Part shown: piece after piece, positions 1 to 64,000 of the stretch
How the letters are laid out: every line of letters begins with the position of its first letter
Position numbering within the stretch: the first letter of the stretch is position 1
NCBI GenBank assembly: GCA_043228905.1
Contig: JBHGNT010000021.1
Span: 4,526,001 to 4,590,000, forward strand
Direction: 5' to 3'
Source: Azolla caroliniana
Taxonomy: Eukaryota; Plantae; Polypodiophyta
DNA length: 64,000 nt
The notes under the pieces: model-generated
Databases searched by the model: none
Seen by the model: the letters and a program-made list of their open reading frames with translations, nothing else
Told to the model about the DNA's origin: nothing
Made by a program: the position numbers and the translations under genes

Positions 1-204
1 GTTTGCCCTAAGTCATATATATACTTATATGACTTTGGGCTATTTACAACTGTAGCCACATGGGCCCATAGGAAACATATTCACGGATATGTCCCTGCAT
101 CCGGATCGCTCTCCGGGTACATTCGTCATCCGGTACCGAAACCGAAACCGGTACCGTCCCATCCGGATCCGACCATCCCATTCGAAGGGACCGTAATCCC
201 AACA
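1..204 (-). mobile_element. Partial Ty1/copia LTR (same LTR group as 9286-14623), inserted in a gypsy gag
   Basis: Similar to 9657-9897 (GCCCTAAGTCATAT hairpin; GGACCGTAATCCCAACA terminus at 204). Gypsy gag sequence resumes at 205. Confidence 0.85.
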
Positions 205-1245
205 CATCGTGCTAGGACTCCTCACCGGCGCCTTCCATCTCTCCGGTCTTATGCCGACACACGGGCTCGACTGCCGGAGTCACTGGAATCCGCGTGGAGG
301 GCTCGTCTCCGCTCTCGGCCTCCTCCTCGGCTGGTCTTTCTCCTCAAGTCGAGAGGGTGTCTCGCTCCACACCCTCTCATGTGGTACCATGGTACCGTTC
401 TTCGGCCTTTGCCTGGGCCATGTCCGCCTTGTTCAGAAGGCGGACTAGCTCTGAGTCTTCGAAATCTACCTGCTTGCCGAATCTCTCTTTTTCGTCGACC
501 ATCGCCTTCACAGCCTTGTACGCTTCCCGAACCAAGGCTTCGACATCGAGCTTCGCTGATCCTTGTTGCGTGCCCGCTCCTTGATATGATGACGCACTGT
601 CGCGTGTTACCTTCCCTTTACCTTTCGCGGACCGCTCCTCATCCAACCGTCGGCATACTCATTCGACTTCCGACCAGTCCTCGGTAAGGCCATTCGCTCC
701 GTCATCGTCTTTGAACTCAATTGCGATGGCCTCCCATTCCGCTTGGTCGATCGACTTAATGAACAATAGGACTTTGTCCAGCCCCACCAGTGTTTGATCC
801 TGCTTCGAGAGCCGGGCAAACCGCTGCTCGAACTCTTGGAACACCTTTGTTGCGCCCCGGTGGGTCTTCGCCGATGCAACCCACTAGTCGAAGTTGCGTC
901 ACCCCCAACTTTTCCGCCGTTCTCCGTATGCCTACAGGAGCGCCTCTTCGAAGGCCTCCCACGAACTATGAGCTTCTCAGAGCTCCTTCACTTCCGCGTG
1001 CATACGGATGATGACGACCCGACAGAAGAACTCCAGCCTCAACGTGCCTTGTCTATGTCTCGCACCTCCGTTTCCGCGTTGTAGGCTTCCAAGTAGAATG
1101 GGACTTTGTCCCCGTTGAAATGGCCGACTCTTTCGACCACTTGCTCAATAGCTTGCTGCGCCGCTTCCTGTCTCATCGTCACTCGTCCGAACTCCTTCAC
1201 CACTTCGGCCACCATCTCCGTGAAGTCTTCATCTTCCAACTTCAT
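205..1245 (-). pseudogene. gag: Disrupted gag of a Phygy-like gypsy element
   Basis: ORF pieces (IEQVVERVGHFNGDKVPFYLEAY; FQEFEQRFARL...DDDGANGL) align by eye with the gag at 15199-17394. ATG at 1245; internal stops. Confidence 0.8.
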
Positions 1246-1261
1246 CCTCCGTTGCCGCCCT

Positions 1262-1279
1262 TTCACGTCCGGTTCACCA
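1262..1279 (-). promoter_or_regulatory. tRNA-Trp primer-binding site
   Basis: Minus strand TGGTGAACCGGACGTGAA, 1 mismatch to the PBS at 38966; 4 nt from the LTR. Confidence 0.75.
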
Positions 1280-1283
1280 AAGA

Positions 1284-2048
1284 TGTCGTGGTAATCCGCG
1301 AGTATGTGTCGAAAGGGGCAAGACCACGGGGGTCTCGAACGAGGAAGGGATGGATGTCGGGAGACCGACCCTCTCCGGTCCCGATTGCACCGGCTGTGGC
1401 GCAAACCGGAACGACTCCGGATGCATACTGGAGGCTATCAAACACAAGAGAGGGAGAGAGAGAGAATACGTGCAACACCGACTCAACGCACACTACTTAT
1501 GTACAGGAAAGGAAAGAAGAAACTTCGAAGACACAGACACAGACATAGATGCACAAAACTTTATTATATATGTACAAGAGTAAGATACAACTCCAACTTC
1601 GAGCCGGACCAAGGTAGGTTAGGTTACAACAACAGTCTGCTGCCAAGCTGCCAATCGGGGAGCTCTGAAGCTCATCGCGCTGAGCGGGGTCTTGCACAGG
1701 AGACAGGGCAGAAGGCTAAACCCCTTTAGACATACGAGCTCCTAACCAGACTAAACCCTAAATAGACACGAAGAAGAAGACCTCAAAGAAACTCTAAAGT
1801 AAGAAGAAGAAGAACTAACACACCTTCGACCTAAGTGGTATACCCTCCTAACTCAAAATGGGCAACCCCTCTACAAGGGACCCCTCCCTTCCTTTTATAG
1901 CCCAAGGAGGGAGGGATGTTACAATGTGGGATAAATTCTCCCCCTTATTCTATACACCATTTATCTACTATACATGTGCACATGTTGCACACTACCGACT
2001 TGCCCATTCCATCCCGATTTCACACTAAAGCCAAAAATCTTCACGACA
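1284..2048 (-). mobile_element. 5' LTR of a Phygy-like gypsy element
   Basis: TGTCGTG at 1284, CTTCACGACA ending 2048, PBS adjacent, flanked by ACGT at 2049-2052. Confidence 0.85.
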
Positions 2049-2052
2049 ACGT

Positions 2053-2320
2053 CTTTCGAGTCGGTTTTCTTGTGCTCCCTTGATGTAACCCCAATAGCCT
2101 TGGCCGACAAGGTATTGGTGCATCTTGTACTCCAAGATGCGAAGTTGTTTCGGTCCAACTTCTCGCTAGGGAGAGCGCTCCCCATTTGAGTATTCATTGT
2201 CGATTAAGATTCCTTTCTTCTTTTCCTTCTCTCTCGAACACGAGCTATGTAGAGAGTAGTAATCATAGATTCTCAAAAGGTGTGTTCACACTTTGTATAT
2301 ATTGAGCTTGATTCTCAACA
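2053..2320 (-). mobile_element. Copia remnant: gag N-terminus plus LTR fragment
   Basis: MGSALPSEKLDRNNFASW copia-type gag start. 2270-2320 matches the TGTTGAGAATCAAGCTCAA LTR start seen at 35180 and 51361. Confidence 0.65.
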
Positions 2321-2677
2321 TTCTTGTTAGATTTGGAGTTACATTTCTCAAATTTGGCAAGTTTTATCATTGTGCTATTTGATGCCAAGAGAATTGGTGT
2401 TTGCACAATTCACACAGGTCGACCCAAAATTAGAGATCGAGATTGTTTTCCTATTTCTGAGGTATTGGGGGTTGCTTCACAATTGGGATACACACAATGC
2501 TTTTGTACTTGATGGTAGGCATGAACTTAAAGCATATCTATGAAAGTTGAAGTGAAAATGCTTTCTTCCATGGAGTGTTTGTCTTGCTTATTGGCAATTC
2601 AACATGTCCCACTCCATTCCTACACATTGTAAGTAGTGGTTTTCACACACATTTATTAGTATGATTGTGTGTTTTCA

Positions 2678-2680
<3 letters not shown>

Positions 2681-2721
<41 letters not shown>
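2681..2721 (+). repeat. (AG)n microsatellite
   Basis: About 20 AG units. Confidence 0.95.
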
Positions 2722-2723
<2 letters not shown>

Positions 2724-3484
2724 CAAATGATTGGAGAGAAGAAGGAGACAGAGAGGGGTAACACAACAACTTCGTAGGATGGAAGGGAAGTTGATTTGGC
2801 AAATTTCGCAACTATGTTCTATGGGGACGTTGTCCCAAGAGGAGACAGAGCTATGGCATCTAGTTTTACAACACTTGAGAGGGTTTTCCGTGCGTAGCAT
2901 TACTAATGAAGTAGGGAAGATAGCAAGGGTTGTATTATCATCTTGTTTTAATAACAAATATTGATTTACAAAAAGAAGAAGAAGGAGAAAGAGATGGAGA
3001 GAAGAAGGAGAAGGAGATGACGGTTATGGTGGGATAGGAGATCACTCCTCTTCTTGCTTCTCAACATTGCACTTGTACTCTTTTGAGGCACCCTTCATCG
3101 TCTTTCTCATCTTCTCTCGATGTGTACTATCTCATTTTCCCTTTGATGCTGAAAGCAAGCTCTTCCTTTTATTTTCTTTGGTTTTTCCAATGGGTATTTT
3201 CTTTTGTTCATATAAGAGACATTTGACACATGTAAACTTACATTTTCCGATTCTTGATATCTATAGGAAGAGTTTTCTTGTGCTTGGATAGTTTTTAAAT
3301 CTCTTAACCTTGCAATTGAATTCAAATTTACTTATTGATATTCTATCCATGGACTATGATAGTTGTCCATTACATCAATAATGACACGAATATGTAAAAC
3401 AAATTAGAAGAGATTGTTGATTTTGAAATAGATAAAATATTCACTTCAGAGGTGGTTTCCCATCGTGTGCCATTGACAACATGA

Positions 3485-4944
3485 TGTCGCGAAAACGCAC
3501 ATGCGTGTGCTACTCGAGTAGGATCTTGAACTAGGGAGGTTCCTCAGACTCAAAGGGAATGTGGACTCAAACTTGGGAGCTTAAAGTTGGAGAGAGCTCA
3601 AACTCGAAGGGAGCCTAGAGTCGAAAGGTCTTTAGGGTCAAAGGGAGCCCAAACTTGAAGGGGTGTAGTTTTTGTGTATATCAGCCTCAAATTCTTCATA
3701 TTATCTGAGTTATCAATCTGAGATACTTGTGTGGGTGTCTATCCAAGTGTTGAACCTACAACGATTCACTACACGCTTCTTACTGTGAATAGGAGGACAA
3801 ATTCTCCAAATAGGAGTGCCCTTCTCTCAAAATCGGCAAAACATAGCGTCTGTTGCAGAGAAGAAGACCAAATCTCTGAAGTAGATGTAAGTAAGTAGGT
3901 AGCTCCAAAGTCAAAAAAGTCGCCGAAGAAGAATAGCAAGAAGAAACCCTAAACTATCGAGTAAGACGATGAAGAAGAAGGAGAAGAAGAAAGAAGAGAA
4001 ACCCTCGTGAAGAAGACAGAAAATAAACATTGAAACCTCAAGTAGATTGACGAGAAGAAGAAGAAGAAGGAGAAGAGTAAGAGGCAAAACTCAAAAGTTC
4101 GAAGGAAAAGAAGAAACCCTAATGGTACACCTCAAACAACAAATAGACAACCAGAACTAGCCTTCTTCTCCTCTTTTTATAACGAAAAAAAGGCACCTAA
4201 TCCAGAATATATTGTCAAAGATCCAAACTTTGTACCCTTTTGAACCTAGTAAATAGCTCTAACCATTAGTGTATTCACCTTTATGTATCATGTATAATAA
4301 ATCCTTTTATATATACATATGTTTCTATGATGTGCCCCCCCTTTTTCCCACTTTTCTACCTTTGGCCACAGTGTCATGTAAACGCGCATGCGTGTGCTAC
4401 TTGAGCGGGACCACCAGAATCTTGGATCAGGGAGGATGCTAAAGTTAGGAGGACTCGAACAGTTAGGGCCAACAAAGGTCTAGGAGTTGAACCCTCAGAG
4501 CCTGGAGTCGTTAGAGTTGGCTAATACAAACTTGGTCATCTCAACATCTTTATGAAGAGTTTAAACACATGATTAATGTGGTGAGCATGAGTTTAAGAAA
4601 ATGGCATGGAATTAGGACCCTTTATAGAATAGAGTTTTACAAGTTTCAAAAGGGGTAGGGATTATAATGGTGGCAACCTCAAGTTGACCACGGGCTCAAG
4701 CAAGAGATAGATGTGAGAGGAGTGAAACTCCTGGTGTAGGTGAGTCATGTGGGTTGCCGAGACCATAACTACCTTCGACACCAACAATATCTCAAATCGG
4801 GGTAGAGTTCTCGTGCCACTCTGTCCTCCATATGAATGACTAGTGTGGTAGCTTGCCACCTCCTTGTTGCCTCCACACAAGTGTCAAAACCCTAGACAAA
4901 GAATAGTCGAAGAAGAAGAGGAAACAAAGAATACCCCAAACAAC
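3485..4944 (-). mobile_element. Degenerate gypsy LTR remnants (two LTR-end copies at about 3485 and 4372)
   Basis: TGTCGCGAAAACGCACATGCGTGTGCTAC and TGTCATGTAAACGCGCATGCGTGTGCTAC...GCGGGACCAC resemble each other and the LTR end at 54220. Far ends not defined. Confidence 0.5.
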
Positions 4945-5337
4945 TATTGGCATAAAAGGCCGACCCCTTCCAATTTGTATCCTAGTGTGAACTCATCTAA
5001 AGAGTTAGGGCTTAGTATATAAGCGATAACCTAACATTGTAACAATGAGTGCTCGATCATCTTGTAGAGTGAGTCTCTGAGAGAGAGAGAGAGTGAAAGA
5101 GCGAACTTAATATCAAAGCTTCCATTAAAGCTTAGGAGTGTATATTCTCTATTTATTCTCTTACCTCCCTCCTGTGATTGTTTGCTGAACACTACAACAG
5201 ATCCTCACACATACGTTTCCGCATACATTAGAAAATCAACTGTTATTAGCGTGATCCGCGGTTCGACTGCAACAAACAACAAGAAAAGCTGGAAGGAAAA
5301 AGACCAGATTAGTAAAATCTCACTTTCAAAGGAAAAC

Positions 5338-5583
5338 ATGACTTCGACATCCAGAATAGGAGTTGAAATCAGAAAATTCGATGGAAAAAACTTTGCCCTA
5401 TGGAAGAGATGATGGAAGATGTGCTGATCATCAGAAGACAAATCGAAGCCATTCGACACAGAGAAAAACCTGCCTCGAGGACAACTAAAGAGTGGAGAGC
5501 TACAGACGAAATCGCACGCTGCACCATCCGAATGCATCTTGCAGAAAACATCTACTTCTGCATGGCAAAAGAGATGACAACGT
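5338..5583 (+). pseudogene. gag: Copia A gag N-terminal part
   Basis: MTSTSRIGVEIRKFDGKNFALWK. Removing gypsy B and one ACGT rejoins the frame as EMTTFSLWEKLQAVYEKK at 18469. Confidence 0.8.
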
Positions 5584-6031
5584 TGTCATGAAGATCCGTC
5601 ACTACGCGCGGATCGTGAGGCGGAACCGCCGGGGTTCTGGACCAGAAGGATTTAGAGTCGATACAAGCTTTGGCGAGAAAGTACTTAAGATAGATTGGGA
5701 AAGAGAGAAGTTGAGATTACACGATTGAGAGAGATTGATTGAACTTTTAACTTTAGATTTAAGAAACAAGTTACACGATCAATTTGAAAACGAATTTCTT
5801 CCTCTTAATTTTCATAAAAAAAACCGTGTTTTTTCTCCTCCCCCTTCCTTCTTTTATAGATGCTCTCATGCATATGATGCATGTGAGGGTACAAGACATG
5901 CATAAATTGCATGTTTGCCATTTGGCGCTTATGTATTACATGTGGTGCATGATAACCATGTCACTCATTTTAGTTCTCATGTATGAGAATTTACATATAA
6001 AAGTACAATGATAGAAATATAATTTCAACTA

Positions 6032-6104
6032 AATAGCTTGGCTTAATGGTAAGCCAATTGACTCCTAACTTGGAGGTGCAAGGTTCGAATCCTTACTTGC
6101 CCTC
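6032..6104 (+). ncRNA. tRNA-like (Pol III A/B box) cassette inside gypsy LTR
   Basis: A box TGGCTTAATGG 6039-6049; B box GGTTCGAATCC 6082-6092; D-arm and T-arm pairing; poor acceptor stem. Confidence 0.6.
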
Positions 6105-6674
6105 CTTGTATATGTAAATATGTATATATATTTATATATTTATTTATCTAGTCGCCGGATGCCGTCGGATCACCGTTGCCGGATTGCCGCCGAATCACCG
6201 GCTCCATCGCCGGTCCGGTTTTGGTTGGCCAAAACCCTTTACGAGTAGCTAGCCCGCCTCCACTCTTAGTTCAAGTTACCTTGAACTCTCTATGCTCCAC
6301 ACATAGACACAAAGATAATATCTTTTGCTCCACCTTATATATGATGAGAGCTGTATTGGTCGTGCCTATATGGGATATCTCACAATTTTCTCCTTTCCTT
6401 TTACAAACTTTATACCCTCATATCTTGATATTTAGTTGTCCGTTTCTCGTGTAATAAAGTGCATTCGAAACCTCCATCATTTTGTACTTAGATATTAAAT
6501 ATATTTAAAATGTTATCTTCACAATTATTGTACTACGTGATTCATACTCGATTTCGTACGTTTTATAAGAATTTCACACTATTGCCGAAAATCTTCACGA
6601 CATCCACCCCCACCAAACCGCACGTCCTCCTGTACGTGCCAAGAAGAGAAGAAGTGAGATTTCGGCTACGATGA

Positions 6675-7640
6675 TCAATTAGATTCCTCCATGTCTTCAT
6701 TTTCATCCGGCCTATTATGTTCATCGTCGAGGTAATCGAGGTCAGGATCCTTGTCTTGTCTTTTCTTGAAAATCTTTACTCTTTTTCCCGCAATGGGTAC
6801 GACCAACCTTGATCCGTCTAGTTCCGCAAGGTGGTATGTGGCATTATCGTTGGCACTTGTCACCACATACGGCCCGAACCATCTTCTTGCGAACTTCCTT
6901 GTTGTACTATGTTGATTGTCAAGGGTGCTGTCATAAACCAAAACCCAATCCCCTTCTTCAATCTTCTTGGGACGAAGTCGATGCGTGTTGTCGAACTGAA
7001 CTTTGTTCTTTACTCGGGCTGCCTTCATCATCTTTCGCGCTTTTTCTAAATCTTCAGGTCTTCTTTCAAGTTGCCTTATCCGCATCGCTAATAACTCTTC
7101 TTGGCTCATCTCGTTCTCCCACGATATCGCTACCCATGAGGCGATCGTCCTTTCGATGGGCATAATCGGCTTTTGTCCATACATAAGCTCCGTCGGCATA
7201 TACCCTGTCACCGAGCTATGTGTCGTTCTATCGGCCCACAAGGCATAGGGTAATAATCGTGGCCAATTCCCGACTCGACCGTTGCATGCCCGTACGATGG
7301 CTTTAACGATAGGTCCATGCCCTCGCTCGATCTTCCCATTTGCTTCCGGATTGTAGGCAGTCGTGAGGGAGAGCTTCACGCCTAGTCTTTCGAAGAGCTC
7401 CGTCGCTTCGTGCGCGTCCAACTCCCCTCGGTCGGCCACTATCTTCCCTACACATCCATATCGGCAAACAACATCTTCAAGTAAAAATTTACAAACGGCT
7501 GAAGTCGTCTTATTTGTCAAGGCTCGTCCTTCCACTTGCTTTGTCAAGTCTTCCCTTGCGAGCGCTAAGTACTTCATTTGTCCCACTCCCATTGGCATCG
7601 AGACCAGATCCACCATCCATTTGAAGTGAATGGTGACCAT
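6675..7640 (-). pseudogene. pol: Gypsy B integrase (N-terminal zinc finger partly deleted)
   Basis: rve core (WMVDL...IVADRGE...NGKIER) and WFGPY motif; no chromodomain; about 139-bp deletion relative to the copy at 48483-49664. Confidence 0.9.
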
Positions 7641-7717
7641 GTTCCTCTATGACCTGCCCAAGCACTCTCGTGGAATTCGGTCATCAGCGTCTCTTGCTCT
7701 TCTTTCTTTACCACCAC

Positions 7718-9285
7718 TCAACGTCGTATTCCTGTCCTTCTTTTTGGATGTCGCCAAAGGAATCCTCGCTTCAAGAAGTATCGGTAAGCTTTCTTTCGGA
7801 TTCGTAGGGCCTCCTCCTTTGTCAACGAAGCATCTGTCGTCAATGTTCTTAGGAATCTACCGATGAGTAACCATTCTCCTTCGTACTCGTTCTCGTTGAA
7901 GGCGTGGAGGGTTTGCGTGTCCTGGTCTTCCGCGGACAATCGAGCCATCTTGAAGAAGTTGAGGGCGACATCTTCATCTTCCGAAACCATGTTACTTCCA
8001 TTTGAAAATCTTGCCCTCGACAGCATGTCAGCCATGGCGTTCTTCTTCCCTGCGATGTGACGGATCTCTGGGTTTAAAGACTTGATGTAGGCGATCCACC
8101 TTAGCATAGCAAGATCTGGGGTCGCACATCCCGAGACCATTCCAAGAATTGGGAGACAATCTGTCTCTATTATCACTTCTGACCCGATCAGGTAATCTAC
8201 GGTCACGTAAATTGGTTTCCCTTCGGCATAGTCGGCCTTCCTTAGTGCCGGAGCTTCAAGAAGAAGTTTCGTTAATCTTCGCATCGCATCTGTGTGCTCG
8301 TCTCGCCATTCGAACTTTATTCTTTTCTTTAGTAGTCCATATAACGGTTCGGCGACATGAGCGTAGTGAGGAATCCATATATGATAAAACGCGCACGCTC
8401 CAAGGAACCTTCGAACCTCCGTTTGGTTTTCGCATTCTTCTTTCATGTCTTGGATTGCGTTCACTTTGGATGGCGAGGGCTTCCGGCCGTATGCTCCACA
8501 CAAGTGACCTACCACCAAGATCTCCGGTTGCCCAAATGCGGATTTTTCTCCCGAAAATGTCAAATTCGCATCTTCGAGCCTTTGAAGCACCTTCTCGCAA
8601 TCTTTCATATGATCCGCAACGAACTTTCTACAACCTTCCTTATCTTTCGATTCATCTTTCTCCTCATCCGAACATCCTTTTATCGGAATATCATCCAAGA
8701 ATGGCATCGTGATGTCCGGAATGCAATCCTTCAAGACTTTATTCATGGCATTCACCATATGAGCCACGAAGTTCGTTGCGCCTTGGGGTAAGGTACACAT
8801 CCGCACAAGCCCGATCGGAGTCCTCATGGTTGTAATGTCCCGATTGTCGATCGCCAATTGGAATTGGTCATATCCAGAGTAGAGATCGCCAATGGAGTAG
8901 ATGGACCGGCCCGCAAACGCTTCGGCAAATTCGTCCACGCTCGGACCGATTCCGGCATTTCGAATTGTCACCTTGTTGACGGGTTGAAGATCTTGGATGA
9001 ATCACAATGATCCATTCTTCTTCGGCACCGTGAACCACCTATTGGAATAAGGAGCATTCGACGGTTCTAGAATTCCCATACTCAACTTCTCCTTGAAGAG
9101 CTCGATCAGCTTCGGAAGGTGTGCTCTCGGAACCGGTATCGGTTTCAAGTTCCAAGGCACATGAGGCACCGTGAAGATCACCATCGGCTCTATAACCTTT
9201 GGGTCGGCGCATCCGATTTCTCGTGGGAAGAATGCGAAAGCCTTCCCATGTCTCTCAAGCATATCGCGAAACATTCGGTCCTCTT
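7718..9285 (-). pseudogene. pol: Gypsy B reverse transcriptase/RNase H
   Basis: LPQG, PFLDD and ADMLSR motifs; CGA>TGA stop at 9002; 55-aa in-frame RNase H deletion near 8195. Confidence 0.9.
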
Positions 9286-12200
9286 TGTTGAGAATCGACG
9301 CTTCGATTCACCTTCACCACTCGGCCACAACCAAGTAATTGCGAATCAATGCAGTAGAAAATAGGAACCACAGAGAGGAACACACGAATACACAGGGATT
9401 AACGTGGAAAACCCTAGATGGGAAAAACCACGGGAGTACAAGACTCCAAACCAACACTATACAAAGAGAAGTATACAATGGCGAGATGCAAGGCGACGAC
9501 CTTGAGCTCGCTGTCCTCGCCACAGGCGGCGGAAATACACAGAGGCGTCGTCCTCTTCCTCTCTCACGCTCTATCTCTCTCTCTCTCTCTCACGGCTGCT
9601 CCCACTTCACTCCTCTTGAGTGGAAAAACAGAAAAATGATCAGCAACTCTAAAACAGTTTGCCCTAAGTCATATTTATACATATATGACTTTGGGGCTAT
9701 TTACAACTATAGCCTCAGGGGCCCATAGCAAACATATTCACGGATATGTCCCTGCATCCGGATCGCTCTCCGGGTACATTCGTCATCCGGCTCCGAAGCC
9801 GGGGTCTTCATCATCCGGTTCCGAAACCGAAACCGGGCTCGTCGGCATTCATCTCCGACATCCGACCATCCCATCCGAAGGGACTGTAATCCCAACAAAC
9901 TCCCCCTTCACTTCGGCATGGGATGTCTTTCCAATCCGATCCTCTTCCGGCATGCTTCCAGCTTGTCGGGTGTGAGCACCTTGGTCAGCATATCCGACCC
10001 GTTCTCGTCCGTGTGGATCTTTGTCAGCACGAACTCCTTGTCTTCTATCCTTTCCCGGATCCAGTGATATCTTCGCTGGATGTGCTTCGTCCGGGAGTGA
10101 TAGGCCGCGTTCTTCGCAAGGTGGATTGCACTCTGACTGTCGCAGTAGAGTCGGTACTCCTCCTGCCGGATACCGAGCTCTCTAATGAAGTCCTTCATCC
10201 ATATTATTTCCTTGCCGGCTTCAACAGCTGCCATGTACTCCGCCTCCGTGGTTGACAACGCAACCGTCTTCTACAGCCTCGACTGCCACAAAACGGCCCC
10301 CCCTGCATACGTCATCACATACCCTGATGTGGACCGGCTGGTATCTGCATCAGCCGACATATCCGAATCGGTGAAGCCGTCGAGTTCGGGCTTACCGGAG
10401 CCGAATCGGAGGCACACGTTTGCCGTGCCTTTCAGGTATCGGAGTATCCACTTGGCCGCGTTCCAATGCTCTTTGCCGGGATTGCTCATGTACCGGCTCA
10501 CCACTCCGACTGCATATCCTATGTCCGGTCTCGTACACACCATGGCGTACATCAAGCTCCCGACGGCTGAGGCATACGGCACTTTCATCATATCCTCCTT
10601 TTCAGCCTTTGTCTTGGGACTTTGCTTGCTGGACAGCTTGCAGTTTGCCGGGAGGGTCGATCCGACCGGTCTTGCTTCCGACATGTTGAACCGGTGAAGC
10701 ACCTTCGTCACGTACTTCTCCTGTGACAGCCACAACTGCTTCTTCTTCCGGTCCCGGATGATGTGCATCCCTAGTATTTGCCTCGCCGGACCCAGGTCCT
10801 TCATTGAGAAGGTTCGGTGCAGAGCCTTCTTCAGCATCCGTATCTTGACCTGGTCCCGTCCGACGATCAACATGTCATCCACGTACAGGAGGAGTATTAG
10901 AAAGTCTCCTCCTTCGAACTTCTTCACAAACACGCAGTGGTCGGACTGCGTTTTGAGGTACCCCTCGTCGGTCATGAAGGAGTCGAACTTCCGGTACCAT
11001 TGCCGGGGAGCCTGCTTCAGTCCGTAAAGGCTCTTCTTCAACCGGCATACCAGGTGCTCCTTCCCTTTCTTCTCGAATCCTTCCGGTTGCTGCATGTAGA
11101 TCTCTTCATCGAGGTCACCGTGAAGGAACGCCGTCTTCACGTCCATCTGTTCTACCTCGAGGTCCATGCTTGCCGCTATGCTCAGCACCGTCCGGATGGA
11201 GGTCATCTTCACTACCGGGGCAAATATCTCGTCGAAGTCGACGCCCTTCTTCTGCTGAAACCCCTTCACCACGATCCTGGCTTTGTATCTCGGGGGGTTT
11301 CCGGCATCTCCCGGTTTCAGCTTGAACACCCACTTGTTTCGAAGTGCCCGCTTTCCTTTCGGCAACTCCACAAGTTCATATGTGTGGTTCTCATGCAGGG
11401 AATCCATCTCGTCCTGCATGGCACTCAACCACCTGCGGCTCTGGGTGTCATGTTTTGCTTCTTCAAAGCTCTCCGGCTCCCCCTCGTCGGTTAGCAGCAC
11501 GTGCTCTGGTTCCGGAAATCTCCGGGGGGCCCTTCTCTCTCTTAGAGGATATCTCCGTTCCGGAGTTTCGGTAATCGGTTCTTCCGATTCTTCTTCATCC
11601 GAATCCATTTCGGGATCGGGGCCGGTTCCGGTATCATTTTCATCTTCTTCGGTCGGTTCGGTTTCTTCACCGTCTTCGGCCGGATCCTCGAGTGCTAACC
11701 GGTCCCTTGCCGGTCGGGACTGCTCCTCGTAGAGTTGATCCTCACCGGTCGACTTGGAGCTCTTCATCTTCTTCTCCGACTCCCAGTCGGCGAGTGTCTT
11801 GTCCTCCATGAAGATGATGTCTCGACTCCTGAATATCTTCTTGTCGACCGGGTCCCATACTCGGTAGCCGAACTCGTCGTCGCCGTAACCGAGGAATATG
11901 CATGGCGGGGTCTTTGGATCTAGCTTCCCTCTCCGGTCCTTTGCCACATGCACGTATGCGAGACACCCGAACACCTTCAGATGCCGGTAGGATACTTCCC
12001 TACCGGTCCACACTCTCTGCGGCGTGTCTCCGTCCAAAGGTACTGAGGGTGATCGGTTTATCACATATGTCGCCGTCGACATTGCCTCAGCCCAAAACCC
12101 CTTGGGTAATTTCGCATGCGCCAGCATACTCCGAACCCTCTCCATTATGGTCCGGTTCATCCTCTCGGCCAGCCCGTTCAGTTCCGGCGTCTTCGGCACA

Positions 12201-14623
12201 GTAAACTCGAGTCGGATTCCCTTCGAGCGACAGTACTCCTGGAACTGCCCCCGGTATTCCCCTCCGTTATCCGCTCGTATTGCTTTCAGCTTCTTGCCGG
12301 ATTCCCTTTCCACTCTCGCGTGGAGTTCTTTGAAGACGCACAACACTTGGTCCTTTGTCTTCAGCGGTGCCGTCCACAGCTTCCGGCTGTGATCATCAAT
12401 GAATGTTACGAAGTACTGGGCTCCGCCATGTGACTTCGTTTCTACCTGACACACATCAGTGTGCACCAACTCCAATGGTGCGCTACGTCTCGTCGGTGGC
12501 CTTGAGTGGAAGGAGGTTCGGTTCTGCTTACCGGCCAGGCAATCGGTGCACTTCTCCAGGTGCACATGCTTCACTTGAATAAGGTTGTCTTCTGCAAGCC
12601 TCTTCATCCCCTTCTCACTCATGTGACACAGTCTTTTGTGCCACAGCTCACCGGCAGTGTCGGCTGCCACATTCAGCTCTTCAAGACATAACCGGGCATT
12701 CATCAGGTACAGTGTGTTGTCTTTCCGGGCCCGAGCCACTATCAAGCTCCCCTTGCTGAACTTCATTACGCCGTTCCGGATGCTACCTGTGTAGCCTTCA
12801 TCGTCTAGCCTCCCGGCCGAAATCAGGTTCAATCGAACCTCCGGAACATGTCGGACATCCTTCAACAGCATTTTGCATCCGGTCGGGGTTGTCAACCACA
12901 CGTCTCCTATACCGGCAATCCGGCACGTACCTTCATTTCCCATCCGAACACAGCCATGCTCACCGGCTGTGTAGGATGAGAAGTATCTTCTCTCCGGGGT
13001 CAGGTGGAACGATGCTCCGGAATCGACCACCCAGGTCGTCTCATCGCCGGCAATGTTTAGTTCACCTTCTTCGGTGATGAGCATGATTTCTTCCTCACTT
13101 GCCGCGAGTGCCGTTGTTCCTTTCCGGTCTTGCCCTCGCCGATCCGAACCTCTCCGGTCCGTGGCTCCCCGGTATGCACCGTTTCTCTCCGGTGACTTCT
13201 TCGAATCGGTGTCGTCGGCTCCGTTGTCTTTTCGGTAATGCCGACAATTCTTTCGGAAGTGCCCCGGCTTCCCACAGTGGAAGCATGTGGGCCTTCCTCT
13301 TGACTGCGACCGGGTCCCCGACTTCTCCCGTCTTTGCGGACTCCGGTTCCATTGTCTTCCCCGATCCGATTCGGTAAGCAGCGCCTTCGAGTCGGAGGCC
13401 GGTTCTTTATCTTTCCGACGCGCTTCTTCGTTCAAAATACTTGTCTTTACCGTTTGTAAGGACAAGTTATCTTCGGTGCAGGAGGTGCTGAGAGTCACCA
13501 CCAAGTTCTCCCAGCTTTCCGGCAATGTACACATCAGGATGATGGCTTGCATTGCATCCTCCAACGGGAACTTGATCGCCGCAAGCTGATTCACGAATCC
13601 CATGAACGTGCTTACGTGTTCCACCATACTCTCGCCGTCCCGGTACTTGAGATTCACTATCTTCCTCATCAGGGAGGTCCGGTTCAACGCATTCTTCCTC
13701 TCATAGAGGCCCGACAGCTTCCGCCACATCTCATATGCGTTGGTGTCGTTCGCCACATGTTGTAGAACGCTCACGTCGACGTATTGCCGAATGGTTGCAA
13801 CGGCTTTCCGGTTCAGAAGCCTCCATTCCGACTCAAGTACCCCCTTCGGTATTTCCGACCTGTCAATCGGTTCGTACAGGTCCCGAACAATCAGAAGATC
13901 CTCCATCTTGATCTTCCAGTCGGCGTAATTCTGTGCATTCAGCACCATCATCCCCGGCTGCCCGCTGCCGCCGCCTTCCATTTTCTGCAAAACCGAGCTC
14001 TGATACCAGTTTGTTGAGAATCGACGCTTCGATTCACCTTCACCACTCGGCCACAACCAAGTAATTGCGAATCAATGCAGCAGAAAATAGGAACCACAGA
14101 GAGGAACACACGAATACACAGGGATTAACGTGGAAAACCCTAGATGGGAAAAACCACGGGAGTACAAGACTCCAAACCAACACTATACAAAGAGAAGTAT
14201 ACAATGGCGAGATGCAAGGCGACGACCTTGAGCTCGCTGTCCTCGCCACAGGCGGCGGAAATACACAGAGGCGTCGTCCTCTTCCTCTCTCACGCTCTAT
14301 CTCTCTCTCTCTCTCTCACGGCTACTCCCACTTCACTCCTCTTGAGTGGAAAAACAGAAAAATGATCAGCAACTCTAAAACAGTTTGCCCTAAGTCATAT
14401 TTATACATATATGACTTTGGGGCTATTTACAACTATAGCCTCAGGGGCCCATAGCAAACATATTCACGGATATGTCCCTGCATCCGGATCGCTCTCCGGG
14501 TACATTCGTCATCCGGCTCCGAAGCCGGGGTCTTCATCATCCGGTTCCGAAACCGAAACCGGGCTCGTCGGCATTCATCTCCGACATCCGACCATCCCAT
14601 CCGAAGGGACCGTAATCCCAACA
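9286..14623 (-). mobile_element. Young Ty1/copia element C
   Basis: 612-bp LTRs 9286-9897 and 14012-14623 (3 substitutions seen); TSD CTCTT; iMet PBS 13997-14008; PPT 9898-9910. Confidence 0.97.
9908..13981 (-). pseudogene. Copia C gag-pol polyprotein with one premature stop (10271-10273)
   Basis: CCHC, DSGA, HKRLCH/rve, YVDD, RNase H motifs; CAG>TAG relative to the intact sister at 43500-47573. Confidence 0.93.
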
Positions 14624-14628
14624 CTCTT

Positions 14629-15201
14629 CAGGGAGAAGGAAATTCTCCTTTCCAACTCGTAGCTTCCCCTTCGTCTCTTTGGTGAAGACATGACCTATCT
14701 TCTTCGGACCTCTTAAGCTTGGATCGTTAGCGACTTCCTTCATCTTTTGCCAACTATCTTCCGGTAGCGGAACCGCAACTGGCTTGATCTTCTTATCCAC
14801 CATTTTATATTTCGTGTTGATGTCAACTTCCTTCATCGAGATGCCACGACGGTATTCATCGATGATAGCGTACATGTTGAAGGAGTTTACCGAAATCACG
14901 CATTGGTTGTGAAGATAGCTCAAGTCCACAACGTCCTCGATTTCGCCGATGGTGTCGTTAAATGAGGCTTCTTCCATAATATGAGTCACGAACTCCCCTT
15001 CTTCTATTATGTTCTCTTCTTTCAGCATCTTCTCGAATTCTTGTATCCGGTGCTTGTGATTCTTGTCGGGTAGTACTAGTTTACATGCGCCACTAGGTGT
15101 GACACATGTTGCTTCTCCTTGCAATCCACGCACTCTTCTTTCTTGTGGGGTCTTGTGATTGCTCGGACTATTTGTGCCCCATGCTTCAATAGTCCGCTCT
15201 A
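14629..15201 (-). pseudogene. pol: Gypsy B pol N-terminal segment (-1 frame relative to gag)
   Basis: Open from the slippery site to the copia insertion; TKYKMVDKKIKPV matches the ORF at 40928. Confidence 0.8.
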
Positions 15202-15208
15202 AAAATCC
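15146..15208 (-). promoter_or_regulatory. Predicted -1 ribosomal frameshift signal (GGAUUUU plus pseudoknot)
   Basis: Same sequence as 40748-40810. Confidence 0.7.
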
Positions 15209-17394
15209 GAGGATTCACCTCTGAGACTATCTCGATTCCTTTCATGATTGGCTCGCACCGTTAGGAATTGGACCGATCTTTGGTTGTCAAGACTCTTTAT
15301 TCGTGCGAAGGCTGCTCCATTATCGAACACTTTGGTCTCCATCCGAGATGATGTGATATAAGGTTGCCCTAGGATGACAGGATGCGACGCCGATTCTTGT
15401 ACGAAGAAGTGTTGATCCATCTCCACATCCCCGATCGTGACTTTTACATTGGGACAAGCTCCGTACAAGTCCTCCGTAGACTTTGTTGCCGCGCGAATCT
15501 TCCATCCGTGGTTTGTATTGATTGGCCATCTTCCCTTTTTGTAGAAGTCGGTTGACATGAGGTTGATCTCCGAGCAGTCGTCGATCAAGGCTACGACGGT
15601 CTCTTTCTTCTCCCCGATCTTCACCGGCGTCTCCGTTGTCGCTCGTGCCCAATGAGGTCGAGTGTAGTGGATGTCCACCATATCTTCATCGATTTTGTCT
15701 CTTGCCATCGTTATGGCATTCGTTTTTGCGTTTTGCGGCTTCTCTTCTTCCTCGTCCGATTGTTGTCTCTTTCTCTTTACAAGGTCCACGATCGTGTCAT
15801 GGAACTCCTTCGTAATGCCAAGCAATTCCCTCAAGGACAAAGTTACGTGGCTATCAAGAACTCGTTCTTCGAGAATCTTCTTTAGGTCCATCGTCTGCTT
15901 TATGTCCGACCTTAGCTTATAGGTAGGTATAGTCCTTGTCCTCCGAGTGGGGTCTTCCACACCAACCTTCACGGGCCGAACCGTTTCTTCAACTCGTATG
16001 CTTGGCTCCCCTTTTCGGCTTGATTCTCGTTCCTCCGTTTGTAAAGGTCGACTCATCTCCGTATCGTCCTTCTTTTTCGCCTTCCTTGTTTCATGTCTTT
16101 TTGATGGGCCTTGCTCTTCTATTCTCTTTCTCTTTTCTTCGACGAACACCTCGTGGTTGTCGCACATCACCTCTGCGAGTATGGTGTTGTCGTCCACCGG
16201 ATCCGACCACTCGGTTATGCTTTGCACGTTTCGGTCCGCAAGCTCTACCTCGTTCGATGTGACTTTTCCCTTCTTCTCATATTCGAGAACGGAAGTCCAA
16301 AACTTTGCTCCCGCTCTAGCAGCTTCAATCTTGTCTTTCCCGACTCTTATTCCGGCCGACGCAGCATAGTGCATCGCATCCACATGAGTCGCATCGGCAT
16401 CCTCCATAGATTTCTTCATTCCTCCTCTTCCGAAATTCACCCGTAGGGGTCTTCTAGTCTCGCTTGAGCAGATCATGTTGTCCTCTATGTATACGATATT
16501 TGGTCGAATCGCCTCTCGAAGGCTCGCACAATCCCTTCTCATGTGGTCCATGCTATCGCACCACACACATCTAAAGGGTTCTTTTCCTTTAGGGCCCCGA
16601 CGATTCATGTTGGCTAGCGTGACCTTCTCGAACTTCTTCGCTAGCTCTTCAATGATGTCGTCATCAATCTTCTTTTCTTCCACGTTACTTTGTCTCAGCG
16701 GCTCAGCTACTTTCGGCGGTCTTGCTTTCTCCGTGGTAGTCGGTCCCGTCAAGTCGGTGTCATCAACCCATTGGCGACGCTTGTCGAGCCTATTGCATGC
16801 CCGCTTCACCGCGATGCAGTCCGCTACGAGCCCATTTGCTTGGGTATCATCTTCGAGAAGAGTCCCCAACTCCCGTCTATCCTTTATGTCCACGGCCTTC
16901 AAGAAGTACAAAGTCTTGTCCTCTTCAAGCAACACTTGGTCCGTATTGGGGAGACGACTAAACATCTGGTCGAATTCGTCGTACACCCTCGAGACGCTCA
17001 TCTTCTTATTCTTCTTCTCTATCCACTTCATCAGGGCATGTCGAGTCATCCTCCTTGAGTCTTCAGTCACGAACTCCGCTAGTATCGTTTTCTCGAACTC
17101 GGACCATGTTGTCTTACCTTCTTGAAGCTCGATGATGCGTCTTTGGATGTTGTTGGCGACAACTCTCTTGAAGCTTGCGATTTGACGTGCCTCGGACACG
17201 TCCCTCTGATTCATCTCCCTTCTATATGCATCAAGGAACTTCGTAACGTTCCTTCCATCAAATTGGCCCTCGAGCTCTATGACACGATCAACAGCCTTCT
17301 CCACGCTCGCGTCGTTGTCCCGAGATCTCATCATTTGCTCGACGATTAGCATCATCCTTTCGAGCTCTCCTGCATGGTTGCTTGAGGACGCCAT
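15199..17394 (-). CDS. gag: Gypsy B Gag-protease ORF
   Basis: About 731 aa open; CVWCDSMDHMRRDC knuckle; aspartic protease region (ALIDDCSEINLM...VILGQPY). Confidence 0.88.
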   Translation of the reverse strand: MASSSNHAGELERMMLIVEQMMRSRDNDASVEKAVDRVIELEGQFDGRNVTKFLDAYRREMNQRDVSEARQIASFKRVVANNIQRRIIELQEGKTTWSEFEKTILAEFVTEDSRRMTRHALMKWIEKKNKKMSVSRVYDEFDQMFSRLPNTDQVLLEEDKTLYFLKAVDIKDRRELGTLLEDDTQANGLVADCIAVKRACNRLDKRRQWVDDTDLTGPTTTEKARPPKVAEPLRQSNVEEKKIDDDIIEELAKKFEKVTLANMNRRGPKGKEPFRCVWCDSMDHMRRDCASLREAIRPNIVYIEDNMICSSETRRPLRVNFGRGGMKKSMEDADATHVDAMHYAASAGIRVGKDKIEAARAGAKFWTSVLEYEKKGKVTSNEVELADRNVQSITEWSDPVDDNTILAEVMCDNHEVFVEEKRKRIEEQGPSKRHETRKAKKKDDTEMSRPLQTEERESSRKGEPSIRVEETVRPVKVGVEDPTRRTRTIPTYKLRSDIKQTMDLKKILEERVLDSHVTLSLRELLGITKEFHDTIVDLVKRKRQQSDEEEEKPQNAKTNAITMARDKIDEDMVDIHYTRPHWARATTETPVKIGEKKETVVALIDDCSEINLMSTDFYKKGRWPINTNHGWKIRAATKSTEDLYGACPNVKVTIGDVEMDQHFFVQESASHPVILGQPYITSSRMETKVFDNGAAFARIKSLDNQRSVQFLTVRANHERNRDSLRGESSDF

Positions 17395-17435
17395 CTCCAA
17401 GTATTAATCTTGACTTGATCCTTCCTACCACCTCT

Positions 17436-17453
17436 TTCACGTCGGGTTCACCA
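17436..17453 (-). promoter_or_regulatory. tRNA-Trp primer-binding site
   Basis: TGGTGAACCCGACGTGAA, complementary to the plant tRNA-Trp 3' end (recalled sequence); 8-nt spacer from LTR. Confidence 0.8.
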
Positions 17454-17909
17454 CTTAATTATGTCGTGAAGATCCGTCACTACGCACGGATCATGAGGCG
17501 GAACCGTCGGGGTTCTGGACCAGAAGGATTTAGAGTCGATACAAGCTTTGGCGAGAAAGTACTTAAGATAGATTGGGAAAGAGAGAAGTTGAGATTACAC
17601 GATTGAGAGAGATTGATTGAACTTTTAACTTTAGATTTAAGAAACAAGTTACACGATCAATTTGATAACGAATTTCTTCCTCTTAATTTTCATAAAAAAA
17701 ACCGTGTTTTTTCTCCTCCCCCTTCCTTCTTTTATAGATGCTCTCATGCATATGATGCATGTGAGGGTACAAGACATGCATAAATTGCATGTTTGCCATT
17801 TGGCGCTTATGTATTACATGTGGTGCATGATAACCATGTCACTCATTTTAGTTCTCATGTATGAGAATTTACATATAAAAGTACAATGATAGAAATATAA
17901 TTTCAACTA

Positions 17910-17982
17910 AATAGCATGGCTTAATGGTAAGCCAATTGACTCCTAACTTGGAGGTGCAAGGTTCGAATCCTTACTTGCCCTC
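17910..17982 (+). ncRNA. tRNA-like cassette in gypsy B 5' LTR
   Basis: A box at 17917, B box at 17960. Confidence 0.6.
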
Positions 17983-18468
17983 CTTGTATATGTAAATATG
18001 TATATATATTTATATATTTATTTATCTAGTCGCCGGATGCCGTCGGATCACCGTTGCCGGATTGCCGCCGAATCACCGGCTCCATCGTCGGTCCGATTTT
18101 GGTTGGCCAAAACCCTTTACTCCACTCTTAGTTCAAGTTACCTTGAACTCTCTATGCTCCACACATAGACACAAAGATAATATCTTTTGCTCCACCTTAT
18201 ATATGATGAGAGCTGTATTTGTCGTGCCTATGTGGGATATCTCACAATTTTCTCCTTTCCTTTTACAAACTTTATACCCTCATATCTTGACATTTAGTTG
18301 TCCGTTTCTCGTGTAATAAAGTGCATTCGAAACCTCCATCATTTTGTACTTAGATATTAAATCTATTTAAAATGTTATCTTCACAATTATTGTACTACGT
18401 GATTCATACTCGATTTCGTACGTTTTATAGGAATTTCACACTATTGCCGAAAATCTTAACGACAACGT

Positions 18469-21400
18469 TCTCATTGTGGGAGAAGCTACAAGCTGTGTAC
18501 GAGAAAAAGTCCTCATCCTCAAAACTGATTTTGATCAAATAACTGTTCAACATGAAGATGAGAGAGACCAATCTGGATACCCCCCACATCAACACCGTCA
18601 GCCGGGTGTTGTTAGAACTCTCCTCACAAGGGATCAACTTCGAAGAAGAAGTTAAAGCCCTTGCCCTCCTATCGAGCTTGCCGGCGAGTTGGGAGGTATT
18701 CTGCATGACATACGCCAATAGTCGACCGATCCTAAATCTGGATGAGACAATCAGCCAAGTCCTCATCGAGGACATTCGGCGAAAATCGATGGGACTCACC
18801 ATCGATGAGTCGGCAGAAACCCACCACTTGACCGAGTCGGTTGACCGATTGAGTAGATTGAGAGAACAAGCCCACAGAGCCGGTTGACACCATAGTCGAT
18901 CGAAAACGAGGGGAGACCGACATTGGTCGAAGTCAAGAACAAGTTGATCAGGTGAATTTTGCACACATTGCAGAAAAGCTGGCCACAATTTGTTAGAGCG
19001 ATGGTCTAACGTAAGCATATGATAAGGATAAAATATAGATAAACATAAGAAATGAGAGAGAGAAAGAAGGGTACAAATCCACCCGACCACCCCCGAGCGA
19101 AGGGATCGAGATGGACTCGAGCTTCAATCGAGTCGTACCTGGTGCTAGCACACTCGCTACAAGAGTTGACCAACCACGAAACAATGTCTCAATGTAGTCA
19201 AGATATGATGAAATGAGGGTAGTTAGGCCTCATGTTTATAGCGATACCCAAGCCCCCTAAGCAAGTTCACACTTGACCTAACGGGTTGTCTCAGTCCCGA
19301 GGATTAAAAGTAATCCTCCCCTTCTTTACACTCTCATTTAACCCTCACACTTATCCACGTGTATAGAATACTACGGTAAATTCTCACAATGGGATATTAT
19401 ATGGTCATGCCCGTAACACAATGTTTCTGACTGTTGGTCAATCAAGAGGAAAGAGAGTGGTCGGCGATCCGAACGGAATCGTGGATGACTCGACTCGGAC
19501 CACTCTTCTAGTGGCAACCAAATTAATGTTGCCGATACCCAATCAGGAGAAATCCTTTCCTTAGAGGACTCGATGATTGCGGAAGTCCTCTACAGTGCAC
19601 AAGATGCACACACGTGGTTATTGGATTCCGGTGCCACATTCCACGTGACCCCTAATATTGAATGGTTTTCAAACTATTCGGCCGATGCCAACGGCATAGT
19701 CCGACTAGGCAATGGGCAGGAGTGCAGAATAGCAAGAGTTGGTGAAGTACCAATTCAACTATCAAATGGCAACACAATAATCCTGCACCAAGTTTGGCAC
19801 ACACCTGATCTTAAGAGGAGTCTGGTCTCCATCGGCATGCTAGTCAAAGACGGGTACCGTACGACTCTGAGTGAGTCAGTATGGATGATCAACCATGGAA
19901 ACTTGAAGATAAGAGGCGGGCACAAGTACTACAACTTGTACCCATTAATGGTGGTCAGTCAAGAAGGGGCCATGAATGTAGCCGAAAAGACCGACCCAAA
20001 CCTATGGCATGGCCGACTCGGCCATATGTCTCAAGCTGAACTCGATCAATTGATAGCGGTAGGCTACATCCCGAAACTTCAAGCAAAGACGGGCTTCTAC
20101 GAGCATTGTCGATATGGGAAACATACCCGAAGTATGCACTCTCTACACTACGAGACGGTACGACAACCCCTAGAGCTCGTGCACACAAATATATGTGGGC
20201 TCATGCCAGAGCGATCACAAGGAAGCTCTAGGTATTTCATCATATTTGTAGATGACTGTACATGGAAGGTTTGGGCCTACTCGATTAGGTCCAAAGACGA
20301 AGCTCTCGAGGTCTTCACTCAGTGGACATCTAAAGTGGAGAACCAATCGGGACACAAAGTGAAGACACTCTGATCTGACAATGGAGGAGAATATACCTCT
20401 AGAGCCTTCAAACAGTACTTGTCCAACGAAGGGATTCAACATCAAAAGACCATTCCTTACACACCCATGTTGAATGGAGTGGCAGAACGGATCAACCGAA
20501 CGATCCAGGAGAGGGTGATGACAATGCTCCAACAAGCCGATCTAAAATTGGAGTTCTGGGCTAAGCCATTGCAGACGACAGTATACCTGGTAAATCTATA
20601 CCGTCTAAAGCAAGCAGGATCGAAGTGCCACAGGCACTATGGTCAAGCAATCAACCAACCTACGATAGGCTCCGTATATTCAGATGCAAAGCCTACGCAT
20701 TTATCCCTACGGAGGAAAGGACCAAGTTGGCACCCCATGCGACGAACTACATATTTCTCGGTTATGGAACCGATGGGACTTCGGCTACTAGCTATGGAAC
20801 CTGGAGAACCAGAAACTGATCCGGAGCAGTGACGCAGTCTTCAATGAAAACTCTATCTTCTCTCGGTGGAACCAGTAGAAAATAGTTGGTAAAAAGGTCT
20901 CCTTCAAAGACGATAGAGCTGTCGTAGAAGGACTGTCCCACCGTGCTAACTCAGAGGCTCGACAAACAATCGAACTCGAGCAAGCCAACAACATACCTGC
21001 TGACTCCAAATTGGTAGGAGGTCCACTAGTTGAAATCGAAGACAAAGCTATCAAAGACAAAGCTGATTCAACAAGAGTTGAACAAGGCAAAGTCAACAAA
21101 ATGCGATTTGGAAACAGACCCGAGTCGACAAAGTCCATAGGAGAAGACAACATGACACCGCCGAAATCCCAAGCCAGGGGCAAGTCACCCAAGTGGACTC
21201 ATGACTTAAGTGGTTCCACGAATACCAATCGAACAACAGAGCCGATCGAAGAATCCGAACCGATCAATATGGCAGTTAGGAGATCCGGACGAAATCGAAG
21301 GCCAACAGAGTTTGATCAACTGGGCCTCGACTACGTCAACTACATTGATGCAGGCAAACCAAGCACATACAATGAAGATATAGCCACACTGGATGCCAAC

Positions 21401-22910
21401 ACATGGCTGCAAGCCATGAAATCTGAGATGGACTCGATTCACAGGAATCACACATGGGAGCTAGTCCTACTACCAGCTGGAAGGAAGCCGCTACCTTGCA
21501 AATGGGTTTTCCGATACAAATATGTATCAAACTCAGAGAAACCCAAGTACGAAGCTTGGCTCATCGTGAAAGGGTTCAAAACAAGAACATGGTCGACTAT
21601 GATGAGATATACTCACCAATAGTCAAGATGACCACCCTTCGACTCCTATTAGGAGTTGTGGCAACAGAAGACCTAGAGCTTGAGCAGATGGACGTAAAGA
21701 CGACATTTCTACACGAAGATATGGAAGAAGACATTTACATGTCTCAACCGGCAGGCTTAACGACAACGGGGGAGGAAAGTCACCTCATATGTCGATTGAA
21801 GAAAAGTCTTTATGGCTTGTAACAAGCGCCGAGGATGTGGTACCAGAAGTTCGACTCCTACATTAGGTATCTTGGATACCGCAGATAAGACTCCGACCAA
21901 CGTATGTACATCCGATAATTGGCCGATGAGTCCAGAATCTATCTGATCCTATATGTCAACGACATGCTTATTGTAGGTAGCAATCAAATGGAAATAAGGA
22001 AGCTAAAGCGGAATCTTCACGACAAGTTCATTATGAAGGAGCTCGGACAAGCCCGACACATACTGGGCATGAGGATTGAGCAAAATCGGACGACTAAGAC
22101 TCTCATACTCTCCCAGTCCAATTATATCAGGAAGGTGCTTAAGCGCTTCAACATGGAGAATGCAAAGTCGGCACCAACACCGCTTGGGATGTCGATCCGG
22201 CTATCGGACAGAGACTCTCCTTCAATAGACAAGGAGAGAGAGCTTAATGGAAAGATGTCCTACGCATCGGTAGTAGGAAGTATCATGTATGCAATGGTGG
22301 CGACTCAACCAGTACATGTCGAATCTAGGATGCAAGCATTGGGAGGCTGTCAAGCACATTTTTAGGTACCTTAGAGGAACTGAAGATACACAATTGACTT
22401 TCGGCTTGAAAATCTCGGAAGTCGAAGGCTACACTGACTCCGACTATGCTAGTAATACGGACAATCGGAAGTCAACATCTGGGTATATCTTCACCTATGG
22501 TGGTGGTGCAATATCATGGAGGTCGAAGCTTCAAGAGTGCACGTACCTATCAACTACAGAAGCTGAGTACATAGCAACATCGGAGGTAGTGAAGGAAGTG
22601 ATCAGGCTGTACCGATTGTTTGCCGATTTTTCAGGTACACGCCGAATCGAATGACCAACGCCAACCATCTATTGCGACTCATAGAGTGCAATATACCTCA
22701 TCAACAATCCTATCTATCACACAAAGACAAAGCATATTGAGGTGCAGTATCATCACATATGGGAGTTCATAACCGTGAAGAAGCTTGAAGTTCGGAAGAT
22801 TGACACCAAGGTGAACATCATCGACTGCCTGACGAAGGCACTCCCAGATCAACGCTTCGGAGCACTAGGAACAAAGATGGGACTGTAACAAGTGATTGAG
22901 TAAAAGAAGG
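18469..22910 (+). pseudogene. Copia A gag-pol remainder (decayed)
   Basis: LLSSLPASW, CTHC...GH, WLLDSGA, WHGRLGH, rve, QMDVKT, YVNDML, RKSTSGY motifs; many stops and frameshifts. Confidence 0.9.
18991..19418. mobile_element. Solo LTR inserted in the copia A zinc knuckle
   Basis: TGTTA...TAACA termini; TSD CAATT/CAATG; removal restores CTHCRKAGHNVSDC. Confidence 0.8.
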
Positions 22911-23522
22911 CCAAACGAGGAGCACAAGGCATGTCAAACCGATCAACTCAGACAAGTCGATCTGGCTAACTAGCCGAACTAGGATAGACATTGGCCACAC
23001 GTCGACTGACTTGTAAATATAAATTTAGATTAATCTTGTAATCTAGGTTTACGGGGGAGATAAACCCAAAAACTTGTATGTGTAGGAAAGAGTAGTCCTT
23101 TTACGCGGGAGTTTGTTGGCATAAAAGGCCAACCCCCCCTTCCACTTTGTATCCTAGTGTGAACTCGTCTAAAGAGTTAGGGCTTAATATATAAGCGATA
23201 ACCTAACGTTGTAACAATGACTGCTTGATCATCTTGTATAGTGAGTCTCTGAGAGAGAGTGAAAGAGAGAACATAATATCAAACCTTCCATTAAAGCTTA
23301 GGAGTGTCTATTCTCTGTTTATTCTCTTGTCTCGCTCCTTTGATTGTTTGTTGAACACTACAACAGATCCTCACACATACATTTCCGCACACATTAGAAC
23401 ATCAGCAACTTGGAGAAGACCCCTGCAAAACTGGCAACTCGAAAAAGACTCCCCCAACCAACAAAATAGAAGAAGAAGAAGAAGATGGACACTTCCAAGC
23501 TCCCCAAACGTTGAAGAAGATA

Positions 23523-24182
23523 TGTTGAATACAATAATATAATGGACATATTCACATTACCCCATTGGATAAACTAGACTAGGCTATAATTGATGTAAAT
23601 AGGATAATGGGTAGTTTCCCTAGTTTGGTTAGTTCATAACCAAATTGTAACCTAGTTTGTAAAGTTGATATTGTTGTTGTCATTTGAATAATACAATTGT
23701 ATTTTGTGTGCCTCTCAGTTTCCCTCTATTAATCTCTTGAAGTTTGTCTTTGTTACTCTTGTTCATTTGTTCCATATCTACCAACTTGTTGTCTATGTTA
23801 CACAATGATATGTCTTATACTCTCAAATTAACAACCTAGTTTCCAGTAGTTGGTATCAAAGCTCGAGGTTCATGCTGCCGGTCATCATTCGTCACTCCAA
23901 CACCAACATTCTTTTGATTCGACCACCAAAGACTTCAAGGTTGTTGGATTTCTTGAACCGATCTTCTAAGATTTCAATCACATTGAAATCTTTTGTTTGG
24001 CAATTGCAAACTTGACCTTGTGAAGGAAGAAGCAGTTTTGTTTTGTCAAGCTCATGCTCAATTCGACTAGATCACACTTCGGGTAGACTAGACGGTTGTA
24101 CCCTCCCCTTGATCGTAGTCACTCCAAGTAGAATTTCAACCGGTCGACTATTGTTAAAAGGAGCACCACATCTTTCTCTTAG
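23523..24182 (+). mobile_element. Truncated LTR element: LTR about 23523-23848, Met PBS 23851-23862, leader
   Basis: TGTTG start; TGGTATCAAAGC. Confidence 0.55.
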
Positions 24183-25159
24183 TGTCATGATATGAACCCA
24201 TGACCTTACGTTATATGGGTCGAGCCCTTGCCATTAGACTATACATTGTAATATGATGATATTATTTTCTTGATGTATATTCCAGATTTCTCGAGAACAT
24301 TCTATAAACTTCAAGAGTACTCTTGAAAAGACTATATAAGGAGGCACAAGGCATTATTTCGAACCAAATCGGTTCAACGCCAGTCTTAAGCCTCTTAGCT
24401 ACTATTGTATATTCTCTTCACATAATATGTATCTTTTGCTATCATCATTCTCTCTCTCTCCCTCTCTCTATCACTCTTTCCTTCTCTCGAGAGTTCTACA
24501 CCTCTCTTAATACTAATCCTCATCTTTTAGTACTAATTCCTTCTCTGTCTTAGTATTGTTCCCAACAATACTTCTCTGTCTTAGTACTCTTCCTGAGAGT
24601 TTGAACCGATTTCCCGTCTCCTTCCTCCTCATCCTTTTATCTTCTTACTTCTCCCTCCCTTCATACTGTGAAGAAAAGCGCTGAATATCACTCGGCCACA
24701 ACCGAGTATTGAATCACAGAAATGGGGATGAACGAGAGAGTACACAAATATGACACAAGATGTTTATGTGGAAAACCCTAATAGGGAAAAACCACGTGAG
24801 CCCACGAACTACAACTATCACTATATAAGAGGAAACACAAAGTGGAGGCACAAAGGCAACAACCTCGTGCTCGCGATCTTCGCTAGACGGCGATTACAAC
24901 AAAGAGTGCTTGTAGCTACTTTCTCCCTCTCTCTGTCGCTCTCTCTATACAACAATATGACAATCACAACAACCTTACAAAGTGATTGCCCTAAGTCATA
25001 TTTATACTTATATGAACTTAGGGTTATTTACAAATGTAGCCTCAATAGGCTTACTCAAAACATATTTACAGATATGTCTTCTCTTCCGGTTCTCACCGGT
25101 TCTCTTTATTCATCACCGGATCCCATCCAGAGAGATTGATTTCCCAACAATCTCCTCCT

Positions 25160-26972
25160 TCACTCCGACATGCGATGTCTTGTCAGCCCGATCCGCTTTC
25201 GACACGTGTCCAGCTTGTCGGTTGTCAACACCTTGGTCAGCATATCCGACCCTTTCTCCTCCGTGTGGATCTTTGTCAGCACGAATTCTTGATTTTCTAC
25301 TCTCTCCCGGATCCAGTGGTACCTCTGTTGGATATGTTTCATCCGGGAATGGTGGGCCGAGTTCTTTGCAAGGTGGATGACGCTTTGATTATCGCAGTAG
25401 AGCTGGTATTCCTCCTGTTGGATCCCTAGCTCTCCGATGAAGTCCTTCATCCAGATTATCTCCTTGCCGGCTTTGCAGCTGCCATGTACTCCGCCTCCAT
25501 AGTTGACAGTGCAACCGTCTTTTGCAGCCTCAACTGCCACGAAACAACTCCCCCTGCATAGGTCATGACATATCCGGATGTCGATCGGCTAGTATCTGCA
25601 TCAACTAACATATCCAAATCCATGAAACCATCGAGTTGGGGTTTTCCGGAGCCAAACCGGAGGCACAAACTCGTGGTGCCTTTCAAATACCAGAGTATCC
25701 ACTTGACCGCATTCCAGTGCTCTCTTCCGGGATTGCTCATGAACCGGCTCACCACTCCGACTGCATATCCGATATCCGTCCGGGTACATACCATCGCGTA
25801 CATCAAGCTCCCGACGGCAAATGCATATGGTATCTTCATCATATCCGTCTTCTCCGCCTTTGTCCTCGGGCTTTGTTTTCTAGATAGCTTGCAGTTTACC
25901 GGAAGTGTCAATCCGACCGGTTTCGCCTCCGACATGTTAAACCGTTGAAGCACCTTTGTCACATACTTCTCTTGTGACAACCACAACAACTTCTTCGACC
26001 GGTCCCGGATGATGTGCATTCCCAATATCTGTCTTGCCGGCCCCAAGTCTTTCATTGAGAACGTCCGGTTGAAAGTCTTCTTCAGCATCCGAATCTTGCC
26101 TTGGTCTCGTCCGATGATCAACATATCATCCACATATAGGAGGAGTATTAGGAAATATCCTCCATCAAATTTCTTCACAAACACACAGTGATCGGCCTGC
26201 ATCTTGTGGTACCCTTGGTCGGTCATGAAGGAGTCGAACTTCCTGTATCATTGCCAGGGAGCTTGCTTCAGTCCGTATAGGCTCTTCTTCAGCCGTCACA
26301 CCAGGTGCTCCTTCCCTTTCTTCTCAAATCCTTTCGGTTGATGCATGTAGATCTCTTCTTTGAGGTCCCCATGGAGGAACGTTGTCTTCACATCTAGTTG
26401 CTTTACCTCGAGGTCCATGCTTGCCACTATGCCCAATACCGTCCGGATGGATGTCATCTTTACTACCGGGACAAAGATCTCATCGAAGTCCACCCCCTTC
26501 TTCTGCTGGAAGCCCTTCACCACGATTCGGGCCTTATACCTTGGTGGATTTCCGGCGTCTTTCGATTTCAGCTTTCAGCAACTCCACCAATTCATATGTG
26601 TGGTTCTCATGCAGGGAATCCATCTCATCCTACATGGCACTCAACCACTTGCGGTTGTGGGTGTCTCCCTTCGCTTCTTCAAAGCTTTCCGGCTCCCCCT
26701 CATCGATTAGCAACACATGCTCTGCATCCGGAAATCTCCGGGGGGCTCTTCTCTCTCGGAGAGGATATCTCCGTCCCTGGTTTCTGATTACCGATTCCTC
26801 TGTTTGTTCCTTCCTCATCCGATTCGGGATCTTGTCTGGTTCCGGTGTCTTCTTCTTCTTCTTCTTCTTCTTCTTCTTTGGTTGGTTCGGTTTCTTGTCT
26901 GAATCCAGCCGGTTCGTCGAGTGTCATCCGGTTGCTGGCTAACATCTGGTTTTCAATTGGGTAGGTTCTTGT
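25160..26972 (-). pseudogene. pol: Copia F RT/RNase H
   Basis: YVDDMLII and SRSTSGY motifs; stops and frameshifts. Confidence 0.88.
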
Positions 26973-29900
26973 TGAAGGCAGCACGAGGATTAGGGTTTAG
27001 GTCAAAAACAGAGAGGGAGGGAGTCTGAGTGAGAGACAAAGGGAGAGAGAGAGAGAGAGAGATGCACGTTGTCTTGGGTACAAAGAGTATACCTCTTTTC
27101 TAGTTTTTCGATATTATGTATATACAAGTCAAAAGTGTGCTACGATTGCGTTCATACTCGTGCACTAATAAAAGGCACGATGGCCCTTTATTCCCAACAA
27201 CCTCCCACCTAAAGGGAATGTGCCATGAGAAGAAAAAAAAAGTCAACTAAGTCCAAGTATGTACAAAGCTGAACTACATACATCTATCCAACTCTCATTA
27301 TCTGTCGGCAATGAGAAAATCTCTCAGCTAGAAGACCCTTCGTGAGAAGATCTGCATGATTATTATTTGTATGTACTTTGACAAGCTCAATGTTCTTGCT
27401 GTGAAGTACATCTCTGATGAAGTGATACTTCACCTCTATGTGCTTCGTCTTTGCATGAAAGACGGGATTCCAAGCTAGCATGATAACACTCTGGCTGTCA
27501 CAATGAAGAATAGGTAACTCTGTAATGCCAAGATCTCTCACTAGATATGAAAGCCATAAAGCCTCTTTGCATGCCTCAGTGGCCGCAACATACTCTGCCT
27601 CTCTAGTAGACAATGCAACACACTTTTGTAGTTTGGAGATCCAAGAGACCGCTCCTCCTGTGAAAGTAAACACATACCTAGAAGTAGACTTCTTGCAGTC
27701 TGCGTGACCAGCATAGTCCACATCCGTAAAACCAACTACAAATGCCTTTTTCTTTCCAAAGCAAATACACAAGTCCTTTGTGCCTTTGAGGTATCTCATA
27801 ATACCTTTCACTCCTTCCCAATGTTTTTTGCCGGGATTTTCCATATACCTACTAACCACTCCCACTTCAAAGGCAATATCAGGGTGTGTAGCAACCATCA
27901 CATATATCAAACTGCCAACGGCTGAAGCATATGGAACCTTAGTCATTTCAGCCTTCTCATCATCAGATATAGGGTTGTCTTCTGCACTAAGTTTCAAATA
28001 TGGAGGCAATGGAACCCCAATCCCCCCCCCCCCCCCCTCCATATTGAAACACTGCAAAACCTTAGAGATATACTCTTGTTGAGATAGAAAGAGTACCCCT
28101 TCGATCGATTTCGGAGTATTCGCATGCCAAGGTTGTGATTTGCATCACCAAGATCCTTCATATGAAAGCTGCCATGAAGGCTTTGCTTCAATGAATCCAA
28201 GGCATGAATATCCTTGCCAGCAATCAACATATCATCAACATACAAAACCAAGATAATCAGGTTGCCATCTCCTGCCTTCTTGGTGTACAAGCAGTGGTCT
28301 ACTTGACTTCTACGAAAACCTTGAGACTGCATAAATGCATCAAATTTATGATACCATTCTCTTGGTGCTTGTTTCAACCCATACAAACTCCTTTTGAGCT
28401 TACAAACCATCTTCTCTTTGCCTTTAGCCACAAAACCTTCAGACTACTGCATATATATGTCTTCATGCAGATCGCCATGTAAAAAGGCGGTCTTCACATC
28501 CATCTGTATGAGCTCCATATCTTCAATTGCAACTAAGCCCAAAATGATTCTTAATGTAGTCATCTTGACTACAAGCGAGAAGATCTCATCAAAATCAACT
28601 CCATATTCCTTCTTGTATCCTTTTGCAACCAATCTTGCTTTGTACTTTGGCGAGGAATCAAAAATGACCTTCATTTTATAAACCCATTTGCATGGAAGTG
28701 TTTTCTGCCCTTTAGGCAATTGCACCAAATCCCAAGTGTCATTTTTGTCAAGAGATTCCATCTCTGACAACATGGCTTTATACCATTTCTTATTGTCCTA
28801 TTTGTCCATTGCTTCCTTGAGGCAAATTGGTTTGCCACAATCAGTCACCATGACATAATCATCCACACTGTTTGCATCAGGAACAAATCTGTCAGGCTTT
28901 CTAGTAACTCTAGACGATCTCCTAACCCAATGCTCATTGTTTGGTAGCTGTTGAGAGTGCAAATCATCATTTTCAACTTGTTGTTCTAGCCGTTCCTGCA
29001 CATTTGGTGGCTCATCATTATTGGCAAAGGCTGGCTAATCATATCCAGCCTCATTTTCTGCATTTGTAGGTAAGTTTACAGCAGGTGTTTGATGTTGTAC
29101 AACGGGCACATTTCTCTATCTAAAAGGTATTTCTTCTCGGAATACAACCCTCATTGCTGCGTACTATCTTTCTTTTCTCAGGATCCCACAATTTATACCC
29201 CATTTCACCCTCGTCACTGTATCCTAGGAAAATACATTTGCAAGACTTTGGCTCAAGTTGTTGCGTTCTTCTTTACGAACGTGCACAAAAACCTCACAAC
29301 CAAACACTCTCAAGTGAACATATGAAGGTGGCTTGCCCGACCACGCTTCTTGGGGTATTCCCCCTCCCAAAGACCTATTAGGTGACCGATTAATCAAGTG
29401 AACAACTGTTATAACAGCCCCTACCCAAAAACCATGGGGTAACGCATCATGAGACATCATAGTACAGACCTTATCTTGAATAGTCCAATTCATACGCTCT
29501 GCAACTCCATTTTGGGGTGAATTATAAGGGGTAGTGAGTTCCCTCTTTATCCCTTTGTTGTCACAAAATGCTTGAAAAGCCTTGGACACATATTCCCCAC
29601 CATTGTCAGAGCGAAGACACTTAAGTGTCTTATCAATTTGATTCTCAACTAATGCCAAAAATGTTTGAAACTTGTCGAGCACTTCATCCTTGCTACGAAT
29701 AGGGTAAATCCATACCTTTCGTGTAGCATCATCGACAAAAGTGACTAAGTATTTCTTTCCCCCTAATGATAGCCCTAGCATCTGACATACATCTGAATTT
29801 ACTAACTCAAGCGGGGACGACTTCAGCGAAAGAGACTTTTTATGAGATGTTTGTACATGTTTACCATAAATGCAATTATCACAATGTTCAAAATCAACAT

Positions 29901-31413
29901 AACGAAGACATGGTAAGTAACCCAAATGAGACAATACTTTCATACCAGTTTCACTCATGTGTCCCAATTGGCCATGCCACAAAGAAACACTGGGCTACTC
30001 AGTTATGGCAACAACATGGTCACTCACACTAGATACATAGAGAGGATACAAGGTATCACTTTTATTACCCTTGGCAATAACTCTAGATCCCTTACAAATC
30101 TTCCATTTCCCATCACCAAAGGTTGTGTGAAATCCATCATCGTTTAGCTATCCTGTGCTAATCAAGCTCTTCTTGAGTTGAGGTACACGCCGTACATGCT
30201 GAAGTGTGAAAGCAAAACCATGTTGAAACTGTAATTGCACAGTGCCAATACCTGCAATTTCACATGCATAGTTGTCCCCAAGATGGACAACACTGTGTCG
30301 ACCCCCTGTGTAATTTGAAAACCACTCACGATGAGGGGTGACGTGAAAAGAAGCACCGGAATCGAGTATCCAAGTTTGCATGTCACCATCTGTTTCTGCA
30401 AGTAAAGCATGTTCTCTATGGCATGATGAAACAAAGAGTACATCATTTCCACTATAACTATCATGAGTGACTACATTCACCTCTTCAATTTTAGTATTGC
30501 CTTTCCTTGGTTGAATGTCTCTCTTTTCTTCTATGAAATCATCTATCTTCTTGCCCTTTCCTTTCTCTTTCTTCCATTTGAAACAATCACGTTTAAAGTG
30601 ACCCTTTTTGCCACAATGATGGCATTCTACATCTTTATCACGTGATTTACTACGGCCATAACTATCAGATTTGCCTCTCTGTTGTGACCTACCCCTCATA
30701 TGCAACGCACTAGAGGACTTATTGGATGCATTGTTTTGCCGACTCATCTCTTCCATGAGTAGAGAACTCTCTACATTGGCATAAAGAAGCATCGCATTTG
30801 AATTGCTCATAGCAGTCTTGAAAGTATCCCAACTTTCTAGCAAGGTACAAAGTAAAAACGTGGCCCTAAACTCATCATCAATGATGAATTTCAAGGCAAC
30901 CAGCTGGCTGAAAATGGAATTGAATTCATCAGGTGAGTTGACATGGGTGTGCCCTTTGTCATACGCAAATCCATGAGTTTCTTAAGCCAGTAAACTTTGC
31001 TAACTGTCGTCTTTTGGGCATACAGTTCCTCTAGTCTAGTCCATATAGAATAGGCAGAGTCCAAACCTTCGATATTAAAAAGCAAGGCATCAGAGATTGA
31101 CAACTCAATAGTCAAGCGTGTAAGCTCGTTCAACTCTTGCCAATCAACTTGGTCCATATCGATAGGCTTTACCCTTTTGACTTTTATAGGCTTTGCATGC
31201 TTCTTTTGCAACAGGATGTTGTAGCACTAGTTTTTCCAAACCACAAAGTTATGTGCACCCTCAAGCTTCTTGATGTGCATAAGGTGGCTACTTTCACTGT
31301 TGGTAGTCATGATTTTTTAGCCCAAATGGAGCACCAAACCTGCAAAAAGTGTGCTACGAGTGCGTTCACACTCTTGCACTAATAAAAGGCACGATGGCCC
31401 TTTATTCCCAACA
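26973..31413 (-). mobile_element. Ty1/copia element G nested in F; short LTR, 5' LTR partly deleted
   Basis: TSD CTTGT/CTTGT (removal restores RPEDTRTYP); LTR 26973-27199; only about 70 bp of the other LTR (31345-31413). Confidence 0.88.
27284..31310 (-). pseudogene. Copia G gag-pol (decayed)
   Basis: CHHCGKKGHFKRDC, WILDSGA, RSDNGGEY, YVDDML, KHIEVKYHF. Confidence 0.9.
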
Positions 31414-31418
31414 CTTGT

Positions 31419-33620
31419 GTCCTCCGGCCGGTTTTCATTGGATGATCTAGAGTTGATCATCTTCTTCTCCGACTCCCAGTCGGCAATGGTCCTATCTTCC
31501 ATGAAGACTAGGTCCTAACTCCAGAACACCCTCTTGTCGGCCAGATCCCACACCCGGTAACCGAACTCATCATCGCCGTATCCAAGGAATATGCATGCCC
31601 TGGACTTCGGATCCAGCTTTGCTCTCTTGTCCTTTGCAACATGCACATATGTGAGACACCCGAACACCTTTAGATGCCGGTAAGATACATCTTTACCGGT
31701 CCATACTTTCTGAGGTGAGTCTCCTTCCAAGGGTGTTGAGGGTGATCTATTTATCACATAGGTCGTCGTCATCAGCGCCCCAGCGCAAAACGTCTTGGGT
31801 AACTTTGCATGTGCTAGCATGCTCCGGACTCTCTCCATTATGGTCCAGTTCATCCTTTTGGCCAGCCTGTTTAGTTCCGGCGTCTTCGGCACAGTAAACT
31901 TGAGCCGGATTCCCTTTGACCGGCAGTACTCCTTGAACTGCCCCCGGTATTCTCCTCCGTTATCTGCTTGAACCGCCTTCAGCTTCCGGCCGATTTCTCT
32001 TTCCACTCTCATGTGGAGCTTCTTGAAGATGGAGAACACCTGATCCTTCGTCTTCAATGGTGAGACCTACAGCTTCCAGCTGTGGTCATCTATGAACGTC
32101 ACGAAGTACTGCGATCCGGCATGTGACTTCGTGTACACTTGACACACATTGGTATGCACCAACTCCAGTGGTGCATTCTGTCTCATCGGTGGTCTTGACC
32201 GGAAGGAGGTTCAATTTTGCTTGCCGGCCAAGCAATCGCTGCACTTCTCAAGTTGCACGTCCTTTACCGGAATGAGGTTGTCTTCGGCAAGCCTCTTCAT
32301 CCCCTTCTCACTCATACAACACAGTCTTTTGTGCCACAACTCACTGCCAGTGTCGGATGCTACGTTCACCAAGTATAGTGTGTTGATCTTCCGGGCTCGA
32401 GCCACTATCAAGCTTCCCTTGCTAAACTTCATAACACCGTTCCGGATGCTACCCGTGTAGCCTTCATCATCTAGCCCACAGGCTGATATCATGTTCAGTC
32501 AAACCTCCGGAACGTGTTAGACATCCTTCAACATCAATTTGCATCCGGTTGATGTTGTCAACAACACATCTCCTATGCCGATAATTCGGCATGTACCTTC
32601 ATTCCCCATCTAGACACAACAATGATCACCGGCTGTGTAGGATGAGAAGCATTTCCGATCCAGTGTCAGGTGGAACGACGCTCCGGAATTGACAACCCAC
32701 ATTGTCTCGTCACCGACAAGGTTTAACTCATTCTCTTCGGTAATGAGCATGAGTTCTTCTTCACTTGTCCCAATTGCCAACATTCCCTTCCGATCCGGGC
32801 CTCACCGGTCCAAACCGTTTCGGTCCGAACTCTTCTTCGAATCGGTAGTGCCGGTTTCTTTCTCCTTCCAGAAATGCCAGCAGTTCTTCTAGAAGTGTCC
32901 CGGCTTCCCACAATAGAAGCACGTGGGCCTCCCCCTTGACTTCAACCTCATCCCCAATTTGTCCCGGTTTTGGGGACTCCGATACCGGCCTCTTCCCCAG
33001 TTGTGGTCATCTTCCGTGACCAAGGCCTTCGGATCGGTTCCGGACTCCCAGTCCTTCTGGCGAGCTTCTTCATCTAGCAAGCTTGATTTTACTCTTGCTA
33101 GGGACAAGTGTTTTCCTTTCGTCCTGGTGTTGCCCAATGTGACAACTAACATCTCCCAGCTATCCGAAAGGGAACCGAGCAGTACCAATGTGAGTACCTC
33201 ATCGGAGAGGGGTACTTCCAACGATGTTGCTTTGTGGATCAGTCCTTGGAAGGCATTCATGTGCTCCACCATACTGGAGTCGTCCTAGTATCGGAGCCTC
33301 ACTAGCTTCCGGAATACCGAAACCCGATTAACAACATTCTTGTTTTGGAACATGATGTTGATCTTCTCCCTGAGTTCACGAGCCTTGCTCTCTTCATTGA
33401 AGTTGTTGTACAGGCTCATGTCGATGAAGCACCGGATGTATGTTGTTGTTTTCATGCGCATCACCTCCCACACTGTGGCATTGATCTTATCCGGTCTCTT
33501 GTCCCTGAATTGGACCGGAAACCAAAGATCTTTAACCACCAGCATGTCCCTCATCTTCGACTTCCACACTGAGTAGTTGGAGCCGGTGAGCTTGAACATG
33601 CCGCCGAATGATTCTTCCAT
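31419..33620 (-). pseudogene. Copia F gag-PR-IN
   Basis: MFKLTGSNYSVWK, CFYCGKPGHF, ADNGGEY; stops. Confidence 0.88.
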
Positions 33621-34249
33621 TTCCTGTGTTGTTCGCTCTGATACCAATTTGTGAAGAATAGTGCGGAATATCACTCGGCCACAACCGAGTATTGAATCAC
33701 AGAAATGGGGATCAATGAGATAGTACACAGAAATGACACAAGATGTTTACGTGGAAAACCCTAATAGGGAAAAACCACAGGAGCCCACGAACTCCAACTA
33801 TCACTATATGAGAGGAAATACAAAGTGGAGGCACAGAGTCAACGACCTCATGCTCGTGATCTTTGCTAGACGGCGGTTACAACAGAGAGTGTTGGTAGCT
33901 ACTCTCTCTCTCTCTCTCTATCACTCTCTCTATACAACAATATGACAATCACAACAACCTTACAAAGTGATTGCCCTAAGTCATATTTATACTTATATGA
34001 ACTTAGGGCTATTTACAAATATAGCCTCAATAGGCTTACTCAAAACATATTTACAAATATGTCTTCTCTTCCAGTTCTAACCGGGTCTCCTCTAGTTTCC
34101 GGATCTCTTCCGGTTGTCACCGGGTCCTCTTTATTTATCACCAGATCCCATCCGGAGAGACCGATTTCCCAACACTTACTAATATCTTATTCCTCTTTTC
34201 GGCCACTGTTAGCACTCCAAAATATCAATCCATTTTCTCGGAGTTGCAA

Positions 34250-37200
34250 TGCTTGAAAGAGAAGTTTCTCGCATTGGAACAAGAAAATCAACGATTGTTG
34301 GGGGATTTTCAACAAACCTCCTTAGAGAAGTAGCAAACGCAACAAAAACATGGGGAACTAGTGTTATGCATGCAACAACTTAAAGCGACCAATGTAGCGT
34401 TGCAACAACAAGAACCAAGTACGCAGGGGATTCATAAAGAACCCAAGATCGGCCTTCCTATGAAATTCGATGGAACGCGATCACAGTTTAGAGGATTCCT
34501 TAATTAGGTCCGATTAGTCATTCAAATGCATCCTTCCCGATATCCCACCGATGCATCATGAGTGGGTCTAGTAGGCACATTGTTAAGTGGCTCAGCTTTG
34601 GCATGGTTCGTTGCATTGTTAGAAAAGGAATCTCCATCCATTACTAAACAATTTTGAAGAGTTTATAAGTGAGTTTAAAGCCTGTTTTGGAGATATTGAT
34701 AGCATAGGGACAACAATCAACAAAATCCAATGATTACGTCAAGGTGACCATCCAACCTCCACATATGCTACAAATTTCCGTTTACTCGCCTCCGATATCC
34801 CCTAGGATGACCAAGCATTAATGGAGCAATTTCGTTATGGCCTACGTAACGATGTCAAGGATTTACACTTGATCTTCCCCGAAGAACCAAAGTCATTGAC
34901 AGAAGCAATTAGTCGCGTAGTACGATGCAATAAACGCCTCTTCGAACGACATTCGGAACGTCAAATTCAAATGCCAAGGGCGAGATTGGAGTTCACCTAC
35001 ACTTCAGTTGTAGCAAAGCCTTTCCCAAGGGAGTCATTTAATACATCTCCAACAAATACTCCGACTCCAATGGAAATCGACACCACACATCGTCGCGGAC
35101 CACTATCGGAAGAAGAAAAGTAGTGATGTGGGGCAAATCGATTATGTCTTTATTGCGGTGGACCAGGGCATATTGCAGTTGTTGAGAATCAAGCTCAACT
35201 TGTTCTAGTGTGTGAACTCACCTTGAGAGTGAATAGACACTCCAACGGTCAAGAGTCACCATTATGTCACCTCTTTGTATTCTAGCATTTAGTATGAGTG
35301 ATAGAATCATATTCTATGACACATAACTTATGAGCTTTCACATTCCCCATGCTCCATGAGCCTTGTAGTTAATGAAGAGAGAGGGTAACTATATAGAGCA
35401 CCCTCCTCCCACCTTGTATTGTGTTGAGTCTTTCTCCTTTGTTAATAGACTTTTACCTTGCGTATTCTCTGTGTATTATTCCTTGTCTCTCTCACTCACT
35501 CTCTCTCTCTCATACACACACACACATAACTCACATCTCTTTTGCTTCACAAGAATCATATCCGATTCTTTACAGCCAAGAAGGCAGGTAAATCAAATAA
35601 CCGCTAGTACTAATAGTACTAAACCTGAGTCTATTTCTCGGAAAAGCAGTGACGCATGGCAAATCGATTATGTCTTTATTACGGTGGACTAGGGCATATT
35701 GCAGTGAACTGTCCCCATCATCCAAGAAGGCAGGTAAATCAAATAACTGCTAGTACTAATAGTAGTACTAAACCAGAGTCTATTTCTCTAGGTGTGTCTG
35801 ATAGTGCTAATAGCCCAAGCCTTTGAAACAAATTTGAAATCCTTAGTCAACTAGAAGAAGAGCTAAACGATTAAGTCTAGCCAAAATAGGAGCCGTTTGG
35901 TTGGTCAACCCTAGATATGTGCAACCCATTAGTGGTTCCATTTCCTCTAAGCAAGTTAGCAATGTGTTCTTAGCTCAAGTAATGGTTAGTACTAAAAGTA
36001 CTCCTCCAGTACATGTCTTAGCACTCTTAGATTTCGGAGCCAATTCTTGCTTCATGGATAGGAATTTTTCCCAAGCTCATCAGATATGCCGAAGAAAACT
36101 TTCTTGCCCAACATCTGTAGTAGTTATTGATGGTTGTCCCATTGCTTGCGGAAAAATCGTAGAGGAGTCAGAACTGATTCAAGTTCTCCTAGATAGCTCG
36201 GTTTTGTGTAGTATCATTTAATATAATTAGTAGTCCAGATCATCCAATTGTCTTGGAGTTACTGTGGTTCGAGATTGGAGAACAAGAGAAATCCGGTATC
36301 GACAACTCCGAGGATCTACTCATAAGATTGCAACCATTTCACCACATCAATTGCGTGAGGAAGGACGCAAGGAAGCAATGTTTGTCTTCGCGGTATTAGT
36401 AAAAACTGCCAACACTACTAAAGAGGAATCCACAGTTCAACTTCTAGAGAAGTATCGTCAGTATGCCGATGTGTTCGGTAAGGTACAAGCCAATACGCTT
36501 CCTCACCACCAACCGTATGATTGGCCCATCGATTTACAACCGAGAAAAGAGCCACCATGGGAACCGATCTACAATTTGTCACCAACCGAGCTAGAAGTCG
36601 TTCAAGCCTATATAGAGGAGAATTTGGCAAACGGTTTCATTCGACATTCGAAATCTCCAACCGACGCACCCATTTTCTTCGTAAAAAAAAGGATGGATCA
36701 CTTCGTCTTGTCGTAGACTATCGCGGCTTGAATAAGGTCACTATTAGGAATGGATCAAGTCGTTTAGAACGAATCAATGGTTCAAAGTTCTTCGCAAAGA
36801 TCGACTTACGAGGAGCATATAACCTCATATGGATCCGACGAGGAGATGAATGGAAGACCGTGTTCTACACCAAATATGGGCACTTCGAGTAGATGGTCAT
36901 CCCATTCGGCAATCTTCCAGCACATGGAAAATGATATATTCTGAGATCTCTTAAGTGTTTGTTTGATCATCTATTTGGATGATCTACTGGTTTATTCGAA
37001 GACCCAAGAAGAGCATGATTCTTATGTACCATTAGTACTAAAACGGCTTCGAGAACATGGTCTTTATGCAAAACTAGAAAAATGTAACTTCGAATGCAAC
37101 CAGGTGGAATTTCTAGGCTATGTCATCTCCTTGGAAGGCATCTCTATGGATCCAGCTAAGGTCAAAATTGTGGTAGAGTGGCAGACTCGTTCGGTGCGAG

Positions 37201-37783
37201 ATGTGTAATGCTTTTTAGTCTTTGCCAATTTCTACCGCAAGTTTATACAGGATTACTCAAAGCGTATTCTTGTTCTCACACAACTTACCAAGAAGGGGCA
37301 GTCGTTTGTTTGGTCTAAAGAAGCGGACATGGCTTTTGAGAGTCTTAAGAAGGCATTTACATCAGCTCCTATTCTAGCTCATGGTGATCCGGCAAAACCA
37401 TTCATCATTGAGGTAGACGCGTCGGATTTTGCCTTGGGTAGCATTCTTTCACAACAAGGCGATGATGAAAAGCTACATCCTGTGGCTATCCACTCACGCA
37501 AGTTTAACACCGTTGAAATCAACTATGAAATTCACGATAATGAGCTAGTAGCAATAGTGGAATCTTTTACGCAATGGAGTCATTTCCTATAGGGATCTTC
37601 TCATCAAGTCACCATATTCAGTGATCACAAAAATCTTGCCTACTTCCAGAATTCTTGTGTATTAAATTACCGCCAAGCTCAGTGGGTCCAATTCCTCAGT
37701 CGTTTCGACTTCAAAATTATATGTCGTCCTGGGAAGTAGCAAGGGAAGGCAAATGCGTTATCACAGTGCTCGTATCTAGCACC
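34250..37783 (+). pseudogene. Chromovirus-type gag-pol remnants
   Basis: ORF fragments 34821-35123, 35901-36221, 36264-36892, 36963-37208 and 37329-37592. Confidence 0.85.
35180..35574 (+). mobile_element. Solo LTR-like copy (same family as 51361-51750)
   Basis: TGTTGAGAATCAAGCTCAAC...GATTCTTTACA; no clean TSD. Confidence 0.75.
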
Positions 37784-37983
37784 GTGACCTTCTCGGAAAG
37801 GAAGCTAAAACAGGGGGAAGCAGGCCGCATGGAAAGACGTCTATGCGAGGTCACCAGATGGAGCGACCCGGTTGAGGAGAAAACCGGCTTTGTAGAAACC
37901 ATGTGCCAGAACTAAAAGCGGGACAGAAAGACTAGAGAAACGGGCCCAGAGCAACGGGCCCTTCGGGGAGGTGTGAAACCCGG
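37784..37983 (+). pseudogene. gag: Gag fragment of another Phygy-like family (continues 50709-51310); host of gypsy D
   Basis: EVTRWSDPVEE resembles SITEWSDPVDD of gypsy B. Confidence 0.65.
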
Positions 37984-38422
37984 TGTCGTGAAGATTTTCG
38001 GCAATAGTGTGAAAATCCCATAAAATGTACAAAATCGAGTATGAATCACATAATACAATAATTGTGAAGATAACATTTTAAATAAATTTAGTATCTAAGT
38101 ACAAAATGATGGAGGTTTCGAATGCACTTTATTACACGAGAAACGGACACCTAAATGTCAAGATATGAGGGTATAAAGTTTGTGAAAGGAAAAGAGAAAA
38201 TTGTGAGATATCCCACATAGGCACGACAAATACGGCTCTCATCATATATAAGGTAGAGCAAAAGCTATTATCTTTGTGTCTATCTGACGATGGAGCCGGT
38301 GATCCGGCGGTATCCGGTGACGGCATCCGACATCCGGCGAGGCACCGGTAACCGACGGCATCCGGCGAACCGACGTCCGGTGACTAGATAAATAAATATA
38401 TAAATATATATACATATACAAG

Positions 38423-38495
38423 GAGGACAAGTAAGGATTTGAACCTTGCACCTCCAAGTTAAGAGTCAATTGACTTACCATTAAGCCATGCCATT
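38423..38495 (-). ncRNA. tRNA-like cassette in gypsy D 5' LTR
   Basis: Reverse-complement A box 38478-38488, B box 38435-38445. Confidence 0.55.
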
Positions 38496-38965
38496 TAGTA
38501 GAATTTATATTTCTATCATTATACTTTTACATGTAAATTCTCATACATGAGAGCTAAAATGAGTGACATGGTTATCATGCACCGCATGTAATACATAAGC
38601 TCCAAATGGCAAACATGCATTTTATGCATGTCTTGTACCCTCACATGCATCATACGCATGAGAGCATCTATAAAAGAAGGAAGGGGGAGGAGAAAAAACA
38701 CGTTTTTTTTTGTTATGAAATTAAGAAGAAGAAATTCGTTATCAAATTGATCGTGTAACTTGTTTCTTAAATCCAAAGATAAAAGTTCAATCAATCTCTC
38801 TCAATCGTTTAATCTCAACTTCTCTCTTTCCCAATCTATCTTAAGTACTTTCTTGCTAAAGCTTGCGCCAAAGCTTGTACCGACTTAGAATCCTTCCGGT
38901 CCAGAACCCCGGCGGTTCCGCCTCACGATCCGCGCGTAGTGACGGATCTTCACGACATAATTAAG

Positions 38966-38983
38966 TGGTGAACCCGACGTGAA
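38966..38983 (+). promoter_or_regulatory. tRNA-Trp primer-binding site
   Basis: TGGTGAACCCGACGTGAA after spacer TAATTAAG. Confidence 0.8.
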
Positions 38984-39024
38984 AGAGGCGGTAGGAAGGA
39001 TCAAGCTGAGATTAATACTTGGAG

Positions 39025-40757
39025 ATGGCGTCCTCAAGCAACCAAGCGGGAGAGCTCGAAAGGATGATGCTAATCATCGAGCAAATGATGAGATCTCGGG
39101 ACAACGACGCGAGCATGGAGAAGGTTGTCGATCGTGTCGTAGAGCTCGAGGGCCAATTCGATGGAAGGAACGGTACGAAGTTCCTTGATGCATATAGAAG
39201 GGTGATGAATCAGAGGGACGTGTCCGAGGCACGTCAAATCACAAGCTTCAAGCCGCCAAGACAAAGTAACGTGGAAGAAAAGAAGATTGATGATGACATC
39301 ATTGAAGAGCTAGCGAAGAAGTTCGAGAAGGTCACACTAGCCAACATGAATCGTCGGGGCCCTAAAGGAAAAGAACCCTTTAGATGCATGTGGTGCGATA
39401 GCATGGACCACATGAGGAGGGATTGTGCGAGCCTTCGAGAGGCGATTCGACAAAATATTGTATACATAGAGGACAACATGATTTGCTCAAGCGAGACTAG
39501 AAGACCCCTACGGGTGAATTTCGGAAGAGGAGGAATGAAGAAATCTATGGAGGATGCCGATGCGACTCATGTGGATGTGATGCACTATGCTGCGTCGGCC
39601 GGAATAAGAGTCGGGAAAGACAAGACTGAAGTTGCTAGAGCGGGAGCAAAGTTTTGGACTTCCGTTCTCGAATATGAGAAGAAGGGAAAGTCACATCGAA
39701 CGAGGTAGAGCTTGCAGACCGAAGTGTGCAAAGCATAACCGGGTGGTCGGATCCGGTGGACGACGACACCATACTCGCAGAGGTGATGTGCGACAACCAC
39801 GAGGTGTTCGTCGAAGAAAAGAGAAAGAGAATAGAAGAGCAAGGCCCATCAAAAAGACATGAAACAAGGAACATGAAAAAGAAGGACGATGCGGAGACGA
39901 GTCGACCTTTACAAACGGAGGAACGAGAATCAAACCGAAAAGGGGAGCCGAGCATACGAGTTGAAGAAACGGTTCGGCCCGTGAAGGTTGGTGTCGAAGA
40001 CCCCGCTCGGAGGACAAGGACTATACCTACCTATAAGCTAAGGTCGGACATAGAGCAGACGATGGACCTAAAGAAGATTCTCGAAGAACGAGTTCTTGAT
40101 AGCCACGTAACTTTGTCCTTGAGGGAATTGCTTGGTATTACGAAGAAGGAGTTCCATGACATGATTGTGGACCTTGTAAAGAGAAAGAGACAACAATCGG
40201 ACGAGGAAGAAGAGAAGCCGCAAAAAGCAAAAACGAATGCCATAACGATGGCAAGAGACAAAGTCGATGAAGATATGGTGGACAGCCACTATACTCGACC
40301 TCATTGGGCACAAGCGACAACGGAGATGCCGGTGAAGATCGGGGAGAAGAAAGAGACCGTGGTAGCCTTGATTGACCACGGCTCGGAGATCAACCTCATG
40401 TCAACCGACTTCTACAAAAAAGGAAGATGGCCAATCAATACAAACCACGGATGGAAGATTCGCGCGGCAACAAAGTCTACGGAGGACTTGTACGGAGCTT
40501 GTCCCAATATCAAAGTCACGATCAGGGATGTGGAGATGGAACAACACTTCTTCGTACAAGAATCAGTGTCGCATCCTATCATCCTAGGGCAACCTTATAT
40601 CACATCATCTCGGATGGAGACCAAAGTGTTCGATAATGGAGCAGCCTTCGCACGAATAAAGAGTCTTGACAACCAAAGATCGGTCCAATTCCTAACGGTG
40701 CGAGCCAATCATGAAAGGAATCGAGATAGTCTCAGAGGCGAATCCTTGGATTTTTAG
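39025..40757 (+). pseudogene. gag: Gypsy D Gag-protease (155-aa deletion, frameshift near 39690)
   Basis: ORFs 39019-39708 and 39726-40757 near-identical to B; ALIDHGSEINLM. Confidence 0.9.
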
Positions 40758-40810
40758 AGCGGACTATTGAAGCATGGGGCACAAATAGTCCGAGCAATCA
40801 CAAGACCCCA
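40748..40810 (+). promoter_or_regulatory. Predicted -1 ribosomal frameshift signal
   Basis: GGATTTT, 5-nt spacer, stem CGGACTATT/AATAGTCCG, loop TGGGG pairing with downstream CCCCA. Confidence 0.7.
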
Positions 40811-42803
40811 CAAGAAAGAAGAGTGTGTGGATTGTGAGGAGAAGCAACATGTGTCACACCTAGTGGCGCATGTAAACTAGTACTACCCGACAAGAAGCAC
40901 AAGCACCGGATACAAGAATTCGAGAAGATGCTGAAAGAAGAAAACATAATAGAAGAAGGAGAGTTCGTGACTCATATTATGGAAGAAGCCTCATTTAACG
41001 ACACCATCAGTGAAATCGAGGACGTCGTGGACTTGAGCTATCTTCACAACCAACGTGTGATTTCGGTTAACTCCGTCAACATGTATGCTATCATCAATGA
41101 ATACCGTCATGGCATCTCGATGAAGGAAGCTGACATCAACACGAAATATAAAACGGTGGATAAGAAGATCAAGCCAGTTGCGGCTCCGCTACCGGAAGAT
41201 AGCTGGCTAAAGATGAAGGAAGTCGCTAACGATCCAAGCTTAAGAGATCCGAAGAAGATAGGTCATGTCTTCACCAAAGAGATGAAGGGGAAGCTACGAG
41301 TTGGAAAGGAGAATTTCCTTCTCCTTGAAGAGGAACGAATGTTTCGCGATATGCTTGAGAGACATGGGAAGGCTTTCGCATTCTTCCCACGAGAAATCGG
41401 ATGCGCTGACCCAAAGGTTATAGAGCCGATGGTGATCTTCACGGTGCCTCATGTGCCTTGGAATTTGAAACCGATACCGGTTCCGAGAGCACACCTTCCG
41501 AAGTTGATCGAGCTCTTAAAGGACAAGGTGAGTATGGGAATTCTAGAATCGTCGAATGCTCCTTATTCCAATAGGTGGTTCACGGTGCCGAAGAAGAATG
41601 GATCATTGCGATTCATCCAAGATCTTCAACCCGTCAACAAGGTGACAATTCGAAATGCCGGGATCGGTCCGAGCGTGGACAAATTTGCCGAAGCATTTGC
41701 AGGCCGGTCCATCTACTCCATTGGCGATCTCTACTCCGGATATGACCAATTCCAATTGAGGATTGACAGTCGGGACATTACAACCATGAGGACTCCGATC
41801 GGGCTTGTGCGGATGTGTACCTTACCCCAAGGCGCAACGAACTCGGTGGCTCATATGGTAAATGCCATGAATAAAGTCTTGAAGGATTGCATCCCGGACA
41901 TCACGATGCCATTCTTGGATTATATTCCGATAAAAGGATGTTCAGATAAGGAGAAAGATGAATCGAAAGATAAGGAAGGTTGTAGAAAGTTCGTTGCGGA
42001 TCATATGAAAGATTGCGAGAAGGTGCTTCAAAGGCTCGAAGATACGAATTTGACATTTTCGGGAGAAAACTCCGCATTCGGGCAACCGGAGATCTTGGTG
42101 GTAGGTCACTTGTGTGGAGCATACGGCCGGAAGCCCTTGCCATCCAAAGTGAACGCAATCCAAGACATGAAAGAAGAATGCGAAAACCAAACAGAGGTTC
42201 GAAGGTTCCTTGGAGCGTGCGCGTTTTATAATATATGGATTCCTCACTACGCTCATGTCGTCAAGCCGTTATATGGACTACTAAAGAAAAGAATGAAGTT
42301 CGAATGGCAAGACGAGCACACAAATGCGATGCGAAGATTAAAGAAACTGCTTCTTGAAGCTCCGGCACTAAGGAAGGCCGACTATGCCGAAGGGAAACCA
42401 ATTTACGTGACCGTAGATACGAGCCCAACCGGAATCGGGTGGGTCATCAATCAAGAAGGTGAAGATAATGCACGATATGCCGTCTGGTTTGGAGCAAAGG
42501 TTCTCAGCGAACGGCAACAAAGATATGCCCAAGTCAAGCGGGAACTTTGGGGTATTGTGTCGGTAGTGAAGACGGACAAAGGTTACCTAATCGGGTCAGA
42601 AGTGATAATAGAGACAGATTGTCTCCCAATTATCGGAATGGTCTCGGGATGTGCGACCCCAGATCTTGCTATGCTAAGGTGGATCGCCTACATCAAGTCT
42701 TTAAACCCAGAGATCCGTCACATTGCGGGGAAGAAGAACGCCATGGCTGACATGCTGTCGAGGGCAAGATTTTCAAATGGAAGTAACATGGTTTCGGAAG
42801 ATG
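40755..42803 (+). pseudogene. pol: Gypsy D pol (RT-RNase H)
   Basis: SNRWFTVPKK, LPQG, FLDY (mutated from FLDD), DTSPTGIG, ETDC; stop near 40835; interrupted by copia E. Confidence 0.9.
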
Positions 42804-42867
42804 TGTTGGGATTTCGGTCCCTCCGGATGGGATGTCCGGAGATGAATGACGGCAAGCCCGGTTGCGG

Positions 42868-42996
42868 TTACGGAGCCGGATGATGAAGACCCCGGCTACG
42901 GAGCCGGATGATGAAGACCCCGGCTACGGAGTCGGATGATGAAGACCCCGGCTACGGAGCCGGATGATGAAGACCCCGGTTACGGAGCCGGATGAC
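42868..42996 (+). repeat. 28-bp tandem repeat in U3, about 4.5 copies
   Basis: Unit CTACGGAGCCGGATGATGAAGACCCCGG. Confidence 0.95.
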
Positions 42997-43499
42997 GAAT
43001 GTACCCGGTGAGAGATCCGGATGCGGAGACATATTTGTGAATATGTTTGCCAAGAGCCCTTGAGGCTATATTTGTAAATAGCCCGAAAGTCATATGTGTA
43101 TAAATATGACTTAGGGCAAACAGTTAAGTTGTTGTTGCTCATTTTTCTGTTTTCCACCAAGAGGGAGCGAAGTGAGAGCAGCCGAGAGAGAGAGAGACGA
43201 AGAGGTCGTTGCCTCTGTGTATTACCACCGCCTGTGGTGAAGATAGTGAGCTCAAGGTTGTTGCCCTGTAGCTTCACCACTGTACATCTCTGTTTTAGTG
43301 ATAGTTGGAGTTTGAGGACTCCCGTGGTTTTTTTTCCCATTTAGGGTTTTCCACGTAAAACATCCAGTGTACTCTTCTCTCTTTTGTTTTTTTCGTGCAT
43401 TGTTGTATTTCCCGTTTTCTGTGAATCGATCCTGTTCCTCGGTTGTGGCCGAGCACGGAATTTCGACAAAGTGGTATCAGAGCGACGGTAACACAGAAA

Positions 43500-46400
43500 A
43501 TGGAAGGCGGCAGCAGCGGGCAGCCGGGGATGATGGTGCTAAATGCGCAGAACTACGCCGACTGGAAGATAAAGATGGAGGATCTGCTCATTGTTCGGGA
43601 CCTGTATGAACCGATCGACAGGTCGGAAATACCCAAGGGGGTACTTGAGACGGAGTGGAGGCTTCTGAACCGGAAAGCCGTTGCAACCATTCGGCAATAC
43701 GTCGACGTGAGCGTTCTACAACACGTGGCGAACGACACCAACGCATATGAGATGTGGAGGAAGCTGTCGGGCCTCTACGAGAGGAAGAATGCGTTGAACC
43801 GGACCTCCCTGATGAGAAAGATAGTGAACCTCAAGTACCGGGACGGCGAGAGTATGGTGGAACACGTAAGCACGTTCATGGGATTCGTGAACCAGCTTGC
43901 GGCGATCAAGTTCCCGTTGGAGGATGCAATGCAAGCCATCATCCTGATGTGTACATTGCCGGACAGCTGGGAGAACTTGGTGGTGACTCTCAGCACCTCC
44001 TGCACCGAAGATAACTTGTCCCTACAAACGGTAAAGACAAGTATTTTGAACGAAGAAGCGCGTCGGAGAGATAAGGAACCGGCCTCCGACTCGAAGGTGC
44101 TGCTTACCGAATCGGAACGGGGAAGACAATGGAACCGGAGTCCGCAAAGACGGGAGAAGTCGGGGACCCGGTCGCAGTCAAGAGGAAGACCCACATGCTT
44201 CCACTGTGGGAAGCCGGGGCACTTCCGGAAGAATTGTCGGCATTACCGAAAAGACAACGGATCCGACGACACCGATTCAAAGAAGTCACCGGAGCGAAAC
44301 GGCGCATACCGGGGAGCCACGGACCGGAGAGGTCCGGATCGGCGAGGGCAGGACCGGAAAGGAACGACGGCACTCGCGGCAAGTGAAGAGGAGATCATGC
44401 TCATCACCGAAGAAGGTGAACTAAACATTGCCGGCGATGAGACTACCTGGGTGGTCGATTCCGGAGCGTCGTTCCACCTGACCCCGGAAAGTAGATACTT
44501 CTCATCCTACACAGCCGGTGAACATGGCTGTGTTCGGATGGGAAATGAAGGTACGTGCCGGATTGCCGGCATAGGAGACGTATGGTTGACAACCCCGACC
44601 GGATGCAAAATGCTGCTGAAGGATGTCCGACACGTTCCGGAGGTTCGATTGAACCTGATTTCGGCCGGGAGGCTAGACGATGAAGGCTACACAGGTAGCA
44701 ACCGGAACGGCGTAATGAAGTTCAGCAAGGGAAGCCTGATAGTGGCTCGGGCCCGGAAAGTCAACACACTGTACCTTATGAATGCCTGGTTGTGTCCGGA
44801 AGAGCTGAATGTGGCAGCCGACACTGCCGGTGAGCTGTGGCACAAAAGACTGTGCCACATGAGTGAGAAGGGGATGAAGAGGCTTGCAGAAGACAACCTT
44901 ATTCCAGTGAAGCATGTGCACCTGGAGAAGTGCACCGATTGCCTGGCCGGTAAGCAGAACCGAACCTCCTTCCACTCAAGGCCACCGACGAGACGTAGCG
45001 CACCATTGGAGTTGGTGCACACTGATGTGTGTCAGGTAGAAACGAAGTCACATGGCGGAGCCCAGTACTTCGTGACTTTCATTGATGATCACAGCCGGAA
45101 GCTGTGGACAGCACCGTTGAAGACAAAGGACCGAGTATTGTCCGTCTTCAAAGAACTCCACGTGAGAGTGGAAAGAGAATCCGGCAAGAAGCTGAAAGCG
45201 ATACGAGCGGATAACGGAGGAGAATACCGGGGGCAGTTCGCGGAGTACTGTCGCTCAAAAGGAATCCGGCTCGAGTTTACTGTGCCGAAGACGCCGGAAC
45301 TGAACGGGCTGGCCGAGAGGATGAACCGGACCATAATGGAGAGGGTTCGGAGTATGCTAGCGCATGCGAAATTACCCAAGGGGTTTTGGGCTGAGGCGAT
45401 GTCGACGGCGACATACGTGATAAATAGATCACCCTCAGTACCTTTGGACGGAGACACGCCGCAGAGAGTGTGGACCGGTAGGGAAGTATCCTACCGGCAT
45501 CTGAAGGTGTTCGGGTGCCTCGCATATGTGCATGTGGCTAAGGACCGGAGAGGAAAGCTAGATCCAAAGACCCGGCCATGCATATTCCTCGGTTACGGCG
45601 ATGACGAGTTCGGCTACCGAGTATGGGACCCGGTCGACAAGAAGATATTCAGGAGTCGTGATATCATCTTCATGGAGGACAAGACACTCGCCGACTGGGA
45701 GTCGGAGAAGAAGATTAAGAGCTTCAAGTCGACCGGTGAGAATCAACTCTACGAAGAGCAGTCCCGACCGGCAAGGGACCGGTTAGCACTCGAGGATCCG
45801 GCCGAAGACGGTGAAGAAACAGAACCGGCCGAGGAAGATGAAACTGATACCGGAACCGGCCCCGATCCCGAAATGGATTCGGATGAAGAGGAAACGGAGG
45901 AGCCGGTTACCGAAGCTCCGGAACGGAGATATCCTCTAAGAGAGAGAAGGGCCCCCCGGAGATTTCCGGAACCAGAGCACGTGCTGCTAACCGACGAAGG
46001 GGAGCCGGAGAGCTTTGAAGAAGCAAAGCATGACACCCAGAGCCGCAGGTGGTTGAGTGCCATGCAGGACGAGATGGATTCCCTGCATGAGAACCACACA
46101 TATGAACTTGTGGAGTTGCCGAAAGGAAAGCGGGCACTTCGAAACAAGTGGGTGTTCAAGCTGAAACCGGGAGATGCCGAAAACCCCCCGAGATACAAAG
46201 CCAGGATCGTGGTGAAGGGGTTTCAGCAGAAGAAGGGCGTCGACTTCGACGAGATATTTGCCCCGGTAGTGAAGATGACCTCCATCCGGACGGTGCTGAG
46301 CATAGCGGCAAGCATGGACCTCGAGGTAGAACAGATGGACGTGAAGACGGCATTCCTTCACGGTGACCTCGAAGAAGAGATCTACATGCAGCAACCGGAA

Positions 46401-47573
46401 GGATTCGAGAAGAAAGGGAAGGAGCACCTGGTATGCCGGTTGAAGAAGAGCCTTTACGGACTGAAGCAGGCTCCCCGGCAATGGTACCGGAAGTTCGACT
46501 CTTTCATGACCGACGAAAGGTACCTCAAAACGCAGTCCGACCACTGCGTGTTTGTGAAGAAGTTCGAAGGAGGAGACTTTCTAATACTCCTCCTGTACGT
46601 GGACGACATGTTGATCGTCGGACGGGACCAGGTCAAGATACGGATGCTGAAGAAGGCTCTTCACCGAACCTTCTCAATGAAGGACTTGGGTCCGGCGAGG
46701 CAAATATTAGGGATGCACATCATCCGGGACCGGAAGAAGAAGCAGTTGTGGCTGTCACAGGAGAAGTACGTGACAAAGGTGCTTCAACGGTTCAACATGT
46801 CGGAAGCAAGACCGGTCGGGTCAACCCTCCCGGCAAACTGCAAGTTGTCCAGCAAGCAAAGCCCCAAGACAAAGGCTGAGAAGGAGGACATGATGAAAGT
46901 GCCATATGCCTCTGCCGTCGGAAGCTTGATGTACGCAATGGTGTGTACAAGACCGGACATTGGATACGCAGTCGGAGTGGTGAGCCGGTACATGAGCAAT
47001 CCCGGCAAAGAGCATTGGAACGCGGCCAAATGGATACTCCGATACCTGAAGGGCACGGCAAACGTGTGCCTCCGATTCGGCTCCGGTAAGCCCGAACTCG
47101 ACGGCTTTACCGATTCGGATATGTCGGCTGATGCAGATACCAGCCGGTCCACATCAGGGTATGTGATGACGTATGCAGGGGGAGCTGTTTCATGGCAGTC
47201 GAGGCTGCAGAAGACGGTTGCGTTGTCAACCACAGAGGCGGAGTACATGGCGGCTGTTGAAGCCGGCAAGGAAATAATATGGATGAAGGACTTCATTAGA
47301 GAGCTCGGTATCCAGCAGGAGGAGTACCGACTCTACTGCGACAGTCAGAGTGCCATCCACCTTGCGAAGAACGCGGCTTATCACTCCCGGACGAAGCACA
47401 TCCAGCGAAGATATCACTGGATCCGGGAAAGGATAGAAGACAAGGAGTTCGTGCTGACGAAGGTCCACACGGACGAGAACGGGTCGGATATGCTGACCAA
47501 GGTGCTCACACCCGACAAGCTGGAAGCATGCCGGAAGAGGATCGGACTGGAGAGACATCCCATGCCGAAGTGA
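43500..47573 (+). CDS. Ty1/copia gag-pol polyprotein, 1357 aa, uninterrupted
   Basis: CCHC, DSGA, HHCC, D-D-E integrase, YVDD and RNase H motifs in one frame. Confidence 0.96.
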   Translation: MEGGSSGQPGMMVLNAQNYADWKIKMEDLLIVRDLYEPIDRSEIPKGVLETEWRLLNRKAVATIRQYVDVSVLQHVANDTNAYEMWRKLSGLYERKNALNRTSLMRKIVNLKYRDGESMVEHVSTFMGFVNQLAAIKFPLEDAMQAIILMCTLPDSWENLVVTLSTSCTEDNLSLQTVKTSILNEEARRRDKEPASDSKVLLTESERGRQWNRSPQRREKSGTRSQSRGRPTCFHCGKPGHFRKNCRHYRKDNGSDDTDSKKSPERNGAYRGATDRRGPDRRGQDRKGTTALAASEEEIMLITEEGELNIAGDETTWVVDSGASFHLTPESRYFSSYTAGEHGCVRMGNEGTCRIAGIGDVWLTTPTGCKMLLKDVRHVPEVRLNLISAGRLDDEGYTGSNRNGVMKFSKGSLIVARARKVNTLYLMNAWLCPEELNVAADTAGELWHKRLCHMSEKGMKRLAEDNLIPVKHVHLEKCTDCLAGKQNRTSFHSRPPTRRSAPLELVHTDVCQVETKSHGGAQYFVTFIDDHSRKLWTAPLKTKDRVLSVFKELHVRVERESGKKLKAIRADNGGEYRGQFAEYCRSKGIRLEFTVPKTPELNGLAERMNRTIMERVRSMLAHAKLPKGFWAEAMSTATYVINRSPSVPLDGDTPQRVWTGREVSYRHLKVFGCLAYVHVAKDRRGKLDPKTRPCIFLGYGDDEFGYRVWDPVDKKIFRSRDIIFMEDKTLADWESEKKIKSFKSTGENQLYEEQSRPARDRLALEDPAEDGEETEPAEEDETDTGTGPDPEMDSDEEETEEPVTEAPERRYPLRERRAPRRFPEPEHVLLTDEGEPESFEEAKHDTQSRRWLSAMQDEMDSLHENHTYELVELPKGKRALRNKWVFKLKPGDAENPPRYKARIVVKGFQQKKGVDFDEIFAPVVKMTSIRTVLSIAASMDLEVEQMDVKTAFLHGDLEEEIYMQQPEGFEKKGKEHLVCRLKKSLYGLKQAPRQWYRKFDSFMTDERYLKTQSDHCVFVKKFEGGDFLILLLYVDDMLIVGRDQVKIRMLKKALHRTFSMKDLGPARQILGMHIIRDRKKKQLWLSQEKYVTKVLQRFNMSEARPVGSTLPANCKLSSKQSPKTKAEKEDMMKVPYASAVGSLMYAMVCTRPDIGYAVGVVSRYMSNPGKEHWNAAKWILRYLKGTANVCLRFGSGKPELDGFTDSDMSADADTSRSTSGYVMTYAGGAVSWQSRLQKTVALSTTEAEYMAAVEAGKEIIWMKDFIRELGIQQEEYRLYCDSQSAIHLAKNAAYHSRTKHIQRRYHWIRERIEDKEFVLTKVHTDENGSDMLTKVLTPDKLEACRKRIGLERHPMPK

Positions 47574-47647
47574 AGGGGGAGTTTGTTGGGATTTCGGTCC
47601 CTCCGGATGGGATGTCCGGAGATGAATGACGGCAAGCCCGGTTGCGG

Positions 47648-47748
47648 TTACGGAGCCGGATGATGAAGACCCCGGCTACGGAGCCGGATGATGAAGACCC
47701 CGGCTACGGAGCCGGATGATGAAGACCCCGGTTACGGAGCCGGATGAC
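47648..47748 (+). repeat. 28-bp tandem repeat in 3' LTR, about 3.5 copies
   Basis: One unit fewer than the 5' LTR (637 vs 665 bp). Confidence 0.95.
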
Positions 47749-48225
47749 GAATGTACCCGGTGAGAGATCCGGATGCGGAGACATATTTGTGAATATGTTT
47801 GCCAAGAGCCCTTGAGGCTATATTTGTAAATAGCCCGAAAGTCATATGTGTATAAATATGACTTAGGGCAAACAGTTAAGTTGTTGTTGCTCATTTTTCT
47901 GTTTTCCACCAAGAGGGAGCGAAGTGAGAGCAGCCGAGAGAGAGAGAGACGAAGAGGTCGTTGCCTCTGTGTATTACCACCGCCTGTGGTGAAGATAGTG
48001 AGCTCAAGGTTGTTGCCCTGTAGCTTCACCACTGTACATCTCTGTTTTAGTGATAGTTGGAGTTTGAGGACTCCCGTGGTTTTTTTTCCCATTTAGGGTT
48101 TTCCACGTAAAACATCCAGTGTACTCTTCTCTCTTTTGTTTTTTTCGTGCATTGTTGTATTTCCCGTTTTCTGTGAATCGATCCTGTTCCTCGGTTGTGG
48201 CCGAGCACGGAATTTTGACAAGATG

Positions 48226-49664
48226 AAGATGTCGCCCTCGACTTCTTCAAGATGGCTCGATTGTCGGCGGAAGACCAGGACACGCAAACCCTCCACGCCT
48301 TCAACAAGAACGAGTACGAAGGAGAGTGGTTACTCATCGGTAGATTCCTAAGAACATTGACGACAGATGCTTCGTTGACAAAGGAGGAGGCCCTATGAGT
48401 CCGAAAGAAAGCTTACCGATACTTCTTGAAGGGAGGATTCCTTTGGTGACATCCAAAAAGAAGGACAAGAATACCACGTCGAGTGGTGGTAAAGAAAGAA
48501 GAGCAAGAGACACTGATGACCGAATTCCACGAGAGTGCTTGGGCAGGTCATAGAGGAACATGGGCGACGTTCGAAAAGTTGAAGGAGAAGTACTGGTGGC
48601 CAAGCATGTATAAAGATGTACTCCATTTCGTGTCCACGTGCGAAACTTGTCAAATATATTCAAATATACGTCATCGTGATGAGTTACAGCCGACATACCC
48701 ACTCACCATACACCTCAAATGGATGGTGGATCTGGTCTCGATGCCAATGGGAGTGGGACAAATGAAGTACTTCGCTCTGGCGAGGGAAGACTTGACAAAT
48801 CAAGTGGAAGGACGAGCCTTGACAAATAAGACAACTTCAGCCGTTTGCAAATTTCTGCTTGAAGAGGTTGTTTGCCGATATGGATGTGTAGGGAAGATAG
48901 TGGCCGACCGAGGGGAGTTGGACGCGCACGAAGCGACAGAGCTCTTCGAAAGACTAGGCGTGAAGCTCTCCCTCACGACTGCCTACAATCCGGAAGCGAA
49001 TGGGAAGATCGAGCGAGGGCATGGACCTATCGTTAACGCCATCGTACGAGCATGCAACGGTCGAGTCGGGAATTGGCCACGACTATTACCCTATGCCTTG
49101 TGGGCCGATAGAACGACACATAGCTCGGTGACAGGGTATATGCCGACGGAGCTTATGTATGGACAAAAGCCGATTATGCCCATCGAAAGGACGATCGCCT
49201 CATGGGTAGCGATACCGTGGGAGAACGAGATGAGCCGAGAAGAGTTATTAGCGGTGCGGATAAGGCAACTTGAAAGAAGACCTGAAGATTTAGAAAAAGC
49301 GCGAAAGATGATGGAGGCAGCCCGAGTAAAGAACAAAGTTCGGTTCGACAACACGCATCGACTTCGTCCCAAGAAGATTGAAGAAGGGGATTGGGTTTTG
49401 GTTTACGATAGTACCCTTGACAATCAACACAGTACAACAAGGAAGTTCGCAAGAAGATGGTTCGGGCCGTATGTGGTGACAAGTGCCAATGATAATGCCA
49501 CATACCACCTTGCGGAACTAGACGGATCAAGGTTGGCCATACCCATTGCGGGAAAAAGAGTAAAGATTTTCAAGAAAAGACAAGACAAGGATCCTGACCT
49601 CAATCACCTCGACGATGAACATAATAGAGCGGATGTAAATGAAGACATGGAGGAATCTAATTGA
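48226..49664 (+). pseudogene. pol: Gypsy D integrase
   Basis: H-x5-GH...CETC zinc finger, rve core and WFGPY; upstream TGA stops near 48396 and 48447. Confidence 0.9.
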
Positions 49665-50167
49665 TCACCGTAGCCGAAATCTCACTTTCTCTCTTCTTGG
49701 CACGTACAGGAGGATGTGCGGTTTGGTGGGGGTGGATGTCGTGAAGATTTTCGGCAATAGTGTGAAAATCCCATAAAACGTACAAAATCGAGTATGAATC
49801 ACATAATACAATAATTGCACGAAGATAACATTTTAAATAAATTTAATATCTAAGTACAAAATGATGGAGGTTTCGAATGCACTTTACGGCTCTCATCATA
49901 TATAAGGTAGAGCAAAAGCTATTATCTTTGTGTCTATGTGTGGAGCATAGAGAGTTCAAGGTAACTTGAACTGAGAGTGGAGGTGGGCTAGCTACTCGTA
50001 AAGGGTTTTGACCAACCAAAACTGAACCAACGATGGAGCCGGTGATCCGACGGCATCCGACACCGGTGAGGTGATGGCATCCGGCGGCAACCGACGACGA
50101 AGATGTGACAGCATCCGGCGAACTGGCGTCTGGTGACTAGATAAATAAATATATATACATATACAAG

Positions 50168-50242
50168 GAGGACAAGTATAAGGATTCGAACCTTGCACCT
50201 CCGAGTTAAGAGTCAATTGGCTTACCATTAAGCCATGCCATT
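50168..50242 (-). ncRNA. tRNA-like cassette in gypsy D 3' LTR
   Basis: Reverse-complement A box 50225-50235, B box 50182-50192. Confidence 0.55.
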
Positions 50243-50708
50243 TAGTGAAATTTATATTTCTATCATTGTACTTTTACATGTAAATTCTCATACATGAAAG
50301 CTAAAATGAGTGACATGGTTATCATGCACCACATGTAATACATAAGCGCCAAATGGCAAACATGCATTTTATGCATGTCTTGTACCCTCACATGCATCAT
50401 ACGCATGAGAGCATCTATAAAAGAAGGAAGGGGGAGGAGAAAAAACACGTTTTTTTTTGTTATGAAATTAAGAAGAAGAAATTCGTTATCAAATTGATCG
50501 TGTAACTTGTTTCTTAAATCCAAAGATAAAAGTTCAATCAATCTCTCTCAATCGTTTAATCTCAACTTCTCTCTTTCCCAATCTATCTTAAGTACTTTCT
50601 CGCTAAAGCTTGCGCCAAAGCTGGTACCGACTTAGAATCCTTCCGGTCCAGAACCCCGGCGGTTCCGCCTCACGATCCGCGTGTAGTGACGGATCTTCAC
50701 GACACCAG

Positions 50709-51310
50709 AGCGGACCCAAGAAGAACAATGTCGCTCCGGCTGGATCTCAAGGAAGAGAAAAGGGCAAGGTTCTGAGCCTCCGATTAAGCTCAAAAATCAA
50801 GAAAGCGACGAACCTATGAAAGTTCCTAGAAGAGTGAATCCTCGATAGTCGCATAGAACTCAAACTGAGAGAAGTGCTAGGTATAGTAAGGAGAGAGTTC
50901 CATGATGGCATCGTGGATCTCGTAAAAAGGAAGTGGCTCGCGATAGAGCCAGAACCGGAGAAGCCAGTCGAGGTAAGGGCAACGCTACTCGACGAGGTGG
51001 CCGTAGAGGATGAGCTTGCGGAAAGACACTACACAAGGCCGCATTGGGCTACAGCTACGACAAAAACCCCGGTTCGGATCGGGGATGTGAGGAGCCAGTG
51101 GTGGCGTTGATTGGCCATGGGTCAGAAATTAGCCTAATGTCCATTGACTTCTACAGAAAGGGGAAATGGCCAATCAACACCTTGCACAGGTGGAAGATAC
51201 ACGTGCCTACACGGGTCATGGAGGAACTACACGGGGCTTTCCCGAATGTCCGAGTAAGGGTCGGTGACGTCAAGATAGACCAACACTTTTTCGTGCAAGA
51301 GAACCAGTCG
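50709..51310 (+). pseudogene. gag: Phygy-like gag/protease fragment
   Basis: REFHDGIVDLVKRK, HYTRPHWA, ALIGHGSEI, DQHFFVQE. Confidence 0.8.
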
Positions 51311-51349
51311 ATCTAGACATCAAGCGAAAGGAACAGACTTGAGTTGAGG

Positions 51350-51750
51350 TTGAGGGGGTGTGTTGAGAATCAAGCTCAACCTAGTCTAGTGTGTGAACAC
51401 ACCTTGAGAGTGTATGAACACTCAAAGGTCAAAAGTCACACCACTACTCTCTACACATTAACTATGTGTCATAGAATCATATTCTATGACACATAACTAA
51501 TGAGATTCCACATTCCCCATGACCGATGAGCTTCAGTAGTTAATGAAGAGAGAGGGTGACTACATAAAGCACCCTCCTCCTACTTTGTAATGGGTTAGTT
51601 AATCTCCTTTGTAATATACAATCTTCTTTAGTATTTTCTATTGTCAAATTTCTATCTTGTGTCTCTCTCCTCTCCTCTTCTCAAACACACACACACAACA
51701 CACATCTCTAACCTATTCCACTGCACAAAATCATACCACGATTCTTTACA
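51350..51750 (+). mobile_element. PPT plus 3' LTR (51361-51750) of a truncated LTR element
   Basis: TTGAGGGGGTG immediately before TGTTGAGAATC; similar to 35180-35574. Confidence 0.8.
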
Positions 51751-52124
51751 ATTATCGACCATATCTCTACGTTGGTTAAGTGAGGAAGGGGGGAACGAGG
51801 ACATGTTCGTATTCGCAATAGTAGCAACTCCATCATCCACCTTACATGAAGCAAACATTAAATTACTAGAAAAATACAAAGATTTCTCGGACATCTTTGA
51901 TAAGGTGAATGCCAATACATTACCGGAGCATCGGTCATACGACTGCCCTATTGAGTTACAACCAGGGAAAGAACCTCCATGGGGGCCGATTTATAATTTC
52001 TCACCTATAGAGCTAGAGACTTTGTGGGAATATATCGACGAGAATTTGGCAAACAGATTCATTCGGCATTCTAGATCCCCTACTAGTGCACCTATCTTCT
52101 TCGTTAAGAAAAAGAATGGGTCTC
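51751..52124 (+). pseudogene. pol: Chromovirus-type pol fragment
   Basis: LPEHRSYDCPIELQPGKEPPWGPIY...PIFFVKKKNGSL, paralogous to 36264-36716. Confidence 0.85.
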
Positions 52125-53495
52125 TGTGCGGAATAGCGGTCGGCCTCTACCATGTCTTAGACACTCAATGGAAGAAAGCAGGAGTCAGAAATGAGATTAA
52201 TGCACTTGCACAGTATGAGACGACACTAGATGTTTACGTGGAAAACCCTAATAGGGAAAAAACCACGGGAGCCCCCAGACTCCAACTATCACTATAAGAA
52301 GAGGATACCAAGCAAGACTCGGAGGCAATGACCTCGAGCTCTATGTCTTCGCCAATCGGTGGTTACAACAGAAAAGCTTTCTGTATCACTCTCTCGCTCG
52401 CTCGCTCTCTATCTTTACAATAGTAACAATAACAACTCTAGAAGCTAAGCACAAGTGGTTGCCCTAAGTCATATTTATACTTATATGACTTTAGGACTAT
52501 TTACAAATATGGCCCTAACAGGCCCTCCAGAAACATATTTACAGATATGTCCCTCGATCTGGTTCACATCGGATTCATCCAGATATCTTCCGGATCTGTC
52601 CGATCCAACTCCTTCCTTTGGCTCATCTGGATCCCAGCCGGAGGGAGCGAATTCCCAACAAGCTCCCCCTTCACTCCGGCTTGGGGTGTCTTGTTAATCC
52701 GATCCGTCTCATGCACACGTCCAGTTTGTCGGCTGACAACACCTTGGTCAGCATGTCTGACCCGTTCTCCTCCGTGTGGATCTTCAACAACACGAAGTCT
52801 TGATATTCTATTCTCTCCCGGAGCTAGTGGTATCTATGTTTGATGTGCTTCGTCTTGGGGTGGTACGCCGCGTTCTTTGTGAGGTGGATCGTAGTGGAGC
52901 CGTAATTCCTCCTACCGGATCCCTAGCTCTCCGATGAAGTCCTTCATCTAGATTACCTCTTTACCGGCTTCCACGACCGCCATGTACTCCGCTTCCATTG
53001 TTGATAGTGTAACGAACTTCTGCAACCTCGACTACCACGATACGGCTCCCCCTGCATATGTCATAACATATCCAGAAGTTGACCGACTGGTATCCGCATC
53101 AGCCGACATATCCAAATCTATGAATCCTTCAAGTTGGGGTTTTCCAAAGCTGAATTAGAGGCACATACTCGAGGTGCCTTTCAAGTATCGGAGTATCCAC
53201 TTAACCACAATCTAGTGTTCTCTTCTTGGATTGCTCATGAATTGGCTGACAACTCCAATAACGTATCTAATATCCTGCCGGGTACACACCATTGCATACA
53301 TCAAGCTTCCGACGGCAGAGGCATATGGTATCTTTTATGGCTTCGTCCTCGGACTTTTGCTTTCCGGATAGCTTGCAATTTGTTGAAAGTGTCGATCCAA
53401 GTGGCTTCGCATATGTCATGCTGAACCATTGGAGCACCTTCCCTACATACTTCTCCTGTGACACCCACAATAGCTCCTTCGTCCAATCCCGGACT
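52125..53495 (-). mobile_element. Truncated copia H: 3' LTR 52125-52660, PPT, RT/RNase H remnant
   Basis: LTR shares the GTGGAAAACCCTA and AAGTCATAT hairpin motifs; SQEKYV and ADTSRSTSGY. Confidence 0.85.
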
Positions 53496-53499
53496 ACGT

Positions 53500-54215
53500 T
53501 GTCGTGAAGATTTTCGTCCATAGGGGGAAAACTGAGCGGAGTGAGCAAAACCGGGGTGTGCAACGTTGCACACGCACATGATGTATTTGTAAAATATTAA
53601 TAAGAACAAATGTAAATTGTAAGAAATGCACCACAAGATTCCTAAAGTGTAAATGTGATGTGCACTTATGTGCACATCCACATGAGAAAGAGAGGGGTAC
53701 ATAGGAGTACGAGGTGAGTAATGGGCATAGTAGTATGTGTGAGGAGTGGGAGTTAAGGCCCCATCAATCCCTCCTCCAAGAATCTAAGCAAATATCCCCC
53801 ATTGAATGAAGGGGATATTTAGTCTCTCATGTTTGTAACGGCTTTCTCTCCTTATGCTATAAAAGGAGAGGAAGGGGCACCATTGAGGGGGTTGCCTATT
53901 TTGAGTGAGAAGAGGTATACCACTTAGGTCGAGGGTTTCTATTTGGTTTAGGGTTTCTTCATTTCTTTCTTTGCTTATCCGATTAGGGTTTACATTCTAC
54001 TTATGTTTTAAGTCCGGCCCATGCGGCCGCAGTTGTAATTGCATTGCGGCTTTCATGCCCATAATATACATAACTTCATAAATCTTGTCTCTTTCTACTT
54101 TCTCTACCGTGTTAATGTCTTCCACTTTGCTCATACCCGTCTTCCCATCTACTCCCTAGTCCAAGACCCCCGTAGTCCCGCCTTATTCTACACGCATGCA
54201 CGGAAAAACGCGACA
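53500..54215 (+). mobile_element. Gypsy solo LTR
   Basis: TGTCGTGAAG...AACGCGACA, flanked by ACGT/ACGT; shares GGTATACCACTTAGGTCGA with LTR 1284-2048. Confidence 0.85.
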
Positions 54216-54219
54216 ACGT

Positions 54220-57200
54220 TGTCGCGTTGTTACGCGCGTGCGTGTAGAAAGGGCGGGACCACGGGGGTCTTGAACCGAGGAGCGAGAGAGAGAGAGAGAG
54301 AGAGAGATTTGCTGATACGCGGAAGCAAGAAGGAGGAGAATGAACGGAACCCTTAATTACAATAACAGTCGATTACAATATCAAGAGAATACAAACTCTG
54401 ATGGTTACAACCGGCGAGCCGGCGATGGACCCGACACAGGGACCCTACTCACGCATACAGATGGAACACACTAGACCCCGAAAACGTAGAAGGGAGAGCC
54501 TCTATTGGAAGCACACGGGCTATCCACGAAGCAGAGGCAGCAAACTCCCGACACCCGCAAAGAACGACAATTCTCGGAGAGAGAGAGAGAGACCGGCACT
54601 CGGTTCTGCAGTAGCACTCCCTCCTCCCCAATGCGCGGCCCCCTTTTCTCTCCCCTCTCTCTTTTCCTTTTATCGTTCCCATCCCTAGTCAAATCGCTTT
54701 ATTCTTTGTCCCTTCTGATAGAGATACGCACAATCCCCTAATTAAATGTGTACTACTTAGTATTTACATCAACAGATCCATTTATGAATCATGTACAAAA
54801 TATCAAAATATCAATTCACACGTCCATCCATGTAAGAGCCAGTTCATGCGCCTTTTCCTTCGATTCCGCCTATGGCCGGTTTTCTTCACGACATCCACCC
54901 CCACCAAACCGCGCATCCACCAGCATGCGCCAGAGACTGGTAGATACCGAAGAAAACCAGCTTCACTCGTCGCTCTCCGATTCTCCGCCAGGCCCGAACT
55001 GATCGTAGTTGTCGCTCCCGCTCGCAGGATCCGACTCGTCTTCGAACCGCTTCTTGAACGCTTTGATCCGCTTCTCGGCCACCGATACTGCTAGCCGTGT
55101 CCCGTCAAGTTCCACGAGGTGGTACGTGCCGTTGTCGTTCGCGCTCGTCACCGTGTAGGGCCCGAACCATCTCCTCGCGAACTTTCACACCACCTTGTGC
55201 TGATTGTCGAGGCTGTTGTTGTATACGAAGACCCAATTGCCTTCCTCAATCTTCTTTGGTCGCAACCGGTGCGTTCAGTTGAACCGGGTCTTGTTTCACT
55301 CCCTTGCCGCTCGCAGCTTTTCCTTCGCCCGTTTCACGTCCTCCGGCCTCCTCTCGAGTTGCCGAATCCGCGCCGCCAGCAACTCCTCCCGACTCATCTC
55401 GTCCTTCCAATCCACCGCCGCCCATGAAGAAACCGTTCGTTCCACCGGCATGATCGGCTTCTGTCCATACATCAGCTCTGCCAGCATAAACCCTGTCACC
55501 GAACTGTGCGTAGTTCGGTCCGCCCATAGTGCGTAAGTAAGGAGCCATGACAAATTCCCGACCTGCCCTCCGCATGCACGCACCAACGCCTTTACGATCG
55601 GCCCGTGCCACGTTCTACCTTCCCGTTCGCCTCCGGATTGTATGTCGTAGTGAGGGAGAGTTTGACCCCTAGTCGGTCGAACAACTCCTCAGCTTCCCGC
55701 GCATCCATCTCTCCCCGGTCCGCCACGATCCTCCCTATGCACCCGTACCGACACACTATCTCTTCGATCAGGAACCAGCATACCGCCGCGGTTGTCTTGT
55801 TCTGCAGTGCACGGCCTTCCACCTGGTTTGTTAAGTCTTCCCGCGCAAGCACCAGGAATCGCATCTGTCCTACTCCCATCGGCATCGTCACCAAGTCTAC
55901 CATCCACTTGAAATGGACCGTAGGCGGGCAGGTCGGGTGTAGCTCGTCCCGATGTCGGACTACAGAGTGCATCTGACAACTTTCGCAAGTCGTTACGAAC
56001 CGATGCATGTCCCGGTGCAGCCCCGGCCACCAGTACTTCTCCTTAAGCTTCTCGAATGTGGCCCACGTTCCGTGGTTCCCAGCCCAGGGACTCTCGTGAA
56101 ATGCCACCAGTAATTCCTCCTGTTCTTCTTTCTTTGCCACTACTCGGAGCGGGATGTCGTTTCTCTTCTTTGGGTGCCTCCATATGCACTCTTCTCTCGT
56201 CTTCTTCTGTACCAGACTCGCCTCTTCTCTCGTCCATGTTGCGTCCGGCGTCATCGTCTGTAGGAACCTCCCGATTTGGAGCCACTCCCCATCGTACCTG
56301 CTTTCGTCAAATTCGTTAAGCGACGGAGTGTCCCTTTTCCTCGCCATTACGTTAGCCGACCTGAAGAAGTCCTTGCCGACTTTTTCGTCATCCGAAACCA
56401 TGCCATCTTCGTCATTGAACCTCGCTCTCGAAAGCATGTCGGCCATGGCGTTATCCTTTCTGGAGATGTGCCGTATCTCCGGGCTCAGGGACTTAATGTA
56501 CGCTATCCACCAGAGCATTGCTAGGTCCGGTGTCGCGCATCCGGAAACCATGCCGAGTATCGGCAGGCAGTCCATCTCAATGATCACCTCCGTCCCGATC
56601 AGGTAGTCCTTGTCGGCCTTGACTGCCGAAACGATACCCCAAAGCTCGCGCTTAACTTGGGCGTATCCTCACTGCCGCTCGCTCAATACCTTCGCCCCGA
56701 ACCGGATCGGGAATTGTACGTCGTCCTTGTCCTCCTGACTGATTACCCACCCGATCCCGGTCGGGCTCGTGTCCATCGTCACACAAATGGGGACACCCTT
56801 GCCGTAAACCGCTTTACGCAAGGCCGACGCTACCGTAAGCGCCTCCTTCAGTCTCCGGACTGACTCCGTGTGCTCCGTCCTCCACTCGAACCCATGCCCT
56901 TTCTTCAATAGCCCGTAGAGAGGCTCCACAACATGCGCGTAGTGTGGAATCCAGATGTGGTAGAACGCGCATGCTCCCAAGAATCTGCGGACCTCCGTGA
57001 CCGACCCGCAATCATCCCTCTACCTCTGCCGGAGATGGCCTCTACCTCTCCCGGAGACGGTTTCCTACCGTAGGGCCCGCACAGGTGTCCGACCACCAAG
57101 ATCTCCGACTGTCTGAACGCCGATTTTTCTCTGGAGAAGGTGAGTCATGCGTTTTCAAGCCTCTGCAACACCTTCTCGCAATCGTCGATGTCGTTCGCGA

Positions 57201-57660
57201 CGAACCTCCGGCATCCGTCTGGCCCGACAGTCTTGTCCGCGTCATCCACCGGACACCCCTTTATCGAGATGTCATCCAAGAATGGCATGGTGATGTCCGG
57301 GATGCAGTCCCTTAGCACTTTGTTCATAGCGTTCACCATATGCGCCACCGAATTTGTCCCTCCTTGTGGTAGGGTACACATCCGTACTAGGCTGAGAGGA
57401 GTTCGCATCGTCGTGATATCCCTGCTTTCCACGGCTAGCTGGAACTCGTCGTACCCCGAGTATAAGTCACCGATCGAATAGATCGACCTTCCAGCGAAGG
57501 CCTCCGCGAACTCGTCTATGGTTGGTCTGATTCCTGCATTATGGATGGTCACCTTGTTGACCGATTGCAGGTCCTGAATGAAGCGCAACGTGTCGTTCTT
57601 CTTCGGCACCGTAAACCACCGATTCGAATACGGGGCACTTGACGGTTCGAGGATGCCCAT
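54220..57660 (-). mobile_element. 5'-truncated Phygy-like gypsy element I: 3' LTR 54220-54893, PPT, decayed RT-RH-IN
   Basis: Same PPT as B/D; PFLDD, DTSPTGIG, WMVDL and WFGPY motifs. Confidence 0.9.
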
Positions 57661-59420
57661 CTCAGAACCATATAAAATAGCTTGGCTACCCCCACTTCTA
57701 TCCAACTTATCCTCAATCATATTAAAATCTCCGACCATACACCAGTGATCCACATGGGGCAAAGTATCAAATAGATAGAACCACAACCTCCTCCTATCTG
57801 TTGACGCATTATGAGCATATACATTTAAAAAACCCAATTGTAGATTCTGCATTTCTAAAATAATAACTTGCACTCTTCCTTCCTCTAAAATCCTATAGTC
57901 AATCACATGAGAAGACCATTTTTTGGCCAATGTTATACAGACACCAGCTTTATTGCAGGAACCACTAAATAAGGATCCAATCACAAGACTCCTGAAATGG
58001 GCCTAGGAACCACTTAATAAGGATCAAAAAGAATCTTCTCTAGATGGACTCAAATGATGTTCTTGTAAAAGAACCATATCTACAGATCGCATAAAGGTTT
58101 TATGTAAGCCATGCCTGAGTCTAGCCTTAAATTTTTGTGCTTGTGCACCACCCAACCCTTGAACATTCCATGAAAAAATATGAAAATTATCCATAAGCTA
58201 ACAAAAGATGTTTACCTTTCACTCTCTTCTCCCCCACCGTTGCTTTCTTAGGCCTAGTAATTTGCCCAAAAATCTTGAATCCTTTCAAAGATTTCCTAGC
58301 CACAACTTTTGCTTATATATCCTTCTTTATAAATGAAGAGAGTGTGCCCTTTCCCTCCACGATCATACCTCCATTCATAACCATAGTATATGACTGCACT
58401 TACTGAGTTTTCAAGCATGATTCCTTGTGCATGCATACCATGGTTGGCTAAGGCCTTTGTTTTAGCTCGGGTTAACCTTCCAGAATACAATAACCCATCC
58501 ATATGACCATCCTCCATAGATATCACAATCGTGCTCACTTCATCCTTCTCCACCATAGTTAACGCCATGTGAGACTCACCTTGTAATGAGGAAGGCTCGA
58601 AAGATATCATATGTTCATTATCATTCCCTCCCTCAAAGGTCTTCTCCTTCATAGAATTTACAATATCACTTTCAATAACAACACATAATCCTCCTCTCTA
58701 CCAAGTACCATATCGTTAGTATTAAAAGGAGTTATTTGTAAATTTGTCTTTTTAACCTGTTGATTATCATTAGCTACATGTGATGTTTTTCTAGATAGTA
58801 CAAATACACCATTAGATGTCCTCATAGAGGACCGCCTATCATGCTTCCTCCTAACTTTTGTCCAGTCTTTATCATTAGTATTGCTAGAAAAACGCTTTTG
58901 AAGAGTTTGTTCATCTCTAACAGGACAATCCTTGACCACATGACCTACAATTACAAGTGAAACATTGATTAGGAAGTCCAGAATATTTAACTTTTTATAC
59001 CCTCATCGGGGCCTAAAACATAGGGGGTACCCTAACATAGGAATGGCAATGTCATGCCCTTATGACCAATTAATCGTACATACAGTAGGTTGAAATTCCC
59101 ATCCACATAACACACTACATCAAACTCTCCATCCATCAATTGAGCAATCAAAGAGGCCATATGTGGCATCACTGGTTTCCATTCTTTCTATAAAGCCAGA
59201 AACATGATGGAAAAGACAAAGTAAATGTTCACTAACTGCATAGCTCCCATTGCAAGAAGTGCAACAAAACTCCAAGGTTCCATCCTTAGCAGCATTAGCA
59301 CCATATCAGCAACCGAAAACTCGACATGATAACATCCTTTCCCTTGGCATTGAATATCCACAATCCAATGAAGATCTTCTTGGAGTCGCGCCTACAGAAA
59401 GTGACGCAACTCCCTACGAC
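57661..59420 (-). mobile_element. L1-type LINE remnant (ORF1 zinc knuckle; ORF2 APE endonuclease starting 58194)
   Basis: IFSWNVQGLG, LLQEHH, NVYAHN, WCMVGDFN; GLPNQCFTC...GHVVKDCP near 58920-58980. Confidence 0.8.
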
Positions 59421-60398
59421 TAGGATGCCCTCCGATCTACTTTCACGTGCATCTCTTGTTGCACCTCCATAGGCAAAGTTAAATTGACGACCAGATCTGC
59501 GACAGGATGAGCTACGAAGGGGAGTTCACCAAAATCCCTTCTTGACATCATTGTAGTTGTCGTCTCAGCCACCGTCTTCTCTATTTTTTTTGTAATGTTC
59601 ATATATTTAGGTTTAATTAATTAAATTATTAAACTATTAAATAATTAGGGGCATTAAAAAACATCAAGGAAAACAATAAACTAAGCTACTTAAAATGATA
59701 AAGTAGTAAACCCAGGTTTTAGAAACAAACCAAACCCTTTAATGATAATTGAAACTAAACCAAACCATTTAACTATATTCAAACTTATATAAATTGTTAA
59801 ACCATGACTTAACATGTCGCTTCAATTTTGAGCCAAAATCGTCTTCTCTTTTTTTTTGTAATGTTCGTATATTTAGGTTTAATTAATTAAATTATTAAAC
59901 TATTAAACAATTAGGGGCATTAAAAAATGTTAAGGAAAAAACAATAAACTGAGCTACATAAAATGATAACGTTGTCGTGAAGATCCGTCACTACGCGCGG
60001 ATCGTGAGGCGGAATCGCCGGGGTTCTGGACCGGAAGGATTCAAAGTTGGTACAAGCTTTGGCGCAAGCTTTAGCGAGAAAGTACTTAAGATAGATTGGG
60101 AAAGAGAGAAGTTGAGATTACACAATTGAGAGAGATTGATTGAACTTTTAACTTTAGATTTAAGAAACAAGTTACACGATCAATTTGATAACAAATTTCT
60201 TCTTCTTAATTTCATAAAAAAAAACCGTGTTTTTCTCCTCCCCCTTCCTTCTTTTATAGATGCTTTCATGCATATGATGCATGTGAGGGTACAAGACATG
60301 CATAAAATGCATGCTTGCCATTTGGCGCTTATGTATTACATGTGGTGCATGATAACCATGTCACTCATTTTAGCTCTCATGTATGAGAATTTACACGT

Positions 60399-61121
60399 TG
60401 TCGTGCCTTTCGGCGTCAGATCGTTTGCGTGAGCCGGGTGGGAACCACCGAGGTTTTGGACTAGGAGAAAGAAAAATACAAATAAGGCTAGTAAAGAATA
60501 GGTATAAAGAGTTATAAGATAAGAATCTCATGAATCCCACGAGTTTAGTATATTTAGTCAATATTTAGGTAGTAAGAGAGAATTATTTTAGCAAATTCGT
60601 GAATCCCACGAATATTTTAGATTGATTGATCATTATAGAAAAATAATCAACAAAAACTACAATGTGCTCCCCATCCTTATATAGTGATGGGAGAGACTAA
60701 GCATAGCTACATGCTTTTTTTCTAATATGTTCATGCACACTAAATGTGCATGTGATGCTTTTCTAATCCTTGCTTTTATTTGCTAAATATAGTGCTCATG
60801 CACGCTAGATGTGCATGAGTCACTTTTTAGTTGCTTGCGTTTTTCTATAAAATATTCACGCACTCTAAAAATGCATGATTTACCTTTTAATAAAGGTAGG
60901 CGCAAATAAAGCACTTATAGTTATTAAATCTATTTGTAAAATACTAAAGATAAGGTAGCATAATGGTAAAGTTAAGGTTTGGTTATGTGGAGGTATAGGG
61001 TTCAAATCTTGCCTTATGCACATGATAAATATTTTGATATATTATTTATTTATCTATATGTATCTAAAATCAGATATATTATTTTATGGTTTTCACGTAG
61101 TGTGTGGAATACACTACAACA
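60399..61121. mobile_element. Nested solo LTR of a different gypsy family
   Basis: TGTCGTG...TACAACA; TSD ACGT/ACGT; removal restores the host LTR. Confidence 0.85.
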
Positions 61122-61158
61122 ACGTAAAAGTACAATGATAGAAATATAAATTCAACTA

Positions 61159-61231
61159 AATGGCATGGCTTAATGGTAAGCCAATTGACTCCTAACTCGG
61201 AGGTGCAAGGTTCGAATCCTTACTTGCCCTC
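61159..61231 (+). ncRNA. tRNA-like cassette in solo LTR
   Basis: A box at 61166, B box at 61209; GGCA/TGCC partial acceptor stem. Confidence 0.6.
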
Positions 61232-61912
61232 CTTGTATATGTATATATATTTATTTATTTATCTAGTCACCGGACGCCAGTTCGTCGGATGTCGTCACCT
61301 CGTCGTCGGCGGCCGCCGGATGCCGTCACCTCACCGGTGTCGGTTACCGTTGTCGCCGTCGGATGCCGCCGGATGTCGTCACCTCACCGACGTCGGTTAC
61401 CGTTGCCGCCGCCGGATGCCATCACCGAATGCCGCCGGATTGTCGTCGGATCACCGGCTCCATCGTCGGTCTGGTTTTGGTTGGCCAAAACCCTTTACAA
61501 GTAGCTAGCCCACCTCCACTCTTAGTTCAAGTTACCTTGAACTCTCTATGCTCCACACATAGACACAAAGATAATATCTTTTGCTCTACCTTATATATGA
61601 TGAGAGCCGTATTTGTCGTGCCTATGTGGGATATCTCACAATTTTCTCTTTTCCTTTCACAAACTTTATACCCTCATATCTTGACATTTAGTTGTCCGTT
61701 TCTCGTGTAATAAAGTGCATTCGAAACCTCCATCATTTTGTACTTAGATATTAAATTTATTTAAAATGTTATCTTCACAATTATTGTATTATGTGATTCA
61801 TACTCGATTTTGTACGTTTTATGGGATTTTCACACTATTGCCGAAAATCTTCACGACAATGTAGTAAACCCAGGTTTTAGAAACAAACCAACCCTTTAAT
61901 GATAATTGAAAC

Positions 61913-62168
61913 TAGGTGATGGTGAACAACTTCAGTATAGGCGGAATCAAATGCATACATGGAGTTTTTTTACTACTAGCCAGGGTGGACAGGCAAGGTA
62001 TGTTGACTAGGATTACCACCAAGATATGTAAAGATATGTATTCTCTTGGACCACAAGAATTTGTTACTGCAAGAATTTGGTTATAGGAGTGGAAATTATT
62101 ATGTACAAATTGTATATGGATTTTGGCATTGTTAATTTTAATACCAATGGAGTATAGTTTTTGTGGAA
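61913..62168. mobile_element. 256-bp insertion with 15-bp TSD (non-LTR/TPRT-like)
   Basis: AATGATAATTGAAAC at 61898-61912 and 62169-62183; empty site in the tandem copy at about 59741. Confidence 0.75.
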
Positions 62169-62599
62169 AATGATAATTGAAACCAAACTAAACCATTTAA
62201 CTATATTCAAACTTATATAAATTGTTAAACCATGACTTAACATGCCGGTTCAATTTTGAGCCAAAACCAGGCTCATGGCTAATCACACTCTCTTTTTTTC
62301 CTTTTTCTCTTTTTTTTTGGTAAAATCACACAATTATATTAATTGCCTAATCACACTTTCTCTCATCACTCACACATACACACAACATAACACATATATG
62401 TAATCACTTTTGTTGCAAAAAAGTTTATTATCTAGGTCTTCACACAATGGTGGTAAAACTCATTAGGAGTTGTCAATGTTTGAGAATATGCATATATTTT
62501 GTATGTGCATGCATGCATTTTCAATGGTAATCATAATAAGTGTTGGCCCCACCTCTTGCACTAGTCATTACCATTTCACTATCAAGAGATCAACGTAAT

Positions 62600-62971
62600 C
62601 ATAGTTGTTAAAAAACGCATATTCTATGTTTAGAGTACATTTAGAATACTCTGAAGTATTCTACACGTATTTTACATTTTAGAACTATCGTTTTTTAAAA
62701 TTTGACGTATTCTACATATTTAACAAGTATTTATCATTTCAAAAAAGTTTACTTTTTTTAAATTTTTTTAATTGTTTTTTGAAAAAAGAACTTTAAATTT
62801 TAAGAAGTATTTAACGTATTTTACAAGTATGCTACACGTACTCTAAGTACTTAACATATTTTATCTATAAAAAACGTATTCTAAGTATTTTTTTTTAAAA
62901 GTTAGAATACTTGTAGAATACTTAGCATACCTATTGTACCCGTATTTTATGCTAAGTAGTCTACAACAATG
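62600..62971. mobile_element. hAT-type MITE
   Basis: TIR CATAGTTGT/ACAACAATG; 8-bp TSD AACGTAAT/AATGTAAT; repeated CGTATT motifs. Confidence 0.75.
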
Positions 62972-64000
62972 AATGTAATGCACAATGACCACGTGTCCTT
63001 CAAGGGAATCTCTTTTGGTATGATTTGCCACCCTTTAAGTAAACAAGGAAACCATTGTCTACTAACAAACTAAGCGGAAGAAGACATTATGAGAAGAAAG
63101 AATAAATGTCATGGCTAAATAATGTGAGTAAATCATAAAGTTCTTTGTATAGAAAGAAAATTGCAAGAAGTGACCACATTAGGTCAAAAATTAGAAGTTG
63201 CAATTGGGTAGGTAGTGTGTGTAAATCATAATTTTCTTCAGATACAAAGGATATTACAAGAAGCTACAAATTTGTAAGTCTAAATAAATGAGGGTGATTG
63301 TTTAACCCCCTTTCAAAAGTCTATTCTTCAATTTGTGTCTACATGTTCTTAGACTTGGGGTTCCCCTTGTCTTCTAACATCTTGTGAGTGATGATTCTCG
63401 TTGCGAGAAAACTTAATCAATTTGAAAGTGAAAGAAGACTTGCATTGTTAAAAAGGAGAAACTTCTAGGCATAGTTTCACGAGTGAGGCAATTCAAGTAT
63501 AGGCACTATAATTGACGTCTTAGTCATCTTCTTTGTTTGATTTTTGCTTTCTTTGAAGTCATATTATGTATCTTATTCATACAAACTACATCGATTGCTT
63601 ATGGTATTTGGCATTTCTCAAATATCAAAATATCTTACTAATTTGTTTTGTATGTAAGGAAGGTGTTGAGGAAATTCCATCCTACGCTTGATTGAAAATT
63701 TTGAACTAAATAATGGACGATACCCCTAGTTGAACACCTTTTATTTGCAAAAACAATTATTGCAAATAACTGTGAGAATCAATGGAAATTTTATTTACGA
63801 TCACTTTAGGTTGATGGTGTGTCCCTTTGCGAACTTGGAAAATAATTGAAATAGCACAAGGTTTTAGCATTTCAAATATTATAGTTCCACAAGAAATCAA
63901 CATACAACTTGAAGTGTTGTGGGGTTGTAATTCTTGAAGAAATTGTAAAACAGACTAAAATCCTAGGACAATGTCATGCCTTTGTATCGACATGCACTTG

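What the first reader, a model, noticed from the sequence alone, without database searches (positions are those of the whole stretch)
2049..61862. Sequence-specific integration: gypsy group inserts at CpG-centred 4-bp palindromes, mostly ACGT
Seen: seven insertions from about five distinct LTR types of this group have these flanks: ACGT (2049, one side); ACGT/ACGT (5580/18465); CCGG/CCAG (37980/50705); ACGT/ACGT (53496/54216); ACGT (54216, element I, one side); ACGT/ATGT (59969/61859); ACGT/ACGT (60395/61122). Both mismatches are deamination-type. Removing one ACGT restores the host frame (copia A gag) or the host LTR. In the 270-bp tandem duplication the copy with ACGT was hit and the copy with AAGT was not. 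Copia elements here have unrelated 5-bp TSDs. Known: plant LTR elements usually make 5-bp TSDs with weak specificity; Drosophila errantiviruses make specific 4-bp TSDs. Inference: an integrase without a chromodomain reads NCGN, possibly methyl-CpG, which would steer it into heterochromatin. ACGT is also the G-box/ABRE core.
Basis: partly seen in the sequence, partly recalled or inferred. Interest (0 to 1): 0.8.

Follow-up and report, generated by a model that had tools for sequence, protein, structure and literature searches.

The report
Bryophyte-type retrotransposon inserting at CpG sites
These jumping genes almost always land on a four-letter site with CG in the middle, a habit already published for the moss 'Phygy' family to which they likely belong; the extra data narrow the preferred site but do not show that methylation is read.

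Summary
All seven insertions and their flanks are as stated; they use six target sites. The elements are chromodomain-less Ty3/gypsy retrotransposons whose named integrase relatives are mostly from the liverwort Riccia. They fit the Phygy clade, for which Neumann et al. 2019 report 4-bp NCGN TSDs in 186 elements.

An independent set of 57 unique LTR junctions gave 48 NCGN, 8 with a TG/CA centre (probably decayed CpG) and 1 other, against 3.5% background CpG. ACGT is 15 of 57. Palindromes are not enriched (18 of 48 against 29%, p=0.12), and TCGA is never used. The rule is VCGB: not T first, not A last (46 of 48).

The likely mechanism is the bent-target geometry of 4-bp integrases (foamy virus VYRB) plus base-specific reading of the central CG, probably by a conserved C-terminal-domain loop. 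Reading of methyl-CpG is untested (about 15%). A G-box tether is not supported.

The parts
1284..2048 (-). G0 5' LTR (765 bp); primer site at about 1262-1279; gag remnant runs leftwards to about 218; outer flank ACGT 2049-2052
5580..5583 (.). G1 TSD, left copy (ACGT), inside a copia gag
5584..18464 (-). G1 element: 3' LTR 5584-6602, 5' LTR 17462-18464 (98.6% alike), primer site about 17436-17453, gag-protease ORF 15199-17403 with DUF4100, RT/RH/INT in pieces; 7538 bp net of the nested copia
9286..14623 (-). copia nested in G1, 5-bp TSD CTCTT/CTCTT (internal control)
18465..18468 (.). G1 TSD, right copy (ACGT)
37980..37983 (.). G2 TSD, left copy (CCGG), inside an older gag of the same group
37984..50704 (+). 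G2 element: 5' LTR 37984-38957, primer site about 38966-38983, gag-PR, RT-RH 40838-42883, polypurine tract before 49737, 3' LTR 49737-50704; 7299 bp net of the nested copia
42804..48220 (+). copia nested in G2, 5-bp TSD AGATG/AGATG (internal control)
48450..49664 (+). G2 integrase reading frame (404 aa): H2C2 zinc domain, D94-D153-E188 core, SH3-like C-terminal domain with GPY motif and conserved loop Q326/H327/K332/R336, acidic tail, no chromodomain
50705..50708 (.). G2 TSD, right copy (CCAG; CpG transition)
53496..53499 (.). S TSD, left copy (ACGT), inside a copia RT
53500..54215 (+). S: solo LTR (716 bp), second LTR type
54216..54219 (.). ACGT shared by S (right TSD copy) and element I (outer flank); the two LTRs meet tail to tail
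54220..57664 (-). Element I: 3' LTR 54220-54893, INT and RT-RH pieces; far end lost, joined to a LINE-like stretch
59701..59704 (.). Empty sister site (AAGT) in the first copy of the 267-bp tandem duplication
59973..61858 (-). Solo LTR of the G1/G2 type; TSD ACGT 59969-72 / ATGT 61859-62
60399..61121 (-). Nested solo LTR (723 bp) of another type inside the solo LTR; TSD ACGT 60395-98 / ACGT 61122-25

Best explanation
These are chromodomain-less Ty3/gypsy retrotransposons, likely of the bryophyte Phygy clade, that insert at 4-bp CG-centred sites of the form VCGB, and their integrase likely picks the site itself by bending the target at the central pyrimidine-purine step and contacting the two central G:C pairs, probably without needing methylation. 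Shown: 4-bp duplication, CG centre, avoidance of T at the first and A at the last position, ACGT the single most used site, no chromodomain. Taken from known intasome biology: a 4-bp stagger favours a bendable central YR step and disfavours T/A at the edges (foamy virus VYRB). Inferred: the narrowing from any YR to CG comes from base contacts, best candidate the conserved loop Q326-H327-x4-K332-x3-R336 of the C-terminal domain. Inferred: TG/CA-centred flanks are CpGs that decayed after insertion.
For: 57 unique external 5' junctions, from 85 matches after dropping 20 preceded by the polypurine tract, 1 without flank and 7 duplicates: 48 NCGN, 8 NTGN/NCAN, 0 NTAN, 1 AAGT; background CG 3.5%; binomial p=5e-61. 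14 external 3' ends of 21 found (7 were followed by the primer site): 13 NCGN, 1 ATGT. T-first or A-last in 2 of 48 against 62% background. CG is 48 of 56 YR-centred sites against 15% expected (p=4e-32), so flexibility alone is not enough. All three TSD pairs with a TG/CA that look genuine keep CG in the other copy (G2, solo, L042). The share 8 of 56 matches CpG decay between paired LTRs, 4% per copy in G1 and 13% in G2. In contigs of four sequencing runs with four organism labels, the largest listed class of loose ends matches the full ACGT before the LTR in three runs (X1 27 of 71, X2 27 of 71, X16 10 of 27 listed; X15 5 of 25). Phygy features: 4-bp NCGN, tRNA-Trp primer, no extra domain, 7.7-10 kb. 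Integrase closest to foamy virus and Ty3 integrases by sequence and fold. Serrao 2015 gives the VYRB rule and names Arg329 of the C-terminal domain as a target contact (passages and section 6). Loop conservation in alignment A1: K332 56 of 56, Q326 55 of 57, H327 53 of 57, R336 51 of 55.
Against: No Phygy reference sequence could be compared: the paper's FASTA and element table were too large to read and no Physcomitrium-named protein was among the listed hits. The loop's role rests on conservation and on a recalled position of the foamy virus residue; the model is a monomer without DNA, the loop block has pLDDT 58-69, and the loop could bind viral DNA or another subunit instead. The 57 junctions come from 13 assemblies with neighbouring accession numbers, probably one study and few host species, and 51 of 57 are of the S-type LTR. 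Paired ends in those short-read contigs are often chimeric (L011, L022, L041, L043, L073 have unmatched ends), so single flanks were counted. The loose-end classes are approximate and 34 rows were not shown. Old insertions have passed through selection, and no methylation data were available.
Confidence: 0.7

Rival explanations
1. The integrase reads 5-methyl-CpG, so it would steer a chromodomain-less element into methylated repeat-rich DNA.
For: At least 32 of 57 flanks show repeat evidence, and most window targets lie in other retroelements. Many flanks are CpG-depleted (observed/expected median 0.78, range 0.15-1.46, n=52). In Physcomitrella ACG is the CG context most dependent on DNMT3b and keeps the most methylation in the met mutant (PMC6453930 passages), and ACG is the favourite start here (27 of 48). 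Phygy is reported enriched in a liverwort's centromeres (PMC12885004 passage). A 1992 paper on CpG methylation and retroviral integration exists (title only, in a reference list; content recalled).
Against: No methyl-binding, chromo, PHD or BAH domain was found in the integrase (Pfam; tails of relatives are short and acidic). TCG, which should be methylated like other CG contexts (inference), is almost never used (1 of 48), so flank choice is better explained by the general integrase rule. Flanks include CpG-rich DNA with no sign of depletion. Residence in repeats is expected from genome make-up and selection alone.
Confidence: 0.15
2. Only DNA bendability matters (any central YR step), with no base-specific CG reading; CG wins because it, or its methylated form, bends best in this intasome.
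For: 56 of 57 sites have a YR centre, and the edge rule equals that of 4-bp retroviral integrases.
Against: TA is never used (0 of 57; background 6%) and TG/CA (background 14%) appears only at the rate of CpG decay. In retroviruses the YR excess averages only 63% over chance, far weaker than the roughly 24-fold CG excess here.
Confidence: 0.1
3. A host bZIP/bHLH factor bound to ACGT cores (G-box/ABRE) tethers the intasome.
For: ACGT is the top single site: 15 of 48 NCGN against 5.5% background (p=3e-8); 5 of 6 window sites.
Against: 33 of 48 NCGN sites are not ACGT; the base before ACGT is C6 A5 G3 T1; the G1, solo and nested sites are not CACGTG. A bound factor would cover the very bases that are cut (inference).
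Confidence: 0.03
4. Artefact: ACGT is part of the LTR end, or a conserved neighbour carried with the element.
For: 5 of 6 window sites are the same 4-mer.
Against: Inner LTR edges lack it (20 of 85 matches are preceded by the polypurine tract instead); 19 different 4-mers occur among 57 junctions; hosts are contiguous with one copy; a 93-bp mini-LTR has a matched non-palindromic ACGG/ACGG pair (L017).
Confidence: 0.01

Closest known systems
Phygy clade, non-chromovirus Ty3/gypsy of Physcomitrella patens (Neumann et al. 2019, PMC6317226)
   Same: 4-bp NCGN TSD, no chromodomain or extra domain, tRNA-type primer site of the sequence recalled as tRNA-Trp, short element almost filled by coding sequence.
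   Different: The host here is unnamed. The text read gives only 'NCGN' and no mechanism; here the motif resolves to VCGB with ACGT and ACGG/CCGT on top. Net sizes of 7.3-7.5 kb (copies with internal deletions) fall just below the 7.66-9.97 kb range.
Prototype foamy virus and gammaretroviral integrases with 4-bp TSD (Serrao et al. 2015, PMC4422553)
   Same: Central YR step, T disfavoured at position 0 and A at +3 (VYRB); closest solved integrase by sequence and fold.
   Different: Their preference is weak and accepts all YR steps; here 84% of sites are CG, and no T/A preference is seen two bases outside the site.
Drosophila errantiviruses gypsy, ZAM/Tirant, Idefix (review PMC5408687)
   Same: Ty3/gypsy integrases with specific 4-letter targets: TATA, CGCG, ATAT (passages).
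   Different: Different lineage and host; their motifs are alternating palindromes; no env-like frame was detected here.
Selgy and TatI (Selaginella; Neumann 2019)
   Same: Non-chromoviruses with 4-bp TSDs; TatI also uses tRNA-Trp.
   Different: Selgy is about 5 kb with a tRNA-Ala primer; TatI carries an archaeal-type RNase H; no NCGN preference is reported for either.
Chromovirus RLG1 of Physcomitrium
   Same: Gypsy element of a bryophyte that nests in repeat-rich DNA.
   Different: Its integrase has a chromodomain (PMC7466625 passage); this integrase has none.

Membership tests
non-chromovirus|Phygy | Ty3/gypsy domain order gag-PR-RT-RH-INT | tested here: met
   Pfam and tblastn map of G1 and G2
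non-chromovirus|Phygy | No chromodomain, no archaeal RNase H, no extra ORF | tested here: met
   No such Pfam hit; integrase ends about 30 acidic residues after the C-terminal domain in the query and in the 70 relatives printed; polypurine tract follows within about 70 bp
non-chromovirus|Phygy | 4-bp TSD of form NCGN | tested here: met
   6 of 6 window sites; 48 of 57 and 13 of 14 outside junctions
non-chromovirus|Phygy | Primer binding site for tRNA-Trp (81% of members) | tested here: inconclusive
   The 18-nt site in G1 and G2 is the exact complement of the plant small RNA miR894, tabulated as a gypsy primer-site complement and described as a tRNA fragment. The Trp isotype is recalled; a scan for the tRNA gene found none in 31 loci
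non-chromovirus|Phygy | Length 7656-9968 bp | tested here: inconclusive
   7538 and 7299 bp net, both with internal deletions
non-chromovirus|Phygy | RT/RH/INT phylogeny groups with the Physcomitrella Phygy references | not testable with these tools
   Reference FASTA too large to read; named relatives are Riccia (up to 67% identity over most of the integrase), one Ceratopteris and one fungal protein. DUF4100 is present; its description from Physcomitrella is recalled
chromovirus (Tcn1, Galadriel, Tekay, Reina, CRM) | Chromodomain after the integrase | tested here: not met
OTA/Tat (TatI, TatII) | Archaeal-type RNase H in the polyprotein | tested here: not met
   No extra RNase H family in window ORFs or in full-length relatives such as P0001
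errantivirus | env-like third ORF | tested here: not met
   No room between integrase stop (49664) and the 3' LTR (49737); no env-like Pfam hit
methyl-CpG-targeting retroelement | Methyl-CpG binding domain, or shown preference for methylated target | not testable with these tools
   No such domain found; binding and methylation state cannot be measured here

The most novel reading that the evidence does not exclude
The Phygy-type integrase reads the methylated CG itself through a conserved C-terminal loop, giving a bryophyte retrotransposon lineage a chromodomain-free route into silenced DNA and a self-renewing target, since each insertion copies a usable CpG site.
Probability: 0.15. Interest if true: 0.75.

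Novelty: new member of a known kind. Interest (0 to 1): 0.3.

Why it matters
Most plant LTR retrotransposons show little target-sequence choice; this lineage is the published exception, and no mechanistic study of it appeared in the listings of my searches. The refined VCGB rule and a candidate reading loop make the mechanism testable with a purified integrase. If methyl-CpG is what is read, it would be a new way for an LTR element to find heterochromatin. If not, it is still an unusually strict natural variant of the foamy-virus VYRB rule.

Tried and rejected
No genome is held for the window, so a genome-wide logo for this host was replaced by a metagenome scan and sequencing-run contigs. One search, over the whole solo LTR, gave nothing on flanks; its joint 59969-61861 is best read as the sister copy of the tandem duplication, not an empty allele. 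Global LTR-LTR identities are at noise level between types (reverse complements score alike) and were not used. Paired TSDs in metagenome contigs were rejected as mostly chimeric. A scan of viral contigs with the primer-site stretch gave 31 chance-like loci and no tRNA. Cluster look-ups gave no organism names; a gag search gave no named host. Rfam and ARAGORN do not call the A/B-box segment in the LTRs a tRNA. Local CpG density near sites is barely above that further away (0.039 against 0.036 per bp, n=52). Earlier-findings look-ups returned nothing. The 1992 methylation paper was not held. Neumann's element table with individual TSD sequences could not be read; the VCGB refinement may be derivable from it. 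I considered that CCGG/CCAG might come from two recombined elements and rejected it because the host gag is contiguous. Papers seen: PMC6317226 (passages, section 9, one supplementary table), PMC4422553 (passages, section 6), passages only of PMC6911290, PMC11899658, PMC7466625, PMC12885004, PMC6453930, PMC5846777, PMC5408687 and bioRxiv 2020.04.25.061721.
Full report
Observation. There are seven insertions at six target sites, because solo LTR S and element I meet tail to tail at one ACGT. All six sites have a CG centre in at least one copy (window CG frequency 4.7%, P about 1e-8). The 4-mer is a true target duplication. Inner LTR edges carry the polypurine tract or a spacer plus primer site. 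The copia gag around G1 is in register for one ACGT. Sister LTRs carry one 4-mer, ATAT or ATGT, where the nested LTR sits. The older gag around G2 is contiguous. The sister copy of the 267-bp duplication has AAGT and is empty, and the two nested copia elements have 5-bp TSDs CTCTT and AGATG.

Identity. G1 and G2 have gag with DUF4100, protease, RT, RNase H and integrase in gypsy order, with no chromodomain, extra RNase H or env hit. The integrase ends in a short acidic tail, as in the 70 relatives printed. Named relatives are mostly from the liverwort Riccia, with one fern and one fungal protein; the closest (up to 94%) are unnamed metagenome proteins. The primer site is the complement of miR894, a tRNA 3' fragment; that it is tRNA-Trp is recalled. 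Neumann et al. 2019 define Phygy as a non-chromovirus clade with 4-bp TSDs in 186 of 186 elements, motif NCGN, tRNA-Trp primer in 81%, 7.7-10 kb and no extra domain, and name it as the exception among plant LTR elements in having a sequence preference. A liverwort genome paper also lists Phygy, enriched at centromeres. The core claim is therefore in print. Membership is likely but was not tested by phylogeny.

Independent test. No host genome is held. A scan of metagenome contigs with the LTR 5' terminus gave 85 matches: 20 preceded by the polypurine tract, 1 without flank, 64 external, of which 57 unique. Of the 57, 48 are NCGN, 8 have a TG or CA centre, none TA, and one is AAGT; background CG is 3.5% (p=5e-61). 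Of 21 LTR 3' ends in the same loci, 7 were followed by the primer site; the other 14 gave 13 NCGN and 1 ATGT. Contigs from four sequencing runs show a full ACGT match before the LTR as the largest listed loose-end class in three runs (approximate, list cut). Limits: 13 assemblies of probably one study, 51 of 57 junctions of one LTR type, and chimeric pairing of ends in several contigs.

Refinement. The target is not mainly ACGT and not a palindrome as such. ACGT is 15 of 57; ACGG/CCGT together are also 15; palindromes are 18 of 48 against 29% expected (p=0.12); TCGA, the commonest background NCGN, is never used. T first or A last occurs in 2 of 48 against 62% expected, so the rule is VCGB, with A>C>G first and T>G>C last. 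TG/CA-centred flanks (8 of 56) match CpG decay between paired LTRs (4% and 13% per copy), and the three credible pairs with such a flank keep CG in the other copy (G2, solo, L042).

Mechanism. The integrase is closest to foamy virus and Ty3 integrases in sequence and predicted fold. For retroviral integrases with 4-bp TSDs the target is sharply bent at a central YR step and T/A are disfavoured at the edges; the foamy consensus is VYRB, with contacts from Ala188 and from Arg329 of the C-terminal domain. VCGB is a strict special case of that rule. Flexibility alone does not explain it, since CG takes 48 of 56 YR sites against 15% expected and TA is unused. I infer base-specific contacts to the central G:C pairs. 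The best candidate is the loop before the GPY strand, where Q326, H327, K332 and R336 are kept in 93-100% of aligned relatives. This assignment is inference from conservation and from a recalled position, on a DNA-free model in which the loop is of low confidence.

Methylation. Nothing here tests it. For: at least 32 of 57 flanks are repeats, many are CpG-depleted, and ACG is the context most tied to DNMT3b in moss. Against: no reader domain, near-total avoidance of TCG, flanks spanning CpG observed/expected 0.15-1.46, and selection can explain residence in repeats. I give it about 15%. A G-box tether is not supported.

Verdict. Real, well supported, and a new member of a known kind. What this work adds is the VCGB rule, evidence against the palindrome and ACGT framing, and a testable loop. 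The listings of six literature searches showed no mechanistic study of the Phygy preference; subscription journals are mostly outside that library. Interest 0.3.

Noticed in passing
window about 6039-6091, 17917-17969, both G2 LTRs, 61166-61218; diverged copy about 60956-61008; also L082: A tRNA-like segment with RNA polymerase III A- and B-box-like motifs and an AT-rich tail sits inside the G1/G2/solo LTRs and, diverged, in the nested LTR type, antisense to the element; not found by the same pattern in G0, S or I. Not called by Rfam or ARAGORN; folds better than shuffles in G1 (z=-3.7). It could be a captured SINE or a Cassandra-like Pol III cassette.
   Followed up: partly
window 54209-54226; L021; L041: Insertions into a sibling's own TSD or LTR tip: S and I tail to tail around one ACGT; L021 head to tail around one ACGT; L041 appears inserted at the ACGC inside an older LTR end. 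Each insertion leaves usable CpG targets. Enrichment over chance was not tested.
   Followed up: partly
L017: A 93-bp element with both LTR termini and a matched ACGG/ACGG duplication: an internally deleted mini-LTR, possibly a non-autonomous form.
   Followed up: no
window 57665-59570: A LINE-like 5' part on the minus strand (endonuclease-like start read; an upstream zinc-knuckle-like stretch read by eye) is joined directly to the RT of element I, presumably by a deletion.
   Followed up: partly
window primer sites about 17436-17453 and 38966-38983: An 8-nt spacer lies between LTR and primer site in G1/G2 (4 nt in G0 and in S-type loci); the site is complementary to miR894, so tRNA-fragment silencing of this lineage is plausible.
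   Followed up: partly
window about 34200-37780 and 51361-52125: Degenerate pieces of a different gypsy lineage (RT-RNase H about 25-30% identical to this group), joined at about 37780 to the older gag that hosts G2.
   Followed up: no
P0114: A distant relative (42% identity over the integrase) with DUF4100 carries a PHD-finger Pfam hit, so some relatives may have gained a chromatin reader.
   Followed up: no
window 9286-14623 and 42804-48220: Two young copia copies of one family (LTR pairs with 3 and 1 mismatches) each sit in the RT-RNase H region of a gypsy of this group.
   Followed up: no

Follow-up and report, generated by a model that had tools for sequence, protein, structure and literature searches.

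The question raised by this locus was why a promoter of the type found in tRNA genes should lie in the long terminal repeats (LTRs) of a gypsy retrotransposon and point against the element's own transcript. The window, i.e. the whole stretch of 64,000 nucleotides analysed (Azolla caroliniana, contig JBHGNT010000021.1, positions 4,526,001 to 4,590,000), is a nest of LTR retrotransposons, and the feature belongs to B, a gypsy element on the minus strand, within its 3' LTR (5584-6602). Element D is a plus-strand relative of B (37984-50704), and solo LTR E belongs to the same family. The relevant LTRs are listed below with their strand; L numbers here and hereafter denote loci of relatives.

5584..6602, minus strand: 3' LTR of element B, with TG...CA termini, element target-site duplication (TSD) ACGT and a purine tract at 6603-6616
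17462..18464, minus strand: 5' LTR of element B, cassette on the plus strand (A box 17917-17927, B box 17960-17970), primer binding site (PBS) at 17436-17453
37984..38957, plus strand: 5' LTR of element D, cassette on the minus strand (A box 38478-38488, B box 38435-38445), PBS at 38966-38983
49737..50704, plus strand: 3' LTR of element D, cassette on the minus strand (A box 50225-50235, B box 50182-50192)
59973..61858, minus strand: solo LTR E, same family as B and D, flanks ACGT/ATGT, cassette on the plus strand (A box 61166-61176, B box 61209-61219)
60399..61121, minus strand: nested solo LTR of another Phygy-type family, TSD ACGT, 76-80% identical to the L028 LTRs

Between their LTRs, B and D encode in pieces a DUF4100 gag, reverse transcriptase (RT), RNase H and integrase (Pfam), and each is split by one copia insertion. 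The two copia copies (9284-14623 and 42804-48221) belong to the same young family and occupy different sites in the pol of B and D; the LTRs of one copy are 99.5% identical, and long ORFs of 1266 and 1382 codons occur in this copia family. The PBS (38958-38983 and 17436-17461 in the window; 39 loci) is near-invariant across the lineage and lies about 2-8 nt from the LTR end behind a variable spacer; it presumably corresponds to the 3' end of tRNA-Trp. Solo LTR E is flanked on either side by repeats of a short AT-rich segment (59700-59790, 61859-61915 and 62160-62200), which exceeds the 4-bp TSD in length.

The 4-bp target duplications (ACGT/ACGT, CCGG/CCAG and ACGT/ATGT for B, D and E, respectively, and ACGT/ACGT for the nested LTR) are of the NCGN type, a preference that the account of Neumann et al. 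(2019; PMC6317226) reports for Phygy elements only. The named proteins nearest to pol were hypothetical polyproteins of the liverwort Riccia (48-64% identity). From the NCGN target sites and these Riccia proteins, we infer that the B/D/E family is of Phygy type. The Phygy clade, a non-chromovirus group of Ty3/gypsy elements as portrayed in the passages of PMC6317226 concerned, shares with the family a short internal region filled by the polyprotein and 4-bp NCGN TSDs, whereas those passages mention no LTR-borne Pol III promoter. Phygy-like pol was also seen on contigs titled cyanobacterium (L081) and Streptomyces (L082), which are probably plant DNA in bacterial assemblies.

The cassette and its surroundings in the 3' LTR of B, together with a weaker cassette elsewhere in the window, comprise the following features.

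5851..5859, minus strand: TATA-like CTATAAAAG, putative Pol II promoter of the LTR by pattern match, 180 nt from the A box
5860..6028, minus strand: CATG/TGCA-rich block between the cassette and the TATA-like box, common to the LTRs of distant families
6039..6049, plus strand: A box TGGCTTAATGG, tRNA positions 8-19, predicted +1 at about 6032
6074..6077, plus strand: AGGT, tRNA positions 44-47, kept across families and matching the TFIIIC contact region in yeast
6082..6092, plus strand: B box GGTTCGAATCC, tRNA positions 52-62
6219..6222, plus strand: first T4 downstream of the B box here, at a distance not kept among LTRs
6333..6341, minus strand: another TATA-like site, across the cassette from the first
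24188..24241, minus strand: weaker seventh cassette, A and B starts at 24241 and 24198 (spacing 43), B box with 2 mismatches, AGGT kept

A preliminary description, made from the sequence alone, had reported an antisense cassette with A and B boxes starting 43 nt apart in all five LTRs of the B/D family. This arrangement was confirmed at 6039/6082 and in the four other copies (A/B starts at 17917/17960 and 61166/61209 on the plus strand, and at 38488/38445 and 50235/50192 on the minus strand), including the single B-box change of the 38435 copy, which is G57A. In both full elements, the ORF strands, the Pfam matches and the polypurine tract (PPT) together with the PBS placed the cassette antisense to gag-pol. 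The five LTR copies are paralogues, 86-97% identical, and were therefore counted as one observation. The B box alone had 5 matches in the window against 1.59 expected; the real support is that of other families.

A sixth cassette, missed in the preliminary description, was found in the nested LTR at 60399-61121 (A box 60956-60966, B box 60999-61009, antisense, spacing 43), which also has a TATA-like box near 60675-60684 and for which the cassette is almost the only blastn similarity to the host LTR type. All six window cassettes showed 0 mismatches to the A- and B-box consensus sequences, TRGYNNARNGG and GGTTCRANYCY. Their spacing of 43 nt from start to start is equivalent to a 32-bp gap, as in tRNA genes, which supports classing the cassette, by its sequence, as a tRNA-type (type 2) Pol III promoter. 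In yeast tRNA genes, this 32-bp gap is the commonest (PMC11724288). The Phygy-type LTRs at 53501-54217 and 54221-54891 are without a cassette.

The seventh cassette sits at the start of an LTR-like segment that begins at 24184. LTRs of this other type (24184-24600; L009 3826-4116; L066 1661-1856) carry an antisense cassette no further than about 60-80 nt from the 5' end, followed by a TATA-like box; in L009 and L066 they are nested in Phygy pol and include a CATG-rich block. The cassette module may reach beyond Phygy.

Regarding the nature of the cassette, the preliminary description had considered a captured SINE head or a tRNA mimic that could give an antisense RNA of roughly 190 nt or insulate the LTR promoter from silencing. 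The tRNA mimic did not withstand analysis. ARAGORN returned 0 tRNAs in the window and 0 in all 60 of the 60 relative loci given to it, and neither tRNA nor any other Rfam family matched the window cassette or its relatives. In 25 cassettes, stem pairing was no better than in slid controls (acceptor stem 39%, slid 32-43%; anticodon stem 39%, slid 33-50%; D stem 51%, slid 29-56%; T stem 69%, against 70% when slid by one); the cassettes have no cloverleaf in common, and a functional tRNA or cloverleaf mimic was ruled out on these grounds. The hairpin described as a D arm (GGCTTA/TAAGCC) exists, yet it lies one base off the canonical D-stem register and is not common to the families. Likewise, the anticodon-like loop (CTCCTAA or CTCTTAA) is located at positions 32-38 as described, but lacks its stem (2 of 5 pairs).

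The predicted RNA was no better defined. The first T4 at about 6219 is correct for this copy, whereas across the five LTRs it falls at RNA nucleotides 188, 188, 233, 222 and 317, and in the nested LTR the first T4 predicts an RNA of 84 nt. T5 occurred in none of the five LTRs over the approximately 550 nt searched past the B box, and of 22 cassettes, 12 had a T4 no more than 35 nt from the B box, compared to 10.2 expected. Since no fold is shared and the six window LTRs predict lengths from 84 to 317 nt, the data do not support an RNA fixed at 190 nt, and a conserved terminator distance was ruled out by the same lengths. A conserved CAA start motif was also rejected, being found at -6 in the window family and in few others. 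One run presumed to be RNA gave a single 360-nt contig over the cassette, which is informative on neither strand nor expression.

These results weigh on the view that selection acts on a short RNA made from the cassette as a functional Pol III gene, such as an antisense U3 RNA tuning, decoying or feeding small-RNA silencing of the family. The window-family cassette folds into two stable hairpins, better than shuffles (z from -2.2 to -3.3 in four copies; -1.85 for the nested-LTR cassette), and the mean z over 22 cassettes was -1.13, with 6 below -2 and no common fold; better-than-shuffle folding leaves room for selection on the RNA. The conserved A box points to real initiation, the antisense orientation recurs in 10 of 11 cassette-bearing clusters of relatives, and the 5' flank is AT-rich (60-91% AT) as in plant tRNA genes, whose flank features were compared with those set out in the relevant part of PMC11700998. 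The variable predicted length, the T4 count close to expectation, the acceptor and anticodon stems paired within the slid range, the fall of between-group identity to 0.25 after the B box and the reversed orientation in L012-L015 all count against a selected RNA, and we regard it as unlikely.

To place the cassette in a wider context, relatives were selected by pol protein, with the motif ignored: an alignment of 34 pol proteins yielded the best 80 of 163 confirmed metagenome loci, to which 2 loci from genome contigs were added. A generic A+B scan of these 82 loci (spacings 40-47, two mismatches in all) gave 28 matches, i.e. 18 at spacing 43, 7 at 44 and 3 at 42, and none at spacings 40, 41 and 45-47. 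A profile trained on 20 cassettes (threshold 16) was then run over 518,349 bases at spacings 30-60 and gave 39 matches at 42-44, compared to 20 over the 28 other spacings. At 42-44, five block shuffles gave 0, 0, 1, 0 and 2 matches, which rules out a chance origin of the cassettes, and leave-one-group-out profile scores were 16.9-45.0 against the threshold of 16. Viral contigs had no match to either a 24-nt cassette pattern or the pol alignment.

LTRs were delimited by PPT, PBS and termini, and 53 of the 82 loci were clustered with the three window elements at 90% pol identity; the other 29 were omitted as too short or without an LTR, and no LTR was scored for the two genome-contig loci. The cassette was found in 11 of the resulting 32 pol clusters and was absent from 16, while 5 were not scorable, so that 11 of 27 scorable clusters were positive. 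The cassettes of L009 and L066, which belong to the nested LTR of another type, and the matches in L019 and L079 were not counted for their own clusters. RT-RNase H of the positive families was 68-83% identical to that of element D. The closest pol relative, L001 (90%), was among the cassette-negative clusters, with an LTR cut at 717 nt; metagenome contigs of repeats are possibly chimeric or cut, so some of the negatives may be false. As most sampled families are without the cassette, the module is accessory. On a quick pol tree its distribution was patchy, with at least 7 changes of the antisense label; this tree carries wrong labels for L009 (cassette of the nested LTR), L010 (no U3) and L038, and supports only the term 'patchy'.

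Two variants of the motif were seen among the relatives. In L038 (about 1040-1130), the A box, AGGT and B box are present at a spacing of 32, i.e. 11 nt shorter or about one helical turn, for which a deletion or an assembly artefact is possible. In L024 (about 6117), L037 (about 7016) and L011 (1205-1260), sense sites combining AGGT with a B-box-like sequence lie downstream of the TATA-like box; their A box is poor or missing, which makes them candidate TFIIIC-only sites.

Conservation was compared first across families. When nine cassette groups (22 cassettes, grouped by eye) were weighted equally, between-group identity was 0.86 at AGGT (positions 44-47), 0.78 in the B box and 0.66 in the A box, compared to 0.32 at positions 1-7, 0.32 at 22-43, 0.30 at 48-51 and 0.25 at 63-76. 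In 25 cassettes numbered as tRNA, three weak ones included, the scan-free positions A44, G45, G46 and T47 were kept in 22, 23, 25 and 23 cassettes, respectively, AGGT thus being kept although it was not part of the scan. Further scan-free positions kept were T16 (23), T20 (21), A21 (20), a pyrimidine at 33 (25) and A38 (21). In yeast, G47 is a TFIIIC contact, transcription responds to changes at +44 to +47, and the A box is important for recruiting TFIIIB and Pol III (PMC11724288). Since the boxes and AGGT are kept while the stems are lost, the kept set fits the DNA bases read by TFIIIC, except for positions 33 and 38, which lie outside the TFIIIC contacts noted above and count against this reading.

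Within the window family, contigs of three DNA runs were aligned to 5990-6105 and differences at 2% or more were counted. The table is blind within about 30 nt of the ends (a near-fixed difference at 5997 is missing from it), and AGGT and the B box fall in the blind zone; the 18 variable places all lay between 6023 and 6072. Only 1 of 15 sites was variable in 6039-6053 (A15G, allowed by the consensus), compared to 17 of 35 flanking sites (Fisher p = 0.005), and when C/G sites only were considered, 0 of 6 were variable in the A-box region against 10 of 12 in the flanks (p = 0.0015). Loose ends at 6086 continue as B boxes that fit the consensus. Compared with neighbouring LTR sequence, as the preliminary description had suggested, the A-box region was less variable than its flanks within the family, and across families the boxes outlasted the linkers. 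Equal divergence of boxes and flanks, named there as refuting, was thus not what was seen. On this pattern of variation, the cassette A box is under selection; the cassette is also spread across a lineage.

This pattern also bears on the idea that the cassettes are passengers, i.e. SINE heads or tRNA pseudogenes that AT-rich LTR DNA captured once or more and that spread as LTR modules were exchanged, their conserved boxes being a legacy of the donors. Heads of tRNA-derived SINEs keep their A and B boxes while their stems decay. The patchy distribution, the absence from 16 of 27 clusters and the mosaic LTRs described below would be expected of passengers; in the same runs, loose ends at 6047 and 6086 (30 letters) reveal similar heads placed in other contexts, and donors would have in common the tRNA-like traits pyrimidine 33 and A38. 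However, within one family mutations hit neighbouring C/G sites and spare the A-box region, the position of the cassette relative to the TATA-like box is narrow, and when the window LTR is compared with the nested or L022 LTR, blastn similarity is confined to the cassette or mainly found there. In contrast to SINE heads, moreover, the cassette occupies a fixed place in the LTRs of many families, and neither a SINE body or tail nor a target duplication was identified around it by eye. Mere passengers are thus doubtful, a shade more so than a selected RNA. For the origin of the cassette itself, we infer descent from a tRNA gene or a SINE head; a captured SINE head, as proposed in the preliminary description, is a possible source.

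With respect to the putative Pol II promoter, wherever a TATA-like box could be scored the A box closest to it was 137-272 nt upstream, all TATA boxes being pattern matches. The distance is 180 nt in the window family, 272 in the nested LTR, 190/197 in L011, 215 in L012, 137 in L015, 165 in L022, 163 in L024, 161 in L029, 157 in L039, 147 in L042, 165 in L070, 155 in L078 and 182 in L041; L024 and L042 have an additional, nearer TATA-like match, and no TATA-like box was scored in L014, L028, L040 and L044. Given the second TATA-like site at 6333-6341, the assignment of the cassette to U3 is itself only presumptive. The best cassette is antisense in 10 of the 11 positive clusters and sense in L012-L015. 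L039, L078 and L044 each have two antisense cassettes, and L022 has one per orientation. In L039 and L078, an extra sense cassette lies 129 nt downstream of the TATA-like box, so that outward-pointing cassettes stand on both sides of it.

Orientation is also relevant to a direct role in replication, in which the segment would anneal the primer tRNA on the genomic RNA as an extended primer binding site, or the Pol III promoter would make element RNA as in Cassandra. On the genomic RNA, an antisense tRNA-like sequence is complementary to a tRNA, and some copies are sense. Nevertheless, the PBS implies a primer with A62, whereas position 62 is C or T in 23 of the 25 cassettes and position 52 is G in 22; this mismatch and the variable orientation largely refute a primer-annealing site. 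Genomic RNA cannot come from an antisense promoter, and element length is about 7 kb, so that a role in replication of either kind is hardly credible.

In the antisense families, the gap between the cassette and the TATA-like box is filled by the CATG-rich block, which in the window (5860-6028) we take to resemble RY motifs, the binding sites of B3 factors such as ABI3 and VAL. Between the window LTR and L011, the stretch comprising cassette, CATG and TATA has 72-76% identity, and its CATG-TATA part is 73-76% identical between the window LTR and L038, L041 and L044. Across families (L011, L038, L041 and L044), CATG/TGCA blocks are 73-76% alike with pol only about 68-70% identical. The left part of the window LTR resembles L001, L003 and L005, all of which are without the cassette. 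The LTR is thus a mosaic, with the cassette moving as part of a promoter module; this agrees with the patchy spread on the tree and means fewer independent cases than 11 clusters. L041 (6899-7559) and L040 show a second LTR-start-like sequence about 130 nt into the LTR, matching the start of L038/L044, which suggests that the promoter module arrived there by recombination; the sister L046 has AAAGCTATT repeats in place of that sequence.

The reading that best accounts for these observations, to which we assign a probability of about one in two, is that the cassette is a selected DNA element of the Pol III promoter type that acts in cis on the LTR promoter. TFIIIC would bind the B box, AGGT and the A box, and would place TFIIIB, with Pol III, on the AT-rich flank at about one nucleosome length from the TATA-like box. 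In the antisense arrangement, the flank bearing TFIIIB would face the Pol II promoter, which would be kept nucleosome-poor, open and shielded from silencing chromatin; a short antisense RNA, if any, would arise as a side product. The preliminary description's insulator or anti-silencing proposal fits the position and orientation of the cassette. As a known precedent, the tDNA-Ala barrier of Schizosaccharomyces pombe cen1 is likewise a type 2 promoter next to silent chromatin, and in the part of PMC2040200 concerned it needs TFIIIC and Pol III and is independent of orientation. The antisense bias in 10 of 11 positive clusters is one that no purely orientation-free barrier needs, and it speaks against a simple barrier. 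Moreover, tDNA barriers are host tRNA genes at domain borders, whereas here the promoter is mobile and without a tRNA, and a barrier activity would be a prediction. According to the pertinent part of the review PMC9540200, there is no report of a yeast- or animal-type barrier element functioning in plants.

The insertion of the nested LTR offers a different function, a self-made landing pad, in which integration by the Phygy integrase, like that of yeast Ty3, would be aimed upstream of Pol III promoters, so that copies would stack in one another's LTRs and off genes. The insertion point of the nested LTR in solo LTR E is a CpG (ACGT) located 36 nt upstream of the predicted +1, the only one of 63 CpG in LTR E that falls 15-60 nt upstream. 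This is one event only, B, D, E and the solo LTR at 53501 are without a cassette beside their insertion sites, and the NCGN preference known for Phygy elements (as given in PMC6317226) already explains the choice of ACGT. Such targeting is therefore very improbable.

Compared with known systems, the closest parallels are the 'TRIMp3' elements, i.e. Helenus, Ajax and Cassandra, which are presented in Kojima (2024; PMC10886601, in the sections drawn on here) as non-coding elements of 311-1263 bp with a Pol III promoter of small-RNA-gene origin in the LTR. According to the same sections, Helenus is tRNA-derived with one plant family known, in Selaginella; synthesis of element RNA from the Pol III promoter is shown for Cassandra and otherwise proposed; and autonomous partners of TRIMp3 must use Pol II promoters. 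The window cassette shares with all three a Pol III promoter in the LTR with boxes kept and an RNA fold that is mostly non-functional, and with Helenus the tRNA-derived sequence in both LTRs. Unlike Helenus, a non-coding TRIM, the elements here code for gag-pol, are about 7 kb long and have LTRs of 0.7-1.5 kb with a TATA-like box; and whereas the Helenus promoter is placed to transcribe the element, the cassette is antisense in the window family and in most positive clusters.

Literature searches, with Repbase reports, the supplements of Kojima and most subscription papers outside their scope, returned no description of such a cassette in coding LTR elements. The portion of PMC13570524 covered has none either, and in that of the Physcomitrium patens transposable element paper PMC7466625 the terms 'trna', 'sine' and 'polymerase iii' do not occur. 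Kojima's analysis was limited to TRIMs and, in the passage concerned, mentions 'not a few' Repbase LTRs with tRNA-like sequence, so that isolated cases in autonomous LTRs may be on record.

LTR Pol III promoters have so far been described for tiny non-coding elements, in which they make element RNA; here they occur in coding elements. As promoters that appear selected in coding elements mostly face the wrong way for making element RNA, another job is needed. A bolder version of the cis-acting reading, which we hold only tentatively, is that an old lineage of autonomous gypsy retrotransposons domesticated a tRNA-gene promoter as a portable chromatin barrier, passed among families within a promoter module and sometimes flanking the Pol II TATA box on both sides. 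The window family is abundant in DNA runs, and its relatives with and without the cassette are natural controls. If the reading is true, the divergence among cassettes would map the bases that plant TFIIIC reads once folding is unconstrained (the A box, AGGT at 44-47, the B box and perhaps positions 33 and 38). The cassette would also be a natural TFIIIC/Pol III barrier in plants and would bear on whether barriers of the tRNA-gene type work there, a matter raised in the part of PMC9540200 cited above. For the retrotransposons themselves, an anti-silencing role, if true, would be a cis-acting, protein-free way to stay active.

Follow-up and report, generated by a model that had tools for sequence, protein, structure and literature searches.

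A likely programmed −1 frameshift signal between Gag-protease and Pol in Phygy-like Ty3/gypsy retrotransposons, and a probable −2 variant in a sister lineage

Based on sequence comparison, a likely programmed −1 frameshift signal was identified at the end of the Gag-protease (Gag-PR) reading frame of Phygy-like Ty3/gypsy retrotransposons, where it would join Gag-protease to reverse transcriptase (RT), RNase H (RH) and integrase (IN); the probability attached to this reading is about 0.88. The elements lie in a 64,000-nucleotide stretch of Azolla caroliniana DNA, hereafter the window. The parts of a canonical −1 signal are present: a slippery heptamer in the upstream frame, a downstream ORF in the −1 frame which overlaps the site, and a predicted RNA structure downstream. 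Most ribosomes would stop at the Gag-PR stop codon and release Gag-PR, while a minority would pause at the pseudoknot with GAU and UUU in the P and A sites, slip one base and continue. The protease would thus be made at the level of Gag and only RT-RH-IN would be rationed, giving abundant Gag-PR and scarce Gag-PR-Pol. The signal, conserved throughout the lineage, is very likely functional; it is of a known kind, in a lineage for which no earlier report of it was found in the openly accessible literature. The control of the Gag:Pol ratio in plant LTR retrotransposons is poorly resolved, and the signal described here would be a compact, lineage-wide −1 signal with dozens of natural variants.

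Element A is an LTR retrotransposon on the forward strand which encodes Gag (DUF4100), protease, RT, RNase H and integrase, and lacks a chromodomain. Its 5' LTR (37984..38957) is preceded by the target-site copy CCGG and followed by a primer-binding site complementary to host tRNA-Trp (38966..38981). The retropepsin-type protease domain, with a D-H-G triad, occupies the end of the Gag ORF (40290..40754), and the linker, RT and RNase H parts of pol are located in the −1 frame (40838..42803). A Ty1/copia element is nested after RNase H on the same strand (42804..48221), followed by the integrase part of pol (48450..49664), which has no chromodomain match, and the 3' LTR (49737..50704), which is followed by CCAG. 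The two LTRs are ~96% identical over their longest aligned blocks. Element A is a decayed copy: 29 codons on, its −1 frame runs into a TGA (40835-37) peculiar to this copy, and gag has a frame break as well. Element B (5584..18464, minus strand) belongs to the same family, with the target duplication ACGT on both sides, LTRs 97% identical, and a Copia insertion on the minus strand at 9284-14623.

The coordinates given in the original prediction were all confirmed by direct reading. In the Gag-PR frame the heptamer GGATTTT (40748..40754) is read as G_GAT_TTT, its last six bases being the final two Gag-PR codons, and the stop codon TAG (40755..40757) comes next as the opening part of a 5-nt spacer. 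The predicted stem 1 (40760..40792), identified by folding, scanning and covariation, comprises 9 bp, with CGGACTATT (40760-68) pairing with AATAGTCCG (40784-92). In the predicted stem 2 (40775..40810), placed by an H-type scan with a per-sequence register, the loop sequence TGGGG (40775-79) can pair with CCCCA (40806-10). Folding, which had been proposed as a check, returned stem 1 as the minimum free energy hairpin of element A (z = −3.5 in a 61-nt window, 2 of 200 shuffles being as good), and the H-type scan gave a stacking energy of −27.7 kcal/mol, with 0 of 100 shuffles as good. The same heptamer, spacer and pseudoknot are present in element B, as had been claimed, in the form of an identical sequence on the minus strand (15146..15208, read from 15208 to 15146). 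The further claim that the −1 frame of element B stays open from the heptamer into pol needs a qualification: no stop occurs in 195 codons of this frame, which the Copia insertion at 14623 then cuts before the RT core.

For comparison 170 loci were gathered, 30 of them picked by the junction itself and for that reason not independent; after 12 loci without a usable protease end had been dropped, 158 junctions were available. In-frame G_G[AG]U_UUY was located at the Gag-PR stop, or five codons before it, in 133 of the 158, and G_GUU_UUU one codon before the stop in 13. The other 12 fit neither motif, several being visibly mutated. At loci found by RT similarity, which were not chosen by the site, G_G[AG]U_UUY was present at the Gag-PR end in 16 of 19. 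Metagenome loci found by protease peptides carried it in 69 of 79 cases and G_GUU_UUU in 2 more (71/79), and as 76 of the 80 metagenome loci come from one accession series they are not independent samples. The in-frame background of slip motifs was 3 in 11,467 other Gag-PR codons. At the protein level, 43 of the 67 homologous proteins ending near the expected place finish in Asp-Phe, the Riccia proteins included, while those of P. patens finish in Asp-Phe plus five residues and those of Adiantum in Asp/Gly-Phe plus five. No relatives were found among viral contigs. A third junction class was seen at L124, L128, L139 and L140 (proteins P0053, P0027 and P0033), in which Gag-PR does not stop until five codons beyond the heptamer, within stem 1; it is shared with the P. 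patens and Adiantum protein endings, and two loci use G_GGU_UUU.

Of the 122 heptamer-bearing loci which reach pol, 114 have it in the −1 frame, and in 101 this frame is open from the site, over 12 different linker lengths. The 8 loci with pol in another frame, and 13 more with a stop before pol, are read as decay. The pol frame generally opens shortly before the site, at a distance of only a few codons to some tens, so the place of the shift is pinned. The continuity of the −1 frame bears on whether pol could be expressed from a spliced transcript, as it is in Ogre, with the heptamer and hairpin being incidental. A non-coding gap is absent, given the 101 of 122 loci open from the site, and over 82 aligned columns there was one GT at ≥70% conservation, inside stem 1, and no AG; splicing is considered highly improbable. 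An equally small chance is given to pol being translated by ribosomes which reinitiate, or initiate internally, beyond the Gag-PR stop, the structure then having its role in initiation: the stop directly precedes the structure and candidate ATGs are present in the pol frame, but the first of these falls anywhere from codon 4 to codon 108, the slippery heptamer is retained amid variable residues, and the pol frame has no interruption as far back as the heptamer. Readthrough of the stop was discarded as an explanation, since pol does not lie in frame 0 and each of the three stop codons occurs (TAG 15, TAA 10 and TGA 3 among 28 non-redundant relatives). In annotations these ORFs are also split or mis-spliced.

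The structure was investigated in 34 non-redundant junctions (<88% identity) by a perfect-helix H-type scan with dinucleotide shuffles. In 29 of the 34 an H-type pseudoknot was obtained which at most 5 of 100 shuffles matched; four of the remaining five gave no knot and one was not significant. A value of −20 kcal/mol was reached by 28 of the 34 junctions, and by 13 of 204 control windows taken from other parts of these elements. The spacer between the heptamer and the predicted structure is 5-6 nt in most junctions, which lies within the range of 5-9 nt for canonical −1 signals. Covariation across family copies, another of the proposed checks, was computed on a MAFFT alignment built without structure and came out in favor of a conserved stem 1, which was 85% paired, and 7 of its 10 pairs change on both sides in a compensated manner. 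The covariation score was 0.310. Shuffled alignments gave 0.209, none of the 500 reaching the observed value, and slid partners gave 0.09-0.15; in such a comparison related sequences may score above the shuffles even where no structure exists. Because the pseudoknot lies over sequence that also encodes Pol, its conservation may partly be at the protein level. In the same blind alignment stem 2 was paired in only 58.8% of cells because the length of loop 3 varies; with a register fitted to each sequence, on which the support for stem 2 rests, at least 5 bp were found in 31 of 34 junctions, with swaps among G-C, A-U and C-G. No Rfam match to the pseudoknot was obtained at E up to 5.

The catalytic triad of retropepsins is D-[ST]-G. 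Most proteins of this group depart from it, D-H-G being found in 123 of the 134 motif-bearing proteins, D-S-G in 3 and D-T-G in 2; the triad of element A is at window 40374-40382. Three lines of evidence, two of them weak alone, nevertheless indicate that the domain before the slip site is a retropepsin. The domain had its first match in the atlas at 0.99, to a cluster with Asp_protease_2 on 17% of members, and the ten best family matches were all in one clan. Among the members, 14 of 30 match gag-asp_proteas at E up to 0.1. A fold search gave retropepsins as top matches at E 0.06 or weaker, from a poor AlphaFold model (pLDDT 53), and a sequence search of the PDB returned only two chance-level matches (E ~0.08). 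No second protease was detected in Pol by Pfam on full ORFs or by a motif look-up in three ORFs. The prediction that the −1 shift lies after the protease has strong comparative support. Between the shift site and RT there is a linker of ~130 codons at the Pol N-terminus (window 40755-41150); it has no Pfam match, and acidic and hydrophobic motifs recur in it across families.

In the avian alpharetrovirus RSV the shift lies right after PR. It is likewise a −1 shift into RT in the available text of PMC3542737, and the avian retroviral protease is described in that of PMC3185560 as equimolar with Gag and as a slow enzyme. By analogy with this slow enzyme it may be speculated that D-H-G damps protease activity. 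RSV differs in its heptamer and its host, and in being a retrovirus with env.

The original prediction held this layout to be unusual for plant retrotransposons. This was not upheld, as the GAG-PROT / RT-RH-INT split is common in Retand and Ogre. In Additional file 5 of REXdb a single-stop split is given for 49% of Retand, and for Ogre a spacer split in 35% and a single-stop split in 14% (PMC6317226). The same file lists overlaps before PROT for Tcn1, Selgy and SIRE, stop or spacer splits after PROT for Retand and Ogre, and an overlapping-frame split after PROT for no lineage, Phygy being 'ND' (PMC6317226). Retand and Ogre (Tat clade) thus use an in-frame stop or a spliced spacer, in contrast to the overlapping frame, heptamer and pseudoknot described here, and the new part is the mechanism after the protease and not the protease/RT split itself. 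The plant elements in the available text of a 2016 review, taken from a 2003 survey, are only +1-frame cases (PMC5009743).

The heptamer had been compared with the −1 site of dianthoviruses, and this agrees with the same review, whose available text lists G_GA starts for dianthoviruses and umbraviruses (PMC5009743). G_GAU_UUU is the heptamer shared with these signals. In the accessible account of PEMV RNA2 a nearby stop codon matters, and here also a stop adjoins the site. The dianthovirus and umbravirus stimulator is a bulged stem with a long-range partner ~4 kb away, whereas a compact H-type knot is predicted here.

Elements A and B appear to belong to the Phygy-like lineage of Ty3/gypsy. 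Phygy, a clade of non-chromovirus Ty3/gypsy elements, in the available text of the REXdb paper has a tRNA-Trp primer site and a 4-bp NCGN target duplication, which are shared by the present family together with the domain order and a size near 7.5-8.3 kb (PMC6317226). The order GAG-PROT-RT-RH-INT, with the chromodomain absent, was determined by Pfam on 6 full ORFs. The complement of the primer-binding site was present in host tRNA-Trp genes at 3 of 3 loci checked, the confirmed genes being these three loci only. The target duplication is of the 4-bp NCGN type, ACGT/ACGT in element B and CCGG/CCAG, with one mismatch, in element A, and similar ends occur in fetched copies. The homologues with names are proteins of Physcomitrium, Adiantum and Riccia, of which those of P. 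patens reach ~61% at best in the match to Gag-PR. The ORF organization of Phygy is entered as 'ND' in REXdb, and a recoding signal is absent from the descriptions in the available text (PMC6317226). The genome contains 372 matches to family 1.

A sister lineage surfaced in a search with a P. patens homologue. All 13 of its loci (L099:1912-1992, L102:1918-1998 and 11 loci in L143-L169) have pol in the +1/−2 frame, which is open from the site in 11 of the 13. A second set of 12 loci, which overlaps the first in some copies, comprised 7 with an open +1/−2 frame, 1 with a stop in that frame, 3 whose pol follows stops and is in frame 0, and 1 lacking pol. The junction consists of AG_GUU_UUU, one sense codon, a stop and the same pseudoknot with a compensated stem 2. 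In the blind alignment it is off by exactly one column, and the sister spacer to the conserved stem start is therefore 5 nt versus 6. The genome contains 68 matches to the sister pattern, and their junctions are all of one length.

Ten sister copies, chosen from matches with long open Gag frames, were fetched: LTR blocks were 99.3-100% identical in 9 of the 10, as in young copies, an uninterrupted pol of 1181 codons was found in 5, and both ORFs were whole in 3. Between the two subfamilies dS was 1.0-1.2 and dN 0.07-0.13 in both Gag-PR and Pol, which indicates purifying selection; copy L145 has a frameshift in pol, and dN/dS was taken from another copy. The catalytic motifs are intact. In a midpoint-rooted tree (22 of 35 rows kept) the two −2 subfamilies form one clade (100/100) among −1 lineages, and as the tree is unrooted beyond the midpoint it does not prove the direction of the −1/−2 change. 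From the constant junction, the young copies, the intact pol, dN below dS between subfamilies and the single clade, the +1/−2 frame is judged to be maintained and not a lesion. A non-autonomous family, in which the frame was broken once and the element copied in trans, would fit the finding of only two diverged subfamilies and the four of 12 loci with pol in frame 0 behind stops or missing; it is improbable in view of the selection on both Gag-PR and Pol, the whole pol in half of the fetched copies, their near-identical LTR blocks and the 68 equal junctions.

In the sister lineage the same pseudoknot probably makes ribosomes slip back two bases on G_GUU_UUU; the spacer is shorter by 1 nt, which would leave the register of the ribosome to the knot unchanged. 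With fair likelihood, one conserved pseudoknot would serve −1 shifting in most Phygy-like lineages and −2 shifting in a derived, recently active lineage. A −2 slip is favored over +1 because the site is the arterivirus −2 site and a shorter spacer favors −2. Sister pol is formally in the +1 frame, most known routes into such a frame are +1 shifts, and in antizyme a 3' pseudoknot serves the +1 shift, as far as the available text of PMC5009743 goes; a +1 slip on GUU_UUU therefore carries some weight, and is rated unlikely on three grounds. G_GUU_UUU is the −2/−1 site of arteriviruses, with full A-site re-pairing in −2 (PMC6675879, available text); with pseudoknots, a spacer 1-2 nt shorter favors −2 in vitro in the accessible parts of PMC3458567 and PMC7618472; and the sense codon immediately preceding the stop, GAC or UAC, is unable to re-pair at +1. 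L130 (stop at 1268), one of the 12 loci that fit neither motif, has G_GUU_UUC with a 6-nt spacer and pol in −1, and may be a transitional form linking the −1 class to the −2 class.

The available text of PMC5009743 names three natural users of −2 frameshifting, phage Mu, the arteriviruses and Trichomonas vaginalis virus 1, while antizyme gives −2 only in a foreign host; among the descriptions of natural −2 slips that were found, none has such a pseudoknot. The sister lineage would resemble arterivirus −2 frameshifting at the slip site only. G_GUU_UUU is that of nsp2TF (PMC6675879, available text), and in one sister subfamily, as in nsp2TF, the −1 frame meets an immediate stop. The arterivirus shift is driven by proteins on a C-rich motif, RNA structure not being predicted in the available text of PMC7939443, in contrast to the pseudoknot 5 nt downstream here. 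That motif, 10 nt downstream and acted on by viral and PCBP proteins, is absent in the sister lineage, where stem 1 occupies that position. Trichomonas vaginalis viruses 1 and 2-4 offer a parallel, being sister lineages which use −2 and −1 at the same Gag-Pol junction; a shared stimulatory structure is not part of the accessible descriptions. The probable −1 to −2 switch is the more novel part of these results. If true, it would be a natural −2 frameshift stimulated by RNA structure and would put the mRNA-tension (spacer-length) model to a test by evolution; the choice of −1 or −2 by spacer length could be tested on a natural pair with one shared structure.

Several other features of the window and genome were observed. 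A second member of the Phygy-like family, element C (window 55102-58002, minus strand), is ~71% identical and has sequence resembling a LINE endonuclease region in place of its 5' part; the element itself (55102-57664) is without its junction, and its family was read from other copies. The Copia insertions in elements A and B are young and of one family, with LTRs 99.5% identical, and lie at different pol sites, so they are independent insertions. Within the Copia LTR at window 42804-43027 there is a tandem repeat of ~28 bp whose copy number differs between the LTRs. Clusters and tandem arrays with a period of ~0.9-1.2 kb match the 3' end of tRNA-Trp (C8:17796786-17823371, C16:4989495-5105657 and C5:10105608-10112201); the three confirmed tRNA-Trp loci lie outside them.
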